Shown here: positions 1-64,000 of the stretch, one piece after another
How positions within the stretch are numbered: the first letter of the stretch is position 1
How the letters are laid out: each line of letters starts with the position of its first letter
DNA from: Candidatus Aenigmatarchaeota archaeon
GTDB taxonomy: Archaea; Aenigmatarchaeota; Aenigmatarchaeia; GW2011-AR5; JAHLMP01
Direction of reading: 5' to 3'
Length of the DNA stretch: 64,000 bases
NCBI GenBank assembly: GCA_018920315.1
Contig: JAHLMP010000001.1
Span: forward strand, 68,206-132,205
Program-made: the position numbers and the translations under genes
The notes under the pieces: generated by a model
Told to the model about the DNA's origin: nothing
Database searches by the model: none
The model's input: the letters and a program-made list of their open reading frames with translations, nothing else

Positions 1-2575
1 TCCTTGTTAAATAAAATAATTTTAATTTATTTAGATATTCTTCTTTTTTACTTCCAGTTATATTTTTCTCTTTACAATAATCTTCGAAATCTTCCAATAT
101 CTTTTTAGGAATCTCTAAGCTATCAACCTTTTCTAATAATTCATTATCAATCTCCTTATCAAAAATAAAATCTTCTATCAAAAGCTTTCCACTCTCTGAT
201 TTCCATGGGTCTAACCCATCCTCTCCAGCAAGAAACTGAATTATCATTCCATGAGAATCTTTCACAGTTAGATCTTCGTCTACGTATAAATCTTGCAAAG
301 TATTAACTAATCTTCTTTCCATGTAGCCACTGTGTCTTGTTTGAAGCGATTTATCCATTAAATTCTCTCTTGAAGATGCTGCATCAAAGAAAAAGCCTAT
401 GGGATCTAACCCCTCCTTATAGTTTCCAAAAACGAAACCATAACCACGAAGGTTCTTCTTTCCTTTTTCAAAATGACTTGTCGTTCTATTTATATATCCT
501 CTATCTATAATTCTTCCTTCTATTACCTTTTGTCCAACTATTCCTGACATTTGCGTTATTGTTACATAACTTCCTCTTGCTCCACTTTTTGCCATGTGAA
601 CAACGTTATTATCTCTAATCTCTTCTTTTATAATTTTGCTTACATTATTTACTATTTCGCTTCCAAAGGATAATATTGTATCTTCATCAATTATGGCTTT
701 CTTTGCTTCAAACTCTTCTTCTTTTTCCGTGCAAATCTTTTCTATCCTCTTCTTAGCACTTTCTGAAATATCTGAATCCGCAAGAGAAATTGTAAAACCT
801 TTCATAGATAGATATTCTAACGCCATTCTTGATGCAGATTCTAAGAATTTCTTAGCTTCTTCATGACCAAATTGATATTCAATCTTACTTAACAACTTCC
901 CTTTCTGCTCTCCAACTGCATTCTCATCTATAACTCCTTTTATTAATTTTCCATTTTTTATCACTACCATCTCGTCTTCTGTTCCAACACCAGCAGCAGA
1001 TTTAAATTCAATGTTCAAACCTTTTGGAAGAATAAGAGAAAACAATTCTTTTCCGCTCATTTCTCTTATTTCATCTTTCATTTTTAATACATGCTCACAA
1101 CCAAAAGTAGCTAATAATAATCTTGCAACCTCTTTTTTACTTAGCTTCTTTTCTTTTGTTAGTAAATACAATCCCGAGATATGATCATGTTTAAGTGCAA
1201 TTACAGGTTTTCCGTATCGAGGTGACCTTATATGCTTTTCTACAACCATCAATTCTTCTGCCTCAACTCTAGCTTCCTCTGTTTGTGGTACATGGAAATT
1301 CATCTCATCGCCATCAAAATCTGCATTATAAGGGATTGTAGTAGGAAGGTTAAGTGTAAATGTCTTCCATGGAGTTACTCGCACATAATGGGCCATCATA
1401 GACATGCGATGTAGTGAAGGCTGACGATTGAAAATTCCAACATCTCCATCAATAAGGTGCCTTTCTACAATATAACCTTCAGTAAGCTCTTTCGCAATTT
1501 CCTCTTTATTTTCTTCTGTTATTTTCTTTCTAAGACCATCTGGTCTTATTACATAGTTTGCTCCTGGATAATTGTTTCCATTTAAAACATACTTGCGAAT
1601 TTCTTCAATATTATCCTTAGTAACTATTACAGGAATCGTGAGCTCTTTTGCTACAACTAATGGAACGCCTACTTCATTTATTCCAATCATTGTATCTGGA
1701 GAAATTACACTTCTTGCAGCAAAGTTTACTCTCTTTCCAGTAAGATTTCCTCTAAATCTTCCCTCTTTCTTTTCTAATCTTTGTACAAGAGTTTTTAGTG
1801 CTCTTCCGCTACGATGTCTTGCCGGAGGTATTCCTGGGAGTTCATTATCAATATAAGTAGAGACATGATATTGTAATAGCTCCCAAATGTCATTGATTAT
1901 AAACTCAGGAGCTCCCAATTCGATATTCTTCTTCAATCTATCGTTTATTCTTACTATGTCAACAAGCTTATGGGTTAAATCATCCTCGCTCTTTCCACCT
2001 GTTTCAAATGTTATTGAAGGTCTTACTGTTACAGGAGGTATTGGCAAAACAGTTAAAACAAGCCATTCTGGTCTTCCTCCTTTTATTTTTAGAAATTCTA
2101 AATCTTCATTTGGAATTTTTTCTAATCTTTCTCTTATCTCTTCTGGTGTTAGTCTTTTATCTCCTTCCATTATTGTTGTTGGCTTTTCAAAAACTATCTC
2201 TTTTTGTTTTTCTCCGCAATGAGGGCATTTGACAATTTTTACATTCTCATCAATTTTACTCTTGTCCTCGAACAAAACTCTTCCACACTTTCTGCAAGTA
2301 AGTTTAAGAATCTTGTAAATTCTTTTTGCATATAAAGGATTTATCACAGGTTTTGCAAGCTCTAAGTAGCCAAAATGGCCTAAACATTCTCCTATTCTTC
2401 CATTACATACTCTACATCTCATGCCTGGATCAATAACTCCTAAGCGCAAATCTCTGAGCCCACCTTCTATAGGAAATCCATCAGCATCATAAAGCTCTGC
2501 CTTCATAACTTCGCAACTTGCCATCTTTTTTATAAGTGCTGGCGAAAGCAACCCAAATTCTATTGCTTCAATCAT
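1..2575 (-). CDS. rpoA1: DNA-directed RNA polymerase subunit A' (Rpo1N); 3' end runs off the left edge
   Basis: Absent from the ORF track because it is edge-truncated. Reverse translation from the ATG at 2575 gives MIEAIEFGLLSPALIKKMASCEVMKAELYDADGFPIEGGLRDLRLGVIDPGMRCRVCNGRIGECLGHFGYLELAKPV. The catalytic NADFDGDEMNFH motif is encoded around 1295-1330. The frame is open to base 1. The ATG overlaps the rpoB stop by 8 nt, and the order rpoH-rpoB-rpoA' is canonical for archaea. Confidence 0.93.
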   Translation of the reverse strand, partial: MIEAIEFGLLSPALIKKMASCEVMKAELYDADGFPIEGGLRDLRLGVIDPGMRCRVCNGRIGECLGHFGYLELAKPVINPLYAKRIYKILKLTCRKCGRVLFEDKSKIDENVKIVKCPHCGEKQKEIVFEKPTTIMEGDKRLTPEEIRERLEKIPNEDLEFLKIKGGRPEWLVLTVLPIPPVTVRPSITFETGGKSEDDLTHKLVDIVRINDRLKKNIELGAPEFIINDIWELLQYHVSTYIDNELPGIPPARHRSGRALKTLVQRLEKKEGRFRGNLTGKRVNFAARSVISPDTMIGINEVGVPLVVAKELTIPVIVTKDNIEEIRKYVLNGNNYPGANYVIRPDGLRKKITEENKEEIAKELTEGYIVERHLIDGDVGIFNRQPSLHRMSMMAHYVRVTPWKTFTLNLPTTIPYNADFDGDEMNFHVPQTEEARVEAEELMVVEKHIRSPRYGKPVIALKHDHISGLYLLTKEKKLSKKEVARLLLATFGCEHVLKMKDEIREMSGKELFSLILPKGLNIEFKSAAGVGTEDEMVVIKNGKLIKGVIDENAVGEQKGKLLSKIEYQFGHEEAKKFLESASRMALEYLSMKGFTISLADSDISESAKKRIEKICTEKEEEFEAKKAIIDEDTILSFGSEIVNNVSKIIKEEIRDNNVVHMAKSGARGSYVTITQMSGIVGQKVIEGRIIDRGYINRTTSHFEKGKKNLRGYGFVFGNYKEGLDPIGFFFDAASSRENLMDKSLQTRHSGYMERRLVNTLQDLYVDEDLTVKDSHGMIIQFLAGEDGLDPWKSESGKLLIEDFIFDKEIDNELLEKVDSLEIPKKILEDFEDYCKEKNITGSKKEEYLNKLKLFYLTR

Positions 2576-5500
2576 TTTTCTCCTCCTCTTTTACAATTAT
2601 CTTTGGATAAATTCCCATGCATTTGAGCTCATTTAGCATTAAATTAAATGCGTAGCTCATTTCAACATCTACTATCTTACTCTTTTTGCAAATTGGACAA
2701 TATTTTTTACCTTTTGCAAAGTCTTGAATTGCAACTAAGCCACATTTAGAGCAAACTGGTATTATAGCCTTGTCTGAAGAAAATCTTTCTTTTAGCAATA
2801 AGGTTGCACCATGCGCTATTAAACAGTCTTTTTCCATCTCTCCCAATCTTAATCCACCATGTTTTGCTCTCCCTTCTGTCGGTTGTTTTGTTAATAGAGT
2901 AACTGGCCCTCTTGCCCTTACTTGAATCTTGTTCGCAACCATATGATGAAGTTTTTGATAATAAATCGGCCCTATAGTAATTCTTTGAGAGAATTGCTCG
3001 CCAGTAATACCATGCCTCATAATCTCAGTACAATCTTCTGGATAGCCAGCGTTTTTCAACTTTTCTCTTAGCTCTTTTTCAAAACTCTTCATAAATACGC
3101 TACCATCAACATCCTCGCAATAAATAGCAGCAACTTTTGCTCCAAGAATTTCTAAAAGTTGTCCTAATGTCATTCTTGATGGTATTGAATGAGGATTGAC
3201 TATTATGTCTGGAGTTATTCCATCTTTTGTGTAAGGCATATCTTCTGGAGGAACAATTAGAGCTATAACACCTTTTTGTCCATGCCTTGTTGCGAATTTG
3301 TCTCCTAATTCTGGAACTCTTTGTTCTCTTAAAGTTATCTTTACTAATTTGTTTCCATCTATAGTTTCGGTAATCATCACCTTATCTACAATTCCTTGCT
3401 CACCGTGGCGAACAGTTTCAGAAGTTTCATATCTATTTTGCGTCTCTAATAAAAAGCTTTCTACTGGACCGAAAAATCTTAGTGGAGAAGTTTTTCCTAT
3501 TAAAACTTCATCTTCGTTAACCATTGTCTCAGGATTTACTATTCCATCTTCATCGAGCCAACGATAACTTTCCTCTTGTCTATAGCCCCTAATTCCTTTT
3601 GGAGGAATTCTTATTTCATCTCTTTCAATTGCCCAATATTTTCTTTCTTCTGTTTCATAAGTTCTGAAGAAGATACTTCTTCCTATGCCACGCTCTATAG
3701 ATGCTTTATTTATTATTATTGCGTCCTCCATATTATAACCATAGAAGCTCATCAACGCAACAACAACATTTTGGCCATGTGGATATTTATTTATGTAGGT
3801 TTCTTTTCCAACAATAGTAGAAACTAATGGTTTTTGTGGATATATTATTATATCTGCTTTTGTATCTGTCCTCAATAGAAAATTCGAGACATATAGTCCT
3901 AAACTTTGGCCACACATCTTTGCTCCAATATTTACTCTATCTCCTCGATCATGATTCGAATAAGGTATTAGGTTTGCAGAAATTCCAAGCATTGTGCCTG
4001 GATTTATTTCTAGATGTGTATGCTTTTTCGAGATTTCCCATGGCCAAATAGCAACTAAAGCATCTTCCTCTTCTTCTGCATCAAGATACTCTATTACTCC
4101 TTGTTTTACTAAATCGCTCCATTTCAATTTACCCTCTTTTAAAAGCTCGATATGCTTTTCAGTTAATTTCGGTTTCATATCATCTAATATTATAAGAGGT
4201 CTCATCAATCTTCCTGCATCACAATTTATTCTTATTTCATTAAGCTCTTCTAACCAAGAGATTCCGATATAAGGACTTATTAAACCCATTCTTCTTTTTT
4301 GTCTTATCTTTTCTACAAGCTCTTTTGGTCTAGATGTTCGTCCTATCAATCTACCATTTAAGAATATTGGCACATCTCCTTTTTCATCACGAACTATTTC
4401 ATATATTGCATTTATATCCTCTTTACTTGCTGTCTTAGAAACAATTGCAAATACTGCAAGGTATTTTCTCAAACCAATATTCACGCCTTCCGGCGTTTCC
4501 TCTGCGCAAAGTCTTCCAAACTGAGTAGGATGTAATGTTCTTGCCTTAAAGTGCTCTTGAGAAGAGGATAGTGGAGAAACAACATTTCGCATATGATCTA
4601 TTGCTCTTATCCAATTTGTCCTTTCTAATCTTTGGCATATGCCTGTTAATCCTCCTACCCATTGTCCAGTAGCCATGTGAGATATTAGTCTACTTGTCAA
4701 ATAGCCTCCTTCAACAATAGATTGTAGTGAAGGTATCTTTCCACGCTTGGACATTCTTTGGTAACGATATATTATTCTTGTTATTAATCCATACTTTCCT
4801 AGAAGAATAGATCTTATGAGCGTTTCGAGAAAGTCGCCTACACATCTTATTCTCTTATTTCCATAGTGATCAATATCTTGTTTTTCGATCTCTCCTGCTG
4901 CCAAAGCAATAAGTTTTCTTGCAACCAAGCAAAGATAAATGGCCTTTTCTTTTCTATTTTTTTTATCTTGTCCTATATGAGGCAGTAAATAATTGTCAAG
5001 AATTTCATTAACTCTACTTATCCTTTCTTGTGTAATATGTAATTTTTTCGCAATATATATTTTCGCTTCTTCAGAAGTTTTGACATCAAACTCTGAAATA
5101 TTATAATAAAGATATTCCTCCATTGCTTTAGTAGGAGAGATTAAATCAATTATCTCTTTATCTGTTTCCATTCCTAGAGCTCTTAAAAGTATTATTAAAG
5201 GTAACTTCTTTACATTAGCAAAAGAAATATACAAAATTCCATCTTTTCTTTCTATAAGATGCATTTGAACAAAGCCTGCGCGCTCAGAATTTATTCTTGC
5301 TATTTCAACATCTTTTCTTTTTTCAATAATTGGAAGGTTGGAAAGAATTTGCTCACTCATTACAACTACTCTTTCAGTCCCATTTATTATGAAATAACCT
5401 CCAGGATCGTCTGGGTCTTCTCCAAGTGCTATAAGTTCTTCTCTGCTTAGCTTACTTAATAAACACTTCTCGCTTTTTATCATAATAGGAAGCTCTCCTA

Positions 5501-5885
5501 TTTTTACTTCTTGTTTTTCTTGTTCTACTCCATTTATTACAGGTGTCATCTCTACTATAATTGGCGATGCATACGTAAGATTTCTGATTCTTGCTTCCAT
5601 TGGTGTTATCTGTCTTACTGCACCATCAGCCTCTTTTATACATGGGGATTCTACCCTTACTCTTCCTAACCTTATTCTAAAATCTCCTGCTTCAGTTTCT
5701 AACTGAATTTCCTTTATACTATCTATTATATTTTGCAATCTATAATTTACAAATTCGTTGAAAGAATCTATTTGATGTTTTACAAATCCATACTCTTCTT
5801 TAAATGCCTTTATCAGTACTCTATAATTTTCAAGAAGTCTTTCTTTAAGTATAATATCCTCTTCTAATTTGGCCATACCGATCAT
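2568..5885 (-). CDS. rpoB: DNA-directed RNA polymerase subunit B (unsplit, 1105 aa)
   Basis: Full-length ORF with typical Rpo2 motifs (GDKFATRHGQKG, GLRLGEMEKDC, C-terminal Zn ribbon CSKCG...CPICK). It lies between rpoH and rpoA'. Confidence 0.97.
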   Translation of the reverse strand: MIGMAKLEEDIILKERLLENYRVLIKAFKEEYGFVKHQIDSFNEFVNYRLQNIIDSIKEIQLETEAGDFRIRLGRVRVESPCIKEADGAVRQITPMEARIRNLTYASPIIVEMTPVINGVEQEKQEVKIGELPIMIKSEKCLLSKLSREELIALGEDPDDPGGYFIINGTERVVVMSEQILSNLPIIEKRKDVEIARINSERAGFVQMHLIERKDGILYISFANVKKLPLIILLRALGMETDKEIIDLISPTKAMEEYLYYNISEFDVKTSEEAKIYIAKKLHITQERISRVNEILDNYLLPHIGQDKKNRKEKAIYLCLVARKLIALAAGEIEKQDIDHYGNKRIRCVGDFLETLIRSILLGKYGLITRIIYRYQRMSKRGKIPSLQSIVEGGYLTSRLISHMATGQWVGGLTGICQRLERTNWIRAIDHMRNVVSPLSSSQEHFKARTLHPTQFGRLCAEETPEGVNIGLRKYLAVFAIVSKTASKEDINAIYEIVRDEKGDVPIFLNGRLIGRTSRPKELVEKIRQKRRMGLISPYIGISWLEELNEIRINCDAGRLMRPLIILDDMKPKLTEKHIELLKEGKLKWSDLVKQGVIEYLDAEEEEDALVAIWPWEISKKHTHLEINPGTMLGISANLIPYSNHDRGDRVNIGAKMCGQSLGLYVSNFLLRTDTKADIIIYPQKPLVSTIVGKETYINKYPHGQNVVVALMSFYGYNMEDAIIINKASIERGIGRSIFFRTYETEERKYWAIERDEIRIPPKGIRGYRQEESYRWLDEDGIVNPETMVNEDEVLIGKTSPLRFFGPVESFLLETQNRYETSETVRHGEQGIVDKVMITETIDGNKLVKITLREQRVPELGDKFATRHGQKGVIALIVPPEDMPYTKDGITPDIIVNPHSIPSRMTLGQLLEILGAKVAAIYCEDVDGSVFMKSFEKELREKLKNAGYPEDCTEIMRHGITGEQFSQRITIGPIYYQKLHHMVANKIQVRARGPVTLLTKQPTEGRAKHGGLRLGEMEKDCLIAHGATLLLKERFSSDKAIIPVCSKCGLVAIQDFAKGKKYCPICKKSKIVDVEMSYAFNLMLNELKCMGIYPKIIVKEEEKND

Positions 5886-5894
5886 CTTATATTT

Positions 5895-6122
5895 TTAAAC
5901 AACAACCCTATAGTAATAATATTCTCCTGCTAACTGAGATTTTCTTGTTATTCTTATAATATCTCCTTTCTTTGCTCCAATCAACTTTACTATTGGATCT
6001 GTTGCTAGTATCTTTGGTAGATGTTTTTTTGTAGTATTATATTTTTTCAACAACTCTTCCTCTTCTTCTTTGCTCAGAATTTCGTGCTTAGGAACAAGTT
6101 CATTATCTAATATGTCAATCAA
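5895..6122 (-). CDS. rpoH: RNA polymerase subunit H (Rpo5)
   Basis: A 75-aa ORF with [12 protein letters not shown]...[28 protein letters not shown], typical of RpoH, directly upstream of rpoB. The start codon is TTG, preceded by GAGGGTG (SD-like) 6 nt upstream. Confidence 0.9.
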
Positions 6123-6288
6123 GTCAACACCCTCAACAATAAATAGTAAGATATATCATAAAAAATATATTTTTGCAAATATATCTAAACTGATAGCTAA
6201 ATTTAATTCTACCAAATAAAAATATTTAAACCTTTCGGTAATTAAAATTCAAGTGAGATTTGGTAAGATAGCCTTCTATTTTGCTTTC

Positions 6289-7299
6289 TTACTTTCTTAA
6301 AATTTCCTTTATTCTATCTTGTAGCGGAACTTCATCTACGTTAACATTTCTCATCTTTCCAAGATGCAGGCTAATAATATCTCCGCGATATATTAAAGAA
6401 AATAATTTTGCAAGCTTGTTTTCTCCAATGCTCCATATCTCTTTTATTATTGCTCTATTTTTCAAAATATCTTCAGTATATTCAATCCTTTTTATAATCC
6501 TTTCATTTTCATCCTTAGTTCTCAAGAAAATTACAGCAAAATTGCTTTTCTTAACCTCTTGCCAACCAGAAATTTCATTATGATTTAATTCTGGAAGCAA
6601 AGAAAACCAAGAGAGCATTTTACTATTCTCGTTTATTTGTGTTTTAATTCTCGTTGCCACGCCTTTTAAATGCTCAGAAGAATAAATCAAGATTGCATCC
6701 TTTTTATAAAAAAGCTTTGCAATCTCATAAAGCATGCCCTCTTGTTTTAGCTCTTTTTTCTTTTTATCAAAATTTTCTTCTCTTATCTTTTCAATAATTT
6801 CAATTGCTTCTTCAATTCCTTCTAAAATCATAAGCTCTTTTTTGAAGCTATCAATTATCTTTAATAGAGATATAAACAAGAATGGAAAAGCAGCTCTTGG
6901 CTTTAGTTTAGGAGGTATCTTTATTAAAGGTATTTTATATTTCTTGCAAAGATTTTCTAAAATTCCGTTTGAAGTTATGCAAACTATTTTTGCCTTTTTC
7001 TTTATCGCTTGCTTAAAACAACTAATAGTTTCTTCTGTATTTCCAGAATATGAAATTAAAATAACTAAAGAATCCTCCTTTACAAAATTTGGAAGTTCGT
7101 AATACCTGCAAACCTCTATAGGAATTTCTATTTTATCTTTTATCAAATCTATTAAAACATCACCACTTATTGCAGAACCTCCCATTCCAACAATTACTAT
7201 ATTTTTCAGCTTTTTCTCGATGATAAAATCTACTTCTTTTTTCAAAGCTTTTTTCATCATTTCAGGAAATTCATACAAAGATTTTTCTATCTCGCTCAT
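6289..7299 (-). CDS. bifunctional phosphoglucose/phosphomannose isomerase-like (SIS domain)
   Basis: 336 aa. It has the SIS nucleotide/sugar-phosphate binding pattern VIVGMGGSAISGD...ISYSGNTEET and the length and layout of archaeal PGI/PMI. Confidence 0.7.
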   Translation of the reverse strand: MSEIEKSLYEFPEMMKKALKKEVDFIIEKKLKNIVIVGMGGSAISGDVLIDLIKDKIEIPIEVCRYYELPNFVKEDSLVILISYSGNTEETISCFKQAIKKKAKIVCITSNGILENLCKKYKIPLIKIPPKLKPRAAFPFLFISLLKIIDSFKKELMILEGIEEAIEIIEKIREENFDKKKKELKQEGMLYEIAKLFYKKDAILIYSSEHLKGVATRIKTQINENSKMLSWFSLLPELNHNEISGWQEVKKSNFAVIFLRTKDENERIIKRIEYTEDILKNRAIIKEIWSIGENKLAKLFSLIYRGDIISLHLGKMRNVNVDEVPLQDRIKEILRK

Positions 7300-7312
7300 G
7301 CTATCTCATTCC

Positions 7313-8266
7313 TTATCTTTTATTATTTTCTAAATTCTCGAAATAAATTTTCTTAGCAATTCTTGCAGCTCCGATTGAAGGCTCTTTGACTATAATTATT
7401 CTATTTCTAAAACTTTTCTTTAGCTCTTCTAGAATAATCTTTGAATTAAATACGCTTCCGACAAGTGCAATCTTAAAATTATCTTTAAGTTCAACCCTTT
7501 TTGCAACTGCCTTTATTCCAATGACGTATTCTCTTGCGCAATCTTTCAATATCTTTTTAGCAATGCTATCTCCTTTCTTTGTCGCGATATCTGCAAGTGG
7601 AGCAAAACTCGCAACAATAGCTTTCATCTTTTCTTTATAAACAACATCTTTAATCTCTCTCATGTTTTTTATCTTTGCTTTCTTCATTACCAACTTTTCT
7701 AGTAATGTCTTCTTTCCTCTTCCGTCATAGCTTCTTAAAGCTGCTCTTAATACCCTTTGTCCAATATCAAATGCGCTACCTTCGTCAGCAAGAATATATT
7801 CTAATCCACCTGCCCATGCCTTTTTATCTTTATTTACCCCGAGAAAATTTGATCCAGTGCCACCAATTGCTGCAACACCATTTTCTATATTTGCTGCAGG
7901 AAGTATAATTTCAGTATCATTCATAAGAATAATTTTTGCTTCTCTTTCAAGTAATTTTCCAATCTTACCTTTTCTTATTCTATCTAAAACAATTTTTCTA
8001 TCATTTTCTGAATCTATAGAAGCAAGGCCGAAGCAAATTGCATCGATCCTCTTTACTTTTCTTAAACATTCTTTTATCAGTTTATAAAGATTTTCTTCTG
8101 CTGTATCAAGTCCAAGAACCTTGTAATTACTTCCTTTCCCGAAAAGCTTTAGCAATATTTTTTCATTCTCATCTATTGCTACAAGTTTAGTTTTTGTTGC
8201 TCCTCCATCAATTCCAACAAAAACTAAGCGTTTATTGCTTTTATTCATTTTCTTCATCTTTCTCAA
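7313..8266 (-). CDS. BadF/BadG/BcrA/BcrD-type ATPase, putative hexose/GlcNAc kinase
   Basis: The motifs VFVGIDGGATKTKLV and GGTGSN are typical of the N-acetylglucosamine-kinase-like ASKHA family. The track start at 8266 is TTG and overlaps the HIT gene. The ATGs at 8257 or 8248 are more likely starts. Confidence 0.6.
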   Translation of the reverse strand: MRKMKKMNKSNKRLVFVGIDGGATKTKLVAIDENEKILLKLFGKGSNYKVLGLDTAEENLYKLIKECLRKVKRIDAICFGLASIDSENDRKIVLDRIRKGKIGKLLEREAKIILMNDTEIILPAANIENGVAAIGGTGSNFLGVNKDKKAWAGGLEYILADEGSAFDIGQRVLRAALRSYDGRGKKTLLEKLVMKKAKIKNMREIKDVVYKEKMKAIVASFAPLADIATKKGDSIAKKILKDCAREYVIGIKAVAKRVELKDNFKIALVGSVFNSKIILEELKKSFRNRIIIVKEPSIGAARIAKKIYFENLENNKR

Positions 8267-8747
8267 AAATTTCTTTATGTTTCATTAATCTTTCAAATGT
8301 TTCATTTAGACTTTCTGACATAACCTTAGTTTTTGAAACTACTTCCATAAAGCCAAAATCTGTTTTAAATCTAGGAACAATATGAATATGCAAATGATTC
8401 TCAATAGAAGCTCCACTATATTTTCCCATATTTATACCGATATTAAAACCTGTTGGCTTTAAAGAAATTCTTAGAATTTTTATACATCTCTTTACAATGG
8501 CAAAAAGCTTTTTTATCTCCTCATCGCTTAAATCATCAATACTTTTAATATGTTTAACCGGTGCTACCATCAAATGACCTGTATTATAAGGAAAGGTATT
8601 CATCATAACAAGAACATCTTTATCTTTGAATAGAATTTTTGCTTTTTCCTTGCCTATAGCAACTTTGCAGAATAAACAACCTTTATATCTTCTCTTCTTT
8701 TCTTCAAGCCATTTCATTCGATTTGTAAAAATCCAACTCTCTATCAT
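8241..8747 (-). CDS. HIT (histidine triad) family nucleotide hydrolase/transferase
   Basis: The histidine triad HLHIHIVPR is present, and the 168-aa length fits. Confidence 0.85.
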   Translation of the reverse strand: MIESWIFTNRMKWLEEKKRRYKGCLFCKVAIGKEKAKILFKDKDVLVMMNTFPYNTGHLMVAPVKHIKSIDDLSDEEIKKLFAIVKRCIKILRISLKPTGFNIGINMGKYSGASIENHLHIHIVPRFKTDFGFMEVVSKTKVMSESLNETFERLMKHKEIFEKDEENE

Positions 8748-8779
8748 AAAATCAACTTATGAAAATTCTCTTTCATATT

Positions 8780-10525
8780 TTATTTGCCTGCTCCTTTCAA
8801 ATATTTTCTAATTTCCTCTTCAACAATCTCACTCTCTGCTTTATTTTTTACTTTACTCATCACTGCTCCTAGTAATCTTTTAACATCTTTCTCATTAGTA
8901 TTTATGATTGTTTCCTTTATTATTCTTCTTATTTCTTCAATTGGCATTAACTCATATTTCTTCTCTATTTCTTCAAAGTTATTTCCATGGGCAAGCTCTA
9001 TAATAATCTCTCGTATAGCCTTTTTCGAAATCTTACCTTTCTCAATAGCATCAAAAATTTTTTCCAATTCTTTCTCATCTATTTTTTCTATATCTATTCC
9101 TTCTCTTCTTAACTCGGTAAAAGTAGATGTAAATGTTATAGAAGCTATCCTAATGGTTCTCTCGCTCTTATTTTTAATTATCTTTTCAAATAGCGGGAAA
9201 TATTTTGAAATTACCAATTGCTCTGCTATATCATTTCCTATAATCTTTTCCATTTCTTTTTTCCTTTCCAATAGACTTTTTATTCTCTTTGGTTTTGGCC
9301 AATTAGCTATTGGTAATAGATCTGTCTCTGGGTACATTCTCGCAGAACCTGGTAATGGTCTTGCATAACTTGTTGTTGCATTTTCATTTGGTCTTCTTGT
9401 TTCTTCTGGCACGCCAATTCTAAGATATTCAACTCTATTTTTAATCTCTTCTATTGCCCTTCTAGCTTCTAGGCCATGAGTTACAATTATTATATCATTT
9501 GATCCAATTTCAAAATTTTTTTCTATCTTTGAAAATATTTCTTTATTTTTTTCATCGTTCAAAAAATTTGAATATAAATCACAATTGTAAACCCCACCAT
9601 AGTCAAGAAGCTCATCTAACAAAATTTTTTTCTCGCATAAAATTCTTTGAGCAAATCTTTCAAAATTCTTAACAAAAAGAATATGCATTTCATCGATCTC
9701 TCTTATATTAACATCTATTTTTTGATTTCTTAACTCTTCTCTTATATCAAGTAAACTAACTTGTCTTTTTATTTCATTTTCTATTAACTTATCTAAACTT
9801 CTGAGCTCTTGCCAACCTTTTATTTCAACTCTAGCCCCTTTGGCTATAGAGATGTTAACATCTTGTCTTATGCTTCCTATCCCTCTTTTTACATTAAATG
9901 TTCTAAGAAAAATTCCCAAATCCTTTGCAATCCTTTTAGCATCTTCAGGATTTTTTATATCGGGTTCTGTTCCTATCTCTATTAGAGGGATTCCTAACCT
10001 AGAAAGAGAATAATACACGTATTTACCTTCTTGCTTTATTGGCTTTGCTGAATCTTCTTCTAGGCACAATGATTTTATTCTTATTCCATTAAATTTTGCA
10101 GGTCCCAAGCCAACTAGTAATGTTCTTTGAAAGCTTGTTATTGCCGAGCCATCTAACACGATCTTTCTCATTATATGAAGCTCGTGCGGGACCCATAGCT
10201 CTAAGTTATGTGCAATATTTATTGCTATTTCTAAAGCATCTTTATTTATTTCATGAGGTGGTTCTTCATCTAAATCTACTAAGCAGCACTCATCCTCATA
10301 ACCATAATAAATAAACTCTCTGTTTCTAAAAAACTCAAAAAGAGCTGCTCTATCTACTTCCCCGAGTTCAGAGACAACTGGTCTTAACTTTCTTTTAACT
10401 TCATAAATAAGGTTATCTTCTCTCATTTCAGAAGAGCAAGAACAAAACAATTTTTTTGTATTTAGCTGTTGATGTATTTCAAGTCCAATTTTGACGTTTA
10501 ATTTCTCATAATCCAAGCTTTCCAT
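8780..10525 (-). CDS. gatE: Glu-tRNA(Gln) amidotransferase subunit E
   Basis: The N-terminus KIGLEIHQQLNTKKLFCSCS is typical of GatB/E. The 581-aa length with an internal insertion fits archaeal GatE. Confidence 0.85.
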   Translation of the reverse strand: MESLDYEKLNVKIGLEIHQQLNTKKLFCSCSSEMREDNLIYEVKRKLRPVVSELGEVDRAALFEFFRNREFIYYGYEDECCLVDLDEEPPHEINKDALEIAINIAHNLELWVPHELHIMRKIVLDGSAITSFQRTLLVGLGPAKFNGIRIKSLCLEEDSAKPIKQEGKYVYYSLSRLGIPLIEIGTEPDIKNPEDAKRIAKDLGIFLRTFNVKRGIGSIRQDVNISIAKGARVEIKGWQELRSLDKLIENEIKRQVSLLDIREELRNQKIDVNIREIDEMHILFVKNFERFAQRILCEKKILLDELLDYGGVYNCDLYSNFLNDEKNKEIFSKIEKNFEIGSNDIIIVTHGLEARRAIEEIKNRVEYLRIGVPEETRRPNENATTSYARPLPGSARMYPETDLLPIANWPKPKRIKSLLERKKEMEKIIGNDIAEQLVISKYFPLFEKIIKNKSERTIRIASITFTSTFTELRREGIDIEKIDEKELEKIFDAIEKGKISKKAIREIIIELAHGNNFEEIEKKYELMPIEEIRRIIKETIINTNEKDVKRLLGAVMSKVKNKAESEIVEEEIRKYLKGAGK

Positions 10526-10559
10526 ATTTATTTATTTTTGCTAAACAAATAAAAATTCC

Positions 10560-11573
10560 ATGGGGGTTCAGCTTAGAGATATTTTAGAAGCAAAGGAAGT
10601 TGATTTGGAAACATTAAAAGGAAGGATAATAGCGATAGATGCGTTCAATTGGCTTTACCAATTTCTCTCTTCTATTCGGCAAATTGATGGCACGCCTCTG
10701 ATGGATATAAAAGGAAGAATTACTTCTCATCTTTCCGGTATTTTTTATAGAACCGCAAACCTGCTAGAAGCCGGAATAAAACCTGTATATGTTTTTGATG
10801 GAGAGAAGCCAAAATTCAAAAAATATACTATAGAGAAAAGAAAAGAAATTAGGGAAGAAGCTAAAGAAAAATGGGAAGAAGCGTTAGAAAGAGGGGATGT
10901 TGAAGAAGCTAAAAAAATGGCGCAAAGAAGCGGAGAACTTAATGAGGAGATGATAGAAGAAAGCAAAGAGCTTATAAAGGCGATGGGAATCCCAACAATT
11001 CAGGCAAAAAGCGAAGGCGAGGCCCAATGCGCAATAATGTGTAAAAATGGTGACGTCAACTTCTCTGCAAGTCAAGACTTTGATTCCTTGCTCTTTGGCT
11101 CTCCTAAAATGATTAGAAATCTCAATATTACGGGAAAAAGAAAGGTTGGTGGAAGAGAAGTTAAGATTTCTCCGGAGATTATTGATTTGGAAGAAAATCT
11201 AAATAGATTAGGAATTAAAAGAGAGCAATTAATAATTATAGGAATATTAGTTGGAACTGATTATAATCCAGGAGGTATTAAAGGAATAGGTCCTAAAAAA
11301 GCATTGGAGCTTGTAAAAAGGTATAGAAGCTTAGAAGATGTCATGAGGCATATTGATTGGGAATTTGAAATAGATTATAAAGAGATATATGAATTCTTCT
11401 TAAACCCAGATTATAATGAATATAAAGATAAATTGGCTTTCAAGCAAATAGATGTAGAAAAGATAAAGAAGATACTTTGCGATGAGCATGATTTTTCAGA
11501 AGAAAGAGTAAATCAGGTCTTAGAAAGATTAAAAGCTCCATCGCAGCCATCGCTTACATCATGGTTTAGATAG
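10560..11573 (+). CDS. fen: flap endonuclease 1
   Basis: MGVQLRDIL...[14 protein letters not shown]...SEGEAQCA...QDFDSLLFG...[17 protein letters not shown], with a C-terminal PIP-like QPSLTSWF. Confidence 0.95.
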
Positions 11574-11639
11574 ATTTAGTTTTCGAGATATTAAATTTTT
11601 AAGAAAGATTTTATATCGTTTTCCTTAAATGATGATGCT

Positions 11640-12656
11640 ATGAGAATGATTAGTGATCTTAATAAGAAGAAGATAAATAGAAAAATTGTTGCTTTGGGTA
11701 TAGTTTCTGGTGGATTAGATAGCTTATTAGCGACTTTGTTGTTAATAAATCAAGGAATAAAAGTAAAATGGATTCATTTTATATCACCTTTTTTTGATAA
11801 TTCAGAGATATGCAAAAAATTTGCTAAGGATTTTGGAATAGATATTAAAATTGTAAATCTTGGAAAAAAATATATAAAAATGTTAATAAACCCAAAATAT
11901 GGATATGGAAAAGCAATGAATCCTTGTATTGATTGCCATATTATGATGTTTAGAGAAGCTAAAAAATATGCAAAAAAGATTAAAGCAGATTTTATATTTA
12001 CTGGCGAGGTATTAGATGAAAGACCTTTTTCTCAAAGTAGAAAAGCTTTGGAGATAATAGAAAAGGAAGCTGGGTTAGAAGGAAAGATAGTTCGCCCGCT
12101 TTCAGCGAAACTTCTTCCAATTAGTGAAGCAGAATTAAAAGGATTAATAGATAGAGAAAAACTATTGGGAATAAAGGGAAGAAAGAGAAGTTTGCAAATA
12201 AAACTAGCAAAAGAATTTAGAATAAAGGACTATCCTCATCCTGCTGGAGGTTGTGTATTAACAGAAAAAGAATTTTCGGCGAAATTAGAAGATTTGTTAA
12301 GATCTAAAGGAGAAAATGTTAGCGAAGATGATATAAAACTTCTAAAAATAGGTCGCCATTTCGGATTTGAAAAATGGAAGATAATTGTTGGAAGAAATAA
12401 TGAGGAAAATGAAATTTTGAAAAAGATGAAAGGAATAAAACTTTATGTTCCAAACTATGGAAGCCCGATAACACTTTTGGAAAGCAGAGCTAGCAAAGAA
12501 GCAATTATAAAAGCAGCAGAAATAACAGCAAGATATTCTGACGCAAAAAATGAAAAAAATGTTCTAGTAAAATATAAGATTGGAAGGATAGAAAAAGAGA
12601 TTATAGTAGAACCAATGAAGCAAGAGGAGATAGAAAGATTAAGAATAAAATGGTAG
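11640..12656 (+). CDS. PP-loop ATP pyrophosphatase, ThiI/tRNA-thiolation-like (no THUMP seen)
   Basis: A SGGLDS PP-loop motif near the N-terminus and a CIDCH motif; 338 aa. Confidence 0.55.
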   Translation: MRMISDLNKKKINRKIVALGIVSGGLDSLLATLLLINQGIKVKWIHFISPFFDNSEICKKFAKDFGIDIKIVNLGKKYIKMLINPKYGYGKAMNPCIDCHIMMFREAKKYAKKIKADFIFTGEVLDERPFSQSRKALEIIEKEAGLEGKIVRPLSAKLLPISEAELKGLIDREKLLGIKGRKRSLQIKLAKEFRIKDYPHPAGGCVLTEKEFSAKLEDLLRSKGENVSEDDIKLLKIGRHFGFEKWKIIVGRNNEENEILKKMKGIKLYVPNYGSPITLLESRASKEAIIKAAEITARYSDAKNEKNVLVKYKIGRIEKEIIVEPMKQEEIERLRIKW

Positions 12657-12674
12657 TTGCATGGTGCTTTTATA

Positions 12675-12968
12675 ATGCTAAGATGCGAAAGATTTTATAA
12701 ATTACTTCCTAGTATAAGAGCAATGATAGCAAAAGAGCTTGTAATAAATCATGGTTTTTCTCAGGAAGAAGTAGCTAGAATTATGAACGTTACTCAAGGA
12801 GCTATATCACAATATATAAGAAGAAAAAGAGGAATAAAATTTGAAGAAAACAAAATTATAAGCAAGCTAATTAAAGAATTTTGCGAGAATTTGAAAAAAG
12901 GCAGCAACTTTGATGAAGAACTTTGCAAGCTTTGTACGAAGATAAATCAAGAGATTTTATCTTTATAA
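12675..12968 (+). CDS. small HTH transcriptional regulator (COG2522-like)
   Basis: EEVARIMNVTQGAISQYIRRKRG is a helix-turn-helix signature. The track start at 12657 is TTG, so I prefer the ATG at 12675. Confidence 0.5.
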   Translation: MLRCERFYKLLPSIRAMIAKELVINHGFSQEEVARIMNVTQGAISQYIRRKRGIKFEENKIISKLIKEFCENLKKGSNFDEELCKLCTKINQEILSL

Positions 12969-13005
12969 TTAAAGAATTGTATTATAACTTTTGTTTATCC
13001 CCAAT

Positions 13006-13158
13006 TTATTTTCCTATTATCACTTCATTTTTTCCTCTAAACACTGTACCAATCTTTGTTTTTTCTGGCCTATAGCCGCTTTGCAAGAGAAAAACCTCTC
13101 TGCTAATTTTCACTACCCTTCTTTTTTTCTTTTCTTTGCCTGATTTCTTTTCGATCAT
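13006..13158 (-). CDS. 50-aa basic small ORF (below track cutoff), function unknown
   Basis: An ATG...TAA ORF found by hand: MIEKKSGKEKKKRRVVKISREVFLLQSGYRPEKTKIGTVFRGKNEVIIGK. It fills an otherwise empty 250-nt gap. There is a weak resemblance to the first half of the Gar1 beta-barrel, which I have not verified. Confidence 0.25.
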   Translation of the reverse strand: MIEKKSGKEKKKRRVVKISREVFLLQSGYRPEKTKIGTVFRGKNEVIIGK

Positions 13159-13215
13159 CATAAAATAAATAATACATAAAAACAAATTTAATAACTTAAA
13201 TAAAATGATGAGTTT

Positions 13216-14109
13216 ATGGATAAAGAAATTTTAGAAAAATATATAAAAGCTGGGAGAATTGCGGCAAAGGTAAGAGATGAATGTAAATCTCTTGTTAAGC
13301 CAGGAAAAAATATACTAGAGATTGCAGAAGAAATAGAAAGAAGAATAACAGAGCTTGGCGGAGAGCTTGCATTCCCTGTTAATATAGGAATAAATAATAT
13401 AGCGGCTCATTATACACCAGAAAAGGGAGAAGATATTTTATTGAGAGAAGGTGATATAGTTAAGATAGATATTGGGGCTCATGTCGATGGCTATATAGGC
13501 GATACTGCAATAACAATTTCTTTAGGCGAATATGAAGATCTATTAGAAGCTTCTAGAAAAGCTTTAAATGAAGCAATAAAGCTCTTAAAACCTGGGATAA
13601 AAACAAATGAAATCGCAGAAACAATTCAAAAAACAATCGAAAGCTTTGGGTTTAGAGTTATAAGTAATTTGACTGGTCATGGATTAGAAAGGTTTAATAT
13701 TCACGCAGATCCACAGATTCCTAATGTAATAACATCAAATAACTATATGCTTAAAGAAGATGATGTCATAGCAATAGAGCCTTTTGCGACTACTGGGATA
13801 GGCTTTGTAAAAGATTTAGACGAAGCGAGAATATTTTCTGTTTTAATTGATAAGCGCAATATGCTAAGAAGCATGGAAGCAAGAGAGATTTATTCTTTTG
13901 GAATTAAAAGAAATGGATTGCCGTTCACATCAAGATGGCTTGAGCTATCGAAGATTAAATTTAGGTTGGGAATAAAAGAACTAAAAATGAAGGATATGAT
14001 TTATCCTTATTACATTCTTGCAGAGAAAGAGGAAGCAATGGTTGCACAATTTGAGCATACCATAATAATAAAAGATAAGCCAATTGTCACAACAATATAC
14101 GATGAATAA
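13216..14109 (+). CDS. map: methionine aminopeptidase, type 2 (archaeal)
   Basis: 297 aa with the pita-bread fold metal ligand pattern (AHYTP, DIGAHVDGYIGD, HGL, EPF, QFEHT). Confidence 0.92.
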   Translation: MDKEILEKYIKAGRIAAKVRDECKSLVKPGKNILEIAEEIERRITELGGELAFPVNIGINNIAAHYTPEKGEDILLREGDIVKIDIGAHVDGYIGDTAITISLGEYEDLLEASRKALNEAIKLLKPGIKTNEIAETIQKTIESFGFRVISNLTGHGLERFNIHADPQIPNVITSNNYMLKEDDVIAIEPFATTGIGFVKDLDEARIFSVLIDKRNMLRSMEAREIYSFGIKRNGLPFTSRWLELSKIKFRLGIKELKMKDMIYPYYILAEKEEAMVAQFEHTIIIKDKPIVTTIYDE

Positions 14110-14157
14110 ACTTATTTGATTTTAATTTAAAATAAGAGAAGAATTAAATTATATTTA

Positions 14158-14448
14158 ATGAAAAGATCAAAAATTGTAGAAAGTAAAGGTATTTCGCAGA
14201 TAATATTTCCTGCCTCAATTTTTATTATCTCTTTCACTATTCAAATAATCTTCTCTTTCTTTTTTGAAGAAATCGAACTTACAGAGAATGTCTTTTATTT
14301 TTCTGTACTAATATTATTTTTCACTTCTTTTATTCAATATAGAAAAGAAAAAGAGGAGAATAAATTTCATTACATAATTTCATATTGGATTGTTGCGATA
14401 ATATTTCTTGCTAATTTTTTATTTAAAGTTATGTGGTATTTTATATAA
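14158..14448 (+). CDS. small membrane protein, unknown function
   Basis: A 96-aa ORF with 3 hydrophobic segments and no recognisable motif. Confidence 0.4.
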   Translation: MKRSKIVESKGISQIIFPASIFIISFTIQIIFSFFFEEIELTENVFYFSVLILFFTSFIQYRKEKEENKFHYIISYWIVAIIFLANFLFKVMWYFI

Positions 14449-14524
14449 ATTGAATTGAGATTGATAATTATACACAAACATTGAGAAAGAAATCTTTAAA
14501 TCATGAAAATTACAAATTTAAAAT

Positions 14525-15526
14525 ATGAAAAATCTTAGAGTAGCTATAAATGGATTTGGAAGGATAGGGAGAGTTTTCTTAAGGGCTGCTTTAAGAAATA
14601 AAATCAACGTAGTAGCAGTCAATAGTACAGTAGATGCAAAAACAAGTGCACATTTATTTAAATGGGACTCTGTTTATGGAAAATTTGAAAAAGAGGTTAA
14701 AGCAGAGGACGATAAAATAATAATAGGAGATAAAGAAATTAAAGTAGTAAGTGATAGAAACCCAGAAAATCTTCCTTGGAAAAAACTTGATATAGATGTA
14801 GTAATAGAATCTACAGGGGTTTTCACTAATCGCGAAGATGCGGAAAAGCATATAAAAGCTGGAGCAAAAAAAGTGATAATTTCGGCTCCAGCAACTAATC
14901 CAGATGTAACAATAGTTCCTGGAGTTAATGATAATTGGCTAAAAAAAGAGCATAAAATAATATCAACTGCATCTTGCACAACAAATTGCTTAGCACCAAT
15001 AGCAAAAATTCTTCATGAAAACTTTATTATCAAAAAAGGTTTTATGAGTACTGTCCATGCATATACTAATGATCAACGCGTACTTGATGGGACTCATAAA
15101 GATTTAAGAAGAGCTCGTGCATGCGCTTTGTCGATAATACCAACTACAACAGGGGCAACGAAATCTGTTGCAGAGGTTATTCCAGAATTGAAAGGAAAGC
15201 TAAACGGCTTGGCCTTGCGAGTACCTGTTGCAGATGGCTCTATTGTTGACTTTGTTGCAGAAGTAGAGAAAAAAACTACCATAGAAGAGATAAATAAATT
15301 ATTTAAAGAGGTCTCTAAAGGAAAGATGAAAGGAATAATAGAATATACAGAAGAGCCAATAGTATCGCAAGATATAATAGGAAATCCTCATTCAGCTATT
15401 TTCGATGCATTATCTACAATGGTACTTGATGGAAACTTCATCAAAGTGTTTGCATGGTACGACAATGAGTATGGCTATTGTTGCAGAATGGTAGATGTTA
15501 TAAAAATGATTGAAAAAATGAAGTAA
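14525..15526 (+). CDS. gap: glyceraldehyde-3-phosphate dehydrogenase, class I (bacterial/eukaryal type)
   Basis: INGFGRIGR Rossmann motif, active-site SCTTNCLAP, and WYDNEYGY near the C-terminus. Confidence 0.93.
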   Translation: MKNLRVAINGFGRIGRVFLRAALRNKINVVAVNSTVDAKTSAHLFKWDSVYGKFEKEVKAEDDKIIIGDKEIKVVSDRNPENLPWKKLDIDVVIESTGVFTNREDAEKHIKAGAKKVIISAPATNPDVTIVPGVNDNWLKKEHKIISTASCTTNCLAPIAKILHENFIIKKGFMSTVHAYTNDQRVLDGTHKDLRRARACALSIIPTTTGATKSVAEVIPELKGKLNGLALRVPVADGSIVDFVAEVEKKTTIEEINKLFKEVSKGKMKGIIEYTEEPIVSQDIIGNPHSAIFDALSTMVLDGNFIKVFAWYDNEYGYCCRMVDVIKMIEKMK

Positions 15527-15614
15527 ATAACTTTTTATTTATTTTTTATTTTTATATGAAAATTCTTGTCTAAACTCTTAATTCTCGATTTTTGAAAAAC
15601 TTTAAAATAAGAAA

Positions 15615-16451
15615 ATGAAAATAATAATTGAGGGGAAGATGAAAAAGACCTTAAAGAAAAAGGTTGAGAAAAAGAAGATTAAAGAAGATGAAAAGAAAAT
15701 TGTTGAAACTAAAGTTATTGAAAATGGTATAGAAAGAATTTCTACAGGAATTGAAGGGTTGGATGAAATAATAGAAGGCGGATATCCAAAGAATTCTGTA
15801 ATCCTTGTTTCAGGTGGCCCAGGAACTGGAAAAACGCTTTTTTGTTTGCAATATCTTTACAATGGTGCAAAAAATGGAGAGTTTGGAATTTATTTAACTT
15901 TTGAAGAAGAGCCAAAAGATTTGAAAGATGCTGCAAAAAGGGTTGGAATAGATCTCGAAGCTACAAACAAAGTTAAAATCATTAAAATAGAAAATATCGT
16001 AGACGTTCCACAAATAATAAAAATATTGGAAGAAGAAATCAAGAAAAATGATGCAAAAAGATTAGTAATAGATTCTATTTCCTCCCTCGAAATCTTAGCT
16101 TCAACATTTCCTTCGGTAGGATTAGATGTATCGCCAATTAAACTAAAAGAAGGGTATGTAATAACTCCTCAAAAAGAAGCAATTATCAGAAAATTCCTTT
16201 ATAATCTAGTAAAATATCTACGCTCTCTAAAAGTTACTACAATTCTCACCTCCGAAGCGCAGAATGAAAAATACTCAAGATCTGGAGTAATAGAATTCAT
16301 TGCAGATGGAGTAATAAAATTAAGTGCAGAAGCTGTAGGTAATGTTTTAGAAAGAAATTTGTTTGTAGTGAAAATGAGAAAAACAAAGATAGAAGGAGGA
16401 TCATATAGAATTTCAATCGAGAAAGGAGGAATCAGAATCGTAGAGCGCTAA
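15615..16451 (+). CDS. KaiC/RadA-like RecA-superfamily ATPase
   Basis: ISTGIEGLDEIIEGGYPKNSVILVSGGPGTGKTLFCLQYL (Walker A) and a single KaiC-like domain, with a Lys-rich N-terminal tail. Confidence 0.8.
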   Translation: MKIIIEGKMKKTLKKKVEKKKIKEDEKKIVETKVIENGIERISTGIEGLDEIIEGGYPKNSVILVSGGPGTGKTLFCLQYLYNGAKNGEFGIYLTFEEEPKDLKDAAKRVGIDLEATNKVKIIKIENIVDVPQIIKILEEEIKKNDAKRLVIDSISSLEILASTFPSVGLDVSPIKLKEGYVITPQKEAIIRKFLYNLVKYLRSLKVTTILTSEAQNEKYSRSGVIEFIADGVIKLSAEAVGNVLERNLFVVKMRKTKIEGGSYRISIEKGGIRIVER

Positions 16452-16544
16452 TAGATTAAAATATTTCAGAGATTAATTTTGACGAAAAGCTCCGAAAAAG
16501 TTTTCCAAAAGGTCGATGTCGATTCCCCTCATCTTTATTCTTAT

Positions 16545-17243
16545 CTATTTCTCAGTTAGATAGAGAATGAAATCTCTACCTCTTATGTCTTTTACTATCT
16601 TTTTAAGTTTAACATCTCTATCCGTAAATCCAGATATTATACCAGAAAGCATCCCGCGAAACATCGTGAAATCTATATCTTTATACCATTCAAGCCATGG
16701 AAAATATTTTACGAAAATTTCATATCTTCCTTCTTTTCTAGAAGCTAATATGTCTCCAAAGCCCAAAGCAGGAAAGAAGTCCATAATAAACTTGCAAGGT
16801 TCTTGTTTTCCAGAAATTTCAGCCAATCTCTTACCAAAACCAAAACTGCAATCCCAAAGAATTTTTAAACCATTTTTAATCTTTTTCAATTCTTTCTCTA
16901 GAATATACATAAAGCTTGCCTCGCATAGAAAGAAGCGTTCGCGATGATAAGTAACTTGTCCATGCTTATAATCAAAGAAGCCAGCATCTATCAAAGACTT
17001 TAAGCTATTTCTTGCCCAGCTTGTTGGTCGAATCTCGTTAAAGATTTTATACTCTCGAGAAAGCTCAGCTTTTTCTAATTTTCTACATCTTATTGGCTTA
17101 TATCCCATTTTCACAAGCATCTTGTAAGGAGCTGCGATCACTTCGCACTCTTTATCTCCTCTACCTTGGCACTTGATTTGAATTGCTTCTATGCTTTGAT
17201 CTTCACAAGCATAAGCCCAGATGCCTGTTATATATCCTTTCAA
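16545..17243 (-). CDS. hypothetical protein with V4R-like Cys motif at N-terminus
   Basis: The N-terminal GYITGIWAYACEDQSIEAIQIKCQGRGDKECEVIAA resembles the end of a V4R domain. The rest is unassigned. Confidence 0.4.
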   Translation of the reverse strand: MKGYITGIWAYACEDQSIEAIQIKCQGRGDKECEVIAAPYKMLVKMGYKPIRCRKLEKAELSREYKIFNEIRPTSWARNSLKSLIDAGFFDYKHGQVTYHRERFFLCEASFMYILEKELKKIKNGLKILWDCSFGFGKRLAEISGKQEPCKFIMDFFPALGFGDILASRKEGRYEIFVKYFPWLEWYKDIDFTMFRGMLSGIISGFTDRDVKLKKIVKDIRGRDFILYLTEK

Positions 17244-17276
17244 TTAACATCCTATACCAAATTTAAATAATAAGAA

Positions 17277-18746
17277 TTATTTCATCATTCTTATCATATC
17301 GCAAAGCTCTGAAATTTTAACTCTTATTTGCTCTGTAGTATCACGATTTCTTATTGTTACTGTATTATCTTCTAATGTTTTATGATCAATAGTAATGCAG
17401 AAAGGAACGCCTATCTCATCTGCTCTTGCGTAACGCTTTCCTATGCTTCCTGACTCGTCATAAAAACAATCAAATTCCTTTCTCAACATCTCAAAAACTT
17501 CTCTTGCTTTTTCTGATAGTCCATCTCTAGCTATCAATGGAAAAACACCTAAAGTATATGGAGCAATTCTCGGTGAGAAAGAGAAATAATCCCAACCTCT
17601 TTGTGGATCAATTCTATATGCATGGAGCATGACGCAAAATAGAGTTCGATCTATTCCTTGAGAAATTTCCCAAACATGAGGAATAAGCTTTTCTTTTGTT
17701 TTCTCGTCATAAATACTCAAATCCTTTCCACTAAATTTTGAATGAGAGCTTAGATCATAAGAGCCACGATAATGATTTGCAACGATTTCAACCCAACCTA
17801 ATGCGGTAGCGATCTCGCAATCAAATGCATATGTTGCATAGAACGGCTTTTCATCTTCTTCCTGTTCTCGAAATCTTATAGAATTTAAAGGAATTCCTAG
17901 GGTATTTAAAAATTGTTGAAGTTTTCCAAGATAATATGCAACAAGCTCGTGTTCTACTATTCCATTTTCGATAAGCTCTTCAAGACTTAAAGCTTCAACT
18001 TTTTCAGAACCTTTGAGTAAAACATTTATTTTATAATCCTTCATCTTCTCAAATTTAGGAAATTCCTTTTCCTTTGGATTTAAAAATATTTCTAACTCGG
18101 CTTGCGTAAATTCTCTTTGCCTTAGCAAAGCGTTTCTCGGAGAGATTTCGTTTCTAAAAGATCTTCCTATTTGCGCTATACCAAAAGGAAGCTTTGCTCG
18201 CATCGCTCTAAAAACTTGTAAAAAATCTACAAATATCGCTTGACACGTTTCTGGTCTCAGATAAGCTATCTCGCTATCCTCTGTTGGTCCTACATTTAGC
18301 TTGAACATCATATTAAAGAATCTAGTTTTCGATAATTCGCCGCTACAAGAAGGGCATTTTATATTCTCTTTATCTATAATTCTGTCAAACTCTTCTAAGC
18401 TTGTTCTCTCTGGCACAAAAACTCCTTTTTTCTCTTGTATCAATTTATCTGCTCTATAAAAACTATTGCATTTCTTGCATTGTACTATAGGATCAGAAAA
18501 ACCTTTTACATGACCAGAAGCGATAAAAACCTTTTCTGGCATTATATTACTACCTTCTATCTCAAAGAATCCTTCATCTTTAATGAAGCATCTTCTCCAC
18601 TCTTCTTCAATCTTCTTTTTTAACAAAACACCTAATGGCCCGTAATCCCAAAAACCAGCGATAGGCTTATAAATTTCAGCGCTTTGATAGAAAAATCCTC
18701 TTCTCTTTGCAATTGATATGATGTTATCTACTATATCATTGCTCAT
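17277..18746 (-). CDS. glyS: glycyl-tRNA synthetase (archaeal/eukaryal class II type)
   Basis: IAKRRGFFYQSAEIYKPIAGFWDYGPLG, FRNEISPR (motif 2), and a C-terminal anticodon-binding domain; 489 aa. Confidence 0.9.
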   Translation of the reverse strand: MSNDIVDNIISIAKRRGFFYQSAEIYKPIAGFWDYGPLGVLLKKKIEEEWRRCFIKDEGFFEIEGSNIMPEKVFIASGHVKGFSDPIVQCKKCNSFYRADKLIQEKKGVFVPERTSLEEFDRIIDKENIKCPSCSGELSKTRFFNMMFKLNVGPTEDSEIAYLRPETCQAIFVDFLQVFRAMRAKLPFGIAQIGRSFRNEISPRNALLRQREFTQAELEIFLNPKEKEFPKFEKMKDYKINVLLKGSEKVEALSLEELIENGIVEHELVAYYLGKLQQFLNTLGIPLNSIRFREQEEDEKPFYATYAFDCEIATALGWVEIVANHYRGSYDLSSHSKFSGKDLSIYDEKTKEKLIPHVWEISQGIDRTLFCVMLHAYRIDPQRGWDYFSFSPRIAPYTLGVFPLIARDGLSEKAREVFEMLRKEFDCFYDESGSIGKRYARADEIGVPFCITIDHKTLEDNTVTIRNRDTTEQIRVKISELCDMIRMMK

Positions 18747-18849
18747 AATAGCAAAAATAATTAATTAAATTTAAAAAAGGTTAAGAAAAGCATAAAGAAA
18801 TTTTTAAATAAGCAAATTAAAAGATTTAGAACAACAATTTTGTAGATTT

Positions 18850-19095
18850 CTACTCTATCTTAAATACTTCATCTCCTTCTCTAACTCTTTCTACAACCTT
18901 CAATCCTACAGAATCTCCTTTGCTAGCTTTTTCCACTTGTTCATGCTCTATTTGCATCGACTCTACAATTTGCTTAAAATTTGTTGTCTTACCTTTTATC
19001 AAAATCTCATCTCCAACTTTAATTTCATCTAAAACCTCTACTACTGCTACGCTTATCTTTGGATAGAAATGTGTTACCTTTCCAACAAGTTTCAT
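18850..19095 (-). CDS. EF-Tu domain-2-like beta-barrel protein
   Basis: 81 aa; ...VGDEILIKG...ASKGDSVGLKV...VREGDEVFK is the translation-factor domain II pattern. Confidence 0.55.
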   Translation of the reverse strand: MKLVGKVTHFYPKISVAVVEVLDEIKVGDEILIKGKTTNFKQIVESMQIEHEQVEKASKGDSVGLKVVERVREGDEVFKIE

Positions 19096-19352
19096 TATAT
19101 CACCTTAATAATTATTTGACTTTTGAATTTAAAAATGCTTTTTTCGGTTTATAGTTGCTCTCTGAATAATATTTCTAAAGCATTTCAACATATTTTACTT
19201 TTTGGTTTTTATCTCGCATCGATTTTCTTCATTCTAGAAAGTTATAATAGAACTTAAAAGATATATATAAGCTATTGATTAAGCTGGCATTTTCATATAA
19301 TTAAATTTACCTGCTCATTTCTTATTCAAGCAGAATCCTACATATGATATAA

Positions 19353-20432
19353 TTATAAAAGGTCTACTCCTCTTTTTCTTTCAAAATTTTCTAATCTCTC
19401 TTCTAGTGCGTGCGCAATTAATGGTAATGCTATGGTAGCATCGCAATACACTTGGACAAAGTTTCCTGTTGCGCTTATCTTTCCCCAACTAATTGCCTCT
19501 TCAAAAGTACAACCACTTAAACCTCCAAATTGGGGAGTATCTGTAGTTATTTGTACTGCATACTTATGAGGATAATGCGTTTCTATTATCTTATCTTTTT
19601 CTACTACTTTCATTCCTTTATTTTTTCCCGGTACTTTTCTATCTGGATATAATAAATTAGAAGTCACTGCAAATAATTGGATAAAATCCTTTGGAACCCC
19701 TCCCCCAATGTATATTACTCCACTTTCTTTAATCTTTTCTGAAATTCTCATGAATTCAACATAATCCTTTGCTTCATCTATTACAATATTGAAGCCCTTA
19801 CTTTTTGCAATTAGAATTGCGTCTCCATAAGGACTATCTATCAGTGCAGGACAAAATACTGGCACGCGATTTCTCGCGGCAGCTGTTACTATTGATTCTA
19901 TTCCTCTTTTCTCGAGCCATTTTCCAAACAAATATAGAATTTCTTTTGATGAATAGCAATAGCCTTCTTTTAGTTCTTTCATATAAAAGTCTGCAATAAG
20001 CTCTGTCATTTTCATATAATCTGATTCTTTAACAAAAACATCGTAATATCTATTTATGCTAAACTTGCATAGTATTCTGTCGTCTATCTTTTCACTTCCT
20101 TGCCAATACCCGAAACCCATTGCATCTACGATATCCTCAGAAATATTTGCTCCGGTAGGTACTAAAACATCAATAAAATTTCTTTCTATAAACCATTTTA
20201 TTATCTTCCACTGTCCTGTTGTTGATAGAGAACCTGTATATCCGAGAAATATAGTTACCTCTTTATCTCTAATCATTTTTTCTATAATATCAACTGCGAT
20301 TCCAAGTCTTTTACCCTGAAATCCTGTATTACTCATCTCCCTAAGAAGTTTTGATATTCGCTTATCCTTTTCAACTTCTATTGCCTCTACCTTTTTCACA
20401 AGCAAATCTCTAATTGAAATTTTCTTGTTCAT
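19353..20432 (-). CDS. dys: deoxyhypusine synthase-like
   Basis: 359 aa; GYTGSLSTTG and IGGGVPKDF motifs and overall DHS layout. Confidence 0.75.
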   Translation of the reverse strand: MNKKISIRDLLVKKVEAIEVEKDKRISKLLREMSNTGFQGKRLGIAVDIIEKMIRDKEVTIFLGYTGSLSTTGQWKIIKWFIERNFIDVLVPTGANISEDIVDAMGFGYWQGSEKIDDRILCKFSINRYYDVFVKESDYMKMTELIADFYMKELKEGYCYSSKEILYLFGKWLEKRGIESIVTAAARNRVPVFCPALIDSPYGDAILIAKSKGFNIVIDEAKDYVEFMRISEKIKESGVIYIGGGVPKDFIQLFAVTSNLLYPDRKVPGKNKGMKVVEKDKIIETHYPHKYAVQITTDTPQFGGLSGCTFEEAISWGKISATGNFVQVYCDATIALPLIAHALEERLENFERKRGVDLL

Positions 20433-20549
20433 AAATTGAAATTAGAGCAGCTTTAATTTAAAATTTATAAAGATATTATTGAAGAATATTACAATCGTTT
20501 GAGAAATACTCTTACAAAAAAATTCGACAATAAAAAACTCAAAACTAAA

Positions 20550-21005
20550 CTATAACTTAACTTTTGATAATTTTTCAACATATCTTTGCAATTTGTTTAA
20601 TTCATTTTCAAGTGCATTGAGAATTCTTTTTGTTTTTTCTTCTTTTACTACATTTTTATAATTTTCAAATTCTTTCATCACTTCTTTAACCTCACGCTCT
20701 ATTTTCAGAATAACTATCTTCTTTAATGCAGAAAGTAAATCCCCTTCTAGCTTTACATAAATTTTTCTATCTCCGCTCTTTTTGAATTTTCTAACAACCC
20801 CGAGAAGTTCGAGAAAATCAATCGACAAAGAAATAGATCCTAAAGAATAATTTGTCTTCTTACTTATTTCTTGTAGTGATAAAGGTCTTTTCTCAGCTAA
20901 AAGAGAAGCAAGTATTCTTCCATGAACCTCTGAATAACCCAAAGAGCTTGTAGCTCTTGCAAATATAGAATAAATCTTTTTCTCTATTTCTTGCTGGGAT
21001 GACAT
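20550..21005 (-). CDS. winged-helix transcriptional regulator (GbsR/MarR-like)
   Basis: HGRILASLLAEKRPLSLQEISKKTNYSLGSISLSIDFLELLGVVRK is a wHTH pattern. It is divergent from the radical-SAM gene. Confidence 0.55.
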   Translation of the reverse strand: MSSQQEIEKKIYSIFARATSSLGYSEVHGRILASLLAEKRPLSLQEISKKTNYSLGSISLSIDFLELLGVVRKFKKSGDRKIYVKLEGDLLSALKKIVILKIEREVKEVMKEFENYKNVVKEEKTKRILNALENELNKLQRYVEKLSKVKL

Positions 21006-21056
21006 AAAATAAAGATAAAAATAAACTTTTTAAATTTTTAAAAAGTATTAAAAGTT

Positions 21057-22760
21057 ATGAATAAAAATCTTGCGAAGAAAGGAAGCAAGAATAGAGAAAA
21101 AAGTGCGAAAACTATAAGAAAAAAAGAGAAAAAAGTTCTTGAAAAATCGAAAAAGTTGGCAAAGTTATCAAAAATAGAAAATGAGTTGGAAAAAGTAGAA
21201 AGAATTTTAGAGCACACGCAAAGCATTTGTCCAGAATGCTTTAAAGAAAGAAAGATTCATAAAATAAACGCTAGCATTGTTGAAGAAAATGGAAAGATTT
21301 GGATTAAGAAGCGTTGTGAAAAACATGGAACCTTTAAATCAATTGTTTTCAACGATTCAAAGCTTTATTATAAATGGATAAAGTATAAAGTAGATGGAAA
21401 GCCTATAAGATATAAAAGCCCTAAAGGAGAGATAAAAAGCATAGATGCTACCCCTTCCCTTAGTGGAAAGCTATATGATTTGCATCTTTCTCAATCTGTT
21501 TTAACAAATTTATTGGTAACTAATAGATGCAATCTAAGATGCTCATATTGCTTTATGAATGCTGGAGCAAGTGGTTATGTTTATGAGCCAAGCTTAGAAG
21601 ATTTGAAAAAAATTATGAAGCAAGCGAGAGAAGCAAAACCAGTGCCTTCAAAAGCAATCCAGATTACTGGTGGCGAACCAACTGTAAGAGATGATTTAGT
21701 TGAAATAATAAAAGCTGCAAGAGAGCTTGGTTTTAGACATGTGCAGCTAAATACAAATGGAATAAAACTTGCAGAATCCTTAGAATATTGCAACGAAATT
21801 GTAGAAGCAGGAGTTAATACTATTTATATGAGTTTTGATGGTGTAACTAAGAATGCAAATCCATGGATTGAAGAGAATAAAAAAGCAATTGAAAATTTAA
21901 GAGCAGTGGATTTTCATAGCGTAGTTTTAGTTCCTGTTGTTACAAAAAGCAATCTTTTAGAGATGCCAGAAGTTGTTAAATTCGCTTCTCGCAACATAGA
22001 TGTTATTCGTGGCATTAACTTTCAACCACTATCCTTTTGTGGAAGATTGCAAAATGTTACAGAAGATTTTATAGAAAAGCAACGCGTGGATTATGTTGAC
22101 TTATTTAAAACTTTGGAAAATGGATTAGATGGTCAAATAACTATAGATGATTTCTATCCTGTGCCATTTGTTTATCCAGTCTCAAAGCTTGTTGAAAAAT
22201 TAAAAGGCTATGGACAAGTAGAATTTACAGCCCATCCAACTTGCGGAGGAGCTACCTATGTTTTTGTTGAAAAGCAACGCGATAGCATAAAACTTACTCC
22301 AATTACAAGAATTGTCGATGTAGAGAGCTTGATGGAATTCATAAAAGATTTATCAAAAATAGAAGGAAGCTTTTTGAAATTAAGGATAGCGCTTGCCTTT
22401 CTTAGAAATATAAATAAATATGTGAAAGATGAAGGTAAGTTTTTGAAAAAATTACTTTGGAAAGCTTTGGTTTCTGGAAGCTATGAAGGCCTTAGAGAAT
22501 TCCATTATAATACGCTTTACATCGGCTCTATGTGGTTTCAAGACCCTTGGAATTTAGATTTAGAAAGATTAAAGAGATGTGTTGTGCATTATGCAACAGA
22601 AGAAGGAATTGTACCATTCTGCTCTTATAATGGCTTAGGTATTGGCGAGTTGCTCAGAAGAAAGTACTCTATACCAATAGAAGAATGGGAAAACAAAACT
22701 GGAAGAAAATTAGAAGATGACTTGTGGAAAGGTGGAGTTATAACTCAAAGACTAGAATAA
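21057..22760 (+). CDS. radical SAM enzyme with N-terminal Zn-ribbon (COG1964-like; possibly tetraether lipid synthase Tes/GDGT-MAS family)
   Basis: CNLRCSYCFMNA is a CxxxCxxC radical-SAM cluster motif. The upstream CPECF...CEKHG ribbon and the 567-aa length fit this class. The Tes assignment is from memory of family architecture only. Confidence 0.75.
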   Translation: MNKNLAKKGSKNREKSAKTIRKKEKKVLEKSKKLAKLSKIENELEKVERILEHTQSICPECFKERKIHKINASIVEENGKIWIKKRCEKHGTFKSIVFNDSKLYYKWIKYKVDGKPIRYKSPKGEIKSIDATPSLSGKLYDLHLSQSVLTNLLVTNRCNLRCSYCFMNAGASGYVYEPSLEDLKKIMKQAREAKPVPSKAIQITGGEPTVRDDLVEIIKAARELGFRHVQLNTNGIKLAESLEYCNEIVEAGVNTIYMSFDGVTKNANPWIEENKKAIENLRAVDFHSVVLVPVVTKSNLLEMPEVVKFASRNIDVIRGINFQPLSFCGRLQNVTEDFIEKQRVDYVDLFKTLENGLDGQITIDDFYPVPFVYPVSKLVEKLKGYGQVEFTAHPTCGGATYVFVEKQRDSIKLTPITRIVDVESLMEFIKDLSKIEGSFLKLRIALAFLRNINKYVKDEGKFLKKLLWKALVSGSYEGLREFHYNTLYIGSMWFQDPWNLDLERLKRCVVHYATEEGIVPFCSYNGLGIGELLRRKYSIPIEEWENKTGRKLEDDLWKGGVITQRLE

Positions 22761-22842
22761 ACAAATTGAATTTGACATTTGAGATTTCGTAATTTTTAAA
22801 GATTAGAAAATTATTAAAACTTAAAATGTAATAGAATGAAGG

Positions 22843-24066
22843 ATGATTGAAATGAAAAGATTTGAAATAAGAATTATTTTGGCTATTTGCTTTATAATAC
22901 CATTTCTTTCTAGCGTAAGCCTCGCTTTTATAACTTCTAACCTTCAAATTCAATTGCTTCGTTATGAGCCATTTCCAGCAGAGCCAGGAGGATATGTTAG
23001 AATTTGGCTCAATATCGAAAATACTGGTCTTGCAACTGCGAAAAATGTTGAAGTTCAAGTCATGCCAGAATATCCTTTCTTTTTAGATGAAAGAGAAAAT
23101 GCTACTCGATATTTTGGAGAAATATTGGCAAAAGATAATGTAGTTATAGATTATTTAATTAGAATAGCGCCAGATGCTGTAGAGGGAAAAAATAATATCA
23201 CAATAAGATTTCGAGAAAAGGAAAGTGAGATTTGGAACGAAAAGAAGGTTGAGGTTTATATAAAATTTTCTTATCCTACAATTTCCATAGAAAATGTTAG
23301 ATTAATACCTACTTTCATTGAACCGGGGAAAAGTGCTACTCTATCTTTAATGCTAAAAAATATGGGAGAAAGTGATCTTAGAAATATAATAATAAAACTA
23401 GATCTGACAAATCAACAAATAGTAATGAATAATGATGTAAATGAGAAAATAATAAAATATATGAAAGGAAACGAGAGTAAAGAAATAAGTTTTAATATAT
23501 TATCCTATCCTAATGCTACTTGCGGATTTTACAAAATACCAATATTTATAAAATATTACGATTATCTTGGAAATGAGTACTTGAAGGAGTATTTTATTAC
23601 GTTTGTTATTGGAGAGCAACCAAAATTAGAACTTAACTTAGAAAAATCTGAAGTTTTAAAGAGCGGCGATTATGGAAATATTGAAGTAAGGGTAATAAAT
23701 AGAGGAAGTTGTGAAGTTAAGCTAGTCAAAATAATTTTAGAAGAGAATAACAACTTTAATATTTTGTCATCTAGCAAAAACTTCTATGTTGGCTCTATTT
23801 CTCCAGATGATTATGAAATTTTTGATTTCAAAATTTTTGTCAAAGGTAATGAAAAAATTGTAGAAATTCCTTTAACATTAGAGTATGAAGATGAAAACAA
23901 AAATCAATATAGCGAAAGAAGAAGCTTAATGCTTAGATTATATTCTAATGAGGAAATATCCAAGCTATATTCAAAAGGAAATAATATGAATATAATAATT
24001 TTCGCAATAGTTCTTGTTATTGTCATATATTTTCTCTATAAAAGAAGAAAGAAGAATAGAAAATAG
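22843..24066 (+). CDS. secreted CARDB/COG1361-like beta-sandwich repeat protein with C-terminal TM anchor
   Basis: An N-terminal signal/TM, repeated ~100-aa units (...PG..A.L.L.L.N.G...), and a C-terminal IIIFAIVLVIVIYFLYKRRKKNRK. It lies upstream of an FtsX permease plus ABC ATPase, a common archaeal triad. Confidence 0.55.
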   Translation: MIEMKRFEIRIILAICFIIPFLSSVSLAFITSNLQIQLLRYEPFPAEPGGYVRIWLNIENTGLATAKNVEVQVMPEYPFFLDERENATRYFGEILAKDNVVIDYLIRIAPDAVEGKNNITIRFREKESEIWNEKKVEVYIKFSYPTISIENVRLIPTFIEPGKSATLSLMLKNMGESDLRNIIIKLDLTNQQIVMNNDVNEKIIKYMKGNESKEISFNILSYPNATCGFYKIPIFIKYYDYLGNEYLKEYFITFVIGEQPKLELNLEKSEVLKSGDYGNIEVRVINRGSCEVKLVKIILEENNNFNILSSSKNFYVGSISPDDYEIFDFKIFVKGNEKIVEIPLTLEYEDENKNQYSERRSLMLRLYSNEEISKLYSKGNNMNIIIFAIVLVIVIYFLYKRRKKNRK

Positions 24067-24135
24067 TGTAAAATCTAATTTTGAGAATTAAATTTTCATT
24101 AGAATAAAAATTTTGTTTTTAGAAGGTCGTGAAAA

Positions 24136-25344
24136 ATGATTAGTGAATACATAAAAATTGTTTTCATAAATCTGAAAAACAGAAAGCTTAGATCTGCTTT
24201 AACAATAATAGGAATTTTTATTGGAATAGCAGCGGTTGTTTCTCTTATTTCTATTAGTGAAGGGATGAACATTGCAATAAAAGAACAGTTTGAAAAAATG
24301 GGAGCAGATAAAATTATTATAATGCCTGGTGGAGGAGAAGGGATGTTTTTTACTTTTGGGCTTGCTCCTAAGCCACTAACTAAGGAAGAAGTTAATAAAG
24401 TTGCAAGCATTCAAGGCGTTGACATTGCAAGCGGAGTATTATATCGAGTAACAAAGGTTTCTTTCAATAATAAAGCAAAGAATACATACGTTATTGGTAT
24501 ATCCAAAGAAACTATAGATGTTGTTAAAACTATGCAACAATATGAATTGGAGAAAGGTAGAGATTTTTCATCTAATAGATTTGAAGCTATCGTTGGGCAT
24601 GACTTTGCCTATGAAATCTTCGACCGAGAGATCAAATTAGGAGACGAAATTAGAATAAATGAATATAATTTTAAAGTGGTGGGAATTTTAAAAAAGATTG
24701 GAACTAGAAGCGATGATATGTCAGTAATAATAAGTTTAGATAATGCTGAAAAGATTTTTAATACGAGGGATGAGGTTTCGATGATAGTTGCGAAAGTAAA
24801 AGAAGATATAGATGTAGAGAGAGTAGCGAGCGAAATAAGAGAAAAGCTTAGAAAATTTAGAAATGAAAAGAAAGGGGAGGAGAGTTTTCAAGTGCAAACC
24901 TCGCAACAATTGCTATATAGGATACAACAAGTTTTAGGAATGTTTCAAATATTGCTCATTGGAATTGCAGCAATCTCACTTATTGTAGGAGGCGTTGGTA
25001 TAATGAATACTCAATATACTTCTGTGTTGGAAAGAACAAGAGAAATAGGAATAATGAAAGCTATAGGGGCAAGTAATATAGATATTATGATAATATTTTT
25101 AATAGAAGCAGGAGCTATTGGCTTATTAGGCGGGTTTATCGGTTGCATTCTTGGCATTGGAATTGCAAAAACTATAGAGATTTATGCAAGCTCTTCTGGA
25201 TTTGCAATGCTGAAAGCTTATACTAGCCCAGTTTTAATTATATTTTCTCTTTTATTTTCATTCTTTGTTGGTGCAATATCTGGTTTTGCGCCAGCATTAA
25301 GAGCAGCTAGAATGCAACCAGCTGAGGCGTTGCGATATGAATAA
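24136..25344 (+). CDS. ABC transporter permease, FtsX/MacB family
   Basis: 402 aa with an N-terminal TM, a large periplasmic-type domain and a C-terminal FtsX 3-TM bundle. It overlaps the ATPase gene by 8 nt. Confidence 0.85.
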   Translation: MISEYIKIVFINLKNRKLRSALTIIGIFIGIAAVVSLISISEGMNIAIKEQFEKMGADKIIIMPGGGEGMFFTFGLAPKPLTKEEVNKVASIQGVDIASGVLYRVTKVSFNNKAKNTYVIGISKETIDVVKTMQQYELEKGRDFSSNRFEAIVGHDFAYEIFDREIKLGDEIRINEYNFKVVGILKKIGTRSDDMSVIISLDNAEKIFNTRDEVSMIVAKVKEDIDVERVASEIREKLRKFRNEKKGEESFQVQTSQQLLYRIQQVLGMFQILLIGIAAISLIVGGVGIMNTQYTSVLERTREIGIMKAIGASNIDIMIIFLIEAGAIGLLGGFIGCILGIGIAKTIEIYASSSGFAMLKAYTSPVLIIFSLLFSFFVGAISGFAPALRAARMQPAEALRYE

Positions 25345-26050
25345 AAAAACGAATGAAGATAGAAAAGCAATTGTTGAATTGGAGAATGTAAAAAAGATAT
25401 ATAAGCTTGGCAATGTTGATGTTTATGCAATCAAAGGTATTAGTCTTAAAATCTATGATGGAGAATTTTTAGCAATTGTTGGAAAATCTGGTTCTGGAAA
25501 AAGCACTTGCTTAAATTTAATTGGTTGTTTAGATAAGCCAACAAGTGGAAGAATAAAGGTTCTTGGTAAAGATATTTCTCAATTTTCTGAAAATGAAATT
25601 GCAAAAATAAGAGGAAAAACAATCGGATTTGTTTTTCAAATGTTCAATTTAATTCCTACTCTAAATACAATAGAGAATATAATGCTTCCTATGATTTTTC
25701 AAGGTGTTAAAAAAGAGGAAAGAATGAAAAAAGTAAAGGAAATTATTAAACTTGTAGGTCTTGAAAATAGAATGTTACACAAGCCAAATGAATTATCAGG
25801 GGGCGAGCGTCAAAGAGTTGCGATAGCAAGAGCTTTGGTCAACGAGCCAAAAATAATTCTTGCAGACGAGCCTACAGGAAATCTTGACTCGAAAAGCGGA
25901 AAGGTGATTATAGATTTGTTGATAAAAATAAACAAAGAAAGAGGAACAACATTAGTTGTTGTGACTCATGACATAGAGCTTGCTTCTCTTGCGGAAAGAA
26001 TAATAAAGCTAGAGGATGGAAGAATAGTTGAAGAAAAAATTAGAAGATAA
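25337..26050 (+). CDS. ABC transporter ATP-binding protein (MacB/LolD-like)
   Basis: Walker A GKSGSGKST, signature LSGGERQR, and Walker B ILADEPTGNLD. Confidence 0.93.
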   Translation: MNKKTNEDRKAIVELENVKKIYKLGNVDVYAIKGISLKIYDGEFLAIVGKSGSGKSTCLNLIGCLDKPTSGRIKVLGKDISQFSENEIAKIRGKTIGFVFQMFNLIPTLNTIENIMLPMIFQGVKKEERMKKVKEIIKLVGLENRMLHKPNELSGGERQRVAIARALVNEPKIILADEPTGNLDSKSGKVIIDLLIKINKERGTTLVVVTHDIELASLAERIIKLEDGRIVEEKIRR

Positions 26051-26085
26051 GAAATAATTTATTTGTTCTCGGTTTAAATAATTCT

Positions 26086-28383
26086 ATGATGTTTTACATA
26101 AAAACAATATTTAAAGAGTTAGCCTTTATCTTTACTCTAACTCTATTATTCTCTTCTATTTCTAATGCATCATTTATAAAGCTTATAGAAAATGATTTTC
26201 TAATCAAAGCGAATGATAATGCTTGCTTTACTTTTATCTCAAGCTGCGATACTTTAAAGCTGCTTGTTAATGAAAATTTTTTAAAAGATATTGAAAATTT
26301 TGAAGGAAATTTTATTAAAGAATGCATTTTGCTAAGTAATTATGGAAATTATAAAATAGAGTTGAAATGTAACGAAGCTTCAATATATTTTTTTGTAAAT
26401 TCTTCAAACTATACTTGCAAAAATTCTCGAGAAGAAGTAAAAATAATTGATATTAAAATTAATAATAATACAAAGCAATATGAAGAAAATGAATTAAAAA
26501 TAATTGTGAAAAATTTTGGATGTAAAGGGAAAGCAACACTTCTAAAAATTTTTGTTAATGACAATCTCGTAGATGAGAATAGAATTTTTATAATGCCAAA
26601 TGAAACAAAAGAGATAGAAAAAAAGATAAGATTATTAGATAGTGGAAAAAACAAAATAAAAATTGAAATCGATGAAAATTCTCATGAAAAAGAAATATAT
26701 GTAGAAAAGAGAAGCGCTTCAATTTTTCCATTATTTCTTATTTTCTTGATTTTACAATTTATAATTTTATTTAGAAAATATGAAATTTCTTTAGCTTTTG
26801 ATATCTTCATTTATCTTTTCATTTCCTCCATAGTTTTTCTTGGTTACCTATTCGATAAGCTTGATATTTTTTTGTTTTCTTTCAAATTTTCTTTATTGCT
26901 ATTTTTCTTCATGGCTGCGCTCCTCCTAATATCCAGAAATTTTATTTTTAAAAAAAGTGAAAGAAGAAAAATAAAAAGAAATGAAGATTTAAAACTTTTT
27001 GCTATTGCATTTATACTAATTCTCTTCTTTACATCATTGCCAAAAATAATTACAAAAACTCAAAATACTTATTGGAATGTTTTCTATGAAAGACAGGCGA
27101 GAGAAACATTTTATAATGGCTTATCGCCGCGATTTGATGAGCTTAGCTATTTAGGAAGAGAGATGAGTTATCCAACAGGCTATTTTATTCTAAAATCTTC
27201 TTTACTTTGGTTATTTAATTTAAGTTACAACTACACCTTTGATATACTCTTAGAAATTTTCTTTAATGCTATGCTTATAATTTCTTTAATTCATCTAACT
27301 AAAAATTTAAAAGTAAATTATTCCTTAATTTCAAGATTAATATTTCTCTTAAGCTTTTGCTCTTTTGTTTTCATCTTTACTTTATTATCTGCGCATTTAC
27401 TTCATGTACCTTCACTTGCTTTATCATTTTATTCTTTAGCTATTCTCTTGGATAAAAACATATCACAAAACAAAAAATTTTTTTTAACATCTTTTCTTTT
27501 ATTTTCGGCAAGCTTGATTCATCCTTATGCTTTAATCCTTTATTTAGCTTTCTATTTATTTTTTGTTATTATTCGTGAAATAGAATTTAACTTTAAGCTT
27601 ATTATTCCACTTTTGATAGCATCGTTTCCATTTATCGGAAAAAGCTACTCAAGCTCAAATGTTGCTCTTGCTTCTCAATGGGGTTGGTTCTTGAAAGGAG
27701 GATTTACTGGATTAATTAAAGAATTTTCATTTTTGTTTTTAATAGCCTTATTGATAATCTTGCTCGATATCTTTGAGATTTTTAGAAAAAGAAAAATAAA
27801 TGAAAAACAAAAAAGAAGATTAATTACAGAAACTTTGTCAATTTTATCATTAATAACTTATGCATTAGTATCCTTCCGCGTTAATATTTTAGCTTGCTTT
27901 TTCATCTCTTTTGTTTTAATGGATTTTATAAATAAAAGAAATAACATAAAATGCGAGAATTGGAAGAATAATTTTCTCTTTTCCTTAATTTTATTCTTTG
28001 TTTTTCTCAATTATCTTTACTCTATTTATGAGATAACCTATGGATATAACCTAGGAGGCTATATAGATGAAGCTACATTACTTGTGATTGAAAATTTAGG
28101 CTCTAATGGCTACTTTATCAAAAGCGATGAAAAGATTATCGCTGACCCATTCCTTGGGCATGCTATTACATTTATCTCTGGAAAGAAAGTTCTTGCTGAT
28201 CTTTATGTAGAGTATGCAAACGAGACGAAACTTAAAGATGCTATAGAATTTTCTACAAAAAATAATTTCTCGATCGCTGAAAAATATAACATAAGTAAAG
28301 CTCTTACAAAAGATTCTTGCAAAGATTGGAATAAAATATATGATAATCTAGCATACAAAATATGTGAAAAATTTGAAAACTAA
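26086..28383 (+). CDS. large polytopic membrane protein with N-terminal extracellular domain (possible GT-C-type glycosyltransferase)
   Basis: 765 aa with a signal peptide, a ~200-aa beta-rich domain, then at least 12 hydrophobic helices. No catalytic motif is confidently recognised. Confidence 0.45.
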   Translation: MMFYIKTIFKELAFIFTLTLLFSSISNASFIKLIENDFLIKANDNACFTFISSCDTLKLLVNENFLKDIENFEGNFIKECILLSNYGNYKIELKCNEASIYFFVNSSNYTCKNSREEVKIIDIKINNNTKQYEENELKIIVKNFGCKGKATLLKIFVNDNLVDENRIFIMPNETKEIEKKIRLLDSGKNKIKIEIDENSHEKEIYVEKRSASIFPLFLIFLILQFIILFRKYEISLAFDIFIYLFISSIVFLGYLFDKLDIFLFSFKFSLLLFFFMAALLLISRNFIFKKSERRKIKRNEDLKLFAIAFILILFFTSLPKIITKTQNTYWNVFYERQARETFYNGLSPRFDELSYLGREMSYPTGYFILKSSLLWLFNLSYNYTFDILLEIFFNAMLIISLIHLTKNLKVNYSLISRLIFLLSFCSFVFIFTLLSAHLLHVPSLALSFYSLAILLDKNISQNKKFFLTSFLLFSASLIHPYALILYLAFYLFFVIIREIEFNFKLIIPLLIASFPFIGKSYSSSNVALASQWGWFLKGGFTGLIKEFSFLFLIALLIILLDIFEIFRKRKINEKQKRRLITETLSILSLITYALVSFRVNILACFFISFVLMDFINKRNNIKCENWKNNFLFSLILFFVFLNYLYSIYEITYGYNLGGYIDEATLLVIENLGSNGYFIKSDEKIIADPFLGHAITFISGKKVLADLYVEYANETKLKDAIEFSTKNNFSIAEKYNISKALTKDSCKDWNKIYDNLAYKICEKFEN

Positions 28384-28440
28384 AGTTGAATGTAATATAA
28401 AATAAAATCAAAAGAATGAGATTAAAAATTATTCTAAAAT

Positions 28441-29214
28441 CTATCCGATATAACTAACCTCTTTATTCTCTTCCTTTGCTGACAGAATCTCCTTTATCAT
28501 TCTCTTCTGAAATTCCTCTGTTTTCTTTATTTTCTTTTCCAACTCTCTTGCTTCCTTCTCAAGCTCAGAAAGGTCTATCTCTATATCTAAAATTTTCATT
28601 AAAACTCTTAGCACAGCCTCTGCTCCTATTGGATCAGCAATTACTATAGGAAAGCCTGTTGTTTCTGCCAAAAGAGAGATAGCATCTATACCTCTTATTG
28701 CAGCAAGACCTACTAATAAGCCAGAAACTCCTACAATGCTTCCTACAAGATTTCCATCGAATATTATTTCATAATTCTTGAATCTTTCTAACAATTTTTC
28801 ATTATTAACAGCTCCGACAACTCTTGGCTTTCCGCTAAATTCTTCTCTAGCAAGACCTCCTAATGTTATGATTAAATTCACATCAAACTTTCTTGCAACA
28901 TCTAAAATTGCATTAGATAAATCGTAATAGCCTTCTGGAGTAGATGCTTGTGTATCACCTATAACTATTATAAGATCGTTCTTCTCACCTTTGTAATAGT
29001 AGAATTCTATTCTCAATAATCTTGCTATGCCATCTTTTTGTAAAATTACTGAAGGGAAGAAATCGCTTGAATATAGCTCTGCAAAATTTTTTGCTTTCAA
29101 TTTTTCAACAAGATAGCCTGCTGCTATCCTTCCTATATTTCCAATTCCAGGCAACCCCTCTATCATTATTACATTATTTAACTTAGGCTCCTCAAGATAT
29201 ATTGTTTCTATCAT
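28441..29214 (-). CDS. PAC2-family proteasome assembly chaperone (COG1938)
   Basis: The N-terminal VIMIEGLPGIGNIGRIAAGYLVEKL pattern and an acidic coiled C-terminus; 257 aa. Confidence 0.7.
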   Translation of the reverse strand: MIETIYLEEPKLNNVIMIEGLPGIGNIGRIAAGYLVEKLKAKNFAELYSSDFFPSVILQKDGIARLLRIEFYYYKGEKNDLIIVIGDTQASTPEGYYDLSNAILDVARKFDVNLIITLGGLAREEFSGKPRVVGAVNNEKLLERFKNYEIIFDGNLVGSIVGVSGLLVGLAAIRGIDAISLLAETTGFPIVIADPIGAEAVLRVLMKILDIEIDLSELEKEARELEKKIKKTEEFQKRMIKEILSAKEENKEVSYIG

Positions 29215-29304
29215 TTTACCTCATCTAATATAATTTAGAAAGGAATGTTTATATACTTTAGTTACTTTTAGTTTACTCTTCGTGAAACATTTTCTATCTT
29301 ATTG

Positions 29305-29889
29305 TTATACTCTATTTTCTCTAAAATCTTTAATAATCTTAGAAATTTTTTCAAGAATTTCTTTCAATCTCTTCTCGCTTACAGAATTATCTATAATTAC
29401 ATCATAAAATCTTTTGTTACAAGGATTTATTTTATAAATTTTTTTATATTTTTCTAAATCGCTTTCATCTCGCTCTCTTATTTTTTTCATGGCCTCTCTT
29501 ATCGATAAACCATCCCTCTTTGCAACTCTTTGCGATCTTATTTTTAATGGACAATCAACGAAAATTCTGAAACAATTTTTTAACTTGCCTTCATTCAAAA
29601 GCTTTGTGGCAACATAACCAGAAAGCCTACCATCTATTATCACATTTCCCTTTCTTAATAATCTTTCTGTCTCTATATCTGTAATCAAATCTATATCTTT
29701 ACTTCTCGTTTTACAAAACTCTTCTAAAGATTTACTCTCGCTCTTTGCAATCTCTCTGAAAATTTCTCCAGCAGATTTGTGTCTCAGCTTAAGCTTTTTA
29801 GCAATAAACTTTGCAACATAAGTTTTTCCAGAGCCAGAAAGACCAGAAACAGTAATTACAACTTTCTTTTTTCTATTTTTGCCTATCAT
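29305..29889 (-). CDS. cmk: cytidylate (CMP) kinase, archaeal type
   Basis: VITVSGLSGSGKTYVAKFIAKKLKLRHKSAGEIFREIA is a P-loop with the archaeal cmk N-terminal pattern. Confidence 0.75.
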   Translation of the reverse strand: MIGKNRKKKVVITVSGLSGSGKTYVAKFIAKKLKLRHKSAGEIFREIAKSESKSLEEFCKTRSKDIDLITDIETERLLRKGNVIIDGRLSGYVATKLLNEGKLKNCFRIFVDCPLKIRSQRVAKRDGLSIREAMKKIRERDESDLEKYKKIYKINPCNKRFYDVIIDNSVSEKRLKEILEKISKIIKDFRENRV

Positions 29890-29923
29890 CTTTTATTCTT
29901 TATGTTCAAAAAATTAAAAATCT

Positions 29924-30565
29924 TTAAAGCTCGCTATCGATTTCAACTATTCTTACCTTATCCTCTCCTCTTGCTTTTTCTTCTCTTCTCGGTTTTTCTT
30001 CTCTTCTTTTTGATAAAAAGCTTAAAATTTCCGAGACTATTATGTAGAGACAAATAACACCAAATAATATTGTTAATGAGATTACATGAGCTGGAGAGAG
30101 AAGAATATTATTTTTCGTTTTCTCTTCAAGTTCCAATCTCAATCTCTCTACATCAGATAACTGACTCTTTAAAGTACTTATCTCTTCCTCTATTTTATTT
30201 AACTCATTCTCTAATTTTATTTTATTCTCATTCTCTTCTTCAAGAGTTTTTCTAAGCTCTTCTATCTTTTCCTTTCTTTCTTCTAATTTTATAATAGTTT
30301 CTTCTATCATCTTGTTTATTTCATTTATCCTACTTAAATTCTCTATAAATATTCTTCTATAAGTAATTTGCTTTCCATCATAGGTAACGATAACCTGCTC
30401 TTCTGATAAAACTCTGTAAATTGTAGCATTAGAAGATTCGTTGCCCTTAACATCTTGAATTGTATTTTCTTGTGCTGCAAAAACTATAGATGAAGCTAAA
30501 CTAAATGCCAAAATTATTGCTAATAATTCTATTTTCAAAAATTTATTCTTCTTCACTTTCTTCAC
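29924..30565 (-). CDS. secreted coiled-coil protein with C-terminal TM anchor
   Basis: Signal peptide LAIILAFSLASSIVFAAQE, a long heptad-rich segment, TM VISLTILFGVICLYIIV and a charged tail. The anchor is homologous to that of the 324-aa neighbour. Confidence 0.6.
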   Translation of the reverse strand: MKKVKKNKFLKIELLAIILAFSLASSIVFAAQENTIQDVKGNESSNATIYRVLSEEQVIVTYDGKQITYRRIFIENLSRINEINKMIEETIIKLEERKEKIEELRKTLEEENENKIKLENELNKIEEEISTLKSQLSDVERLRLELEEKTKNNILLSPAHVISLTILFGVICLYIIVSEILSFLSKRREEKPRREEKARGEDKVRIVEIDSEL

Positions 30566-31517
30566 CTTTTCTTAAATTTATGTAAATCGAATAGCCCACC
30601 AAGATTATGAATAGTATTGCAACTATAATGACTTGGTTAGAAGAGACAAGATAATGCTCTTTCAATAACTTTTCTATATCGCTTTTCTTTCTATTCTCTT
30701 CATCTATCCTTTCCATAAAACTTAGCTTCTCGCTTTCCTTTTCTTTAATACTTTCATTTATTCTTGATATTTCCCTTCTTATACCGTCTATTTCATATAG
30801 CAGTCTATACTCTTCCTCATCTAATTCCTTAAATCCTGACTTTATTTTACTCAAATCATATAACAATTCTTCTTCTCTTGTTCTATCTTCTATTATCAAA
30901 GGATTTACAATAGGATAATCTACAAAATCTACTGTAAGCTTTCCATCAGAATCGCTTCTGAATATATAAATCATTCTCTCATTAAGATTATAACTCCATT
31001 TTATGTTTGTAAGTCCAACTATTCTTGTAGGCCTTTTTTCAGAATATATAAATATTTCGTTTCCTTTTCCATCAAAACTTATTCTTAGTTGCTTATTGAT
31101 TTTATAATAAGATGTTTCATTTGGATTTATAAATAATCCTGAAGTCTTAGGAAGAATTGCAAACTCGCTAATTCTTGCAAAGCTCCAAGTTTCATTCTCT
31201 TTTATAAATGGTCTAAAAGTAATCCACTTACCATTAACAACATTAACATAAACTTCTATTTCTCTGCTCTCTCCAAGATTCTTAACAAAACCTACATAAA
31301 GCTCCATTCCATTTTTAGTTATAAACTTTTTTACTTCATAGCTTACATTCTCTTCTAAAACAACTAATATATCTTTGCTTTCATTCTCTTCGCTTGTTTT
31401 TGCTTGCAAGATTTTATTCTCATCTTCTATAGCATATATTCTATTCATATTAACAAAGCTAACTAATGCAAAAGTTATCAAAACTCCTATAAACAATAAA
31501 ATTAAACTTCTTCTCAT
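30543..31517 (-). CDS. secreted beta-rich + coiled-coil protein with C-terminal TM anchor
   Basis: A signal peptide, a ~200-aa globular part, a coiled coil and TM VIIVAILFIILVGYSIYI. It shares a 4-nt ATGA overlap with the upstream gene. Confidence 0.6.
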   Translation of the reverse strand: MRRSLILLFIGVLITFALVSFVNMNRIYAIEDENKILQAKTSEENESKDILVVLEENVSYEVKKFITKNGMELYVGFVKNLGESREIEVYVNVVNGKWITFRPFIKENETWSFARISEFAILPKTSGLFINPNETSYYKINKQLRISFDGKGNEIFIYSEKRPTRIVGLTNIKWSYNLNERMIYIFRSDSDGKLTVDFVDYPIVNPLIIEDRTREEELLYDLSKIKSGFKELDEEEYRLLYEIDGIRREISRINESIKEKESEKLSFMERIDEENRKKSDIEKLLKEHYLVSSNQVIIVAILFIILVGYSIYINLRKGEESEEE

Positions 31518-32533
31518 TTCTTCTTCAACCTACTTTCTTCTTTTTTAGATTTTTGATTCAATATCTTTCTAATTATCAAAAAGATTATAACTATCGCGAA
31601 TAAAATGTAAATTGCTGCAAAAGGATCTTTTGCAAATAATGTGAAAAGCCCAGTAAGCCAACCTTCTTTAGCTTCTTCCTTTATTGTAGTTGTTGTCTCA
31701 TTTTTTATAATCTCTATTGTAGTTGTTTCTTCTGGCAATGTAGTTGTAATTGCTTCCTTTTCTTCAACAATCAGATTTATCTTTTCTGTTATATTATTAC
31801 TCTTAGCAAAAATATAATATTCTCCTTTTTCCTTTGGAACTATTTCAATAATTGCTGTTTTTTTATCACCTTCTTTCAAAGATTTTATTGTTGTACTTTT
31901 AATCTCCCAAGGAGTTTGCAAATCTATTGATATATCTACTGGAGGACATGTTGCTTTTATTATTGAAACGTTTATAGCAATTTTCAAACTTTCATTTACA
32001 TATCCCTTAATACTCTCAGGAACATATATCTCGTAAGAAAGTTCGCATTTAGGAGTAAAGTAGCTTGGCCCTGTATAATAAGATGTTCCACCACCTCCTC
32101 CACTTGGAGTTGTCCTCTCTGAGCAAACTCCATTTTTACAATATCCTGAAATACAGGCTACATCATAATAGCATCTTTCTCCATTTTGTAATCTATTAAT
32201 GCTTATATTCAATTCCCTACTTCCTCCTTCTCTTATTTCTTGGGAACCTTCATTAATATCTAAGCCTGCAACCTTTATTATTACATAACCTTCGCTACTA
32301 ATATCCAAAACATAATAAGTTTTTCCATCTTGAATGATTGTTGTTCTATTTGCAAGAAGATTTCCAGAGCTATCATAAGCTTCTACAACAACGCCCTGAG
32401 GAGCATAGCTATTATCTATTTTTACTGTTCCCCAAAATGATATTAATGTTGCTTGAGCAATATGAGAAAATATTATGAATGCTAAAGCTAATTGAATTAA
32501 TGTTGAACTTCTAACAAAAATTTCTTCTTTCAT
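31514..32533 (-). CDS. secreted protein with Cys knot-like motif, Gly run, Thr-rich stalk and C-terminal anchor
   Basis: A signal peptide, CYYDVACISGYCKNGVC, GGGGGTS, TTTLPEETTTIEIIKNETTTTIKE, then GWLTGLFTLFAKD + TM + a Lys-rich tail. Confidence 0.6.
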   Translation of the reverse strand: MKEEIFVRSSTLIQLALAFIIFSHIAQATLISFWGTVKIDNSYAPQGVVVEAYDSSGNLLANRTTIIQDGKTYYVLDISSEGYVIIKVAGLDINEGSQEIREGGSRELNISINRLQNGERCYYDVACISGYCKNGVCSERTTPSGGGGGTSYYTGPSYFTPKCELSYEIYVPESIKGYVNESLKIAINVSIIKATCPPVDISIDLQTPWEIKSTTIKSLKEGDKKTAIIEIVPKEKGEYYIFAKSNNITEKINLIVEEKEAITTTLPEETTTIEIIKNETTTTIKEEAKEGWLTGLFTLFAKDPFAAIYILFAIVIIFLIIRKILNQKSKKEESRLKKK

Positions 32534-32566
32534 TTTAAACCCCCTTATTTTAAAGTATTATGCAGA

Positions 32567-35278
32567 TCATTTCATTTTTATATAATATGGCCAATCTCCA
32601 TTATCGCTAAATTCTTTTAATGTGTTTAAGAAGTCTGGCCTGCTTGGATCATAAGACAACCATGAAGTTCCATTGTAATGGAATACAGCTTCGTATTGTC
32701 CTTGTATTGAGCTTAAAACATAAGGTATAGTGAAGTTTGTAAATCCTGCATCAACCAAAACTCTTCTTGGAAGGAAGAAGTAGTACCACTTATTTACAAA
32801 CGTTGGAATTAATGTCGTTGGATAGACGTTTATAAATGGATAGCCATCCTGATATGCTACAAGCTCTACTGTGTATGTGGCTGAAGTTATATTGCTCCTA
32901 TAGCCGATACAATCTTCTGAATATGCCTTAAATGTTATGTTAACTTTTGTATTATTACAAAGGTTGCAGCTATCAATATAATCGCATAAGTTTAATGTTA
33001 TAGGAGAGTTGCAATTTCTTTCTAACCAATCACTACACCAACTTGAGTTGCAAACCTGATAGTAACATTTAACAATACAATGATCTCTATCCTCAATATT
33101 AATAGTAAAGTTGGTTACAGTTTTTGTAACATTGAAAGGCGTTATTATTCTTGTTATAGGAGGAGTATTATCTAAATAATGTATCTGATACTTTATCTCT
33201 TCTTTATTGCCAAGATTATCTATGCTATAATATTCTATTCTCACATAACCATCTGGAATTCCAACAATATTGAAAGAAGTTGTATAGACATTCCAAACTC
33301 CAGAACAACTTTCATTGCCTGAGCAATATCTATAATAAGTTTTGTTTAATCCGCTGCTTGAATCAGAAGCACTTAATGTAATTGGTGTTGATGAGTTTAT
33401 AGTTTCGCAATTTATACCACAAGTTTGAGCAGAGCATTTTGGATCACCAACAATTTTTGTTGTTGTAGGTGGAGTATTATCTACTGTTACATTTTGACAT
33501 TTTTCTTGCTCTTCGTTTCCTAATTTATCTATTGCCTTGAAGCAAATTCTATGCTCTCCTTCTTGCAAAATCGTAAACTCACAACAATATTCTTGCCAGC
33601 TACCATTATCTATCCTATATAATATCTTGTCAATACCAACGCCTCCCATGCAACCTTTATCTACAGCGCTCAATCTTATCCTTGTTGAGCTATTGATATA
33701 ATCTTTTCCACAAGATGAATAGAAAGGTGTTCCATAAGTCTTATTTGATTCAGGAGCTTCACTATCTACACGATACTTTTGCTCATGCACTTTCTCGCTA
33801 TTTCCAGCAGCATCTACGCAATAATATTGTAGAGTATGATTAGAATCCTCTGTAAAATTAAACTCTACGACACAAGTATTATTATTTTCGCATGTTTTAC
33901 TAAACTTATTCCAATCTCCATTATCTACTTGATATGCCCAATACAAAGTAACATTTGGAAAGTTATCTACGCATGTTAAAGTAATCTTAGTTCTTTGTGA
34001 TATCCATGTAAAGCCGCTTCCTTCAATTTTTGGATTTCCTACAACCTTTGTTGTATTAGGCGCTACTCTATCGCATCTTGGATCATTATAATATATTGTT
34101 GGCTTACAAGGAGCATTTTGCCCTTCTGTTCTAACATCGCAAGAGCAATTTGATAAACAAACTCCATGATCAGGATAATCATAATAAGTTGAGCCATCAC
34201 AATAATCTTGAGGACAAGAGCAATCGCTATCAACTTCGCACTCCGCATTACATTTTTGCTTAGAACAAGTATGTGTTATATTCAAAACTCCTTCGGTGCA
34301 ACGCTTGTTAACTTCATCGCAAGTTGATATAAATCCTGCGAAAAAGTCCCAGGTAAATGGATTGTTATCAGGATCGTTAGTGCAAGTGTCTATTCTTGAC
34401 AAATTATTTGCGCTACAATCTCTTGGAGCTCCTCTACAAACTCCTGCCTGACAAGAATCATTTACTGTACACCATAAGCTATCGTCGCAAGTAGTACCAT
34501 CTGGCTTATTTCTTGTAGCGCCTGTATCAATCCATCTGGTATCTGTAACGTTATAATTGCAATAATCATCACTTGGTTCATAATCTCTATACTCTTGATA
34601 CATTTGCTCTTTTTCTTTACATTCATTTACAGTATCGTTTACCCATCTCTTCTCGGTAGTATTATACCATCCATCTAAATGATCACAATTATATTTCAAC
34701 TCCAGCTTTATAAGATCATGATAGCTATAACCTCCTCCACCATAATCATGAGCCTGAAACTGAATCTTGGAATGGTTTATCTGATCATTAGTATTTAAAA
34801 TATTTGTTAAATCTATTATCTCCATTTTGTCAACATTCGTATTTGTAGTATTCAGATCATATATCTCCCAAGCATTTCTATTTTTATTCCAAATTTTTAA
34901 TCTTGCTTTTAGAATATTGTTACAATCGTCCTGTTTCCATTCAAAATATAGCTTTACGCTTTCTATTGTAATATTTGAAGGAACATCAGGAGAAAAATGA
35001 AATTCTAGATAAATGGAATCGTTATATTCGTGACGATACCACCTTTGAATAGATTTATAATATATGTCATCGCTAATTCTTACGTTCTGCAAATCTGTGG
35101 GAGTTAAAATATAAATAGATACGTTGCTTGTATCTATTCCGCTTGTAGGATAAAATTCTTTAGTTGCGCTTGCTGAAAAACCTAATTGAATTAGAGAGAT
35201 TAAAATTAAATATAGCATGAAAACTTTACTTATTCTAATCCATCCGAATTTTTCTTTTTTATCAAATCTTCCGATCAT
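32567..35278 (-). CDS. 903-aa Cys-rich secreted surface protein with tandem Ig-like modules
   Basis: A signal peptide, very many Cys and N-x-S/T sequons, and the module DGTTCDDSLWCTVNDSCQAGVCRG. There are four ~100-aa repeats delimited by D(N/S)(T/E)(P/A)P...(G/T)(N/D/T)P with ...D..GN.E... ends. Confidence 0.7.
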   Translation of the reverse strand: MIGRFDKKEKFGWIRISKVFMLYLILISLIQLGFSASATKEFYPTSGIDTSNVSIYILTPTDLQNVRISDDIYYKSIQRWYRHEYNDSIYLEFHFSPDVPSNITIESVKLYFEWKQDDCNNILKARLKIWNKNRNAWEIYDLNTTNTNVDKMEIIDLTNILNTNDQINHSKIQFQAHDYGGGGYSYHDLIKLELKYNCDHLDGWYNTTEKRWVNDTVNECKEKEQMYQEYRDYEPSDDYCNYNVTDTRWIDTGATRNKPDGTTCDDSLWCTVNDSCQAGVCRGAPRDCSANNLSRIDTCTNDPDNNPFTWDFFAGFISTCDEVNKRCTEGVLNITHTCSKQKCNAECEVDSDCSCPQDYCDGSTYYDYPDHGVCLSNCSCDVRTEGQNAPCKPTIYYNDPRCDRVAPNTTKVVGNPKIEGSGFTWISQRTKITLTCVDNFPNVTLYWAYQVDNGDWNKFSKTCENNNTCVVEFNFTEDSNHTLQYYCVDAAGNSEKVHEQKYRVDSEAPESNKTYGTPFYSSCGKDYINSSTRIRLSAVDKGCMGGVGIDKILYRIDNGSWQEYCCEFTILQEGEHRICFKAIDKLGNEEQEKCQNVTVDNTPPTTTKIVGDPKCSAQTCGINCETINSSTPITLSASDSSSGLNKTYYRYCSGNESCSGVWNVYTTSFNIVGIPDGYVRIEYYSIDNLGNKEEIKYQIHYLDNTPPITRIITPFNVTKTVTNFTINIEDRDHCIVKCYYQVCNSSWCSDWLERNCNSPITLNLCDYIDSCNLCNNTKVNITFKAYSEDCIGYRSNITSATYTVELVAYQDGYPFINVYPTTLIPTFVNKWYYFFLPRRVLVDAGFTNFTIPYVLSSIQGQYEAVFHYNGTSWLSYDPSRPDFLNTLKEFSDNGDWPYYIKMK

Positions 35279-35471
35279 TTATCAATCACTCTTTACTACT
35301 TGCTAATAACTTAAAAAATAATCTTTAAATTATTATTTGCAAATACAAACGAATTACAAAGTGTATACAAGTTTTTCTTGAGTTTAACGCAATTTTTATT
35401 TAATTTTTTTGCTGTTCTCAATAGCATCAAAATTTTATCTTTCATAACATCACATTTACAAAAATTTTATT

Positions 35472-38400
35472 TCATCGACCTTTTCGAATTGCTTTTCTAA
35501 ATTCAACTTTTTTGTTCGATGATCCATTGTTATTAAAATTATCTCCATTCTTCTTTTTCCATTCCTCATACTTCTTGTAAGCATTCTCTATAGTTTTCTT
35601 TGTTTTCAAATGATCGAAAGTATAGAATCCTGTAACCGAAATAAAAATTATGGAGATGATAAATATAGTTAACAAAATTTTATCTGATCTGAATAATGTA
35701 ATCATTCCAGTAATTAGCGTTCCTTTCTCTTCTTTACTAATTGGTGTTTCCATTACTGAGCTTGTTTCAATTATTTCGCTGATATTCTCCTCTTCAATTG
35801 TTGTACTTTCTTCTATTTCACTCTGATTTTTAGGGTACTCTGGAGTATAAATTGTTGTTGTAATCTTTTCATTTACTTTTAAGCTTATCTTTTTAGAGCA
35901 AAGTAAAGATGACGTATCAAAAGCATCGAATGTAATATTATAATTTCCACTTCTAACACCCTTCAAATTCAAAATAAATGTTGCATTAGCTTGAGATTCT
36001 ATCTTTGATATTTGCGAAGTTATATTATACCAATCTTTGCTTATTCCGCTTAAGCTCGCGCGTACATTATATAAAGCAATATTTCCAACATTTCTTACGT
36101 TTATTTCTATCATTTTGTTATCTCCTTCATCTAAAACAATTGAGCTTGGAGCGTAGCATTCTAATCTTTTGAAAGATGATGAAGATGTTGTAGTCACTAT
36201 AGTCGATGTAGTTGTAGTATTCTGACAAGGAGCGCAAGGACCGCCGCAATCTATTCCTTCCTCTCCTTGATTTCTAATGCCATCGTTGCAAGTTTCTATT
36301 TCAATTGCTCCAGAGTGCATTAATCCAGAAATTATATAATAATTATTTTGAATTATGCAAGAGTATCTTGCTCCATTACTTGCATTATAGATGCTTCCAT
36401 CGCATTTTATCAAAAACTCGTTGCTAGAATTACAATTTCCGCTTATTTCGCTAATACTACTGATTTCAGAATCTTTTATGCAAACATGATTTGCATTAAG
36501 CTTTCTATCAACCCAGATCGTTTTAGTTTGATTTAAAAGTAAAGAAGAATTTAAGCCATAAATTACTAAAGATCCTCTACTAGAGTTTTCATTTTTCTTT
36601 ATTACTATGTTACTCAAATTTAGATTTCTCGTGCTGAAATTGAAATAAAACTTTACAAGAGTATTATTATTAGAATCTTTCAAAACTATATCTTTTACAT
36701 TTTCGAATTTTCTCGACAAATTTGAAGAGTTATCTATATTTATTATCAAAGTTCTTTCATTTCCATTAACAAAAAGTTTAATTCCTTCGTATAAAACTAA
36801 TCCATTCTCTCTTATTCTTGTTTCATTGCCATCTACCCAAGTCTCATTAGTTACATTATATTTACATCCTTCCAAAGAGCAATAGTGTGTGCGATACTCT
36901 TTTTTTATTTCTTTTCTTTGAGTTTTATAATCGATATCTACCCATCTAGTTTCATTTGTTTCATACCAACCATCAAAAGAACTACAACTTATATTCTCAT
37001 AGATACATGAGCAATTATTACAAATGCCTTTAATAAATATATCTCCCTCACATCTCGATACGCAATCTTCATTGCAGCTACATTCTCCTTCTACTCTAAT
37101 TCCTCTACAAACTCCTGCTTGGCAAGTATCATTTACTGTGCACCATAAGCTATCATCGCAATCAATACCATCTTCTTTATTAATTATGTTACTTGTTTCA
37201 ATTGTTTCTCTTTCCAGAACTTCATAAATACATCCATTTAAAGAGCATCTATATTCTCTTCTTTCCTTTACAACAATCTCTCTTTTTTTACATTGATCTA
37301 TATCAACCCATTCACTCAAATTATATATTCCATTCAAAGGTGAGCAATAAGAATGATTCAACTCATGCATACATTCTGCGTTTTCTACATTACAATAATC
37401 TATAGTACATTCTATGTTATCATCACAACTTTTTTGATAACAAGCACAACCTTGAGAATCTACAACCTCGCCTAGTGTAGTATTCAAGCAATTATCCATT
37501 CTATCTTTCACTCCATCTCTATCGCTATCATCTATTACCCATTCCAATGCTCTTGTGAACATTTCTTTCGCTGCATCTGTCCAATACAAAGGATAATTAA
37601 CTCCGAAGAACACTATTCTTTCTTTATTTTTATTTCCATTTGAAAGCGTTGTATTTGCTTCTGCATAAGCAATTATTATTGTTGAACTACTTGTGCTATA
37701 TGTCGCTAAACTATTCAAATTCGTTTTATATCTATCTATGAAAGTTATTGGATATCCAGAAGAGAAATGAACATCTATTGTGCCATTATACCCTTGAGTT
37801 ATTGGATGCGAAGAGTTTGTTATTGTAATGCTATGTATTCCACTTGATGTTACCTTTCCAATACCACCGCTTGAGATCCACCCCCAATCATAAAGATAAC
37901 CACATCCAACGACAATAGTAGGATAATTATTTACAGGAATGTTAGCAGCAAAAGCCCCGAGATTATCGTTAGATAAGCATTCTCTAGCAAGTATTACAAT
38001 TGCATCAAAATTTGAGAAATCTATTAAGCTATCTACAAGAGTAATATGATAGCCAAGTGCATTCAACCTTTCTATTATTGGCTTTTCATGATAATCGCTA
38101 ATTCTACTTGCATTCTTTACAACAACAGCGATATTTGCATTACCATAAGCAAATGAAATATTAGCAAAGAATATCAAAGATAAAAAGAAGATTAAAAATA
38201 TTGCATTTTTCTTCATCCATTTCTTTATCATCTTCTTTCCTAATGGCTCTTTTCTTCTATTCCAAATTATGAAGATAGCTATCGCAACTATAGCAACAAG
38301 AGCAATAGCTCCATATCTTGCAATTGCTACAATCATTCCACTTGGAGCATTGCCCTCTTTAATTGTAGTTGTTGTAAAGTTAGCGCTTTGGTTAGCGATA

Positions 38401-39803
38401 ATTATAATATCAGAAGCAAGAGCAAGATTTGGCTCGCTTTTTTCCAATGGTGAAAAAATGAAAACAATGGAACTCTCGTAATTTCCACCAGCACTTATAG
38501 GAATTGTGAAATTTACAATCTTTTTCTCATCAACTCCAAGCTCAAATTCTCTCTCGCTCAATTTTATCTTATCATAGAAATCTCCCATTAATTGAGTTTT
38601 CACTTTAATAGAATAGTTATTAACATTTGAAACTTCGATCCAGCTGCTAAGATTGCAAGGTGCTTCGCAACGTAAAATCATTCTAGGTGGCCTTATAGAG
38701 CCAATTAAAGGTTCTTCTGTCACGTTTTCAAAAGAACTATTACTTTGCGTGTTATTTGAAATTGTAGTTGAGATTGTGGTTGTTGAAGTAGAGGATTGTG
38801 AAGAGCTTCCGGCAGAGCTTCCTCCTGAGCCTCCGCCATAAGAGCTTGATATTGTCGTTGTACTTGTTGATGTTGTAGTGGTAGTTGTTTGCAATGTTGT
38901 AGTTGATAAATTTTGTATTAATGTTGTAGTTGTTGAGGTTGTGGATGTCGTAGTATTATTTCCTTGTGTTGTATTGTTTTGTTGAATTGTAGTTGTAGTA
39001 GTTGTTGGTATTGTTGTAGTTGTTTGTATTGTGGTTGTTGTAGTTGTTGTTACATTATAACTTCCTATAAAAATTACCCAGGTATCGCTAACATTTTCAT
39101 ATTTTCCATCAGTAGCTTTAACTCTCCAATACCAAGTGCCATCTCTTAATGTTATACTTTTCTCTCTTTTCAAAGTCCATCCATAAGTTAATGGAGATGA
39201 AAAGTCCTGAGAATCATCTACTTCATAATAATAAGCTAAAATGCTACTATCTTCATCGCTTGCGCTACTCCATTCCAAAGTTATAGTGGTTTCACTCGCA
39301 TTTATGAAAGTTTTATTAGCAGGAGAAATTAAACTTGGCTTGCTTGGTGCTTTATTATTATTTGTTACGCTAGTTCCATTTGCATAAACTATAATTTCAG
39401 AGCCAACTCCAACAGAGATTTCGTTCTCTGCGCTAAATGTTGCTCCTATGCTCATAGAATAATTTCCTGGTATCCAGATAAATATAGTAAACTTCACTTC
39501 TCTCTCTTGATTAGGATAAAGCGTAAAGAATGTTGCATCAGTATCTATATTTCCACTTGTTGATATGCTAACATTTACAGGAATGTCATTAACATTACTA
39601 ACAAAAACAGAGCCGTTGATTAGATTTATTGTATTGTTTGTTATGTTAGGATAAAGGATCATTCTTGCGGGCCTTATTGAGCCTGTAAGGGCAAAAGCGT
39701 TAGTAGAGAGCATTAGAATTATAGAAAAAATTAATAATGATGATTCTAAAAAATCTTTTATATTTATATTTTTGTTATTTTTCATTTCGGCCAAATTTTT
39801 CAT
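35472..39803 (-). CDS. 1443-aa giant surface protein (apparent in-frame fusion of two anchored secreted proteins)
   Basis: An N-terminal signal, two PapD/CARDB-like beta-sandwich units and an FN3-like unit (PSKPSLISPANK...WYWRVKATDGKY). A ~110-aa Thr/Ser-rich linker is followed by TM + basic loop + a second signal-like helix at aa ~490-545. After that come a TSP3-like DSDRDGVKDRMDNC, Cys-rich modules, and a C-terminal anchor. Confidence 0.75.
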   Translation of the reverse strand: MKNLAEMKNNKNINIKDFLESSLLIFSIILMLSTNAFALTGSIRPARMILYPNITNNTINLINGSVFVSNVNDIPVNVSISTSGNIDTDATFFTLYPNQEREVKFTIFIWIPGNYSMSIGATFSAENEISVGVGSEIIVYANGTSVTNNNKAPSKPSLISPANKTFINASETTITLEWSSASDEDSSILAYYYEVDDSQDFSSPLTYGWTLKREKSITLRDGTWYWRVKATDGKYENVSDTWVIFIGSYNVTTTTTTTIQTTTTIPTTTTTTIQQNNTTQGNNTTTSTTSTTTTLIQNLSTTTLQTTTTTTSTSTTTISSSYGGGSGGSSAGSSSQSSTSTTTISTTISNNTQSNSSFENVTEEPLIGSIRPPRMILRCEAPCNLSSWIEVSNVNNYSIKVKTQLMGDFYDKIKLSEREFELGVDEKKIVNFTIPISAGGNYESSIVFIFSPLEKSEPNLALASDIIIIANQSANFTTTTIKEGNAPSGMIVAIARYGAIALVAIVAIAIFIIWNRRKEPLGKKMIKKWMKKNAIFLIFFLSLIFFANISFAYGNANIAVVVKNASRISDYHEKPIIERLNALGYHITLVDSLIDFSNFDAIVILARECLSNDNLGAFAANIPVNNYPTIVVGCGYLYDWGWISSGGIGKVTSSGIHSITITNSSHPITQGYNGTIDVHFSSGYPITFIDRYKTNLNSLATYSTSSSTIIIAYAEANTTLSNGNKNKERIVFFGVNYPLYWTDAAKEMFTRALEWVIDDSDRDGVKDRMDNCLNTTLGEVVDSQGCACYQKSCDDNIECTIDYCNVENAECMHELNHSYCSPLNGIYNLSEWVDIDQCKKREIVVKERREYRCSLNGCIYEVLERETIETSNIINKEDGIDCDDSLWCTVNDTCQAGVCRGIRVEGECSCNEDCVSRCEGDIFIKGICNNCSCIYENISCSSFDGWYETNETRWVDIDYKTQRKEIKKEYRTHYCSLEGCKYNVTNETWVDGNETRIRENGLVLYEGIKLFVNGNERTLIINIDNSSNLSRKFENVKDIVLKDSNNNTLVKFYFNFSTRNLNLSNIVIKKNENSSRGSLVIYGLNSSLLLNQTKTIWVDRKLNANHVCIKDSEISSISEISGNCNSSNEFLIKCDGSIYNASNGARYSCIIQNNYYIISGLMHSGAIEIETCNDGIRNQGEEGIDCGGPCAPCQNTTTTSTIVTTTSSSSFKRLECYAPSSIVLDEGDNKMIEINVRNVGNIALYNVRASLSGISKDWYNITSQISKIESQANATFILNLKGVRSGNYNITFDAFDTSSLLCSKKISLKVNEKITTTIYTPEYPKNQSEIEESTTIEEENISEIIETSSVMETPISKEEKGTLITGMITLFRSDKILLTIFIISIIFISVTGFYTFDHLKTKKTIENAYKKYEEWKKKNGDNFNNNGSSNKKVEFRKAIRKGR

Positions 39804-39983
39804 CTCAATAGCGCCCCTATAATAGGTATTATCCTTAAGTGATTACTAAATTCCATGTATCTATTATTCAGTAGCAAGATTTAAAATATTATTTTGTAGT
39901 GCAAAAGGGTTGCAAAGGTAATATGAGAAAAAATGGAATGAAATTGGAGAAATTGAAAAAGAAAACAAAATAAAAAAATATAT

Positions 39984-41945
39984 TTAGCTTGTTAATGTCC
40001 CATTTGCATATAGCTTTATAAAGTAACCTGCATTTCTATTTACTTGCCATGCCTCACCAGGATTCATCCTTCTCTCAGAAATCTTCCATGTATTTCTCCA
40101 GAGCTCTGCGCGGCAATGATCAACTATGTAGAGCGTTGAATTAAGGGTAAAGTTGAATGGACAAGTTACTCTCCAACTCTGTGCCACAAGCAATTCTGTT
40201 GTTCCGTCATGCGTTACTTCTGGTTCACAGTCTGCTTTGCAGCTTGTTGGTGTTTCCCCCTTTTCCCACTCACAAATACCATTACCACAATGCTCTTCCC
40301 ATGGTTCTGGTTGCTGCTCGCTTAAGCATTGATAAAATGGATTGAATGTTGCCATTGAGCAACTCAAAACTTTTTGTATAAATTTCTGAATTATTTCAAG
40401 CTTGGCCCAAATTCCCTGAACTTCTCTATCTATTTTTGTTTTCCATTCATCAATTTCTTTATTATAATCTTCTATTTTTTCTATCTTTTGCTCTATTGTA
40501 TTTATTTTATTTTGCATATCCTCTACTTTCTCTCTCAAAGCTTTGAAATCAGCTCCCAAATGCTTAAACCTATTTTGCTTTGAAACATCTCTTGCAATCG
40601 CCCAAACTCCTTCGCTCGTAACTTCATCATATTCTTCTATGTCGAACCATCCTTCTGATGTTTGATTAACTATGAGCCATGTTGCTGCTTTTGCTGCTTT
40701 TTCATCTTCTCCCAACATCTCTAGAACCATTTTTGCATATGCTGTTGTTTGTGCATCTGGTGTATTTGGGTTACTTTCATCAGTCGGCCACCATCCTTCT
40801 TCTCTTTGTCCATTGATCAATTTTTCCTTTGCTAAGTTTACCAAATCTGTATATTTTCCTGTTGTTTGCATAGCTTCTATTATTCCTACAAGTCCAAGGT
40901 AATAATAAGTTATTGTATTATCGTTTATATCAAAATATCCTCCGCCTATTTTCTCTTTCATCAATTCTGCCATTGCATCTGCTTCTAATCTATAATCTAT
41001 TCCCGGATATTCGCTTAGTTTGTAGAGCGCTACTATCCAATCTCCTACATCCCAAAGAGCGACAGCATTTATTCCTTGAGATTGTCTTAAATTAAAAATC
41101 TCATTAGCAATTGCTCTGGCTCCTTTTATAGGGTCTGTAGGATTAAAACAATTTCTTTTACCTTCGTATCTTTGCTTTGCTAGATTTGCTATCATATCAT
41201 CATTTTTCAATAATGCGAGATGTGCTAAGAATAATATGTCCTTGTTGCTATCACATCCACTATTACTTTCAGTCCCAGGAGAATAACAAGTAAGTCCTGT
41301 TTCAGCGCAGGCTGAATTATAAGTTGGTGCGTGTGTCTTTATATACTGCAAAGACTTTTCCATTGCTTGCATGTAATCTTCATCTTCTGTAATCTTGTAA
41401 GCATAGTAGAGTCCCATGGAAGTTACTCCTGCCAAATTTGTGCAGGAAGGGCTTCCCTTAGGCCAACCCCAACCTCCATCAGAGTTCTGATTATTTATTA
41501 ATCTATCAGCTCCTTTGATAATTGATTGTGTTGCATTCAATTGTGTCGAGGAATACTCAACAAAAACTATTGTTGTATAATATCCTATCGGATTCTCTGG
41601 ATAAATTGTGAAAGTTGTTGTATAAATTCTACATTTCGCTGTGTTTGGATTTTCTTTTATACATTCTCCTGTAGTTGTTTGTCCTAATGCTTTCAAAATA
41701 AAAGATGTGCCATTTGGATAGAAAACTCTTGCTTTTACAATCGCATTATTTAAATTTGCTACATCATCCGGATCGCAAACCAAAGCACAAACTCTTACCT
41801 CTGTTCCATGAATATCTGAAAATGTTTCTGTAACTATTTGATTATTTACAACTTCCCACTTTGAAGCTACATAAGGTATATTATCCGCTATCGCTATAGA
41901 TGATATTAGAAGCAAACCTAAAAATAGTTCAAATATCTTTTTCAT
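39984..41945 (-). CDS. 653-aa secreted protein: beta domain + prenyltransferase/terpenoid-cyclase-like alpha-alpha toroid repeats + coiled coil + conserved C-terminal domain
   Basis: A signal peptide; repeats NQNSDGGWGWPKG, GQREEGWW and NQTSEGWF; a coiled coil; and the C-terminal CRAELWRNTWKISERRMNPGEAWQVNRNAGYFIKLY, shared with the 419-aa protein. Confidence 0.65.
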   Translation of the reverse strand: MKKIFELFLGLLLISSIAIADNIPYVASKWEVVNNQIVTETFSDIHGTEVRVCALVCDPDDVANLNNAIVKARVFYPNGTSFILKALGQTTTGECIKENPNTAKCRIYTTTFTIYPENPIGYYTTIVFVEYSSTQLNATQSIIKGADRLINNQNSDGGWGWPKGSPSCTNLAGVTSMGLYYAYKITEDEDYMQAMEKSLQYIKTHAPTYNSACAETGLTCYSPGTESNSGCDSNKDILFLAHLALLKNDDMIANLAKQRYEGKRNCFNPTDPIKGARAIANEIFNLRQSQGINAVALWDVGDWIVALYKLSEYPGIDYRLEADAMAELMKEKIGGGYFDINDNTITYYYLGLVGIIEAMQTTGKYTDLVNLAKEKLINGQREEGWWPTDESNPNTPDAQTTAYAKMVLEMLGEDEKAAKAATWLIVNQTSEGWFDIEEYDEVTSEGVWAIARDVSKQNRFKHLGADFKALREKVEDMQNKINTIEQKIEKIEDYNKEIDEWKTKIDREVQGIWAKLEIIQKFIQKVLSCSMATFNPFYQCLSEQQPEPWEEHCGNGICEWEKGETPTSCKADCEPEVTHDGTTELLVAQSWRVTCPFNFTLNSTLYIVDHCRAELWRNTWKISERRMNPGEAWQVNRNAGYFIKLYANGTLTS

Positions 41946-42129
41946 TTCTCCACCTTACTCCTTTGGGTATTTACTCTTGCTCGATGCTTATGGCAGGGCT
42001 TATAGAAAGATTTAAAAATGTTACTTCCTAATAGTAAATAATGCCCTAAGCGTCGAGTAGAGCAAGGCTCTCCAACGGATGCCTTGTTATAGCGCCCCTC
42101 CTCGGCGCTCTCCTTGAGAAAGGAGTATG
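41946..42129 (-). promoter_or_regulatory. GC-rich structured leader element, copy A (184 nt, abuts ATG of 653-aa gene)
   Basis: It is identical to copy C over 71 nt (42059-42129) and over the last ~30 nt. It has three local hairpins plus a long helix. See findings. Confidence 0.6.
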
Positions 42130-42433
42130 AAGATTTTGAGATTTTTAGCTGTTTATTTATAAACTTCAATATTGTCAATTCTTTAGCTCTCAGAAAATTT
42201 TGCAAGATTACTTTTGATTGCCAAAGATTTTGAAATAAGTTCATGGATCTCTTCGCTTACAACATAATTACATATGAATTATTTTTGAATTTCGATTGAA
42301 ATACAAAAAACATACAATTGTAATTTAGAAAAATTTACTTTTATTGATTTCTATACTTGAGTGGGTAATTGATTTGGAATACAAAGAAATTACAAATGTA
42401 ATACAATCAATTAAAGGCTAAAAAGAATTCAAT

Positions 42434-42676
42434 TCAAATCTCTCTAACTATTCTTTCTAAATTTTTCAAAACTTTCAATTTTTTTATTCCAGTAAAAAGT
42501 TTCTTCGTGAGATAGTGAAGTATCTTGGAAAAATCATTTTCTTTCTCGTTTATTATTTTATTTTTTTTAAGAATCTCAAAGATGTTTTTATATGATTGTT
42601 TCGTCTCTGCTCTAATGTTGCTTACTATCTCATTTTCTAAATCTATTGCACAATTTACAATCGAAAATACAAGCAT
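42434..42676 (-). CDS. 80-aa hypothetical; faint DUF86/HEPN-like pattern lacking the R-x4-6-H motif
   Basis: CAIDLENEIVSNIRAETKQSYKNIFEILKKNKIINEKE resembles the middle of DUF86 proteins. An 18-aa ORF fragment upstream (~42760-42815) suggests a decayed longer gene. Confidence 0.25.
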   Translation of the reverse strand: MLVFSIVNCAIDLENEIVSNIRAETKQSYKNIFEILKKNKIINEKENDFSKILHYLTKKLFTGIKKLKVLKNLERIVREI

Positions 42677-42862
42677 AGAACAAATATAAAATTTTATCCA
42701 ATTTTCTTTAATCTTCTGCGTCCTTTATTTTTGTACTTCAAGTTCTCTCTAGTATTTTCTTATATCACATAAGATTTTTCCAACCTTAGCTTTATCAAAT
42801 TTCATATTTTACAATATCGCGGGATTGAGATCTTCTTAGAGAATTTCCATAATAATTTAACT

Positions 42863-44206
42863 TTACACTGCCTTGCCGATTATATATATCCTTCCTCTAT
42901 CGAACGTTCCTATGCAAGGTATTGGGTATTGAATCTTAAACTCTACTTCCATTAATCCTTGATTTGTTAGAATGTGTTCCATAACAGATTTTTGATTGTT
43001 TGGATTTGGCATTGGTATTGGGAGAGCACCATAACATGTTGATCCTTGAAATTCGTTCTTTTCGCAAACTCCATTTCCATTAATATCTTTCCAATAACTT
43101 CCGTCTTTTATTTTACATCCGCTATTCTGATTATATTTGCTCATTTGTACCCATCCTTGCCAGCTCTGCCATTGGGTCCCGCTCCAAGCTCTATACCACA
43201 TGTATTTTTCTATCTCAAGAACGTTGCTGTCTGGACACTTTGCAGCTCCTTGAGAAGCATATAGATCAGTACCTGCTATAAAAGTAAATAGATTTACTCC
43301 TCCTTCTCCGTTGTTCTTCACCTTAATCTTGTTCAAGGAGTGAGCAACTCTTGTTACTGGATCCATAGGACCAAATCTTATTGGTTGGCCATCACTAGTT
43401 GCAACCATCATACCCAAACGTGGATTAAAAAACCATTCTTCGCTGTGCGTTGCGCTTGTAACATTGTTCCTAGAATCAAAAACCTTTAATACTAACTCAT
43501 TTTCTCCATACCAGTTGTCTTCTACGGTTATTATTATTTCAAATGCCTTGTCTGTCATAGGATTAAGAGGTGCGCCCAATCCATCGCATGAATATGGAAG
43601 ATATTGGAGAGGATTTGCTATTGCTTCCTCGCTTCCATTTACAAAAGCTTTAACATAACCAATATCTAATGCTCCATTTGGATCCCTCACAACTATCTTA
43701 TACTTTATTCTTTCTCCTGTGAATGCATACTGGCTAGTTCTCCAATTTAATGGATTAACACCTGGTGGATTTGCTTCCATACCTATATCTAACTCTCTAT
43801 CGTAAATGCATATTGTTGGCGAAAAATCTCCTCCTATAACCGGGATTTTTACCTCAACTCTTAAGGTTATATAAAATGTGTCTGGAACCAAATTTGGTTG
43901 TGCATATATTATTATCGTAAATTTTTTCGGAACATTTGGTTCTAACATAATGCTTGGAGGATATATAATTTGAAATCCTTCTGTATTAGTGTTTTTCGCT
44001 TCAACGCTTACATTCAACTCTGCTTTTACTGTGTTATTTCCATTCCAAATTGCTGTTATCTCTTTTGTAACAGATTCTCCTGCAACCATTTGAATAGTGA
44101 ACTCGCTTGGGTTAAGTATTACTGATTGAGCATAAGAAATGCTAATAAATGAAAGCAATATTGCATTTAATAAAAATGTTATTAATACTCTTTTCATATC
44201 AATCAC
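42863..44206 (-). CDS. 447-aa secreted protein, paralog of the 359-aa protein with an extra N-terminal beta-sandwich
   Basis: A signal peptide. The C-terminal ~330 aa align with ORF 47380..48459, including the identical 28-aa block SDGQPIRFGPMDPVTRVAHSLNKIKVKN and the ending IQYPIPCIGTFD.G.IYIIGKAV. Confidence 0.7.
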   Translation of the reverse strand: MIDMKRVLITFLLNAILLSFISISYAQSVILNPSEFTIQMVAGESVTKEITAIWNGNNTVKAELNVSVEAKNTNTEGFQIIYPPSIMLEPNVPKKFTIIIYAQPNLVPDTFYITLRVEVKIPVIGGDFSPTICIYDRELDIGMEANPPGVNPLNWRTSQYAFTGERIKYKIVVRDPNGALDIGYVKAFVNGSEEAIANPLQYLPYSCDGLGAPLNPMTDKAFEIIITVEDNWYGENELVLKVFDSRNNVTSATHSEEWFFNPRLGMMVATSDGQPIRFGPMDPVTRVAHSLNKIKVKNNGEGGVNLFTFIAGTDLYASQGAAKCPDSNVLEIEKYMWYRAWSGTQWQSWQGWVQMSKYNQNSGCKIKDGSYWKDINGNGVCEKNEFQGSTCYGALPIPMPNPNNQKSVMEHILTNQGLMEVEFKIQYPIPCIGTFDRGRIYIIGKAV

Positions 44207-45230
44207 TCAAATAAAAAATTATCACCTCTTTTAAAACAGGTGTTATTGTCGCGTTGGTAGTTTCAAAAAATGCTTTAAATTTTATGTATCTCGTGTTATC
44301 ATGACCACTCCATATATCGCTATCGCTTGTTGTATAATAAGTTGAACTTGAGCCATCAGGACCAACGAAATTCCAAGTTATGCCATCGTTGTTTGTTGCT
44401 AGTTGGAATTTTAATGAAGTTCCAGTTGGAATATCAGCATCCCAATATAACTTCTTCCATTTAGTTGATGCTGAGTTAGAATCGAAAGCTTGAGATTCAA
44501 ATACTCCAGAAGTTGCATAGCTCTCGACATAGGTTTTAAAGTATATGTCATCATTCGCTTGCTCAGTCCAAGTAGAACCACCATCATCAGATTTAAATCT
44601 TGCTCCATCAGGATAAAAATTGCCCTTATCTTTAATTCTTATTTTATAATCTGCTGTTCCTCTTGATTTTTGTCTTATTACTATTGCATAACTTGTTCCT
44701 GCAATAACATCTGGTGGCGTAGAAAAAGTAAAGTTATACTCTTTATCACTTCCGGTAAAATTAGTATGCGGAATTTCTGCGCTAGCCAAAATCGTGCTTC
44801 CTGGCTTTCCGCCATCAACATTTCTTAATTCTACAACCAAAGGTTGTGGATTATTTCCATCTTGTCCTTTTTTAGCCTTTATTATTACGCTTACCAACTT
44901 GCCTGTTTTTCCTGCTATAAAAGTTTGTGCTTCGTACTTATTAAGCTCAATTTTGCCGCTGTCTTTATCTTCTAATGTTTGACTTTGATCTAAAGATACT
45001 GTTTTAGCTAGCTCAACCTCTCCATTATCAATATTTGTAATTACAACATTTGTTTTAATTCCAGCATTAAAATCCTCATAGGTAGTTTGAATCCATTTTG
45101 GAGATTCTAATACTATGATAGTGGCTACTATTCTTCCATAATAATTCAAAATATCTGCAAACACTATACTTATGAGTATTAATGTTACTAATACTGTTGT
45201 TATTCCAATTCTCCTATTCATTTCATTCAT
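44199..45230 (-). CDS. 343-aa secreted/anchored beta-rich protein, unknown family
   Basis: An N-terminal TM followed by the ILNYYGRIVATIIV motif. It overlaps the downstream gene by 8 nt. Confidence 0.6.
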   Translation of the reverse strand: MNEMNRRIGITTVLVTLILISIVFADILNYYGRIVATIIVLESPKWIQTTYEDFNAGIKTNVVITNIDNGEVELAKTVSLDQSQTLEDKDSGKIELNKYEAQTFIAGKTGKLVSVIIKAKKGQDGNNPQPLVVELRNVDGGKPGSTILASAEIPHTNFTGSDKEYNFTFSTPPDVIAGTSYAIVIRQKSRGTADYKIRIKDKGNFYPDGARFKSDDGGSTWTEQANDDIYFKTYVESYATSGVFESQAFDSNSASTKWKKLYWDADIPTGTSLKFQLATNNDGITWNFVGPDGSSSTYYTTSDSDIWSGHDNTRYIKFKAFFETTNATITPVLKEVIIFYLSD

Positions 45231-45308
45231 CTCTATTTTTCAGGTTAAAATTGTTTTTCAAAATTTGAAAAAAAAAGAAAAAAAGAATAAAAAATCAAGA
45301 TATTAGAG

Positions 45309-45929
45309 TTATCTTGGAACTATATTGATTGTTATCGCATAGGTTCCTGGAATTGCGTTCGGCTTCATTCCTATCTTTACACCACAGAACTTCTGGATCA
45401 TTCCTTCACCAAGTTGGTCGGGTGCTGTTAGTTTGCAAGTTCCGCCACTACAATTCCAATATTGCTGGCTTTTTTGAAGTGGTATTGGAGTAGAGTGATC
45501 GCATGTTTGTGGTTCTTGATCACTTGCTTGATATGTTGCCCATTTTACTTCAAGTAATGACAAGCCGTCAAGAAGATCTTCTGGAAGTATATACTCCCAA
45601 TTGAAATTTATATAGTCCCAACTTCCTTCAACTGGTAGATTGTTTTTTATATAGAATTTATAATCAAATGTTTTGTTATCTCCTCCAACTATGCTTCCAG
45701 TAGGATATGTTAGTGTACATTGTCCGTAATTATCTTTGCCACAAGATTTCCATGTTGAACCATCATCTGAAATTACTAAGGATTGTGTAACATTTACAGT
45801 TCCTGTTATAATTCCGTAATAAGTTAGCAATGCTGCGCTTGCGATTCCTCCAAGAGCGATAAGCATTAATAGAAGCGCTGATACTTCCTTTCCAAGTATT
45901 ACAAATCTCTTAGATAATAATCCTTTCAT
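45309..45929 (-). CDS. 206-aa secreted/anchored protein, unknown family
   Basis: The N-terminus KRFVILGKEVSALLLMLIALGGIASAALLTYYGIITGTVNV, a motif shared with the 343-aa protein. Confidence 0.6.
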   Translation of the reverse strand: MKGLLSKRFVILGKEVSALLLMLIALGGIASAALLTYYGIITGTVNVTQSLVISDDGSTWKSCGKDNYGQCTLTYPTGSIVGGDNKTFDYKFYIKNNLPVEGSWDYINFNWEYILPEDLLDGLSLLEVKWATYQASDQEPQTCDHSTPIPLQKSQQYWNCSGGTCKLTAPDQLGEGMIQKFCGVKIGMKPNAIPGTYAITINIVPR

Positions 45930-46057
45930 TCTTCCAACTCACCTTTTACTTGGGTATTTAGCCTTCTTTAAGAATATTTTTGGAGAAGGCCAAGGCTCTC
46001 CAACGGATGCCTTGTTATAGCGTCCCTCCTCGGCGCTCTCCTTGAAAGAGGAGTATG
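45930..46057 (-). promoter_or_regulatory. GC-rich structured leader element, copy B (128 nt, short variant)
   Basis: It shares the core CATACTCC...GGAGAGCCTTG with A and C (3 substitutions) and has a different short hairpin in place of the long helix. It fills the gap between the 419-aa gene stop and the 206-aa gene ATG. Confidence 0.55.
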
Positions 46058-46070
46058 AAAGGCTATGCAC

Positions 46071-47276
46071 TCAACTCACCCTTCCATAAAGTTTGATATA
46101 ATATCCAGCTCCTCTATTCACAACCCAGCTTTCTCCAACTTGCATTATTCTTTCAGATACATACCAAGAATTTCTCCAAAGCTCTGCTCTGCAGTTTATT
46201 ATCGTGTAAGTAACTCCATTATAATTGAATGTAGAAGGACAAACAACGCTCCAATTCTCAGTTATGAAAATCTCAGTAGGATTAGTAGGTATTGTGGTTG
46301 TTGTGCTTTGACTTATCGTAGTGGTTGTTGTTTGTCCAGGAACTGTAGTAGTTTGTTGAATTGTTGTGGTTGATGATGTAGTAGTTGTTGAAGTAGTAGG
46401 TATTGTGGTTGTTGTGGTTATAGGAGAGTTACAAATTGAAAAGCTATGAACAGAGCAGATAGCAAGCTTTATTAAATTAACAAGATTTTCTAAGAAGCTT
46501 AATCTTGATCTTGTATCTTCTAAACAATTCCAAAGAGTTTCTGCTTTGAAGCTGCTTGAAGACCAATTAGAATAATATTTGCCATCGTAAGCTCTAACTC
46601 TCCAATAATATTTTACGCCCTCGCTTATTGGGATTTTTATCGAAGTGTTAGGAACAATTCCTTTATCTAAAATAATAGAAAAATCGCTGTACTTGCTTAT
46701 CTCATATTGATAAGCAATAATACTACTATCTTGATCACTTGCCTGGCTCCAAGAAAGTATTGCATAGTTTCTACAAATCCTTTCATTGTTTGAAGGGCTT
46801 ATTATACTAGGTTGAGAAGGAGCCTTGCTATTGTTAGAATTTCCTAAATAGTTTGGATTGATATTTACAATTGTTTCCATACTTAAGCTTATTGTTCCAT
46901 CATTTGCTGTGGCTATTATCTTACCGCTTCTTGAGATTGCATCAGAAAGTATTATATAAAGCGTTACATTCTTTGATTCTCCTGCATCTAATTCAAATTC
47001 TCTCTCAGATAGATGAACAAAATCTTTTATGTTATCAGTAACGCTTAATGTAATTCTTTCAGGAATGCTTCCTGGATTCCCATATCTTAATTGATGAGAA
47101 ACAATTGTTAATTCTCCCACTTTAACATTAGGATTAGAAACAACATTATAAGGAATTGAAAGCTCTGCAGCATAAGAATTTGAGAATAGAAATGAGATTA
47201 TTAATATTAAGATTAACCTTCTTACATTTTTTACTAAATTTTCATATTCTATTTCTCTAATTTTTACCATTTTCAT
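46071..47276 (-). CDS. ~400-aa secreted protein: beta-sandwich + FN3-like + Thr-rich linker + conserved C-terminal domain
   Basis: The track start at 47330 is TTG; the ATGs at 47276/47270 precede the signal peptide LILILIISFLFSNSYAAE. It has the FN3-like PSQPSIISPSNN...YYWRVRAYDGKY, a TTTTIPTTSTTTTSSTTT linker, and the C-terminal CRAELWRNSWYVSERIMQVGESWVVNRGAGYYIKLY. Confidence 0.7.
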   Translation of the reverse strand: MKMVKIREIEYENLVKNVRRLILILIISFLFSNSYAAELSIPYNVVSNPNVKVGELTIVSHQLRYGNPGSIPERITLSVTDNIKDFVHLSEREFELDAGESKNVTLYIILSDAISRSGKIIATANDGTISLSMETIVNINPNYLGNSNNSKAPSQPSIISPSNNERICRNYAILSWSQASDQDSSIIAYQYEISKYSDFSIILDKGIVPNTSIKIPISEGVKYYWRVRAYDGKYYSNWSSSSFKAETLWNCLEDTRSRLSFLENLVNLIKLAICSVHSFSICNSPITTTTTIPTTSTTTTSSTTTIQQTTTVPGQTTTTTISQSTTTTIPTNPTEIFITENWSVVCPSTFNYNGVTYTIINCRAELWRNSWYVSERIMQVGESWVVNRGAGYYIKLYGRVS

Positions 47277-47379
47277 CAGCTTTTTAATTTTAAATCTCAA
47301 ATTTACGCCAAAAGGTTTGAAATTTTTCAAAAAACAAAAAAGAAAAAATCAAAAAATTCTTTTTAGTTTTCTATTTACT

Positions 47380-48459
47380 TTACACTGCCTTACCAATTAT
47401 GTATATCTTTCCGCTGTCGAATGTTCCTATGCATGGTATTGGATATTGAATCTTGAATTCTATCTCTAGCAATCCTCCATTTGTTAGTATGTGCTCTAGT
47501 ACATCGTCATCATCATCTGGATCTGGCATAGGCACTGGAAGACCTCCGTAGCATGTTGGTCCTTTATACTCGGTTGAAACATCGCACATACTATTGGTGT
47601 TAGTATCATTCCAATAGTCGGATGTTAAATTATTTCCTACATTGCATCCATCGTTCTGGTTGTATTTGCTCATGTTTGTCCATCCCTGCCAGCTCTGCCA
47701 TGAAGTGCCTGACCATGCCCTGTACCACATGTATTTTTCTATTTCAAGAACATTGCTTGTTGGACACTTCGCTGCTCCAGTTGTGTCAAACAAATCAGTA
47801 CCTGCTATGAAAGTAAATAGGTTAACTCCTCCTTCTGCTGTGTTCTTTACCTTAATCTTGTTCAAGGAGTGAGCAACTCTTGTTACTGGATCCATAGGAC
47901 CAAATCTTATTGGTTGGCCATCACTTGTTGTAACTTGCATTCTCAACTCTGGGTTAAAGAACCACTCTTCGCTGTGCGTTGCGCTTGTTGCTACATTCTG
48001 AGAGTTGAAGACCTTCAAAAGAACTTCCATCGGACCATGCCAACTGTCTTCAACTGTTATTATTATCTTGAATCTCTTGTCTGTAGTGCTATTAACACGT
48101 CCAAGCCCGTCACAAAATATATTACCTAATGATATTTCGCTCGCCAAAGCCTCCTCATGTCCTCCGACAAAGGCCTTTACAAAGCCTATGTCTAATGCTC
48201 CGTTAGGGTCTCTTACTATAACATCATATATTATTCTCTCTCCTGTAAATGCATAAAGACTAGTTCTCCAATCCAATGGGTTAACCCCCGGTGGATTTGC
48301 TTGTGTTCCTATTTCTATATCTCTGTGATAAATACATATCGTTGGTGGCAAGTCGCCTGGCTGTGCTGATACTCCAACATCGCCAACAACTACATCAGCA
48401 AAAGCAGGCACTACTAGTAACAAACTTGCTAGTATCGCGAATAAAGCAAACTTTTTCAT
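47380..48459 (-). CDS. 359-aa secreted protein, paralog of the 447-aa protein
   Basis: Signal peptide FAILASLLLVVPAFA, and alignment with 42863..44206 over its whole mature length. Confidence 0.7.
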   Translation of the reverse strand: MKKFALFAILASLLLVVPAFADVVVGDVGVSAQPGDLPPTICIYHRDIEIGTQANPPGVNPLDWRTSLYAFTGERIIYDVIVRDPNGALDIGFVKAFVGGHEEALASEISLGNIFCDGLGRVNSTTDKRFKIIITVEDSWHGPMEVLLKVFNSQNVATSATHSEEWFFNPELRMQVTTSDGQPIRFGPMDPVTRVAHSLNKIKVKNTAEGGVNLFTFIAGTDLFDTTGAAKCPTSNVLEIEKYMWYRAWSGTSWQSWQGWTNMSKYNQNDGCNVGNNLTSDYWNDTNTNSMCDVSTEYKGPTCYGGLPVPMPDPDDDDDVLEHILTNGGLLEIEFKIQYPIPCIGTFDSGKIYIIGKAV

Positions 48460-48643
48460 TTCTCCACCTTACTCCTTTGGGTATTTACTTCTACTTGGCG
48501 CTTAGGGCAAAGCTTACAGAAAGATTTAAAAATGTTACTTCCTAATAGTAAATAATGCCCTAAGCGCCGAGCAGAGCAAGGCTCTCCAACGGATGCCTTG
48601 TTATAGCGCCCCTCCTCGGCGCTCTCCTTGAGAAAGGAGTATG
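48460..48643 (-). promoter_or_regulatory. GC-rich structured leader element, copy C (184 nt, abuts ATG of 359-aa gene)
   Basis: Same length and register as copy A. It has a perfect 12-bp inverted repeat GGCGCTTAGGGC/GCCCTAAGCGCC around an AT-rich 48-nt loop. Confidence 0.6.
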
Positions 48644-49230
48644 ATTTTTGAGAAATTTCGCAAAGGTTTTGCTCTTTCATTAATTCAAAAGAGCTATTCC
48701 CTGATAATTTTATTAAAGAATCGCTAAAACTTTGCGCCCCTCTTCCAATATTTTGCAACCTAGTAGCGATAAACATCATAATGAATACCTAACTATTAAC
48801 ATTTAAAATATTTACTACCTATACGTGAGTAATACAAACGCATTACATGTTACAATTGTAATGCGGTAAATTTTTGAGTATATTTGAAAATATTTTTATT
48901 ACTTTTAGATAATTACTTATGCTCTAAGAATTATCAATGAGAATTATCGAAAAGATTTTTAAGAGATTTTCTATAATTCTTGAGATTGCTATTTAGCTTT
49001 TTGGTAGGAGAAATAAGAGGTGGATTGAAGGACAGAGAAGAAGTGGAAAAGAATTATTAGCAAGGAAAATATTAAAAGCTCTGAAAAATGCATATTGCGA
49101 GCGATTGCCAAAGATTGGTATTATGGGAAAAGAATTTACCTTTTATCAAGTTTAGTTATATTCTTTATTCTCCCTATCTTAAACGGTATCTTAAATAATT
49201 ATGCAATCATGTAATTTTGAATTTTTATAA

Positions 49231-50526
49231 TCATTTTGAGCGATCTATTAGTAACCATTTCCAGAGAGGCGAGCATTTTATTTTCTTGCCGTTAATTTTG
49301 AGATCGTCTTCATAATCCCATGTAATTATCAAAAGATTTTTACAGCGTAAAAGCTTGCTCGCTTTTAGTAAAGCTTTGAGCTCTCGTTTCTCTATCTCAT
49401 CTTTTGCGCTAGCGTAAGTTACTTGAATCAATTGCTTAACTCTCAAGCCCTCTTTCAAGACAAAATCAACTTCGTTTTGTTGATAATCTTTCCAGTAGAA
49501 AATTTCTAGAGCATTAGAGAAGTAGCTTTTCCTTCTTAAAAGTTCTACTGCAACTACATTCTCAATTATCTTGCCAATGTCTTCTGACAATTTAAAGCCT
49601 ATAGCATTTACTATTCCTGTATCATTACAATAAACCTTTTTTGGTGCAATAAATTGTTCTTTTAGTTTTGGAGAAAACCTATTAATTATCTTTATAAGAT
49701 AAGCTTCTTCCATCCCATCTATCCAATCTTTTATAGTGTGCAAATCTTTTATTTCAAATATATTTTTCAATTTGGAGAGTGTTATTTCACAAGAAGAGTT
49801 TGATATGAGATACTTTGCAACCTCTTTAAATATAGATTTTTTCTTTATTTTTAGCCTTCTTATAATATCTTTCTCAACTATGTCTGAGAATATTCTTACT
49901 ATAATTTCCCTTCCAAGTAAATAAGCTTCTGGAAGACCGCCTATCCTTAAATAATCGTTAAGACTCTTCTTTACTAATGCTATACTCTTAGTTGAATAAA
50001 GATATTCTTTGCCAATTGCTACATTGTTATAATTTAAAAATTCATAGAAACTAAATGGAAATAAAGTGAAGTCTATATATCTTCCTGTTAATCTACTTGC
50101 AAGTTCTCCTGAAAGCAATCTTGAATTGCTTCCAGTTAATATTATTTTTTTCGTTCTTCTCAGCCTATTAACAAAAAGCTCCCAGTTATCGATATTATGT
50201 GGCTCATCAAGAATTATATGATCCACTTCTCCATATAATTCGTAAAAGCTTTGCAATAACTTTTCAAAATCTCTTGCATGAAATTCAGCTAATCTTTCGT
50301 CATCAAAATTTATGTACCCATAATTTGTCCCTTCAAAAATTTGCAATGAAAAAATGGATTTGCCACATCTTCTAATCCCTAAAACTACTAGTATATTTGG
50401 CGCAGAAAGATATTTTCTAAGCTTGCTTTTATCAACCTCTCTTTCAATTATCTTTGTTTTTTCAAACTTCTCTTTTATCTCTTCCCTTTGAGCTATTACA
50501 ACCCTTTTAATTTCCTCGGTTTCCAT
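49231..50526 (-). CDS. AAA+ ATPase with DUF4143-type C-terminal domain (COG1373-like), paralog 1
   Basis: Walker A GIRRCGKS, Walker B IILDEPHNI, and the C-terminal NEVDFVLKEG...KQLIQVTYA (PD-(D/E)xK-like pattern). Confidence 0.8.
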   Translation of the reverse strand: METEEIKRVVIAQREEIKEKFEKTKIIEREVDKSKLRKYLSAPNILVVLGIRRCGKSIFSLQIFEGTNYGYINFDDERLAEFHARDFEKLLQSFYELYGEVDHIILDEPHNIDNWELFVNRLRRTKKIILTGSNSRLLSGELASRLTGRYIDFTLFPFSFYEFLNYNNVAIGKEYLYSTKSIALVKKSLNDYLRIGGLPEAYLLGREIIVRIFSDIVEKDIIRRLKIKKKSIFKEVAKYLISNSSCEITLSKLKNIFEIKDLHTIKDWIDGMEEAYLIKIINRFSPKLKEQFIAPKKVYCNDTGIVNAIGFKLSEDIGKIIENVVAVELLRRKSYFSNALEIFYWKDYQQNEVDFVLKEGLRVKQLIQVTYASAKDEIEKRELKALLKASKLLRCKNLLIITWDYEDDLKINGKKIKCSPLWKWLLIDRSK

Positions 50527-50527
50527 G

Positions 50528-50572
50528 ATATTATATTCACAAACATTTTTAAAAAGTTTGTGAATATAATAT
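50528..50572 (-). promoter_or_regulatory. palindromic promoter/operator of paralog 1
   Basis: Perfect 17-nt arms ATATTATATTCACAAAC / GTTTGTGAATATAATAT flank ATTTTTAAAAA. The centre is 24 nt upstream of the ATG at 50526. Confidence 0.55.
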
Positions 50573-50597
50573 AATGTATTCCTTATCTTTTCATCAT

Positions 50598-51923
50598 TTA
50601 TCTAGGTAAAAGTAGCCATTTCCAAAGAGGTAAGCATTTTATTTTCTTTCCTTTAACTTTAATCTCGTCTTCATAATCCCATGTAATTAAAAGCAAATCC
50701 TTGCATTTCAGCTCATTGCTCGCTTTTATCAAAGCTTTTATTTCTCTTTTTTCAATCTCATCTTTACTTGAAGCGTAAGTTACTTGAATGAGTTGTTTAA
50801 TTTTTAGTCCCTCTTTTAAAACAAAATCTACTTCGTTTTGTTGATAATCTTTGAAGTAAAAAATTTCTGAATTATTGTATAAGTAATTTTTTCTTCTCAG
50901 GAGCTCTATAGCAACACAATTCTCCATTATCCTACCTAAGTTTTCCATAAACCTAAATCCAAGTAAAGTAAAGAAAGATATATCCATTAAGTAAACTTTT
51001 TTTGGAGATTTTTCTTGCGTTTTAACACTGAAAGAAAATCTTTTTATAAATTCGACCATTCTAACAATTTGAAAGTACTTCACGAATCTTTCTGTAGTTT
51101 TCAAGGGGGTTTCTAAAGTTTTACTAATATTTCTAATGTTTACTAAAGAAGATGGATTTGAAATTAGAAATCTTCCAATTGCTCTTAAATATTCATCTGC
51201 CCTTATCTTATATCTTTTCTCAATATCCTTAATAATAATTGTTTCCCAATAGCTCTCTACTATTCTTTTTCTTTTCTCCTCGTTCTTTTCTAAAACAATT
51301 TCAGGAAACCCTCCAATTTTTAGATACTCGATTATTAATTTTTTAAATAAGGAAGATTTCAAAAGAATATCTCTTTCAGAAATCTCAATATTGTTAAAAA
51401 TAAGAAATTCCTTAAAGCTAAGAGGAAGTATTTCAAAATTTATACATCTACCGGCTAAAATAGACTCAAACTCTTCTGCCATTAATTTTGCGCTACTTCC
51501 AGAAATAATTATATTTGCCTCGTTTCTTTCATGCAAACTTCTAACAAACATTTCCCAAAATTTAACTTCCTGAATTTCATCAAGAATAATTAATGGCTTT
51601 CCTTTTGGTTGAATAAACTCTTTATAAGCTTCATAAACATTAATCAAAAAATCTTTATTCAAGTTTGTTGGAAATTTCATTTCCTCGAAGTTTACATATA
51701 GTACGTTAGATGAGTCCTTTAATTTAGAAATCTCTTTGGCTATTTGCCTTAAGATATAAGATTTTCCAGACCTTCTTATTCCAAAAATGCTGATTATTTT
51801 ATTAACTCCTTCTAAACTAGAAAGAATTTCTTGAGTATATAAATCTCTCTTTATTCCAGTTTCTATTCCTTCGCCCCAAAAATTCCAACTCGAAAGAATT
51901 TCTATTATCTTCATCTTTTCCAT
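50598..51923 (-). CDS. AAA+ ATPase/DUF4143-type, paralog 2
   Basis: Walker A GIRRSGKS, Walker B IILDEIQEV, and the conserved C-terminus NEVDFVLKEGLKIKQLIQVTYA. Confidence 0.8.
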   Translation of the reverse strand: MEKMKIIEILSSWNFWGEGIETGIKRDLYTQEILSSLEGVNKIISIFGIRRSGKSYILRQIAKEISKLKDSSNVLYVNFEEMKFPTNLNKDFLINVYEAYKEFIQPKGKPLIILDEIQEVKFWEMFVRSLHERNEANIIISGSSAKLMAEEFESILAGRCINFEILPLSFKEFLIFNNIEISERDILLKSSLFKKLIIEYLKIGGFPEIVLEKNEEKRKRIVESYWETIIIKDIEKRYKIRADEYLRAIGRFLISNPSSLVNIRNISKTLETPLKTTERFVKYFQIVRMVEFIKRFSFSVKTQEKSPKKVYLMDISFFTLLGFRFMENLGRIMENCVAIELLRRKNYLYNNSEIFYFKDYQQNEVDFVLKEGLKIKQLIQVTYASSKDEIEKREIKALIKASNELKCKDLLLITWDYEDEIKVKGKKIKCLPLWKWLLLPR

Positions 51924-51930
51924 AAGTTAT

Positions 51931-51966
51931 TATATGACACAAAAATATATAAATTTGTGTCATATA
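51931..51966 (-). promoter_or_regulatory. palindromic promoter/operator of paralog 2
   Basis: Perfect 13-nt arms TATATGACACAAA / TTTGTGTCATATA flank AATATATAAA. The centre is ~25 nt upstream of the ATG at 51923. Confidence 0.55.
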
Positions 51967-52095
51967 TTAACCTTATTTATAAATAAAATCTAAAACTATC
52001 AGACGTAATTTCTTAGAGATATTTTCAGAGATCTTAAAATCTTAGTGTCATATTAATCCCGTAGCCAAAAATATTTAGATCTGAAATATTAAGCT

Positions 52096-53367
52096 CTAAG
52101 TTAGTAACCATTTCCAGAGAGGCGAGCATTTTATTTTCTTGCCGTTAATTTTGAGATCGTCTTCATAATCCCATGTAATTACAAGCAAATCCTTGCATTT
52201 AAGCTCTTTGCTTGCTTTGAGCAAGGCTTTGAGCTCTCGTTTCTCTATCTCATCTTTTGCGCTAGCGTAAGTTACTTGAATCAATTGCTTAACTCTCAAG
52301 CCCTCTTTTAAAACAAAATCAACTTCGTTTTGTTGGTAATCCTTCCAGTAGAAAATCTCAAGCAGAGCATTAGTTGCCTGTCTTCTCTTCAATTCTAAGA
52401 AAACACTGTTTTCCATGCTCCTTCCAATATTCTCTGAAAATCTTGAATATTTTTTAATGAAAAATGTATCCACCAACATAACTTTTCTTGGAGCTTTTAA
52501 TCTATACTTTATTTTTGGTGAGAAAATCTCAACAAAATAAGCGAATAATGATGTTTCTAAGTAATAAATATAGTTAGCAAGAGTGCTTTTTCCAATCTTA
52601 TATCCTAAAGACTGAAATGTGTTATACAAGCTGCTTATTGTTATATAAGTTGAATTTAGAAGAATTCTTACCAATTCTCTTACAAGTTCTCTATTTCTAA
52701 TCCTATACCTTTCTAAAATATCTCTTATTAAAAAAGTTTTGAAATACTCTTCGATCAATAAATATTTCTTTCCTTTTTCAGAAAGTACTATCTCTGGCAA
52801 ACCACCAAAATTTATGTATTCATTTAGCAAATTCAGAATTAAAGGCTCGCTTAACTTCTCTAATTCTTCATTTCTGAATTTTAAAAATTCTTTGAATGAA
52901 AGTGGGTAAAGCTCTATAGTTAAACATCTTCCCCTTAGCTCTGTTGGTATCTCTTTGCTAGAAAGTTTGGATGAAGAACCAGAAATAAAAATTTGATAAT
53001 TTCTTGTATCTAAAATTCTTCTAACCCATTTGCTCCAATTTGGAATATTTTGAATTTCATCTAGCAAAAGAATTAACCTCTTTCTTCCATACTCTTCTTT
53101 GAGCACTTCACTCAAATATGTAAGAGTTTTTATATCTTGTGGTATTCTTTCGTCCTCAAAGTTTATGTATAGAGTTTCTTCTTTTTTCATCTTCTTTGCT
53201 ATCCAAAACAAAAGAAAGGTTTTGCCAGTTCTCCTAAATCCTATTATAGGTATTGTTTTTATTACATTCCAATCTATGAATGCTGTCGGATCTACACATC
53301 TTTCTATTATTGGAGGTAATTCCCTTTCTCTCCACTCCTTCACTAAACTTTTTAATGTTTGTTTCAT
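52096..53367 (-). CDS. AAA+ ATPase/DUF4143-type, paralog 3
   Basis: Walker A GFRRTGKT and Walker B LLLDEIQNI. The track start at 53388 is TTG and lies inside the promoter palindrome. The ATG at 53367 (MKQTLKSLVKEW...) aligns with the other paralogs. Confidence 0.78.
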   Translation of the reverse strand: MKQTLKSLVKEWRERELPPIIERCVDPTAFIDWNVIKTIPIIGFRRTGKTFLLFWIAKKMKKEETLYINFEDERIPQDIKTLTYLSEVLKEEYGRKRLILLLDEIQNIPNWSKWVRRILDTRNYQIFISGSSSKLSSKEIPTELRGRCLTIELYPLSFKEFLKFRNEELEKLSEPLILNLLNEYINFGGLPEIVLSEKGKKYLLIEEYFKTFLIRDILERYRIRNRELVRELVRILLNSTYITISSLYNTFQSLGYKIGKSTLANYIYYLETSLFAYFVEIFSPKIKYRLKAPRKVMLVDTFFIKKYSRFSENIGRSMENSVFLELKRRQATNALLEIFYWKDYQQNEVDFVLKEGLRVKQLIQVTYASAKDEIEKRELKALLKASKELKCKDLLVITWDYEDDLKINGKKIKCSPLWKWLLT

Positions 53368-53377
53368 AATGTATTTA

Positions 53378-53411
53378 TCATAGTACAAAAATAAATATTT
53401 TTGTACTATGA
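53378..53411 (-). promoter_or_regulatory. palindromic promoter/operator of paralog 3
   Basis: Perfect 16-nt arms TCATAGTACAAAAATA / TATTTTTGTACTATGA with a 2-nt spacer. The centre is ~27 nt upstream of the ATG at 53367. Confidence 0.55.
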
Positions 53412-53518
53412 GAAAAATTTTGATGAAAGATCATTTACCTCTTTCAAATTTATGGAATATAGGCTCAACTCTTTACCAACATAAACTTTATAAAAACTTT
53501 ACCATAATAACAAAACAC

Positions 53519-54811
53519 TTAATACTTCGTTACCTTGTCTTTCAAAAACCACTTCCACAATGGCAAGCATTTTATTTTCTTGTCTTTAATTTTGATTTCA
53601 TTTTCATAATCCCATGTAATTACAAGCAAATCCTTGCATTTAAGCTCTTTGCTTGCTTTGAGCAAAGCTTTGAGCTCTCGTTTCTCTATCTCATCTTTTG
53701 CGCTAGCGTAAGTTACTTGAATCAATTGCTTAACTCTCAAGCCCTCTTTTAAAACAAAATCAACTTCATAATCATTTGAGTTGAAGTAAAATATCTCGTT
53801 AATTTTTCCTTCGAATTTTTTCTTCAAGAGTTGAATGGCTACTAAGTTTTCAATTTTTTTCCCAATATCTCTTGAGAATCTCGGCTCAATCCCAAAATAA
53901 ACATTATCAACTAAATAAACCTTAGCAGGGTATTGTGCTCTTTCACTATACTTTAGAGAAAATCTCTTCACAGGAAAAACAAAAAGAGCTTCTTCTACGT
54001 ACCTTAAGTAATTTGCTAAAGTCTTTTTACTAATTTTAAAACCAAATGATTTGAGTGAATTCTCAATTTTTGATATTGAAACATAAGAGGAAGAATTTGT
54101 TATACAATATCTGACAAAATAATCCATAAGTGCTATATTTTTAATTTTGAATCTTTCTATCAAGTCCTTGAAGAATATTGTAGCAAAATAAGTTCTTGCA
54201 ATTTCAAGTTTTTTATTTTTATCATCAGCCAAAAGAATTTCTGGATACCCGCCAAATTCAACATAATCTTTCAAAAGCCTTAAAATTTCTCCAGTTTTTG
54301 CTTCAGAAAATTCTTTTTCAATTTTGAATTTTTTAATTTCGAGAAATTCTCTGAAGTTGAAAGGAAAAATTATAAAAGAAATACATCTTCCTCTCAGCTC
54401 TGTTGAAATTTCTTTGCTTAAAAGTTTTGAAGAAGAGCCAGAAATTATTATTTTATATTTTTGAAGATTGTGTAAAGCTCTTATAAAAGAAGACCAGTTC
54501 TCAAGCTCTTGAATTTCATCTAAGAAAAGAAAGATCTTGCCTTCAAATAAGGAATTCACTTCTTTCAAAAATTCGGAAATCCCAACTTTTTTTGTTCTTG
54601 GATCAGTAAAATCCACGTAAACAACATTTTCTTTGCTGAATTTCTTCTCAAAAAGCTCTTTTATGAGTTGAAACATGAAGTAAGTTTTTCCTGCTCTTCT
54701 TGGTCCTATTATTGAAGCTATATGATTATTCATCCAAAATTTTATCTCTCTTTTAACTATGTTTTGTGGTAGCTCTTTCTCTTTCCATTCTAACAAAACT
54801 TCTCTTAACAT
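53519..54811 (-). CDS. AAA+ ATPase/DUF4143-type, paralog 4
   Basis: Walker A GPRRAGKT and Walker B LFLDEIQEL. The track start at 54877 extends through the promoter palindrome. The ATG at 54811 (MLREVLLEWKEKELP) matches the paralog N-termini. Confidence 0.78.
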   Translation of the reverse strand: MLREVLLEWKEKELPQNIVKREIKFWMNNHIASIIGPRRAGKTYFMFQLIKELFEKKFSKENVVYVDFTDPRTKKVGISEFLKEVNSLFEGKIFLFLDEIQELENWSSFIRALHNLQKYKIIISGSSSKLLSKEISTELRGRCISFIIFPFNFREFLEIKKFKIEKEFSEAKTGEILRLLKDYVEFGGYPEILLADDKNKKLEIARTYFATIFFKDLIERFKIKNIALMDYFVRYCITNSSSYVSISKIENSLKSFGFKISKKTLANYLRYVEEALFVFPVKRFSLKYSERAQYPAKVYLVDNVYFGIEPRFSRDIGKKIENLVAIQLLKKKFEGKINEIFYFNSNDYEVDFVLKEGLRVKQLIQVTYASAKDEIEKRELKALLKASKELKCKDLLVITWDYENEIKIKDKKIKCLPLWKWFLKDKVTKY

Positions 54812-54821
54812 AAAAGAAATA

Positions 54822-54854
54822 TAGGAAACAAAAATATATATTTTTTGTTTCCTA
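54822..54854 (-). promoter_or_regulatory. palindromic promoter/operator of paralog 4
   Basis: 13-nt arms TAGGAAACAAAAA / TTTTTGTTTCCTA flank TATATAT. The centre is 27 nt upstream of the ATG at 54811. Confidence 0.55.
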
Positions 54855-54983
54855 CAGGGAAATATAACTATATACACAAATATTCGAATATTTATATATC
54901 AAAATGCAAATTGATATTAAAAACATTCTACTATCGAAGCTATTACTTAAAATACGTGAAATTATAAAAATTGTGCGCTATCT

Positions 54984-56243
54984 TCAACTTAAAAGCCACT
55001 TCCATAAAGGCTTGAAAACAATTCTTTTATTCTTAACTTTAATCTCGTCTTCATAATCCCATGTAATTACAAGCAGATCCTTGCACTTCAGCTCTTCACT
55101 TGCTTTGAGCAAAGCTTTTATTTCCCTTTTTTCTATCTCATCTTTACCGGAAGCATAGGTTACTTGAATTAATTGCTTTATTTTCAACCCTTCCTTCAAA
55201 ACAAAATCAACTTCCCCACTCAAAGCACTAAAATAATAAATTTCACAATTCTTAAACCTTCTTTTAAGTTCAAGAAAGACAACATTTTCCATCAACTTCC
55301 CCCAGTCTGTAGAAAATCTTGGAGAAAAGAATTTTATTAAACCATTATCCACGACATAAACTTTTTTCTGTGTTTTTATAGTTTCTTTTACTTTTCTTTC
55401 AAACTTTTCAACAGAAAAAATCAAGAAAACGTCTTCCAACATTTTTACAAACTCTATTACAGTATTTTTTGAAATTTTAATCCCAGAAGATGTTAATATG
55501 TTTTGCAGCTTGGAATAAGTGTAGTAAGAAGAAAAATTTGAAACTAAAACTTTTGTCAAGAATTCGAGTGTCTTAATTTTTTTCACTTTAAACCTTTCAA
55601 CTATATCCTTGTAAAAAACACCATCTTTTATCGAAATTAGTAAATCTTGATGAAGATGTGGCTTAAGAACAGTTTCTGGAAAACCTCCTTTTTCAATATA
55701 TTCGTTTAGCATTTTAAGCAAAACCCCCCTTTCGGTATAAATTGAAAACTTATCTTCTTCAAATCTCTTAGCTCTGAGAAATTCCTTGAAAGAAAAAGGA
55801 AAAACAAAAACACCTATAGCTCTCCCCCTTAATTGAGTGGCAATTTCTTTGCTCAAAAGCTTTGAAGAAGAACCTGTGAGAAAAATTCTATAACCTCTGT
55901 CATAAAGTTCTCTAATACCAATTGGCCAATCTTTCACAACTTGTATTTCATCCAAAAACAAATTTTTTGGTTTTTCTCCATAAAGTTCTTGATATGCAGT
56001 AATCATATCATTGAAATTTTTGGCAGACGCACCAATTAGGTTTCCTCTTTCAAAGTTTATGAAAAGACAATCTTTCTTACCCATTTCCTTAATTTTTTGA
56101 TAGAGCAAGTAAGTTTTTCCACTTCTTCTAGGCCCAACTATTGTTACAAGATTATGCTCAGGAATTTCTATTTCCCTTTCTACCAAATCAGGAAGTTCAT
56201 ATTTTTCGAATTCTGCTATAGCCGCCTTGAATTCCTCTTTCAT
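54984..56243 (-). CDS. AAA+ ATPase/DUF4143-type, paralog 5
   Basis: Walker A GPRRSGKT and Walker B LFLDEIQVV. The track start at 56264 is TTG inside the palindrome, so the ATG at 56243 (MKEEFKAAIAEF) is preferred. Confidence 0.78.
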   Translation of the reverse strand: MKEEFKAAIAEFEKYELPDLVEREIEIPEHNLVTIVGPRRSGKTYLLYQKIKEMGKKDCLFINFERGNLIGASAKNFNDMITAYQELYGEKPKNLFLDEIQVVKDWPIGIRELYDRGYRIFLTGSSSKLLSKEIATQLRGRAIGVFVFPFSFKEFLRAKRFEEDKFSIYTERGVLLKMLNEYIEKGGFPETVLKPHLHQDLLISIKDGVFYKDIVERFKVKKIKTLEFLTKVLVSNFSSYYTYSKLQNILTSSGIKISKNTVIEFVKMLEDVFLIFSVEKFERKVKETIKTQKKVYVVDNGLIKFFSPRFSTDWGKLMENVVFLELKRRFKNCEIYYFSALSGEVDFVLKEGLKIKQLIQVTYASGKDEIEKREIKALLKASEELKCKDLLVITWDYEDEIKVKNKRIVFKPLWKWLLS

Positions 56244-56250
56244 AATGTAT

Positions 56251-56290
56251 AGTATAGTGGACAAATATTTAAATTTTTGTCTAATATACT
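56251..56290 (-). promoter_or_regulatory. palindromic promoter/operator of paralog 5 (imperfect)
   Basis: 15-nt arms AGTATAGTGGACAAA / TTTGTCTAATATACT (2 mismatches) flank TATTTAAATT. The centre is ~27 nt upstream of the ATG at 56243. Confidence 0.45.
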
Positions 56291-56296
56291 ATTAGG

Positions 56297-56395
56297 TTAT
56301 TTTTCCAAAAGCCACTTCCATAAAGGCTTGAAAACAATTCTTTTATTATTCACTTTAACTTCATCTTTGTACTTCCATCTCGATCTCATAAGATA
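56297..56395 (-). pseudogene. 3'-terminal remnant of a sixth ATPase paralog
   Basis: Reverse translation gives ...RWKYKDEVKVNNKRIVFKPLWKWLLEK*, which matches the last ~30 aa of paralog 5 (VKNKRIVFKPLWKWLLS). The nucleotide string ccacttccataaaggcttgaaaacaattcttttatt is identical to that around 54995-55030. No upstream ATPase body is present. Confidence 0.7.
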
Positions 56396-56657
56396 CTTTT
56401 AGCGCAAAGCCCCTAAAAAATTAAACTATCAACAAATTCTAGAATTGCATGTGAATCAAAAAATATATGTTGTCAATTAAATTTCTACTTATCTCTTTTA
56501 CAATTCTTCTCTTTTTCTCTGAGTTGTAAAAATCTTATAGTAAGCTAGACTTATAGTCACCATGAAATTAAATTATTATAAAAATTTTGAAAATTTTCAA
56601 ATATTTAAAATCTCATTTGCAAAACAATACATGAATAAAACTTATTTTATATTCGAT

Positions 56658-57959
56658 CTACTTTTTAATCTCCCTTAAAAAATTGCTTGCGATCCTTTCT
56701 ATTCTTTCAAGGAAATCTTTTTTGATATTTCTCTTAAAAGTTGAGAATAAGATTAAATATAATGTGGCAGATTCTTCTATGTAGCGAAGTGGTTGAAATG
56801 TTGTGTTAATCTTAACATCAACAGCACCTTTTCTTTCAGATAACTCGCTGAGAAAGCCTAAACAACCAAATCTTAGAATAAAAGAAAGAATGAGAACATT
56901 AAATATTCCAAAATTTTGAGCGAGAAAGCCGCCAACTAGATTTCCTAAAATTGTTGCAAGCTCTATAGAAGAGTTGTAAGTAGAAGTTATTTGAAAAACA
57001 TTGCTCTTTTTTGCAAAGTCAGAAAAATATGAAAAGCTTGCAATCTCAAAACCAGCCCAACCAAGAGAGCCAAAAACAATGAGAAAGTAGAGAAGCGTCA
57101 CACTTGGTGTTATAGCATAAAATAAAGGTATTGTAGAGATAAGCAAAACGCAAGAAAGCATAGTAATCTTTCTTCCAATAAAATCAACTACAACTCCCCA
57201 TGGCTTATAAAAAATAATGTAAGTTAAAGAGCTCATTAATGAAATTATTGCAACATCTATTGTATTGCCTTTAAGTGCAGTAACTACATAAATAGAAAGG
57301 AATGGAGCAGCTAATCCAACTGCAAAATTTAGAAAGGCTCTCCCTGAAAGCAATAGCTTAAAATCTCTATTTGATTTTTCCTCAAACTTTTGTTTTGGAA
57401 ATATAATAAAATTTTCTTTCACTCCTTTTATTGAAAAGAATTGCAAAGCTGCAAAAATTCCGAAAATTGTCGGAATTAAAAATATTGCTTGTATAAATCC
57501 ATAATTCTTTATTAAATACCCTGATATGATAGTTGCAAACATAGAACCAAGAACGCTTCTTCTGTTTATCTCGGCTATTATTCTACCTCTTTTGTAAGAA
57601 GGTATTGTATTAACTAGTAAAGCTGTCCAAGAGAGTGTAATGGCAGCAGAGAATATCGCTTGCACTGCTAAAAATAAAATAAGTTCATAAGCATTAGAGC
57701 TTTTTCCTATGAGAATCCACATTAATGCCCAAGTAATTGTTGATAATAATAGTGCAAACCTTCCAGAGAATTTTCTTCGCTTTAATAAGTAAAAGCTAAT
57801 AATAAGCTGCATTACTATATAAGAAAATTGTATAACTGCATTTAGGTAGCCTATAATAAGATTTGATGCTCCTAAGAATAAAGCAAAGACTGAGATGAAA
57901 GGAGATATAAAGCCTGAAGAGAATGCTCTGAAAAATTCAAAGCGATAAAATCTTTTCAT
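56658..57959 (-). CDS. MFS-type transporter
   Basis: 433 aa with ~12 hydrophobic helices in a 6+6 arrangement and a central loop. Confidence 0.65.
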   Translation of the reverse strand: MKRFYRFEFFRAFSSGFISPFISVFALFLGASNLIIGYLNAVIQFSYIVMQLIISFYLLKRRKFSGRFALLLSTITWALMWILIGKSSNAYELILFLAVQAIFSAAITLSWTALLVNTIPSYKRGRIIAEINRRSVLGSMFATIISGYLIKNYGFIQAIFLIPTIFGIFAALQFFSIKGVKENFIIFPKQKFEEKSNRDFKLLLSGRAFLNFAVGLAAPFLSIYVVTALKGNTIDVAIISLMSSLTYIIFYKPWGVVVDFIGRKITMLSCVLLISTIPLFYAITPSVTLLYFLIVFGSLGWAGFEIASFSYFSDFAKKSNVFQITSTYNSSIELATILGNLVGGFLAQNFGIFNVLILSFILRFGCLGFLSELSERKGAVDVKINTTFQPLRYIEESATLYLILFSTFKRNIKKDFLERIERIASNFLREIKK

Positions 57960-58013
57960 GTGAATTCTTTTGTTTTAATTAAGATTTAAAGTTTTCGAAT
58001 AATAGCTTTTACA

Positions 58014-58487
58014 ATGCTTTCAGAAATTTATAATAGAATTTATAATAATAAAAGAAAAGAAAAATTAGAATTATATTTGAGTCCGGAGATTGAAGATCAT
58101 TATTCAAAAATTTTGAAGGATATCGAAACTGGAAGAAAAGAGGCTAACAATACTCTTTCTGATTTTTTGAACTTTAGCTTAGATATTCCATATCCTAAAA
58201 TGATTAGCGTAGAAAAACTTCCAATAATAAAATATAAAGGAAGGTTTTATCCAATTCTTGGAGAAGAAGATGGGGAATTTATAAGAATAAATAAGGCATT
58301 CTACACTACAGATTTCTTTCCTTTAATTATTGACTTTGATGAAAATGCTATTTACACATTACCAATTTATTATAGACTTAAAGATGATCTCGCCTATACC
58401 ACAATATCTCATGAGTTCTTGCATCATGCATTAAGAGATAGAATGATAAATGAAGCTTTGGTGCATAAGCTTTCTAAAAATAAGTGA
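58014..58487 (+). CDS. hypothetical protein with HExxH motif (possible Zn-metallopeptidase-like)
   Basis: 157 aa. TTISHEFLHHALRD contains HEFLH. There is no other support. Confidence 0.3.
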   Translation: MLSEIYNRIYNNKRKEKLELYLSPEIEDHYSKILKDIETGRKEANNTLSDFLNFSLDIPYPKMISVEKLPIIKYKGRFYPILGEEDGEFIRINKAFYTTDFFPLIIDFDENAIYTLPIYYRLKDDLAYTTISHEFLHHALRDRMINEALVHKLSKNK

Positions 58488-58602
58488 ATAAAGTAATAAA
58501 AACGCAAGAGACGAAAAGAAAGCTAAAGAATAGATAAAGAGCAAGAATATATTTTCAAAACTCTTAAAATTAGTTTATATTTCTTATATCTAAATTTTTA
58601 TC

Positions 58603-59769
58603 ATGATAGAGATTGCTATTGTAGGAAAACCCAACGCTGGAAAAAGCACTTTTCTAAAGGCTGCGACTCTTGCTGATGTTAAAATAGCAAGCTATCCTTT
58701 TACAACTATAAATCCTAATTTCGCAATTGGTTATGTAACTACGAAATGTGTTTGCAAAGAGCTTGGATTAAATTGTAACAATTGCATAAATGGCATTAGA
58801 TTCATTCCAATAAAATTGATAGACGTTCCTGGTCTAGTTCCAGGAGCTCATAAAGGCAGAGGCTTAGGTAATAAATTTCTCGATGACCTTAGACAAGCAC
58901 AAGCATTTATTCATGTTGTAGACTTTTCTGGGCTCACAGATAATGAAGGCAATCCAACAAGAAATCATAACCCTCTTGAAGATATAAAATTTCTTGAAAG
59001 CGAGATTGATGAATGGCTGCTTTCAATTATACTAAGAGCATTGGAAAGATATTTCAAAACAAGGAAGAGGAGCGAGTTTGAAAAGATTGACGAGCTATCG
59101 AGCTTAATAGCAAAGCAACTTACTGGCTTAGGAATAAATGAAACTATTATAAAATCTTGTTTGCTTGAACTAAAAGAAGAGTTAAAAGAAGATAATCTAC
59201 GAGAGTTTGCAACTTCTCTTAGAAAAATGGCAAAACCAATGTTAATAGCAGCAAACAAAATTGATATAGAGGAAGCGAAAGAAAATTACTTTAAATTAAA
59301 GGATAAGATAGATTATCCAATAATTCCTTGCTCTGCAGATTATGAACTAGCTTTAAGGATTGCCAGCAAGAATGAAATTATAGATTATCTTCCAGGAGAT
59401 AACGATTTTAAAATAAAAGGTAATTTGAGTGAAAAGCAAATTGCTGCTTTAGAAAAGATAAGAAAGATGCTTATGGAATTTGGCTCTACTGGTGTGCAGG
59501 CTTGCTTGAACAAGATCGTTTTTGATTTGTTAAATTATATAGTAGTTTATCCTGTTGAAAATGAAAACAAATTTTCTGATAAAAAAGGAAATATTTTGCC
59601 AGATGCATTTCTACTTCCTAAGGAGGCAAAACCAATTGACCTTGCTTTTACAATCCATAGCAATCTTGGAGAAAATTTTATCTGCGCGATAGATGCAAAA
59701 ACTAAGCAAAGGGTTGCAAGTGATTATAATCTTAAGAACAATGATATTATAAAAATTGTAACAAGATAA
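58603..59769 (+). CDS. Obg-family GTPase/ATPase (YchF/DRG-like) with C-terminal TGS domain
   Basis: G1 GKPNAGKST, G2 YPFTT, G3 DVPGLV, G4 NKID, and the C-terminal ...NNDIIKIVTR. Confidence 0.85.
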   Translation: MIEIAIVGKPNAGKSTFLKAATLADVKIASYPFTTINPNFAIGYVTTKCVCKELGLNCNNCINGIRFIPIKLIDVPGLVPGAHKGRGLGNKFLDDLRQAQAFIHVVDFSGLTDNEGNPTRNHNPLEDIKFLESEIDEWLLSIILRALERYFKTRKRSEFEKIDELSSLIAKQLTGLGINETIIKSCLLELKEELKEDNLREFATSLRKMAKPMLIAANKIDIEEAKENYFKLKDKIDYPIIPCSADYELALRIASKNEIIDYLPGDNDFKIKGNLSEKQIAALEKIRKMLMEFGSTGVQACLNKIVFDLLNYIVVYPVENENKFSDKKGNILPDAFLLPKEAKPIDLAFTIHSNLGENFICAIDAKTKQRVASDYNLKNNDIIKIVTR

Positions 59770-59777
59770 AATTATTT

Positions 59778-61499
59778 ATGAAAAAGAGCGGAAGAAAGGA
59801 AAAAAGAAAAAACGATAATATTTATGCAATAGAAAATGTTTATGAAGAATGTAAGAAAATATTAAAAAAGTCTAAGCTTGTTAAGCATGTTGAAAAAATA
59901 AAATTAGAAACACCAAAGGAAAGAATAAATGCAGATCTAGCTATTCCTTGTTTCTCTTTAAGCAAGAAGCCAATTGAGCTTGCGCTAAAGCTTGCTGAAT
60001 TTTTCAACAAATATAAAGGAAAAAGATTAATAAAAAAAGCTGAAGCTATTGGGCCTTATCTAAACCTTCAAATTAATTATGAGAATTTTGCAAAAAATGT
60101 AATTGAAGATGTTATAAAGATGCAAGAATATTATGGAGCTAGAAATGAAGGTGGGGGCAAGATAGTAATAATAGATTATTCTTCTCCGAATGTTGCAAAG
60201 CCCATGAGTATAGCTCATTTAAGATCAACTATAATAGGACAATCTTTGTATAATATATTAACATTTCTTGGTTACAGATGCATAGGAGATAATCATCTTG
60301 GTGACATTGGCACGCAGTTCGGAAAGCTTATAGTTGCTTATAAGCTATGGGGTAATAAAGATAGAGTAGAAAAAGAGCCAATAAAAGAGCTTATGAATCT
60401 ATATGTAAGATTTCATAGAGAATCGAATGAAAGATTAGAAGAGCTTGCAAGAGATTACTCTAAAAAGATGGAAGAAGGTGATGAAGAAGCTTTAGCAATA
60501 TGGAAATGGATCGTAGATCTTAGTAAGAAAGAATTTAACAAAATCTACGAGATGCTTAGAATAAAATTTGATCTTGAGCTTGGAGAAAGCTTTTACTTAA
60601 GTATGACTAAAGAGGTTATAGAAGATGCTATAAGAAAAGGAATTGCGAAAGAATCTGAGAATGCTTTAGTTATTGAGTTTGAAGACATGCCAAGCCTTTT
60701 AATTCAGCGTTCAGACAAAGGAAGTTTATATCAAACTAGAGATCTAGCAACAATAAAATATAGAAAGAAAAGATTCGATTTTTACAAATGCTTATATGTC
60801 GTTGGCTCTGAGCAAAAACTTTATTTTAAACAGCTATTCAAAGCTGCGGAAATGCTTGGATATATAAAGAAAGACGAATGCGTTCACGTTGATTTTGGAC
60901 TCATGAGATTAAAAGAAGGAAAATTGTCAACAAGGGAAGGAAGGGTTATTTTGTTAGAAGATCTGATAAAAAATGCTATAGAGCTTTCTAAATCACTTAT
61001 AAAAGAGGCTAAAAACGAGGAAGAGAAAGATGAGATAGCGAAAAAGGTTGGAATTGGAGCTATAATATTTAATGATTTGAAAGAAGATCGCATAAAAGAC
61101 GTTGTTTTTGATTGGGAAAAAGCATTGAGCATGGAAGGCGATTCTTGTCCTTATGTTCAATACGCTTGCGTAAGGGCAAAGTCTATCATCGAGAAATATG
61201 GAAGGGAAATATCAGCAAAAGGTTTGAAATTTAAAAACCTTGAAGAGGAGGAAAAGCTCTTGATAAGGAGAATAGCAGATTTTCCAAAGATTATTTTGAT
61301 AGCTGCAAATAGTTACAAACCTCACTACATAGCTCAATATCTTTTAGATGTTGCAGACGCTTTTAACAAGTTTTATGAGAAGCACAAAGTAATAGGTAGT
61401 GAAAAGGAAAAAGAAAGAGTAGCAATTGTTAAAGCAGCCTATATTACTCTAAAGGTCGGACTAAAGCTTTTGAATATAGAATTACCTGAAAAAATGTAA
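59778..61499 (+). CDS. argS: arginyl-tRNA synthetase
   Basis: SSPNVAKPMSIAHLRSTIIG (HIGH-region variant typical of ArgRS) and a C-terminal DALR anticodon-binding region; 573 aa. Confidence 0.9.
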   Translation: MKKSGRKEKRKNDNIYAIENVYEECKKILKKSKLVKHVEKIKLETPKERINADLAIPCFSLSKKPIELALKLAEFFNKYKGKRLIKKAEAIGPYLNLQINYENFAKNVIEDVIKMQEYYGARNEGGGKIVIIDYSSPNVAKPMSIAHLRSTIIGQSLYNILTFLGYRCIGDNHLGDIGTQFGKLIVAYKLWGNKDRVEKEPIKELMNLYVRFHRESNERLEELARDYSKKMEEGDEEALAIWKWIVDLSKKEFNKIYEMLRIKFDLELGESFYLSMTKEVIEDAIRKGIAKESENALVIEFEDMPSLLIQRSDKGSLYQTRDLATIKYRKKRFDFYKCLYVVGSEQKLYFKQLFKAAEMLGYIKKDECVHVDFGLMRLKEGKLSTREGRVILLEDLIKNAIELSKSLIKEAKNEEEKDEIAKKVGIGAIIFNDLKEDRIKDVVFDWEKALSMEGDSCPYVQYACVRAKSIIEKYGREISAKGLKFKNLEEEEKLLIRRIADFPKIILIAANSYKPHYIAQYLLDVADAFNKFYEKHKVIGSEKEKERVAIVKAAYITLKVGLKLLNIELPEKM

Positions 61500-61549
61500 A
61501 GAATTTTTATTATAGAATTCTATAGGTTATTAGTTTTTTCTTAGTGTTT

Positions 61550-62332
61550 TCAAATTCTATAATCTAAGCTTCTTTTGAAACATTCTCTAAAATAATCCAA
61601 CATGGTTACTGACATTCTTCTGCTAAATGAATTTCTAATCCCTTCCTCTATTATATTTCGAATCGTTTCTTTCTCATCCTCTTCTACGCTCATTATCTCA
61701 GAAAGATTATTTAAAATAATTTGCGGGTTAGAAGAACGAAATATATCTTTTCTTTTTGCATTTTTTGCTGTAGTTCTCAAAGCATAATAAAATGCTCTTT
61801 TGTAATTTTCATTACTCTCATCCAAACCTTCTAGTTTTTTTATATTTGCATTATAAAACGAAGATTTATAAAAATTACAATTAATTGCTTTAACTTCATC
61901 TAAAGTAGAACCATCAAAGCGCGCTTTGCTCATGTTTGAATAGCTTAGGTCAACTCTCTTCATTCGAGTATACTCAAAATTGCTAAATGGCGCATAAACT
62001 TCTCTAAAATCCACATCTACAAATATTCCATAAGAGAGATTTGCGTATGGTATTCTTGCTCTATTAAAAGTAGATCTCCTTGCAACTAAATGTGGTAGCC
62101 AAAGCGAAATTCTTTCGGCCTTAATTCCACTTAAATCAGAATTCTCTAAGTTTATTTTTTCCGTTTGTTTGTTTTCAATAAAATATAAATTAAGGTTCAA
62201 CATCAACTCAAAATCCTTATCGAAGTTATAGCCTTTTATGCTTACGTCTCTAAAATCTCTTTCTCCTTTCATTATCTTCTTTATAAACTCTTCGCCACTC
62301 ATTCTAATTTTTTCTGTCATTTTTGCACCCAT
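61550..62332 (-). CDS. pentapeptide-repeat protein
   Basis: Consecutive A(D/N)LxX-like pentads (NLENSDLSGIKAERISL..., ANLSYGIFVDVDFREVYAPFSNFEYTRMKRVDLSYSNMSKARFDGSTL). The track start at 62353 is TTG, so the ATG at 62332 or 62320 is more likely. Confidence 0.55.
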   Translation of the reverse strand: MGAKMTEKIRMSGEEFIKKIMKGERDFRDVSIKGYNFDKDFELMLNLNLYFIENKQTEKINLENSDLSGIKAERISLWLPHLVARRSTFNRARIPYANLSYGIFVDVDFREVYAPFSNFEYTRMKRVDLSYSNMSKARFDGSTLDEVKAINCNFYKSSFYNANIKKLEGLDESNENYKRAFYYALRTTAKNAKRKDIFRSSNPQIILNNLSEIMSVEEDEKETIRNIIEEGIRNSFSRRMSVTMLDYFRECFKRSLDYRI

Positions 62333-62457
62333 GAAAAATATCGAACAAAACAATTTAAATTTTTCTAATATCTCTTGCTATTTTCTAGATTTTATGAAAA
62401 TTTTAATCCATGCTATTAATTCAAACTATTTAAAAGTATTCATCAATTATAATAAAT

Positions 62458-62715
62458 ATGCTCAAGATAAGAGGAGAACAATTTATAGGAAAATTTGTGA
62501 TAAGCGAGGAAACAGGAAGAAAGTTTGGGACAGTGAGCGATTTTAAATTTATTGTAGAATCAGGAGAACTTCTAAGCCTTCTTTTGAGCGAGGTTACAAG
62601 CTATGCAAAAGAGGTTGGAATAGAGCAAGATGAAAAAGGAAGATTCATGATTCCATTCTCTACAGTAAAGTCTGTTGGAGATTTCATAATAATAAGCGAA
62701 AGAGAGTTAGTGTAA
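62458..62715 (+). CDS. PRC-barrel domain protein
   Basis: 85 aa; GKFVISEETGRKFGTVSDFKFIVESGELLSLLL...IPFSTVKSVGDFIIISE is the PRC-barrel pattern. Confidence 0.6.
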   Translation: MLKIRGEQFIGKFVISEETGRKFGTVSDFKFIVESGELLSLLLSEVTSYAKEVGIEQDEKGRFMIPFSTVKSVGDFIIISERELV

Positions 62716-62735
62716 CTGCTTAATCAACGATTTGC

Positions 62736-63023
62736 TCAGCCTAACAAATAGGCAAGAAGTAAGCAAATCGCTCCTATTAGATAAGTGAAGAAGTAGCCTG
62801 CAATAATTCTTGGTATTATTGTTTGCAATCTTTTATTTTTTGATAAAACGCTTTCAAACTTCTTTACGCCCGGAATTTTTAGTATTATTTTATGGATTGG
62901 TTCTACTACCTTTTCAGGAAGAATTAATCCTATTCCTAAAGCAACTAGAAATTGTGATCCAAAATCTGGAACAAAAAAATTCGTGAAAAAAAGCCCAATT
63001 GTAATTAGCACTTCTTTAAGCAT
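62736..63023 (-). CDS. small membrane protein, unknown function
   Basis: 95 aa with 3 hydrophobic helices. Confidence 0.35.
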   Translation of the reverse strand: MLKEVLITIGLFFTNFFVPDFGSQFLVALGIGLILPEKVVEPIHKIILKIPGVKKFESVLSKNKRLQTIIPRIIAGYFFTYLIGAICLLLAYLLG

Positions 63024-63215
63024 ATTTATTCAATTTTTAACCCTGAAATAAAAAGCTTTATTTGCAAATTCTGCAAGCTTAGATAGATTTTTAACCTCAG
63101 ATTTTTGCTTAGTTTTTCTATAAAATTGTAACTATCTAAAGATAGTTACAAATATTAAAATTTAAATATTTTAAAAACAATAAAGTAAGAATTAAAATTT
63201 GCAAAAGGTGAGAAA

Positions 63216-63596
63216 ATGGAAGATTTGAATCCAAATATACAAAATCATTTTTTATATGAAGGTTTGCCTGAGATTTATAACAGTGATCTTGCACAAAATT
63301 CATCTAAACTCAATAAAAATGAAAATTTCGCAAACGAAAATTGCATAAGTGATTTCGACTTAAGAATTCTTTTAGAAATAGCAAAGCAAGAAGAAGATAA
63401 AGGAAATTTTGAGCATGCTGCCGTAGCATATAAATTTGCTGATAGATTTGGTGATTATCTTAGATGCATGGACGTAGCGATAAGAATAGCTGAAGAAGAA
63501 AAAGATTATCATAGAGCAACTATACTGGCTGAGCAAATTGCAAGCGAAGATGTAGTAGAAACATATAGAAGGCTTGAGAGATTGAAAAGCATTTAA
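63216..63596 (+). CDS. hypothetical helical protein
   Basis: A 126-aa ORF with a clean ATG and an upstream GGTGAG. No motif is recognised. Confidence 0.35.
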   Translation: MEDLNPNIQNHFLYEGLPEIYNSDLAQNSSKLNKNENFANENCISDFDLRILLEIAKQEEDKGNFEHAAVAYKFADRFGDYLRCMDVAIRIAEEEKDYHRATILAEQIASEDVVETYRRLERLKSI

Positions 63597-63605
63597 TGAA
63601 ATTGA

Positions 63606-64000
63606 TTATATTGTAGTTGTCGTTATTGGAATCTCTACTGGCTTTGTCACAGCGATTACAGTATCAAAGAATGTTTTATTTATTATTATGGTATAATTAT
63701 ACCTTGGTCTTTCTCCTGCGACTCTAGCTAATAAGCTTAACAAATCATCTTTCATTGAGGGCGTTCCTATGTAAGTCATAAAAGTATTACAACTTATCTT
63801 TCTGCAATTTGGTGCTTCATTAAAAAACTGATAACAAAAATATTTTCCTAAACCAATTTTATTCTCAGAAATAAGAACGGAAACTTTGTCAGGAGGCTCT
63901 TCGTCGCTATAATTTGAAACATATACTGCTCTTATGCTTTCTGGCAAAGAAATTTTGTAATAATAAGTTTCTCCTATTCCTCCTACTAAGCAAGTTCTTT
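63606..64000 (-). CDS. hypothetical protein, 5' end beyond right edge
   Basis: The track ORF starts at a TTG (63947), but the frame stays open to base 64000 (...RTCLVGGIGETYYYKISLPESIRAVY...). The C-terminus ends in ITTTTI. Confidence 0.4.
   Translation of the reverse strand, partial: RTCLVGGIGETYYYKISLPESIRAVYVSNYSDEEPPDKVSVLISENKIGLGKYFCYQFFNEAPNCRKISCNTFMTYIGTPSMKDDLLSLLARVAGERPRYNYTIIINKTFFDTVIAVTKPVEIPITTTTI

Follow-up and report, generated by a model that had tools for sequence, protein, structure and literature searches.

A block of 11 consecutive genes occupies the minus strand at positions 29924-48459 (18.5 kb) of the window, by which we mean the whole 64,000-nt stretch analysed, in the MAG of a small-genome DPANN archaeon, Candidatus Aenigmatarchaeota; this island makes up ~3% of the 577-kb contig. 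An earlier note, made from the sequence alone, had listed 11 ORFs on one strand, and their coordinates match exactly, with the minus strand for all. The archaeal context that it described was likewise recovered (GatE, deoxyhypusine synthase, PAC2, and FEN1 in the surroundings). The GC content of the island is slightly above that of its flanks. The region is also plastic: five AAA_14 ATPase paralogs lie in it, together with the remains of toxin-antitoxin genes. An 80-aa ORF (42434-42676), listed earlier in brackets with the surface proteins, is instead what remains of the C-terminal end of a HepT-like toxin gene. In the related locus L023 its counterpart is aa 53-142 of a 147-aa ORF (E = 1.8e-22), at a position where a 143-aa HepT-like gene has been called, and for the equivalent gene of strain L002 Pfam gives a weak HepT-like match.

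All 11 proteins begin, as had been claimed, with a hydrophobic N-terminal segment followed by a small-x-small (AxA-like) site, export signals being called by Kyte-Doolittle hydrophobicity and an AxA heuristic. That many of them also end in a TM anchor and a tail was an overstatement, this arrangement being present in only four (213, 324, 339, and 1443 aa, the last with one internal TM segment besides the C-terminal one). The described richness in Cys, Thr, and N-x-S/T sequons was confirmed by comparison with the window's remaining 29 ORFs (Cys, 2.4% vs 1.2%; Thr, 8.2% vs 3.6%; sequons per 100 aa, 2.23 vs 0.35), with sequons exceeding composition-matched shuffles in the 903-aa (32 vs 12.1 +/- 3.0) and 1443-aa (55 vs 27.5 +/- 4.4) proteins only. 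BLASTP among the island proteins bore out the sharing of modules: the 447- and 359-aa proteins are 67% identical across 359 aa, a Cys-rich module is common to the 903- and 1443-aa proteins (48% across 96 aa), a sandwich and FN3-like unit to the 1443- and 419-aa proteins (30% across 266 aa), and the C-terminal 64 aa of the 653- and 419-aa proteins are alike (53%). Most proteins were indeed unplaceable in named families, with two of the 11 reaching one (three OmpL47-type domains in the 903-aa protein and a choice-of-anchor R domain in the 343-aa protein), and Pfam and NCBIfam searches returned no S-layer or pilus family for any island protein.

Putatively exported, modular proteins

Three adjoining genes, on the minus strand like all features below, encode proteins with a signal peptide and a C-terminal TM helix. 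The 213-aa protein (29924-30565) has a coiled coil and a charged tail, its Pfam and NCBIfam matches are to coiled-coil families only, and its gene overlaps by 23 nt that of the 324-aa protein (30543-31517), which consists of an ectodomain and a coiled coil between signal and helix. The start of the latter lies on the stop of the 339-aa gene (31514-32533), confirming the ATGA overlap reported at 31514-31517; the 339-aa protein carries an ectodomain on a Thr-rich stalk and a basic tail after the helix, and has a partial ortholog in locus L025 (E = 4e-50). In the 903-aa secreted protein (32567-35278), three OmpL47-type Ig-like domains lie between a Cys-rich module and a C-terminal domain, and a signal peptide and an N-terminal domain come before the module; the protein matches NF047446 in three stretches at 115.5 bits (cut-off 40).

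The 653-aa exported protein (39984-41945) carries a signal peptide, an N-terminal beta domain, and a prenyltransferase/terpene-cyclase-like alpha/alpha toroid head, followed by a coiled coil, a Cys-rich module, and a C-terminal domain common to the 419-aa protein. The toroid likeness had been noted before, and holds at a level below the Pfam threshold (SQHop_cyclase_N, 23.8 vs 26.2 bits). Full-length orthologs occur in L024 and L026, while a 538-aa protein in L023 shares the C-terminal 190 aa (E = 3e-83) but differs in its head, which is BNR-type and matches BNR_2 of Pfam weakly. The 419-aa ORF (46071-47330; 401 aa in public gene calls) encodes an exported modular protein with a signal peptide, a beta-sandwich, an FN3/Rha78A-N-like Ig domain, and a Thr-rich linker, ending in the 65-aa domain shared with the 653-aa protein; its orthologs lie downstream of famA in L023 (E = 4e-129) and L028 (E = 1e-117). 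The 206-aa protein (45309-45929) is an exported orphan with a signal peptide and a small Cys-containing beta-type domain, as well as an Asp-box-like SDDGSTW motif, and nothing related to it was found in Pfam, NCBIfam, PHROGs, or PDB sequences. The 343-aa protein (44199-45230) has an N-terminal signal or anchor, a choice-of-anchor R domain (NF041539 at 43.9 bits, cut-off 30), and a C-terminal beta domain, and matches two PHROG families of unknown function, including phrog_877 (E = 1.2e-17). An 8-nt overlap of its gene with that of the 447-aa protein, reported at 44199-44206, holds only with a GTG start, the publicly called ATG start placing the genes 1 nt apart; they are tightly coupled whichever start is used.

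famA, domain B, and the conserved core

The gene that we call famA (47380-48459) encodes a secreted 359-aa protein of two tandem Ig-like beta-sandwich domains, and its 447-aa paralog (42863-44206) has an additional N-terminal sandwich domain of ~95 aa. famA lacks a Pfam match. Among its 79 homologs, the named ones come nearly all from Aenigmatarchaeota; most are at 40-85% identity, and an alignment of 50 sequences contains 19 invariant columns. The protein has no anchor, and several paralogs per genome are common. Such conservation is unusual for an adhesin, and a structural or machine component therefore fits better than a host-specific binder. An AlphaFold2 model (pLDDT 84.7) gave only generic Ig-type adhesin and pilin matches in Foldseek (query-normalised TM-score 0.16-0.27, rmsd 15-20 A), the best being AgI/II C-terminal domains (5dza, 4ofq), SdrG/MSCRAMM (1r19), and BcpA. 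The predicted two-Ig layout is alike, but there is no sequence similarity to these Gram-positive proteins and famA has neither LPXTG nor a sortase context; the likeness is generic.

The 1443-aa protein is, as had been reported, encoded by one ORF. It does not go back to a single gene, however: two genes, separate ones in relatives, are here fused in frame. Its N-terminal part (aa 1-520; 38244-39803) comprises a signal peptide, an 'IRPxRM' sandwich, and an FN3-like domain, then, beyond a Thr/Ser linker of ~110 aa, a second sandwich followed by a TM helix and a basic loop. The C-terminal part (aa 521-1443; 35472-38243) starts with a second signal-like helix, domain B, and a TSP3-like Ca site, continues through Cys-rich modules and a CARDB-like sandwich, and ends with a TM anchor and a basic tail. 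The two are joined through the TM helix, basic loop, and second signal-like helix. In relatives the sandwich partner, a small membrane-anchored protein, has its own 157-192-aa gene overlapping the domain-B gene, whose product is large and likewise anchored (by 4-13 nt in L005, L011, L012, and L018), and fused forms recur in the family (the window, L007, and at least nine family representatives). Of the modules proposed earlier for the island, CARDB is clear in homologs, and TSP3 is below the Pfam threshold in the window (E = 0.062) but clear in homologs.

Domain B (37488-38141) is extracellular and has a class I glutamine-amidotransferase/ThuA/GIFT-like fold, with no Pfam or PDB match at the sequence level. 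Its AlphaFold2 model (pLDDT 92.9, pTM 0.90) can be superposed at TM 0.55-0.61 on GATase subunits and on ThuA-like chains (4pxy, 1t0b). Further matches are IFT52-N (5fms) and, from the yeast OST complex, chain B (6c26_B), which we take to be OST48/Wbp1 with its GIFT domain. In contrast to these proteins, domain B is extracellular and N-terminal, and is followed by TSP3-like Ca motifs. The earlier statement that none of the proteins resembles an enzyme needs qualifying, for this fold as for the terpene-cyclase-like toroid and the BNR-type head that replaces it in L023. The conserved columns of domain B, however, hold no Cys, His, or Glu, and the domain is predicted from its sequence to be non-catalytic. 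In the library searched it has 386 cluster representatives. It is present in Aenigmatarchaeota and Pacearchaeota, and stands N-terminally in 600-3100-aa proteins with Big_9, PKD, cadherin-like, CARDB, TSP3, and LTD domains.

famA and the sandwich/domain-B pair form a phylum-wide core, found next to housekeeping genes across the phylum, with famA ~2-9 kb upstream of the pair in seven distant loci. Conservation of the locus therefore holds for this core and not, beyond the immediate clade, for the rest: eight of the 11 proteins had no detectable relatives in distant Aenigmatarchaeota loci. The remaining proteins are clade-specific mosaics, built from shared modules and with swapped heads.

A structured RNA element shared by three gene groups

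The same RNA element precedes three gene groups (359+419, 206+343+447, and 653 onward) and consists of hairpins P1-P4, then an invariant UAAAUACCCAAA, then a Shine-Dalgarno sequence. Like the 1443-aa gene fusion and the toxin remnant, it goes beyond the earlier note. Copy 1 (48460-48656) is a long form with all of these parts, directly upstream of famA; its covariance-model match spans 48569-48656 (99.2 bits), the folding energy of its P4 segment is -41.1 kcal/mol (z = -7.6), and a publicly called 107-aa ORF that overlaps it (48456-48779) is probably spurious. Copy 3 (41946-42142), also long, is directly upstream of the 653-aa gene (match 42055-42142, 98.3 bits; P4 z = -4.6), and the 100-aa ORF overlapping it (41942-42244) is probably spurious as well. 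Copy 2 (45930-46070; match 45983-46070, 90.6 bits) is a short form upstream of the 206-aa gene that begins right behind the 419-aa stop codon, and for this reason may be intercistronic rather than a 5' leader.

The covariance model found 14 matches in 296 kb, on the gene strand and, where checked, immediately before a famA gene, a 653-like gene, or the 206-aa gene. Between genera with famA proteins that are ~72% identical, the P2 and P3 core is 100% identical; in distant genomes it carries compensatory changes, and its loops are of invariant sequence. The P1 and P4 stems, in contrast, are unrelated in sequence and yet always fold (z -2.6 to -8.4). No match was obtained among 4227 Rfam families, and no ligand, terminator, or obvious SD-sequestering alternative fold was identified. 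Abundant envelope-protein mRNAs, such as bacterial ompA and S-layer genes, have structured 5' leaders. The island element resembles these leaders, and riboswitches, in placing several hairpins, with stems backed by covariation, behind the presumed promoter of exported-protein genes and ahead of their Shine-Dalgarno sequence; it differs in occurring in DPANN archaea upstream of surface-protein genes and in belonging to no Rfam family.

A candidate outer coat and its alternatives

The N-terminal signals, the anchors, the sequon enrichment, and the surface/adhesin-type domains (OmpL47-type and choice-of-anchor R in the island; CARDB, TSP3, PKD, and cadherin-like domains in homologs) support a location of the products outside the cytoplasm, in agreement with the earlier note. 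Neither S-layer nor pilus families were matched, signals are present, and the core is kept in relatives; the note's observation stands, and its interpretation is borne out in part. On balance, we favour the reading that the island is a lineage-specific set of surface proteins forming an outer adhesive coat, with a surface or attachment role that we infer from these features, and we regard it as a promising candidate for the outer coat through which the cell attaches. Its proteins would be exported and glycosylated, some being retained by their own TM anchors, while the 65-aa domain at the C-terminus of both the 419- and the 653-aa protein, which lack anchors, may serve for docking, an idea that is pure conjecture on our part. 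The heads (the ThuA/GIFT-like domain, the alpha/alpha toroid or BNR-type head, the OmpL47-type Ig domains, and choice-of-anchor R) would bind glycans or partner-cell surfaces, in which case the proteins might mediate host attachment, and the shared RNA element would co-ordinate or stabilise their expression.

Archaeal envelope glycoproteins typically carry glycosylation sequons and Thr-rich stalks. The presence of both here would also fit a general cell-envelope or S-layer-associated structural coat without specific host attachment, in which famA and its partners are constitutive wall components and the RNA element stabilises the mRNA from its 5' side, as is known for genes of abundant envelope proteins. 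The high conservation of famA, its lack of an anchor, and its frequent multiple paralogs per genome point the same way, as do the strong Shine-Dalgarno sequences and stable hairpins upstream of genes. We nevertheless consider this unlikely, though the most serious of the alternatives: S-layer families are unmatched, the sequence invariance of the P2 and P3 loops exceeds the needs of simple stabilisation, and no island ORF corresponds by length to the predicted Aenigmatarchaeota S-layer proteins, which measure 745 and 794 aa and have been described as MSTP-like (bioRxiv 10.1101/2024.05.28.596244).

The heads could instead capture or process environmental or host polysaccharides, feeding a metabolically reduced cell. 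The resemblance of domain B to sugar-metabolism and glycosylation proteins (ThuA-like, OST subunit, IFT52), the BNR-type head (weak BNR_2) replacing the 653-aa toroid in L023, and an MFS transporter gene flanking the locus here and in L022/L023 would suit such scavenging, which becomes rather improbable given that no glycoside-hydrolase or lyase family reached threshold in Pfam or NCBIfam, that domain B lacks conserved Cys, His, and Glu, and that the island contains no binding-protein-dependent transporter. A virus or mobile element integrated at this site, with structural or receptor-binding proteins that look like surface proteins, is suggested by the adjoining toxin-antitoxin remnants and AAA_14/DUF4143 arrays, the PHROG matches of the 343-aa protein (two families, function unknown), and the slightly higher GC. 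It is very improbable, however, since no integrase, capsid, terminase, or tRNA target was found, the famA, 206-aa, and 343-aa proteins have no relatives in IMG/VR, the BFVD matches of famA are generic Ig folds, and the core is syntenic beside housekeeping genes phylum-wide.

The adhesive coat that we favour has partial parallels in known systems. Domains of the 903- and 343-aa proteins exceed the curated cut-offs of the OmpL47-type (Leptospira) and choice-of-anchor families of NCBIfam, which are defined by sequence and without established function, and whose architecture and host differ from those of this archaeal island. Surface proteins of Nanoarchaeota (PMC6142677) and the SPEARE proteins of Nanohaloarchaeota (PMC6642349) have been proposed to mediate host contact. 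Like the island products, they are large and anchored in the membrane, lie mostly outside the cytoplasm, combine several domains including adhesion-type modules, and account for a few percent of a very small genome. Unlike them, the island lacks serine-protease, laminin-G, and restriction-endonuclease domains as well as any ORF of >3000 aa, and consists of 11 smaller, clustered proteins with a phylum-conserved core and a shared RNA element.

Setting and composition of the island

The 11 consecutive minus-strand genes for putatively exported proteins at window 29924-48459 (18.5 kb) are best described as a DPANN surface-protein regulon, in which a conserved core and modular, clade-specific members share an undescribed structured RNA element. 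The window is archaeal and AT-rich (~30% GC), the flanks of the island are archaeal housekeeping genes (for RNA polymerase subunit B, GatE, FEN1, deoxyhypusine synthase, PAC2, and ArgRS), and the island proteins and their relatives carry the source labels Candidatus Aenigmatarchaeota or Aenigmarchaeota. By exact sequence match the window falls on NCBI MAG GCA_044343345.1, which has near-identical strains. One island protein is also carried by a 577-kb contig, of which the island thus makes up ~3%. The ORFs found here agree exactly with the coordinates in the earlier note, and its claims of shared modules among the proteins and of an ATGA start/stop overlap hold as well. Signal-like N-termini, claimed for all of the proteins, were recovered in 11/11 by hydrophobicity and an AxA heuristic. 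A C-terminal TM helix with a basic tail had been claimed for many; a TM helix with a charged tail is present, in only four of the 11 (213, 324, 339, and 1443 aa). Measured against 29 ORFs elsewhere in the window, Cys is twice as frequent in the island proteins, Thr more than twice as frequent, and sequons are 6.4 times as dense; in the 903- and 1443-aa proteins, sequons lie ~6 standard deviations over composition-matched shuffles.

Few of these proteins can be assigned to named families. No island domain was above threshold in Pfam, while two were above the curated cut-offs of NCBIfam: an OmpL47-type beta-barrel domain (NF047446; 115.5 bits vs a cut-off of 40) in three stretches of the 903-aa protein, and a choice-of-anchor R domain (NF041539; 43.9 bits vs a cut-off of 30) at residues 89-229 of the 343-aa protein. 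Both are surface-protein domains that are defined by sequence. The Ig-like repeats bounded by D-N-T-P-P that had been described earlier correspond to the three OmpL47-type domains. In Pfam, neither the TSP3 motif nor the prenyltransferase-like toroid, located in the 653-aa protein, scored above threshold. PDB sequence searches with famA (the family of the paralogous 359- and 447-aa proteins), the 653-, 903-, 1443-, 206-, and 343-aa proteins, and two domain-B profiles returned no meaningful match. The 343-aa protein (44199-45230) matches two function-unannotated PHROG families, phrog_877 (E = 1.2e-17) and phrog_5986, one of these profiles being 1141 positions long; its domains therefore also occur in phage proteins.

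The surroundings hold several further genes. Directly upstream of the island, five tandem AAA_14 + DUF4143 ATPase paralogs (426-452 aa) occupy 49231-56264 (minus strand). Two such copies with HEPN/nucleotidyltransferase toxin-antitoxin pairs in between are found at L022/L023 (L002-L028 are the loci of related genomes used for comparison), and this interleaving indicates that the region is plastic. An 80-aa ORF previously listed, in parentheses, with the exported set (42434-42676, minus strand) is the C-terminal remnant of a decayed HepT-type toxin gene that no partner antitoxin gene accompanies, and in strain GCA_038999675 the remnant is differently decayed (69 aa). On the plus strand, 26086-28383 encodes a 765-aa polytopic membrane protein with an N-terminal sandwich-like ectodomain and no Pfam match, in surroundings of only ~24% GC. 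It is preceded at 22843-26050 (plus strand) by genes for a CARDB-containing protein, a MacB/FtsX-type permease, and a 237-aa ORF. A comparison of strains for diversifying selection was uninformative because those available are 99.8-100% identical.

Conserved core and exchangeable heads

The most widely conserved part of the island involves famA, represented here by the 359-aa (47380-48459) and 447-aa (42863-44206) proteins. The family comprises 79 clusters, its named members are almost all from Aenigmatarchaeota, and 19 columns are invariant across 50 sequences; no member has a Pfam domain. The AlphaFold2 model (pLDDT 84.7) consists of a disordered N-terminal extension, in which residues 13-32 have pLDDT below 50, followed by two tandem Ig-like sandwiches; Foldseek matches to the model (PDB, BFVD) were limited to generic Ig folds of adhesins, pilins, and integrins, all at query-normalized TM-scores <0.3. 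In seven distant Aenigmatarchaeota loci a famA gene lies ~2-9 kb upstream of a gene pair, the first member of which encodes a protein of 157-192 aa that combines a signal peptide with an 'IRPPRM' sandwich and a TM anchor, and the second a 600-1000-aa anchored protein that starts with a domain referred to here as domain B.

The two genes of this pair overlap by 4-13 nt in L005, L011, L012, and L018. The 1443-aa ORF (35472-39803), taken earlier for a single gene, is an in-frame fusion of these two genes, which relatives carry as separate genes that overlap. The two parts meet at about aa 494-550 (nt 38150-38320), and the pair is also fused in frame, with the same junction type, in L007 and at least nine further family representatives. 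What joins the two parts in the fused forms is a TM helix with a Lys/Arg-rich loop and a second signal-like helix; both ectodomains of the fused protein can remain extracellular. From the recurrence of the fusion, we infer that the small sandwich protein and the domain-B protein act together.

Domain B (37488-38141, minus strand, within the C-terminal part of the 1443-aa ORF) had few matches in word-indexed homolog searches, which returned nothing with a single sequence and one protein with a profile; an exhaustive representative search returned 386. Most of these 386 representatives have the domain N-terminally in proteins of 600-3100 aa that also contain Big_9, PKD, cadherin-like, CARDB, LTD, TSP3, and MopE-type modules, and they come from Aenigmatarchaeota and Pacearchaeota. 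The structural model (pLDDT 92.9, pTM 0.90) predicts a class I glutamine amidotransferase/ThuA-like fold, with Foldseek probability of 1.00 and TM 0.55-0.61 to 4pxy, 1t0b, 2a9v, 1qdl, and 2d7j. The GIFT-domain family (GldG/IFT52/OST48) is represented among the matches by IFT52-N (5fms, 5fmr) and the OST chain 6c26_B at TM 0.53-0.56, scores no better than those of the amidotransferases. The ThuA and GATase Pfam profiles matched none of eight domain-B members at E up to 10. Across 26 sequences the invariant or near-invariant columns are only P, G, W, T, V, I, F, and D, and no catalytic Cys-His-Glu triad is conserved; three Asp in the TSP3-like motif that follows domain B are nearly invariant. 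These features suggest a non-catalytic head beside a Ca site, which probably binds a ligand or glycan.

Other parts of the island vary between genomes. In closer relatives (L022/L023 and L024-L028), a 419-like gene still comes after famA, and a 653-like gene, a 1443-like gene, and a 339-like fragment are retained as well; the arrangement varies, with toxin-antitoxin and AAA_14 ATPase genes interspersed. In L023, a 538-aa protein (17832-19448) shares its C-terminal 190 aa (a coiled coil, a Cys module, and a 65-aa C-terminal domain) with the 653-aa protein of the window (39984-41945), while the heads differ: that of the former is BNR-type (a weak BNR_2 Pfam match), that of the latter a terpene-cyclase-like toroid. 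The same 65-aa domain ends the 419-aa protein, making it a candidate docking module for the anchorless 419- and 653-aa proteins. In L020 (GCA_038999675.1), a near-identical strain, the 419-aa gene lacks ~500 bp towards its 3′ end in comparison with window 46023-46521, and the 249-aa product has neither the Thr-rich linker nor the C-terminal domain shared with the 653-aa protein.

A structured RNA element before surface genes

Three copies of a GC-rich repeat lie within the island on the gene strand (minus), just before the 359-aa (48460-48656), 206-aa (45930-46070), and 653-aa (41946-42142) genes. From 5′ to 3′ it consists of a P1 hairpin, P2 (AGCGCC-GAGGAGG-GGCGCU), an AUAA linker, P3 (CAAGGC-AUCCGUUGGAGA-GCCUUG), in most copies a P4 hairpin, and finally the invariant UAAAUACCCAAA, a Shine-Dalgarno sequence, and the start codon. 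Copies in relatives are located at L004 5652-5728, L014 9760-9850, L017 1499-1587, L023 9819-9909 and 17720-17803, and in L024-L028. Another genus, whose famA is ~72% identical, has P2 and P3 at 100% identity, and there the element precedes famA and 653-like/538-aa genes. A covariance model gave 14 matches in 296 kb, all on the gene strand and, where checked, each directly upstream of a famA, 653-like, or 206-aa gene; these matches include diverged copies before famA in L004 (37 bits), L014 (32 bits), and L017 (13 bits). In diverged copies P2 and P3 are kept by compensatory changes (A-U to U-A, G-C to A-U, and A-U to G-C). The observed covariation measures were reached by at most 4 of 500 shuffles; the number of additional pair types did not exceed that in shuffles. 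Among the copies, no fewer than three unrelated stem sequences form P1 and no fewer than six unrelated stems form P4, each P4 stem folding far better than shuffles (z -2.6 to -8.4). Conservation, structure, upstream position, and covariation are features that the element shares with riboswitches and other cis-regulatory leaders.

In L004, L017, L026, and L027, the stretch from the core to the start codon has neither the length nor the sequence that a promoter would need, so the element is most simply read as part of the transcript. Public gene calls of 100 and 107 aa lie over it; they are probably spurious and were rejected as coding because nucleotides are conserved in all codon positions and the frame is broken in other copies, by a 1-nt indel in the P2 loop and by variable P4 insertions. 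A short upstream ORF from 'ATGCTC', present in some relatives, was likewise set aside, being absent from the window copies, L014, and L027. A sigma-70 promoter and terminator scan was not above shuffles and is uninformative for an archaeon. Hydrothermal Aenigmatarchaeota MAG locus L013 has a different GC-rich multi-hairpin region before famA (3500-3630), including a UUCG-capped stem. The covariance model missed this region, which may represent either an independent leader or a highly diverged one.

The 64-kb window had no match in Rfam 15 at gathering thresholds, the best matches in E-value mode being far below gathering, and a literature search returned no description of this element. Candidate roles are mRNA stabilization or a ligand- or protein-responsive switch. 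That P1-P4 constitutes a new archaeal class of cis-regulatory RNA, responsive to a ligand or protein and defining an Aenigmatarchaeota surface-gene regulon (famA, the swappable-head 653-like genes, and the 206-343-447 operon), is a tentative proposal that we consider rather doubtful. If true, it would tie an environmental or host-contact signal to cell-surface remodeling in a DPANN archaeon.

Putative role and comparison with known systems

It is plausible, and partly supported, that the island encodes a surface apparatus; host attachment would be a putative role for it. A preprint describes cultivated DPANN archaea to date as all being ectosymbionts that need direct contact with a host cell (bioRxiv 10.1101/2023.02.24.529834). 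An 18.5-kb island of hypothetical proteins has been narrowed to concrete targets: a phylum-conserved trio made up of famA, the small anchored sandwich protein, and a giant protein with a ThuA/GIFT-like domain, of which the second and third are joined in Rosetta-stone-type fusions; a C-terminal domain common to proteins that carry different heads in different genomes; and a conserved structured RNA element marking surface genes that are probably co-regulated. The RNA motif also offers a means of searching other genomes for this regulon.

Scavenging of glycans by the island proteins is a possible alternative function. A prophage or mobile element was rejected, as integrase, capsid, and other hallmark genes were not found in the window, famA and the 206- and 343-aa proteins had no relatives in IMG/VR, and synteny is conserved. 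The predicted mature N-termini of the 206- and 343-aa proteins share an 'L.YYG.I..T..V' motif; a TasA-like donor-strand arrangement of these two proteins was dropped because support from profile, PDB, and pairwise comparisons was not found. More broadly, Pfam and NCBIfam gave no match to TasA/camelysin or AbpA/cannula/thread fibers, and PDB sequences nothing relevant for famA or the 206- and 343-aa proteins. The defining domains of SPEARE proteins (PMC6642349) were not found in the island with Pfam or NCBIfam.

A known S-layer or pilus family, named in the earlier note among the findings that would count against its reading, was looked for by profile searches, and none matched. For the S-layer families (S_layer_N/C, DUF1608/MSTP-like), the searches covered Pfam and NCBIfam matches in the island proteins and in 50 famA members. 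The predicted S-layer proteins of Aenigmatarchaeota, of 745 and 794 aa, are described as MSTP-like (bioRxiv 10.1101/2024.05.28.596244); by length only, no ORF of the island compares with these 745-794-aa proteins, and famA was rejected as an S-layer protein on its size and the absence of an S-layer family match. No PilB/FlaI, PilC/FlaJ, or prepilin peptidase family was found in or around the island, and whereas type IV pili and archaella are associated with class III signal peptides, the island N-termini have long h-regions with AxA-like ends.

Follow-up and report, generated by a model that had tools for sequence, protein, structure and literature searches.

The window analyzed here is a 64,000-nt stretch of contig JAHLMP010000001.1 from Candidatus Aenigmatarchaeota archaeon, a hot spring organism of the Aenigmatarchaeota (DPANN). 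The minus strand of this window carries three GC-rich copies of one element, A (41946-42129), B (45930-46057) and C (48460-48643), each of which adjoins the start codon of a different gene, as a first-pass annotation of the sequence had proposed. These genes encode proteins of 653, 206 and 359 aa, respectively, and the 206-aa gene is the first of a 206-343-447 aa run. The copies were delimited as follows.

41946 to 42131, minus strand: copy A, with a long helix 4 (H4), 94% identical to C, before the 653-aa gene; covariance model (CM) score of 94.7 bits
45930 to 46059, minus strand: copy B, with a short H4 (GCCUUCU/AGAAGGC), before the 206-aa gene; CM score of 89.8 bits
48460 to 48644, minus strand: copy C, from the 5′ boundary UCAUACUC to the last base before the ATG of the 359-aa gene; CM score of 94.7 bits

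Distribution and conservation of the element

A 49-nt core of the element was matched three times in the window at ≤1 mismatch, with none expected from shuffles. Direct sequence comparison reproduced both stretches of identity reported previously for A and C, which are the same over 71 nt (42059-42129 = 48573-48643) and over the final 30 nt 5′ of the ATG. Overall, these two copies have 12 differences in 184 nt and 93.8% identity over 194 nt by blastn. Copy B has in common with them only a 69-nt core (95.7%) plus TAAATACCCAA. The GC content is 57% for a 67-nt core and 62.5% for its 48-nt invariant part versus 31.3% for the window, in agreement with the earlier estimate of about 55% in AT-rich DNA. 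The three downstream proteins exhibited no mutual similarity (BLASTP, E ≤ 0.01), as had also been claimed.

A small family sample of 16 copies from about 10 lineages was gathered. All 16 share the strand of a signal-peptide gene and immediately precede its start codon, and at least six gene families are represented downstream. The core was unchanged where the 653-type proteins had diverged to as little as 64% identity and was still recognizable at a locus fetched via P0086, a 32%-identical homologue of the 359 family, where it precedes another 359-family paralogue. A CM search detected no copies in the window beyond A, B and C, and none in the distant orthologue loci L013-L015 or in L021, L022 and L024; a weak match at L022 sits in an unrelated coding region. 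No copies were present away from start codons in 200 kb of loci, and viral contigs produced 0 matches to the core. Recent copying inside this genome accounts for part of the identity between A and C, as short H4 variants are found at orthologues of the 653-aa gene elsewhere. Gene conversion inflates the identity among copies of one genome.

A possible relic was also present further along the minus strand.

39808 to 39818, minus strand: possible relic AGGGGCGCTAT, corresponding to the 3′ half of hairpin 2 (H2) plus the junction, 5 nt before the ATG of the 1443-aa gene

The match covers 11 nt without a mismatch, where chance would give 0.01 occurrences. It escapes detection by the covariance model and is missing at L012, the sole orthologous locus carrying the downstream large gene.

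The element had been described as belonging to no recognized RNA family, and a search of the whole window against Rfam 15 gave 0 matches at the gathering threshold. At E ≤ 10, the region from 39700 to 49300 produced only chance sub-threshold matches, such as a plant miRNA model that aligned to the long hairpin on the opposite strand with 31.6 bits, versus a threshold of 90. No tRNA or tmRNA was found by scanning. A literature search with the core and tail sequences returned unrelated primers and no matching paper, and a PDB sequence search with the 359- and 653-aa proteins found nothing. An integron attC site was rejected as TATAAC and GTTGGAG are not mutually complementary, the element is joined to the start codon that follows it, and no recombinase was found among the scanned neighbors. 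A K-turn/L7Ae motif was rejected by inspection, as the H2 loop (GAGGAGG) has no GA 5′ of the 3′ stem strand and hairpin 1 (H1) has no 3-nt bulge.

Predicted fold of the element and access to the Shine-Dalgarno site

The copies have a common order of parts: 5′ AU(G/A)CUC, H1, H2 (GCGCC/GGCGC), UAUAA, H3 (CAAGGC/GCCUUG plus an inner hairpin), H4, the tail UAAAUACCCAA, a Shine-Dalgarno (SD) site and the start codon. In copy C these parts are located as follows.

48624 to 48639, minus strand: H1, CUCCUU / UCUC loop / AAGGAG
48606 to 48622, minus strand: H2, GCGCC / GAGGAGG loop / GGCGC
48577 to 48600, minus strand: H3, CAAGGC-A-[UCC GUU GGA]-GA-GCCUUG
48488 to 48576, minus strand: H4, a long hairpin with 12-bp arms at 48557-48568 and 48497-48508
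48477 to 48487, minus strand: tail UAAAUACCCAA, invariant and single-stranded
48462 to 48468, minus strand: SD GGUGGAG of the 359-aa gene, whose start codon is at 48457-48459

Copy C was predicted to fold far better than shuffled sequences (z = −6.0), and the folds were predicted to be stable at 70°C. RNAalifold produced H1, H2 and H3 de novo with five doubly changed pairs. This independent prediction, together with compensatory changes seen once diverged copies were added, supported the three hairpins drawn in the initial annotation. In the CM alignment, on whose model-fitted placement part of the pair counting rests, H2 and H3 were 98.9% paired with three pairs changed on both sides, and the covariation score was reached by 0 of 500 shuffles. 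Across the diverged homologues, compensatory changes were observed in H1, in H3, in the closing pair of H2 and in H4.

The hairpins differ in what is held constant. In H1 the closing pairs (C-G, U-A/G and C-G) are fixed family-wide and the distal pairs covary, with pairs 4 to 6 occurring as CG/UA/AU, UA/GC/AU and UA/CG. The H2 stem is the same in all copies bar one mispair in B; its closing A-U pair is G-C in L020b, and the five inner pairs never covary. The loop of H2 is 7 to 8 nt long, and its SD-like appearance in the window (GAGGAGG) is not kept among copies, others having GAGCGAGG, GAGAGAGG or GAGCGUGG. Two pairs of the H3 outer stem covary, a G-C pair of H3 is replaced by A-U in L023, and the inner hairpin becomes GC-UUU-GC in diverged copies with retention of the A/GA internal loop. 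Where H2 or H3 carries a single change (in B and L007 only), a pair is broken, indicating that base identity matters there, a pattern that a DNA-binding site would explain equally.

The fourth helix also had the forms attributed to it previously. In copy C it is a perfect 12-bp GGCGCTTAGGGC/GCCCTAAGCGCC pairing (48557-48568 / 48497-48508) with a 48-nt loop containing the TATA-like TTTTTAAAT in the AT-rich apical part; in copy A there are mismatches and one compensated pair; and in copy B an unrelated 7-bp GCCUUCU/AGAAGGC helix is present. Throughout the family H4 occupies a fixed site and ranges from 2 bp to about 30 bp, with arms that are unrelated between species yet are GC-rich and paired in every lineage. 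The possibility that H4 is an invertible promoter was rejected, because its arms are not constant across species and a spacer of 48 bp would be too short. The CCCAA of the tail is found in every copy except the degenerate L018:3650 (CCCGA), and the tail lies 8 to 15 nt from a strong SD that is kept in every copy. Pairing of CCCAA with the UUGG loop of H3 as a pseudoknot was rejected because UUGG is lost in diverged copies, and a junction-tail pairing was rejected as consistent covariation was absent. These comparisons indicated that the element is a structured RNA of the sense strand and not a promoter box.

An alternative pairing able to act as a translational switch at the SD had been suggested for A and C. 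The pairing of ACUCCUUU with AAAGGAGU is present in both (9 bp; P = 0.002 to 0.006 versus shuffled tails), and significant pairing was also detected in L007 and L011. As a property of the family the suggestion did not hold, the 11 other copies not rising above shuffles. Since pairing above shuffles is limited to 4 of 15 copies and the SD is unpaired in most MFE folds, a conserved SD-sequestering switch is not supported, and no obvious on/off rearrangement was seen in the predicted folds. Among the ORFs of the window, a leaderless TATA geometry was found for 16 of 44 and an SD for 10 of 44, the two classes being essentially exclusive.

The reading frame that spans the element

The first-pass annotation had treated the element as an untranslated leader. 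This view appears to be contradicted at the sequence level, with each copy sitting inside an ORF that terminates at the main start codon or close to it. The frames in the window, and the candidate promoter of the C unit, are as follows.

48456 to 48779, minus strand: upstream ORF (uORF) through C, 107 codons, with an ATG at 48779 that is 21 nt after a TATA box and a TGA stop that overlaps the main ATG (ATGA)
45939 to 46070, minus strand: frame through B, 43 codons, with a GTG start and a stop 9 nt before the ATG of the 206-aa gene
41942 to 42244, minus strand: frame through A, 100 codons, with a stop that overlaps the main ATG
48801 to 48846, minus strand: candidate promoter of the C unit, consisting of the palindrome GTAATGC-N4-GTATTAC (48829-48846) followed by the TATA box TTTTAAAT (48801-48808)

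In the family, the uORF is 43 to 134 codons long, spans the whole element and ends ≤12 nt from the main start codon, with the exception of L020a, where there is no stop and the frame continues in frame with the main gene. At least one stop-free frame crossed the element in 15 of 15 copies versus about 4.9 expected, and the particular frame that closes in ATGA or GTGA was open in 12 of 15 copies versus about 1.9 expected. For the non-overlapping copies, the gap to the start codon was 0 nt in L004, 5 nt in L018a, 9 nt in copy B of the window and 3 nt in L023. The arrangement has the layout of a termination-reinitiation pair, in which codirected ORFs have a −4/−1 overlap or a very short gap. By comparison, 359-like genes without the element have a stop-free upstream stretch of only 13 to 39 nt.

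The beginnings of these frames are of more than one type. In copy C the candidate promoter and uORF start lie about 135 nt upstream of the element, and the same palindrome and TATA box are present upstream in L007, L016, L011 and L019. The uORF start has leaderless TATA spacing in copy C, L007, L016 and L011 and a conserved GGTGAA..ATG in L005, L018, L019 and L023. In copy B the GTG directly follows the stop (TGAGTG) of a 419-aa ORF annotated as 401 aa. A TATA-like TTTATAAATA is located about 24 nt before the 5′ boundary of copy A; if used, it would put the transcript start at this boundary, which has ATA rather than AUG, so that leader translation may not be universal. A divergent RHH regulator was considered as a further associated feature and rejected, being seen at L019/L020 and missing upstream of C in the window.

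The leader peptides have nothing in common beyond the stretch imposed by the RNA core. The uORF peptide is not conserved, because the conserved bases are read in different frames among copies, the core itself having indels of +1 and −2. Differences between A and C and between C and L007 were mostly nonsynonymous. The 107-aa ORF, which is called as a gene in NCBI records, had no NCBIfam matches, and neither frame nor amino acids were conserved as they would be in a protein-coding gene; it was rejected as a real protein, the frame of both core and tail differing among copies. A conserved peptide motif or codon run, as would be found in leader-peptide attenuation, was likewise not observed in the leader peptides. 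A short leader peptide starting from ATGCTC (ML.S..ERRGGAL*) was rejected, since ATA stands in place of the ATG in all window copies and the frame is lost in L010. The "hypothetical proteins" of 85 to 130 aa annotated upstream of these genes are most likely not real proteins.

Interpretation, alternatives and comparison with known systems

Our preferred interpretation is that the element is a previously undescribed cis-regulatory RNA operator, located in a translated leader, that gates the hand-over of ribosomes to secreted-protein genes. This interpretation is tentative, its chances being a little short of even. Directly observed are the repeat, its fixed position and orientation, the covarying structure, the SD, the spanning ORF and the nonconserved peptide. 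The element would constitute the last 100 to 200 nt of a long 5′ leader, transcribed from an upstream promoter, that in Aenigmatarchaeota precedes genes encoding secreted proteins of surface type. Ribosomes would enter the leader frame near the transcription start, either at a leaderless start or with the aid of its own GGUGAA SD, pass through the whole fold and terminate on or next to the main start codon. The fold would then act as a shared cis-acting operator, whose invariant H2-junction-H3 core and tail may be recognized by a trans-acting factor, most likely an RNA-binding protein and less likely a small ligand; no candidate binding protein for the element was found. Such a factor could decide whether ribosomes on the leader frame melt the fold and reinitiate at the SD-led main gene. 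Unrelated surface-protein operons might in this manner be switched together posttranscriptionally, in a direction that we infer only provisionally, and the element probably permits joint control of surface proteins at the level of translation. A more ambitious form of this interpretation, which we consider unlikely, is that the element is the operator of a new type of posttranscriptional regulon and the first cis-regulatory RNA family of DPANN, with a carrier frame around the ultraconserved four-hairpin fold that relays ribosomes, often from a leaderless start, and a dedicated RNA-binding protein or a ligand that gates the relay and switches the whole surface repertoire at once. The gating protein or ligand would possibly report host contact or secretion load.

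Control at the DNA level was given a low probability. A transcription factor could bind the palindromes AGCGCC-N7-GGCGCT and CAAGGC-N12-GCCTTG, with TAAATA, 22 nt before the ATG, acting as a weak TATA box for a leaderless mRNA; the near invariance of the H2 and outer H3 stems in sequence and a TAAATA-to-ATG distance equal to the leaderless TATA spacing of this genome would then be accounted for. Against this, TAAATA is altered to TAATA, TAAATG or TAAGTT in diverged copies, with spacings of 21 to 27 nt, and these copies lose the box but keep CCCAA and the SD, for which reason TAAATA was rejected as a leaderless TATA. Similarly, TAAATACCC is not conserved at about −26 as an archaeal TATA box would be, its spacing fitting in the close clade only. 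A strong SD is present in all copies, an insert of 78 to 114 bp is tolerated between "operator" and "TATA," and H1, H4 and the inner part of H3 swap sequence but keep pairing, including gene-strand G-U pairs, a constraint that a double-stranded DNA site does not need. A similarly low probability was assigned to an mRNA-stabilizing or processing module, or a small RNA derived from the 5′ untranslated region, in which the hairpin stack blocks 5′ exonucleases on highly expressed surface-protein mRNAs, with cleavage at the sharp AU(G/A)CUC boundary or, alternatively, release of an H1-H3 piece that acts in trans. S-layer mRNAs are known with long structured leaders, and both the stability of the folds at high temperature and the sharp, conserved 5′ boundary, 3 nt from a hairpin, are consistent with this function. 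Stabilization, however, needs structure alone, whereas about 60 nt are invariant in sequence; a spanning ORF that ends at the start codon is left unexplained, and a T-run terminator is not consistently present after H3.

Loops, junction and internal loop that do not vary, combined with peripheral stems that are free to change and one hairpin of variable length, form an aptamer-like pattern, and the closeness of the tail to the SD, the conserved fold and the covariation (five doubly changed pairs; a score above that of 500 of 500 shuffles) would all suit a riboswitch, in which the H2-junction-H3-tail core binds a small molecule and alters SD access or ribosome passage. A riboswitch was nevertheless considered slightly less probable still, as a conserved mutually exclusive pairing with the SD or a terminator was absent (above shuffles in 4 of 15 copies), the genes are structural or adhesin-like without a metabolic theme, and Rfam gave no match. 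The high A/C similarity in the presence of other H4 variants at orthologues of the 653-aa gene, the joining of a C-type upstream region to a 653-type gene in L007 and the break of one assembly at the repeat could point to a selfish or neutral repeat, either MITE-like or a gene conversion tract, located before genes by chance. This is very improbable: inspection of A, B and C found neither terminal inverted repeats nor target duplications, every copy has the same placement relative to the start codon, at orthologous places in many genomes, and there were no copies elsewhere in the window or loci or in viral contigs. The least credible alternative, to which we attach hardly any weight, is that the uORF encodes a functional small protein and that coding constraint accounts for the nucleotide conservation. 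Both NCBI and JGI records annotate the ORF as a gene, and the frame is open in all copies, but from copy to copy the conserved bases fall in two or three different frames, the N-terminal portions bear no relation to one another, and substitutions are mostly nonsynonymous with no family matches.

To our knowledge, very few archaeal cis-regulatory RNAs have been described and none in DPANN, whose biology depends on cell surface contact with a host and for which genetics is not yet possible. The element is a conserved RNA module that marks, and probably coregulates, adhesin-like and other secreted proteins, and as a compact search key the motif is usable for finding such surface-protein genes in metagenomes. 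It points to control by RNA and leader ORFs in tiny genomes with few transcription factors. The design, a structured operator inside a nonconserved frame that ends on the next start codon, is testable in heterologous archaeal reporters.

Several known systems resemble the preferred RNA operator in part. RNA operators shared through one regulatory protein include the RAT elements of the BglG/SacY antiterminators, leaders bound by CsrA/RsmA and the ribosomal protein L1 operator, which in Methanococcus lies inside the L1 ORF, also a translated region. These have in common with the present element a sequence-plus-structure motif repeated before unrelated operons of one genome; unlike them, the present element is much larger (four hairpins plus the tail), bears no resemblance in sequence or structure and is without a known partner protein. 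Riboswitches also combine conserved junctions and loops, covarying stems and a peripheral hairpin of variable length just upstream of the SD; the element differs in having no Rfam class match, expression-platform rearrangement or metabolic genes. Hairpin-forming repeats upstream of genes are known as Correia- or ERIC-type MITEs, and the long H4, with its inverted arms and promoter-like box, resembles an insertion of this type. Unlike these repeats, the element as a whole lacks both terminal inverted repeats and a target duplication, occupies orthologous sites and is always fused to an SD and start codon.

The closest parallels to the spanning frame are in leader-ORF control, as in ermC/cat attenuation, SecM-secA and the mycobacterial leaderless Cys short ORFs (bioRxiv 10.1101/834739), in which mRNA structure mediates the control of downstream genes by leaderless short ORFs. 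As here, one device is common to several operons. There, it is the peptide or its codons that carry the information (an arrest motif or a Cys run), and the RNA structure is idiosyncratic, whereas the present element has a free peptide and about 60 invariant nucleotides of RNA; its ORF is also long, covers the entire fold and is archaeal. Overlapping stop/start pairs mediate strict coupling in archaea (PMC6728339), and the ATGA/TGATG pairs of termination-reinitiation (PMC6728339, PMC10666635) exhibit both the overlap seen in 12 of 15 copies and an SD inside the upstream ORF. Such pairs, however, consist of two real protein genes, often encoding subunits of one complex, while the upstream partner here seems to be a nonconserved "carrier" frame around a conserved RNA fold.

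Copies of the element and their genes

Three copies of the element lie on the minus strand of the window, as the first-pass annotation had accurately described.

Element copies in the window
41946-42129, minus strand: copy A, element 5′ of the 653-aa gene
45930-46057, minus strand: copy B, element 5′ of the 206-aa gene
48460-48643, minus strand: copy C, element 5′ of the 359-aa gene

The core had three matches in the window at a threshold of one mismatch or fewer, with none expected in shuffles. The proposed identity of A and C over 71 nt and again over the 30 nt before the ATG was borne out (12 differences in 184 positions; 93.8% over 194 nt by blastn), while B has in common with the other copies a 69-nt core and the motif TAAATACCCAA. 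Homology has a sharp onset at TCATACTC. The core is GC rich, as noted previously, at 57 to 62% GC versus 31% for the window, and folding of copy C gave a z score of −6.0 relative to shuffles. The 653-, 206- and 359-aa products, correctly described as unrelated, are mutually nonhomologous, and all three have signal-peptide-like N termini. An exact core 11-mer, AGGGGCGCTAT, is present at window 39808-39818, 5 nt before the ATG of the 1443-aa gene (∼0.01 expected by chance); it was not seen in L012, the sole orthologous locus carrying this gene.

Loci from other genomes and metagenomes (L001 to L024; a and b denote two copies at one locus) were compared with the window. Exact-pattern scans, including one pattern with stem positions left free, detected copies in five metagenome stretches and two further genomes. 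A covariance model (CM) of hairpins H2 and H3 was also run on the loci of homologues of the 653- and 359-aa proteins, flanking sequence included; this search added L012, of the type found in near relatives (the close clade), as well as diverged copies in L018, L019 (two), L020 (two) and L023. The total was 16 copies in ∼10 lineages, each directly 5′ of a signal-peptide gene, with at least six gene families downstream, including a BNR-like and a beta-helix protein. The element was present at orthologues of the 653-aa gene with at least 64% identity and absent from those of 55% and 46% identity and from three 359-like loci (46 to 48% identity). No further copies were found elsewhere in the window or loci, or in the viral contigs scanned. 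Neither Rfam nor the literature yielded a match, consistent with the earlier view that this is no recognized RNA family. A degenerate copy (L018 3650-3771; 12 bits) has a damaged H2 and a deleted H3, and the expected start codon of its signal-peptide gene reads ATA, not ATG; this is possibly a decaying gene plus its leader. In L002, the final part of the 419-aa gene homologue and the 5′ half of copy B are missing, their place (2482-2979) being taken by a scaffold gap of Ns, which indicates that assembly breaks occur at this repeat.

The window belongs to an archaeal chromosome and includes genes for RNA polymerase B, a GatE-like protein, ArgRS and deoxyhypusine synthase. An identical 359-aa protein is encoded in three NCBI MAGs, and the closest relatives in a genome scan were Candidatus Aenigmatarchaeota from the JZ hot spring.

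Minus-strand gene layout
Copy C: 359 aa, 401/419 aa
Copy B: 206, 343, 447 aa; then HepT-like fragment
Copy A: 653 aa; 1443 aa

The 359-aa protein is predicted (pLDDT 82) to form a tandem beta-sandwich that weakly resembles bacterial adhesins, and a choice-of-anchor R domain was identified in the 343-aa protein. The 653- and 401/419-aa proteins have in common a C-terminal domain of ∼85 aa (45% identity; window 39984-40240 and 46071-46330; pattern ..CRAELWRN.W..SER.M..GE.W.VNR.AGY.IKLY), and the 1443-aa protein resembles the 401-aa protein at its N terminus and has repeats in common with a 903-aa protein, indicating that modules are shared in a mosaic fashion across the cluster. The 903-aa protein (window 32567-35278) contains three OmpL47-type beta-barrel domains (NCBIfam, E = 1e-33), a family named for a Leptospira surface protein and here encoded in an archaeon. 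Six tandem paralogous genes (426 to 452 aa) occupy window 49231-57959, minus strand; the first, the only one scanned, is of the archaeal ATPase type (AAA_14 plus DUF4143), several are preceded by a leaderless-type TATA box of their own, ∼22 nt from the ATG, and members of the family likewise lie beside the element in L001, L012 and L016. An 80-aa ORF between the B operon and copy A (window 42434-42676, minus strand) gave a partial HepT-like (HEPN ribonuclease) match. Complete HEPN/nucleotidyltransferase pairs were observed near element-bearing genes in L016, L018 and L023 and near a 359-like gene lacking the element in L021, with a nucleotidyltransferase gene only in L019; this proximity may reflect the mere abundance of such modules in these genomes. 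In more distant relatives, element-bearing genes adjoin Exosortase_EpsH (archaeosortase-like) genes (L019 493-1062 and L020 693-1304) and a gene for a 907-aa Peptidase_M73/LTD protein (L020 8307-11030), neighbors that, by annotation, would fit a cell-surface gene island.

Structure of the element

Element anatomy, 5′ to 3′ (SD, Shine-Dalgarno site)
5′ boundary: AU(G/A)CUC
H1: closing pairs C-G, U-A/G, C-G fixed; distal pairs CG/UA/AU, UA/GC/AU, UA/CG
H1-H2 linker: single A; longer in L018a and L023
H2: GCGCC/GGCGC, same in all copies but for one mispair in B
H2 loop: GAGGAGG, GAGCGAGG, GAGAGAGG or GAGCGUGG
H2-H3 junction: UAUAA-like
H3: CAAGGC-A-(inner hairpin)-GA-GCCUUG
H4, at a fixed site, shortest: 2-bp GC..GC clamp in L010 and L012
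H4, medium: 5- to 8-bp hairpins in B, L004, L007 and L023
H4, long: ∼20 to 30 bp in window A/C, L005, L016 and L011; arms wholly different between species
H4 apical part: C, 48509-48556; A, 41995-42042
Tail, 3′ of H4: UAAAUACCCAA
SD: 8 to 15 nt past the tail; GGUG, GGAGG or GGGGGA; then start codon

RNAalifold applied to nine short copies returned exactly H1, H2 and H3, the first three hairpins originally proposed, with five doubly changed pairs. In the CM alignment, 98.9% of cells were paired, with both-sided changes at three pairs; the covariation score was reached by none of 500 shuffles, and slid controls collapsed. L020b has A-U to G-C changes in the H2 closing pair and in H3, of which L019b holds the G-U intermediate, and in L023 the next H3 pair is changed from G-C to A-U. 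The inner H3 hairpin UCC-GUU-GGA is replaced by GC-UUU-GC with the flanking A and GA retained. The variable arms of H1 and H4 are GC rich, though the genome is 31% GC, as expected of RNA folding at hot-spring temperature. Five inner H2 pairs are invariant and both isolated changes (B and L007) break a pair, indicating that base identity matters there too.

The AT-rich apical part of long H4 hairpins (..TTATTTACT..GTAACATTTTTAAA..) is, unlike the arms, kept across species (A, C, L005, L011 and L016). It contains a consensus TATA-like box and is stop-free in the leader frame, the inserts (78, 96 and 114 nt) all being multiples of 3; it may serve as a second promoter within the element or represent a module that was inserted. 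An anti-SD switch pairing ACUCCUUU with AAAGGAGU had also been suggested. This pairing was genuine in A and C, with matched changes in L004 and L007, but most copies did not exceed shuffles; the functional SD was mostly unpaired in predicted folds.

The leader frame and probable promoter

In 15 of 15 copies a frame without stops extends from one end of the element to the other (dinucleotide shuffles predict ∼4.9), and in 12 of the 15 (∼1.9 expected) it is the frame ending in an ATGA or GTGA overlap with the main start codon. In the remaining copies the stop lies 0, 3, 5 or 9 nt before the start codon, and L020a reads on in frame with the main gene. The leader-frame ATG lies 21 nt after a TATA box (leaderless geometry) in C, L007, L016 and L011; the start is a conserved GGTGAA..ATG in L005, L018, L019 and L023, and the frame of copy B opens with GTG directly after the preceding gene's stop codon. 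Where 359-like genes lack the element, their leaders are short and free of stops for only 13 to 39 nt, indicating that the open frame goes with the element.

A 107-aa ORF called by NCBI through copy C was ruled out as a conserved protein by frame, indels, N termini and substitutions. Depending on the copy, one and the same conserved stretch would encode E-P-C or R-A-L, and another V-N-T-Q or G-K-Y-P-T; indels within the core have sizes of +1 and −2; the frames bear no N-terminal relation to one another; and most A/C and C/L007 differences are nonsynonymous. That the leader frame encodes a real small protein is extremely improbable. From these comparisons, the open frame appears to be under selection and its product not.

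In the close clade, TAAATA sits 22 nt before the ATG, the leaderless TATA spacing of window ORFs. A TATA-like hexamer ending 19 to 27 nt before the start codon was present in 16 of 44 window ORFs and an SD in 10 of 44, with both in only one. TAAATA was rejected as the TATA box of a leaderless mRNA: diverged copies show TAATA, TAAATG or TAAGTT at spacings of 21 to 27 nt, CCCAA and a strong SD persist where the box degrades, SD and leaderless geometry essentially exclude each other in this genome, and a likelier promoter was found 130 to 250 nt upstream of the element. There, a palindrome, GTAAT(A/G)C-N4-GTATTAC, is followed by a consensus TATA box in copy C, L007, L016, L011 and L019, and this is likely the promoter. 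Directly 5′ of the C-unit TATA box (window 48829-48862, minus strand) are the palindromes ATTACAATTGTAA and GTAATGC-N4-GTATTAC, also found at L007, L011, L016 and L019, and half-sites (TTGTAAT/GTATTAC) recur upstream of other copies; the palindromes are a likely transcription factor operator. A small RHH_1 (CopG-like) gene was observed upstream in L019, L020 and L023, divergently transcribed in L019 and L020; none was detected in the window.

Interpretation

The best-supported reading of these sequence data is that the element would act as a shared cis-regulatory RNA operator embedded in a putatively translated leader. Ribosomes starting on the leader frame would have to melt the fold, and those terminating at the overlap could reinitiate at the SD-led main gene. 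The invariance of ∼60 bases (H2, the junction, the outer stem and internal loop of H3, and CCCAA) favors their recognition by a trans factor; we infer that this factor would set the ribosome flux.

A DNA operator or promoter cassette would account for sequence invariance and leaves the covarying hairpins and the SD unexplained; it is unlikely, and so, to the same degree, is an mRNA stabilizer, processing site or derived sRNA, which would explain the hairpins and the abrupt 5′ boundary, whereas neither the invariant sequence nor the spanning frame would follow from it. The aptamer-like pattern could suggest a riboswitch, a slightly less likely reading, with no conserved platform and no metabolic context. 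Copies clearly recombine, as A carries the H4 of C, L007 mixes modules and assembly breaks at the repeat; a neutral repeat or gene conversion tract is nevertheless very improbable, given that the sites are orthologous and keep a fixed position relative to the start codon.

As judged by comparison among copies, then, the element is a real, conserved, previously undescribed structured RNA family of Aenigmatarchaeota, which sits in a putatively translated leader before surface-protein genes and as a kind would belong with cis-regulatory leaders. For an invariant fold inside a nonconserved frame ending on the regulated start codon, we could find no close described counterpart. The proposed mechanism is similar to one in mycobacteria, where leaderless short ORFs and mRNA structure control the genes that follow them (bioRxiv 10.1101/834739), and the termination-reinitiation coupling proposed for the element is the same as that shown for archaeal ATGA pairs (PMC6728339).

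Follow-up and report, generated by a model that had tools for sequence, protein, structure and literature searches.

The PD-(D/E)XK families include DUF4143/COG1373 (PMC3424549). PDC-S01, a candidate defence gene of this kind, is enriched in Archaea, and PDCs generally are enriched in DPANN lineages (PMC12988326); one PDC-S01 representative, assayed in E. coli with phages T4, T5 and T7, did not figure among the candidates that gave protection (PMC12881386). Here we describe an array of such genes in a window of 64,000 nucleotides (the whole stretch of DNA analysed) from a hot-spring MAG of Candidatus Aenigmarchaeota (DPANN), where positions 49231-56407 hold five intact minus-strand genes, g1-g5, and the 3′ stump of a sixth. 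What is new is the evolutionary account: the alikeness of the gene tails is the product of purifying selection together with recurrent gene conversion or unequal crossover.

Organization of the array

The five same-strand genes of about 420-441 aa foreseen in the original prediction were recovered from the ORF listing of the stretch as minus-strand, head-to-tail ORFs of 419-441 aa, whose starts are the likeliest ATGs and are consistent with public gene calls. The Walker A (G.RR.GK(S/T)) and Walker B ((I/L/F)LDE(I/P)(Q/H)) motifs are present in all five as claimed, and the fragment of a sixth copy proved to be real.

49231-50526, minus strand, g1, 431 aa, N-type 1 (ORF; Pfam AAA_14 1.9e-31 and DUF4143 3.4e-23; PADLOC PDLC04787 1e-101)
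50598-51923, minus strand, g2, 441 aa, N-type 17 (ORF, Pfam, PADLOC)
52096-53367, minus strand, g3, 423 aa, N-type 2 (ORF, Pfam, PADLOC, public gene call)
53519-54811, minus strand, g4, 430 aa, N-type 3 (ORF, Pfam, PADLOC; start from the public call and sequence)
54984-56243, minus strand, g5, 419 aa, N-type 5 (ORF, Pfam, PADLOC)
56297-56407, minus strand, remnant X of a sixth copy, last ~34 codons with an internal stop (tblastn, nucleotide identity)

ArgRS, GTPase and MFS genes lie on one side of the array and orphan surface-protein genes on the other; this region of the genome is plastic.

Domain architecture and putative active site

Profile searches support both domains originally assigned, with Pfam AAA_14 (E 1e-31 to 1e-35) and DUF4143 (E 1e-15 to 1e-23) found in 5/5 genes. 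The AlphaFold models (pLDDT 94 and pTM 0.92 for the AF2 model of g3) combine an AAA+ domain of ORC/Cdc6/STAND type, a winged helix and, at the C-terminus, a domain with the PD-(D/E)xK fold. The last of these (AF2 pLDDT 94.5) matches McrC, Can2, Hjc and NucS in Foldseek, which, with the listing of the family in PMC3424549, supports the nuclease-like fold proposed for the C-terminal block. The D/E-x-K-like pattern noticed there is not the canonical motif: canonical PD-(D/E)xK enzymes have an acidic residue on beta3 and a catalytic Lys, whereas the PDC-S01 family has neither and reads Q-V-T at the beta3 position throughout. Nuclease activity is thus uncertain, and the tail carries a putative non-canonical E/ExD/Q/E site. 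We define the head as residues 1 to about 347, comprising the AAA+ core, lid, winged helix and alpha1-beta1 of the nuclease-like domain, and the tail as the last 76 codons, from beta2 (EVDFV) to the C-terminus.

Gene-specific palindromes

A palindrome specific to each gene encloses a TATA-like core and is centred about 26 nt 5′ of the ATG, which gives substance to the individualised promoters of the original prediction.

50528-50572, g1 palindrome, ATATTATATTCACAAAC-N11-GTTTGTGAATATAATAT, centre about -23.5 from the ATG
51926-51971, g2 palindrome, TATATGACACAAA...TTTGTGTCATATA, centre about -25
53374-53415, g3 palindrome, TCATAGTACAAAAAT-ATTT-ATTTTTGTACTATGA, centre about -27
54820-54856, g4 palindrome, TAGGAAACAAAAA-ATATATA-TTTTTGTTTCCTA, centre about -26.5
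56260-56281, g5 palindrome, GACAAAAATTTAAATATTTGTC, centre about -27

Palindrome arms of at least 12 nt precede 28% of family genes versus 2% of other genes (median centre -26.5), and arm type and head type go together from genome to genome. The g1 arm type recurs 5′ of g1-type copies in loci L018, L035 and L080, the g3 type in L012 and L011, and the g4 type 5′ of g4-type copies in L007, L008, L018 and L026, even where the g4-type copy is the first in its array; the g5 palindrome is identical in L012 and L028. Each gene may be transcribed separately, as a leaderless mRNA, and its product probably controls its own expression, with the winged helix binding the palindrome of the same gene.

Proposed function

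Conflict with viruses or other mobile DNA is the most plausible setting for the array, a reading with which the TA/Abi modules that recur most often beside family loci agree, as do the enrichment of PDC-S01 in Archaea and that of PDCs in DPANN lineages. We propose that the proteins would act as ATP-dependent nucleic-acid-binding switches: specificity would reside in the head, and the tail, common to all copies, would be an output or oligomerisation module, so that the array would offer several specificities that share one effector. Taken as a whole, this account of ancient heads, shared converted tails, gene-specific palindromes and the proposed role is, in our judgement, probable. The link to candidate defence genes made in the original prediction is strengthened by PADLOC, in which 5/5 genes match candidate PDC-S01 (E about 1e-100), and by PMC12988326. 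The defence-island neighbourhood suggested at the same time is absent from the window itself, as none of the ten flanking genes gave a significant PADLOC match (0/10).

The genes could instead be selfish or addiction-type elements, or accessories of mobile elements such as autoregulated toxin-like modules, that persist and spread through horizontal transfer and recombination without an immunity benefit to the cell. The single published PDC-S01 defence test, which fell outside the protective results, agrees with this, as do near-identical heads in different phyla and a copy number and position that differ among close relatives. TA/Abi modules are the commonest recurrent neighbours of family loci, and distant members occur on bacterial plasmids beside integrase, recombinase, transposase, Fic and PIN genes. 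The palindromes also fit, since autoregulated TA modules typically have palindromic operators at their promoters. Against this, the array has no integrase, transposase or terminal repeats beside it in the window, no antitoxin-like partner gene accompanies it, and viral contigs yielded no relatives. The heads are under strong purifying selection and 23 of the 26 arrays repeat no head type, a combination that fits selection for a diverse repertoire. We regard this reading as unlikely.

It is improbable that the genes are housekeeping DNA-binding ATPases, that is, Orc1/Cdc6-like regulators or transcription factors, each with its own target regulon. The top full-length structural matches, the archaeal AAA+ protein SSO1545 and Orc1/Cdc6-DNA complexes, point that way, as do the winged helix and the ArgRS, GTPase and MFS genes on one flank. 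However, the same neighbourhood holds 1 to 5 copies in close relatives, and one copy deleted here is intact in sister genomes; there are at least 39 head types (39 counted among 130 family members) with a patchy distribution; the nuclease-fold domain is conserved, with invariant acidic residues; and the family has been classed as a candidate defence gene by genomic embedding. Related archaea commonly carry arrays of up to eight distinct types whose tails are homogenised; these arrays are neither syntenic nor fixed, so the original prediction is left intact by the comparison with relatives.

Homogenisation of the tails

49231-49473, minus strand, shared tail (C-block) of g1, beta2 to the C-terminus of the nuclease-like domain
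50598-50834, minus strand, shared tail of g2
52096-52326, minus strand, shared tail of g3
53519-53767, minus strand, shared tail of g4
54984-55214, minus strand, shared tail of g5, whose closest tail is that of remnant X

From EVDFVLKEGL onwards the last ~76 aa of g1-g5 are 0.75-0.93 identical. The asymmetry between N- and C-terminal parts is thus real and sharp, as had been predicted, and only the wording 'nearly identical' is slightly generous for the tails of g2 and g5. Across 191 paralog pairs of other genomes, identity is ~0.3 up to the E of EVDFV and ~0.87 from precisely that residue on; among 56 ortholog pairs the change is a fall, from ~0.94 to 0.70-0.86 within that tail block, between-genome tail identity being biased upward because the comparison loci were retrieved by tail peptides. 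In an independently chosen set of homologs, which served as the control, pairs with N-terminal identity of 0.35-0.40 have a tail identity of 0.42±0.04 (maximum 0.50), and the asymmetry in the array thus far exceeds the family trend.

Purifying selection alone, with the tail merely the most constrained part of a protein that does not recombine, is a very improbable explanation. Constraint is certainly strong: pN is 0.07-0.12 in the tail versus 0.43 in the head, a protein-level constraint about four-fold stronger in the tail, and the motif LIQV(T/C/S)Y...RE...ITWDYE...PLWKWLL is widespread. The g2 tail keeps 78-87% aa identity to the others at a saturated pS of 0.52-0.66, and the g2 and g5 tails together ~80% despite a saturated pS of 0.52-0.79. 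As the sole cause, however, it is already contradicted by the synonymous sites. Tail pS is 0.17 for g3-g4, 0.31 for g1-g3 and 0.44 for g1-g4, the low values being confined to these three genes, versus a head pS of ~0.65 that is alike within locus, within genome and between genomes; tail pS is 0.45 within locus, 0.56 within genome and 0.72 between genomes. Nucleotide-level constraint is an unlikely cause of the low values because tail pS saturates between genomes. Close orthologs show the reverse pattern, with synonymous divergence 5-10 times higher in the tail than in the head: g5 and its L012 and L028 orthologs differ at a pS of 0.43-0.61 in the tail and 0.04-0.09 in the N-terminal part (g5/L012: head 0.04, tail 0.43), and L008/L024 at 0.07 in the head and 0.65 in the tail. 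Selection alone also fits poorly with the control homologs, whose heads are equally diverged, and with the tail being the least conserved part across the wider family.

What selection does not account for, recombination among co-resident copies does. In multi-copy loci 45 of 82 genes have their nearest tail within their own genome versus 3.8% expected by chance, and the g4 tail is only 0.73 identical to that of its L023 ortholog versus 0.82-0.89 to those of its array neighbours. The DNA is mosaic: from the EVDF codons on, g3 and g4 are essentially identical for ~160 nt, and the same holds for g1 and g3 in the final ~80 nt of the tail. A Sawyer-type test, which has no model of rate heterogeneity among sites, gave P<=0.0002 for g1-g3, g3-g4 and g1-g4. 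Tail history is therefore decoupled from that of the heads, with co-resident copies repeatedly overwriting each other's tails by gene conversion; this concerted evolution, on top of strong purifying selection, produces the asymmetry.

Five ancient heads

The heads of g1-g5 are 0.31-0.40 identical to one another, and each has orthologs elsewhere at about 72-99%: g1 in L038, L026 and L007 (0.75-0.77), g2 in L074 (best external match, 0.73), g3 in L001, L002, L009 and L010 (0.70-0.72), g4 in L023 (0.93), and g5 in L012 and L028 (0.97-0.99). Of the 82 genes that belong to multi-copy loci, not one has its closest head within its own genome. Judged from these comparisons, the five heads are different ancient types, each kept across genomes under purifying selection. 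A recent tandem duplication, after which heads diversified fast under positive selection and tails kept the ancestral sequence, could explain one-strand tandem genes with similar tails and arrays without repeated head types, but it is already contradicted by the orthologs, which are far closer than the array neighbours, and is scarcely credible: paralogous heads are saturated at synonymous sites, omega between orthologous heads (median 0.09, n=55) indicates purifying rather than diversifying selection, and divergence is even across all head domains.

Gain and loss of copies

All sequences are MAG contigs, one of which (L069) carries a WOR-3 bacterium label, so mis-binning is possible. It is nevertheless extremely improbable that mosaic tails and variable copy number are artefacts of short-read assembly or binning (collapse of the ~230-nt tail repeats, strain chimeras), since at least two NCBI assemblies arrived independently at the five-gene order, the g3 product is identical to public protein P0001, found on five contigs, exact shared tail runs are shorter than ~100 nt, below typical assembly k-mers and reads, and the head/tail pattern is seen again in 26 multi-copy loci that stem from many projects.

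Instead, the tail is where unequal crossover gains and loses copies. Stump X gave a tblastn match (E 4e-7) at 56306-56407 that contains an in-frame stop; its own stop codon is at 56297-56299, and its DNA at 56307-56378 shows 88% identity with the g5 tail. The stump is a deleted copy: upstream of their g5 orthologs, L028 has copy X intact (8625-9944) and L012 has at least 231 aa of it. In the sister genome L012, the g5 N-terminal part is followed by a tail and then at once by the g4-g3 spacer and g3; g4 is therefore absent, and the junction lies inside the tail.

Organization of the array and its surroundings

The five same-strand genes described in the original prediction are confirmed as minus-strand ORFs of 419-441 aa, and for each of them the likeliest ATG agrees with the public gene call. 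The suspected remnant of a sixth copy (X) is also real, and is nearest to the tail of g5 (88% nucleotide identity across 72 nt).

Family genes in the window
49231-50526, minus strand, g1, ORF of 431 aa
50598-51923, minus strand, g2, ORF of 441 aa
52096-53367, minus strand, g3, ORF of 423 aa
53519-54811, minus strand, g4, ORF of 430 aa
54984-56243, minus strand, g5, ORF of 419 aa
56297-56407, minus strand, stump of the sixth copy X, 34 codons with one internal stop

No further family copies were found within the 64-kb window. The g3 product is identical to an NCBI protein from a Candidatus Aenigmarchaeota MAG, and the five-gene arrangement is present in at least two independent assemblies. One flank of the array carries an MFS transporter gene, a 157-aa ORF, a GTPase gene and ArgRS; the other carries orphan surface-protein genes. 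No invertase or recombinase gene is located near the array in the window, and searches of the window for Rfam families and tRNAs gave no matches.

Three features of the surroundings deserve mention. Two putative surface-protein genes (359 aa and 419 aa; window 46071-48459) come after the array in the window, and their homologs come before the family gene in two relatives (contig L001, 7264-9645; contig L002, 4548-6935); they are unevenly conserved (73% and 46-49% identity), and the product of the 419-aa gene contains a long Thr-rich linker and matches no Pfam family. A G+C-rich inverted repeat (window 48490-48575; TCTACTTGGCGCTTAGGGCA / TGCCCTAAGCGCCGAGCAGA) lies within or beside a 107-aa ORF (48456-48779) in this genome of about 30% G+C; its 20-nt arms are 90% complementary and 46 nt apart, and it has no Rfam match. 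A 653-aa protein (window 39984-41945), which adjoins the giant surface proteins and has 59-63% identity in relatives, gives sub-threshold matches only (SQHop_cyclase_N, 23.8 bits with a cut-off of 26.2; PADLOC PbeC, E 3.5e-4).

Family assignment and predicted fold

The AAA+/DUF4143 assignment proposed from motifs is borne out by Pfam in all five genes, which match AAA_14 (PF13173; 109-122 bits, E 1e-31 to 1e-35, gathering score 27 bits) and, C-terminal to the ATPase, DUF4143 (PF13635)/COG1373 (57-83 bits, E 1e-15 to 1e-23, gathering score 28.1 bits). The DUF4143 match ends at beta2 (EVDFV), the exact start of the tail that the copies share. Walker A and Walker B motifs are as first described in the five copies, and their residues G43, R45, R46, G48, K49, D103 and E104 are invariant in these copies and 85 homologs. 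All five genes also match the PADLOC candidate model PDC-S01 (PDLC04787) at full length, over about 400 of its 412 profile positions (E 1e-99 to 1e-106). A search of the genes against NCBIfam returned nothing significant, a PDB sequence search found no homolog, and the Pfam ATPase_2 matches are below threshold; no STAND NTPase profile scored above threshold, the sole match being nSTAND_NTPase5 in g2 (17 bits versus a cut-off of 34).

The AlphaFold2 model of g3, built with 85 homologs (pLDDT 94, pTM 0.92), consists of an AAA+ core, a helical lid (174-237), a winged helix (244-298) and a C-terminal alpha-beta-beta-beta-alpha-beta domain (314-421). Full-length Foldseek retrieved the archaeal AAA+ protein SSO1545 (2fna, E 1.7e-8) and Orc1/Cdc6-DNA complexes (2v1u, 2qby) as the best matches, along with NLR resistosomes, Avs4 and clamp loaders; the likeness to STAND proteins is at the general AAA+/wHTH level. 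Since the full-length search is dominated by the AAA+ part, the tail domain was modelled (pLDDT 94.5) and searched on its own. It resembles McrC, Can2, R2 endonuclease, Hjc, DdmD, EcoT38I and NucS (TMq up to 0.63), with Thermococcus gammatolerans McrC as the top match (6ut7_G, E 4.9e-4, TMq 0.57), in support of the predicted PD-(D/E)xK nuclease-like fold. DUF4143/COG1373 is listed as PD-(D/E)XK family #100, with function unassigned (PMC3424549), and PDC-S01 has been described as an ATPase fused to a PD-(D/E)xK domain (PMC12988326). The array genes are new members of a known, uncharacterised candidate-defence family.

The D/E-x-K-like pattern that had pointed to this fold is not the canonical catalytic motif, which is absent. 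The canonical signature comprises D at beta2 and (D/E)-x-K at beta3; here D350 is invariant and beta3 reads Q364-V365-T366. With active-site positions assigned by topology, the invariant E319, E348 and E378 and the near-invariant R377 suggest a rearranged site in the modelled domain. Plasmid-borne bacterial and Methanosphaera members (26-29% identity) retain the four acidic residues and likewise show Q/N-V-S/T/A at beta3, indicating that the non-canonical site is family-wide and not a product of local decay. A canonical ExK in the wider family that was lost in the array clade is ruled out, because the plasmid-borne distant members read Q-V-S/T/A.

Heads as ancient types

The head (residues 1 to about 347) and the tail (the last 76 codons, from beta2 to the C-terminus) have very different histories. 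Between the copies in the window the heads are 31-40% identical in amino acid sequence, and the divergence is even across the N-helix, AAA+ core, lid, wHTH and alpha1-beta1 (0.29-0.42, versus 0.84 in the tail). Outside this genome, the head of every window gene has orthologs that are 72-99% identical to it, and the nearest head lies in the same genome for none of 82 genes from multi-copy loci. When the 130 members were grouped by single linkage at 55% identity, 39 head types resulted; no type is repeated in 23 of the 26 arrays. Head omega between orthologs is about 0.09 (n=55), and head pS, the synonymous difference, is about 0.65 within a locus, within a genome and between genomes alike. These comparisons show the heads to be distinct ancient types under purifying selection.

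Concerted evolution of the tail

The original prediction of an asymmetry between the two ends stood as regards the diverged heads and the abrupt change, and was revised as regards the conserved block, which spans the last ~76 residues, from EVDFVLKEGL, and is 75-93% identical between copies, rather than ~85 nearly identical residues. General conservation does not explain this likeness: in control homologs chosen by full-length similarity to g3, with heads at 35-40%, the tails are only 42±4% identical (maximum 50%), and in the wider family, where the Pfam model and tblastn alignments end at beta2, the tail is the least conserved part. That the coding sequence of the tail hides an overlapping DNA or RNA element with a function of its own is unlikely, given the saturation of synonymous sites between genomes and the absence of Rfam and tRNA matches in the window.

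Exchange between co-resident copies is indicated by several comparisons. Of 82 genes, 45 have their closest tail within their own genome, where 3.8% would be expected by chance. Head and tail of g4 are 93% and 73% identical to those of its ortholog on contig L023, whereas the g4 tail is 82-89% identical to those of its array neighbours. In ortholog pairs with nearly identical heads, synonymous change is 5-10 times higher in the tail, with head versus tail pS of 0.04 versus 0.43 for g5 and its ortholog in L012, 0.09 versus 0.61 for g5 and that in L028, and 0.07 versus 0.65 for a pair from loci L008 and L024. Mean tail pS rises from 0.45 within a locus to 0.56 within a genome and 0.72 between genomes. 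The recently exchanged tails in the window are only those of g1, g3 and g4 (pS 0.17-0.44), whose DNA is mosaic: g3 and g4 share an essentially identical stretch of ~160 nt that starts at the EVDF codons, and between g1 and g3 the last ~80 nt are identical. A Sawyer-type permutation test was significant for pairs among these three genes (P<=0.0002) and not for other pairs. Besides exchange between copies, selection acts on the tail: the nonsynonymous difference pN is 0.07-0.12 in the tail versus 0.43 in the head, and in the g2 and g5 tails synonymous sites are saturated, yet amino acid identity is ~80%.

The boundary at EVDFV is general and not special to the window. In 191 same-genome paralog pairs outside the window, the E of EVDFV is the exact point at which identity climbs from ~0.3 to ~0.87; in that same block, 56 ortholog pairs show a fall from ~0.94 to 0.70-0.86. 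At a clustering level of 50% identity, 1,549 representatives contain the tail (319 of them at E<=1e-10), always in C-terminal position, in ~420-445-aa proteins or fragments. Many public 'proteins' of 67-150 aa (P0123, P0125, P0133, P0139 and others) are made of the tail alone, and may be contig-end fragments or stumps like that at 56297-56407; if they are stumps, such remnants would be a common by-product of array turnover.

Gene-specific palindromes upstream of family genes

Each array gene is preceded by its own near-perfect inverted repeat, which ends 1-16 nt before the ATG and has an AT-rich, TATA-like centre. Arms of at least 12 nt in the 70 nt upstream occur in 28% of 135 family genes versus 2% of 599 other ORFs, and the four longest such palindromes of the window are all in the array. 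The median palindrome centre is at -26.5 from the ATG, which fits the TATA position expected for leaderless archaeal mRNA. In other genomes, a given head type is again preceded by the same arm sequences, even where the copy is first in its array. That a palindrome is a terminator or attC-like 3' element of the preceding gene is ruled out by its occurrence upstream of array-first genes, its co-segregation with the downstream head type and its centre at -26; the 599 non-family ORFs equally rule out a general promoter feature of these genomes. A bacterial sigma-70/terminator scan was uninformative, the host being an archaeon. The individualised promoters of the original prediction accordingly have a physical counterpart at every gene, and the palindromes suggest a separate promoter for each; more speculatively, each gene might be autoregulated through its own winged helix.

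Arrays in relatives and copy-number change

GTDB representative genomes were scanned with the two most conserved tail peptides, which gave 304 relatives, from which 76 loci were kept. Most are from hot-spring archaeal MAGs, and the lineages include Aenigmatarchaeota, Brockarchaeota, Thermoproteota, Methanophagales, Thermoplasmatota and Nanoclepta. Within ±10 kb, 2-8 copies often follow one another in tandem on one strand (8 copies in L009, 7 in L038, 6 each in L008 and L024), and two relatives reach totals of at least 11 and at least 13 copies when two loci are counted together. Partial orders of head types are shared between genomes: the window reads [5,3,2,17,1], L007 [3,2,1], and L018 and L026 [3,1].

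The sister genome L012 (96% nucleotide identity) has the order X-g5-g3; its g5 tail continues straight into the g4-g3 spacer, so that g4 is missing and the junction lies inside a tail. L028 carries the whole of copy X and L012 at least 231 aa of it, and the window retains only its last ~34 codons. The tail is also the crossover site for copy-number change. Taken as a whole, it is very likely that the tail is strongly constrained, evolves in concert and mediates array turnover.

Two adjacent family genes have 96-97% identical heads (pS 0.09-0.15) in an Aenigmatarchaeota MAG (L052, 11262-13945) and on an 8.4-kb contig labelled 'WOR-3 bacterium' (L069, 330-3013), which reflects either recent inter-domain transfer or mis-binning.

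Comparison with known systems

The array shares with PDC-S01 the AAA_14 and DUF4143 architecture and the full-length profile match common to all five genes. The family is already known; none of the papers examined describes distinct types lined up in tandem, a C-terminal module homogenised within each genome, or promoter palindromes that are specific to a type. What those papers leave undescribed is this organisation, in which distinct, purifying-selected and putatively separately promoted heads are joined to a shared, constrained and concertedly evolving tail.

McrBC likewise combines an AAA+ motor with a PD-(D/E)xK nuclease fold, and McrC is the best match of the tail domain. McrBC, however, consists of two proteins, its AAA+ is specific for GTP and its catalytic motif is canonical, whereas the array protein unites its domains in one polypeptide, which has a winged helix and the non-canonical Q-V-T at beta3. 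SSO1545/Arch_ATPase (PF01637) and Orc1/Cdc6 have the same AAA+ core, helical lid and winged helix but lack the nuclease-fold domain.

In Rhs/CDI polymorphic-toxin loci, with their orphan tips, and in phase-variable hsdS, a constant segment serves as recombination substrate. The array resembles them in having a constant segment in adjacent genes and an orphan piece, the stump at 56297-56407. Its polarity is reversed, the 3' end being constant and the whole 5' 80% variable, and unlike in those systems all copies are full-length with their own putative promoters and no invertase or recombinase is nearby.

Plant R-gene clusters contain diverged paralogs and evolve by unequal crossover and gene conversion. 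By analogy, the array may work like plant NLR clusters and prokaryotic STAND/Avs sensors, in which an ATP-dependent switch ATPase is joined to a recognition part that varies and an output part that is conserved, and Foldseek places the ATPase part of the array proteins near NLR resistosomes and Avs4. The array proteins do not belong to that family, and differ from it in their ORC/Cdc6-like AAA_14, their weak, sub-threshold STAND match, the lack of a repeat-type sensor domain, and a conserved, exchanged part that is only half of the C-terminal domain.

Candidate defence link and proposed function

PDC-S01 was proposed in the original PDC preprint through 'guilt-by-embedding', and is reported to rank fourth in frequency among the candidate defence genes of prokaryotes, with particular abundance in Archaea; DPANN lineages are described as enriched in PDCs generally (PMC12988326). 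When candidates were assayed in E. coli B against T4, T5 and T7, one PDC-S01 representative was not among the four protective ones, and PDC-M05 (NTase and HEPN) was protective (PMC12881386). The defence-island setting noted for the family is not seen here: none of the ten genes flanking the array has a significant PADLOC match (0/10), so the window itself is not recognisable as a defence island. Across 124 non-family neighbours at 22 multi-copy loci, the most recurrent are HEPN, PIN, MNT, AbiEi/AbiEii and PDC-M05A, at 3-4 members each as raw counts; the rest are housekeeping genes. A scan of viral contigs found no relatives of the array genes.

Tentatively, the array may be read as a battery of specificities on one effector, probably conflict-related. 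That the genes are selfish or addiction-type, which the original prediction had offered beside a sensor/effector battery, is a live rival; distant members are frequent on bacterial plasmids, beside integrase, recombinase, transposase, Fic and PIN genes. A further extension of the battery reading, which we consider unlikely, would make the arrays the archaeal equivalent of plant NLR clusters: a repertoire of modular immune receptors whose interchangeable effector tail doubles as the recombination site. Such a repertoire would comprise dozens of ancient, self-regulated sensor heads (AAA+ and winged helix) and one exchangeable effector tail, at which a tiny symbiont genome could gain, lose and reshuffle specificities; co-resident tails would stay identical because the paralogs must co-assemble or hit one common target.

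The locus and its relatives show a modular build, with stable, type-specific heads under their own putative operators and a shared, recombining and constrained tail, and provide a well-resolved natural case of concerted evolution limited to part of a domain. The arrays, with at least 11-13 copies in two relatives, occupy a noticeable share of very small DPANN genomes, which argues that the repertoire matters to these organisms. This structure shows where the protein could be cut for head-swap chimeras; E319, E348, D350, Q364, R377 and E378 are the residues worth mutating, and the cognate palindromes the DNA worth using in binding tests.

The neighbourhood of the array is plastic in relatives. 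L001 has a single g3-type copy, and in L002/L003 a g3-type copy is accompanied by a truncated one and by two HEPN/nucleotidyltransferase pairs of the PDC-M05 type. These MNT/HepT, PDC-M05-like pairs bracket the family genes (L002 7167-8290 and 11630-12425; also in L003 and L004) and are absent from the equivalent neighbourhood of the window. The L002 copy at 8769-9926 (called as 337 aa, 8916-9929) is seemingly truncated at the N-terminus, its HMM match starting from position 34; it lies directly upstream of the g3-type copy, and the tails of the two are 84% identical.
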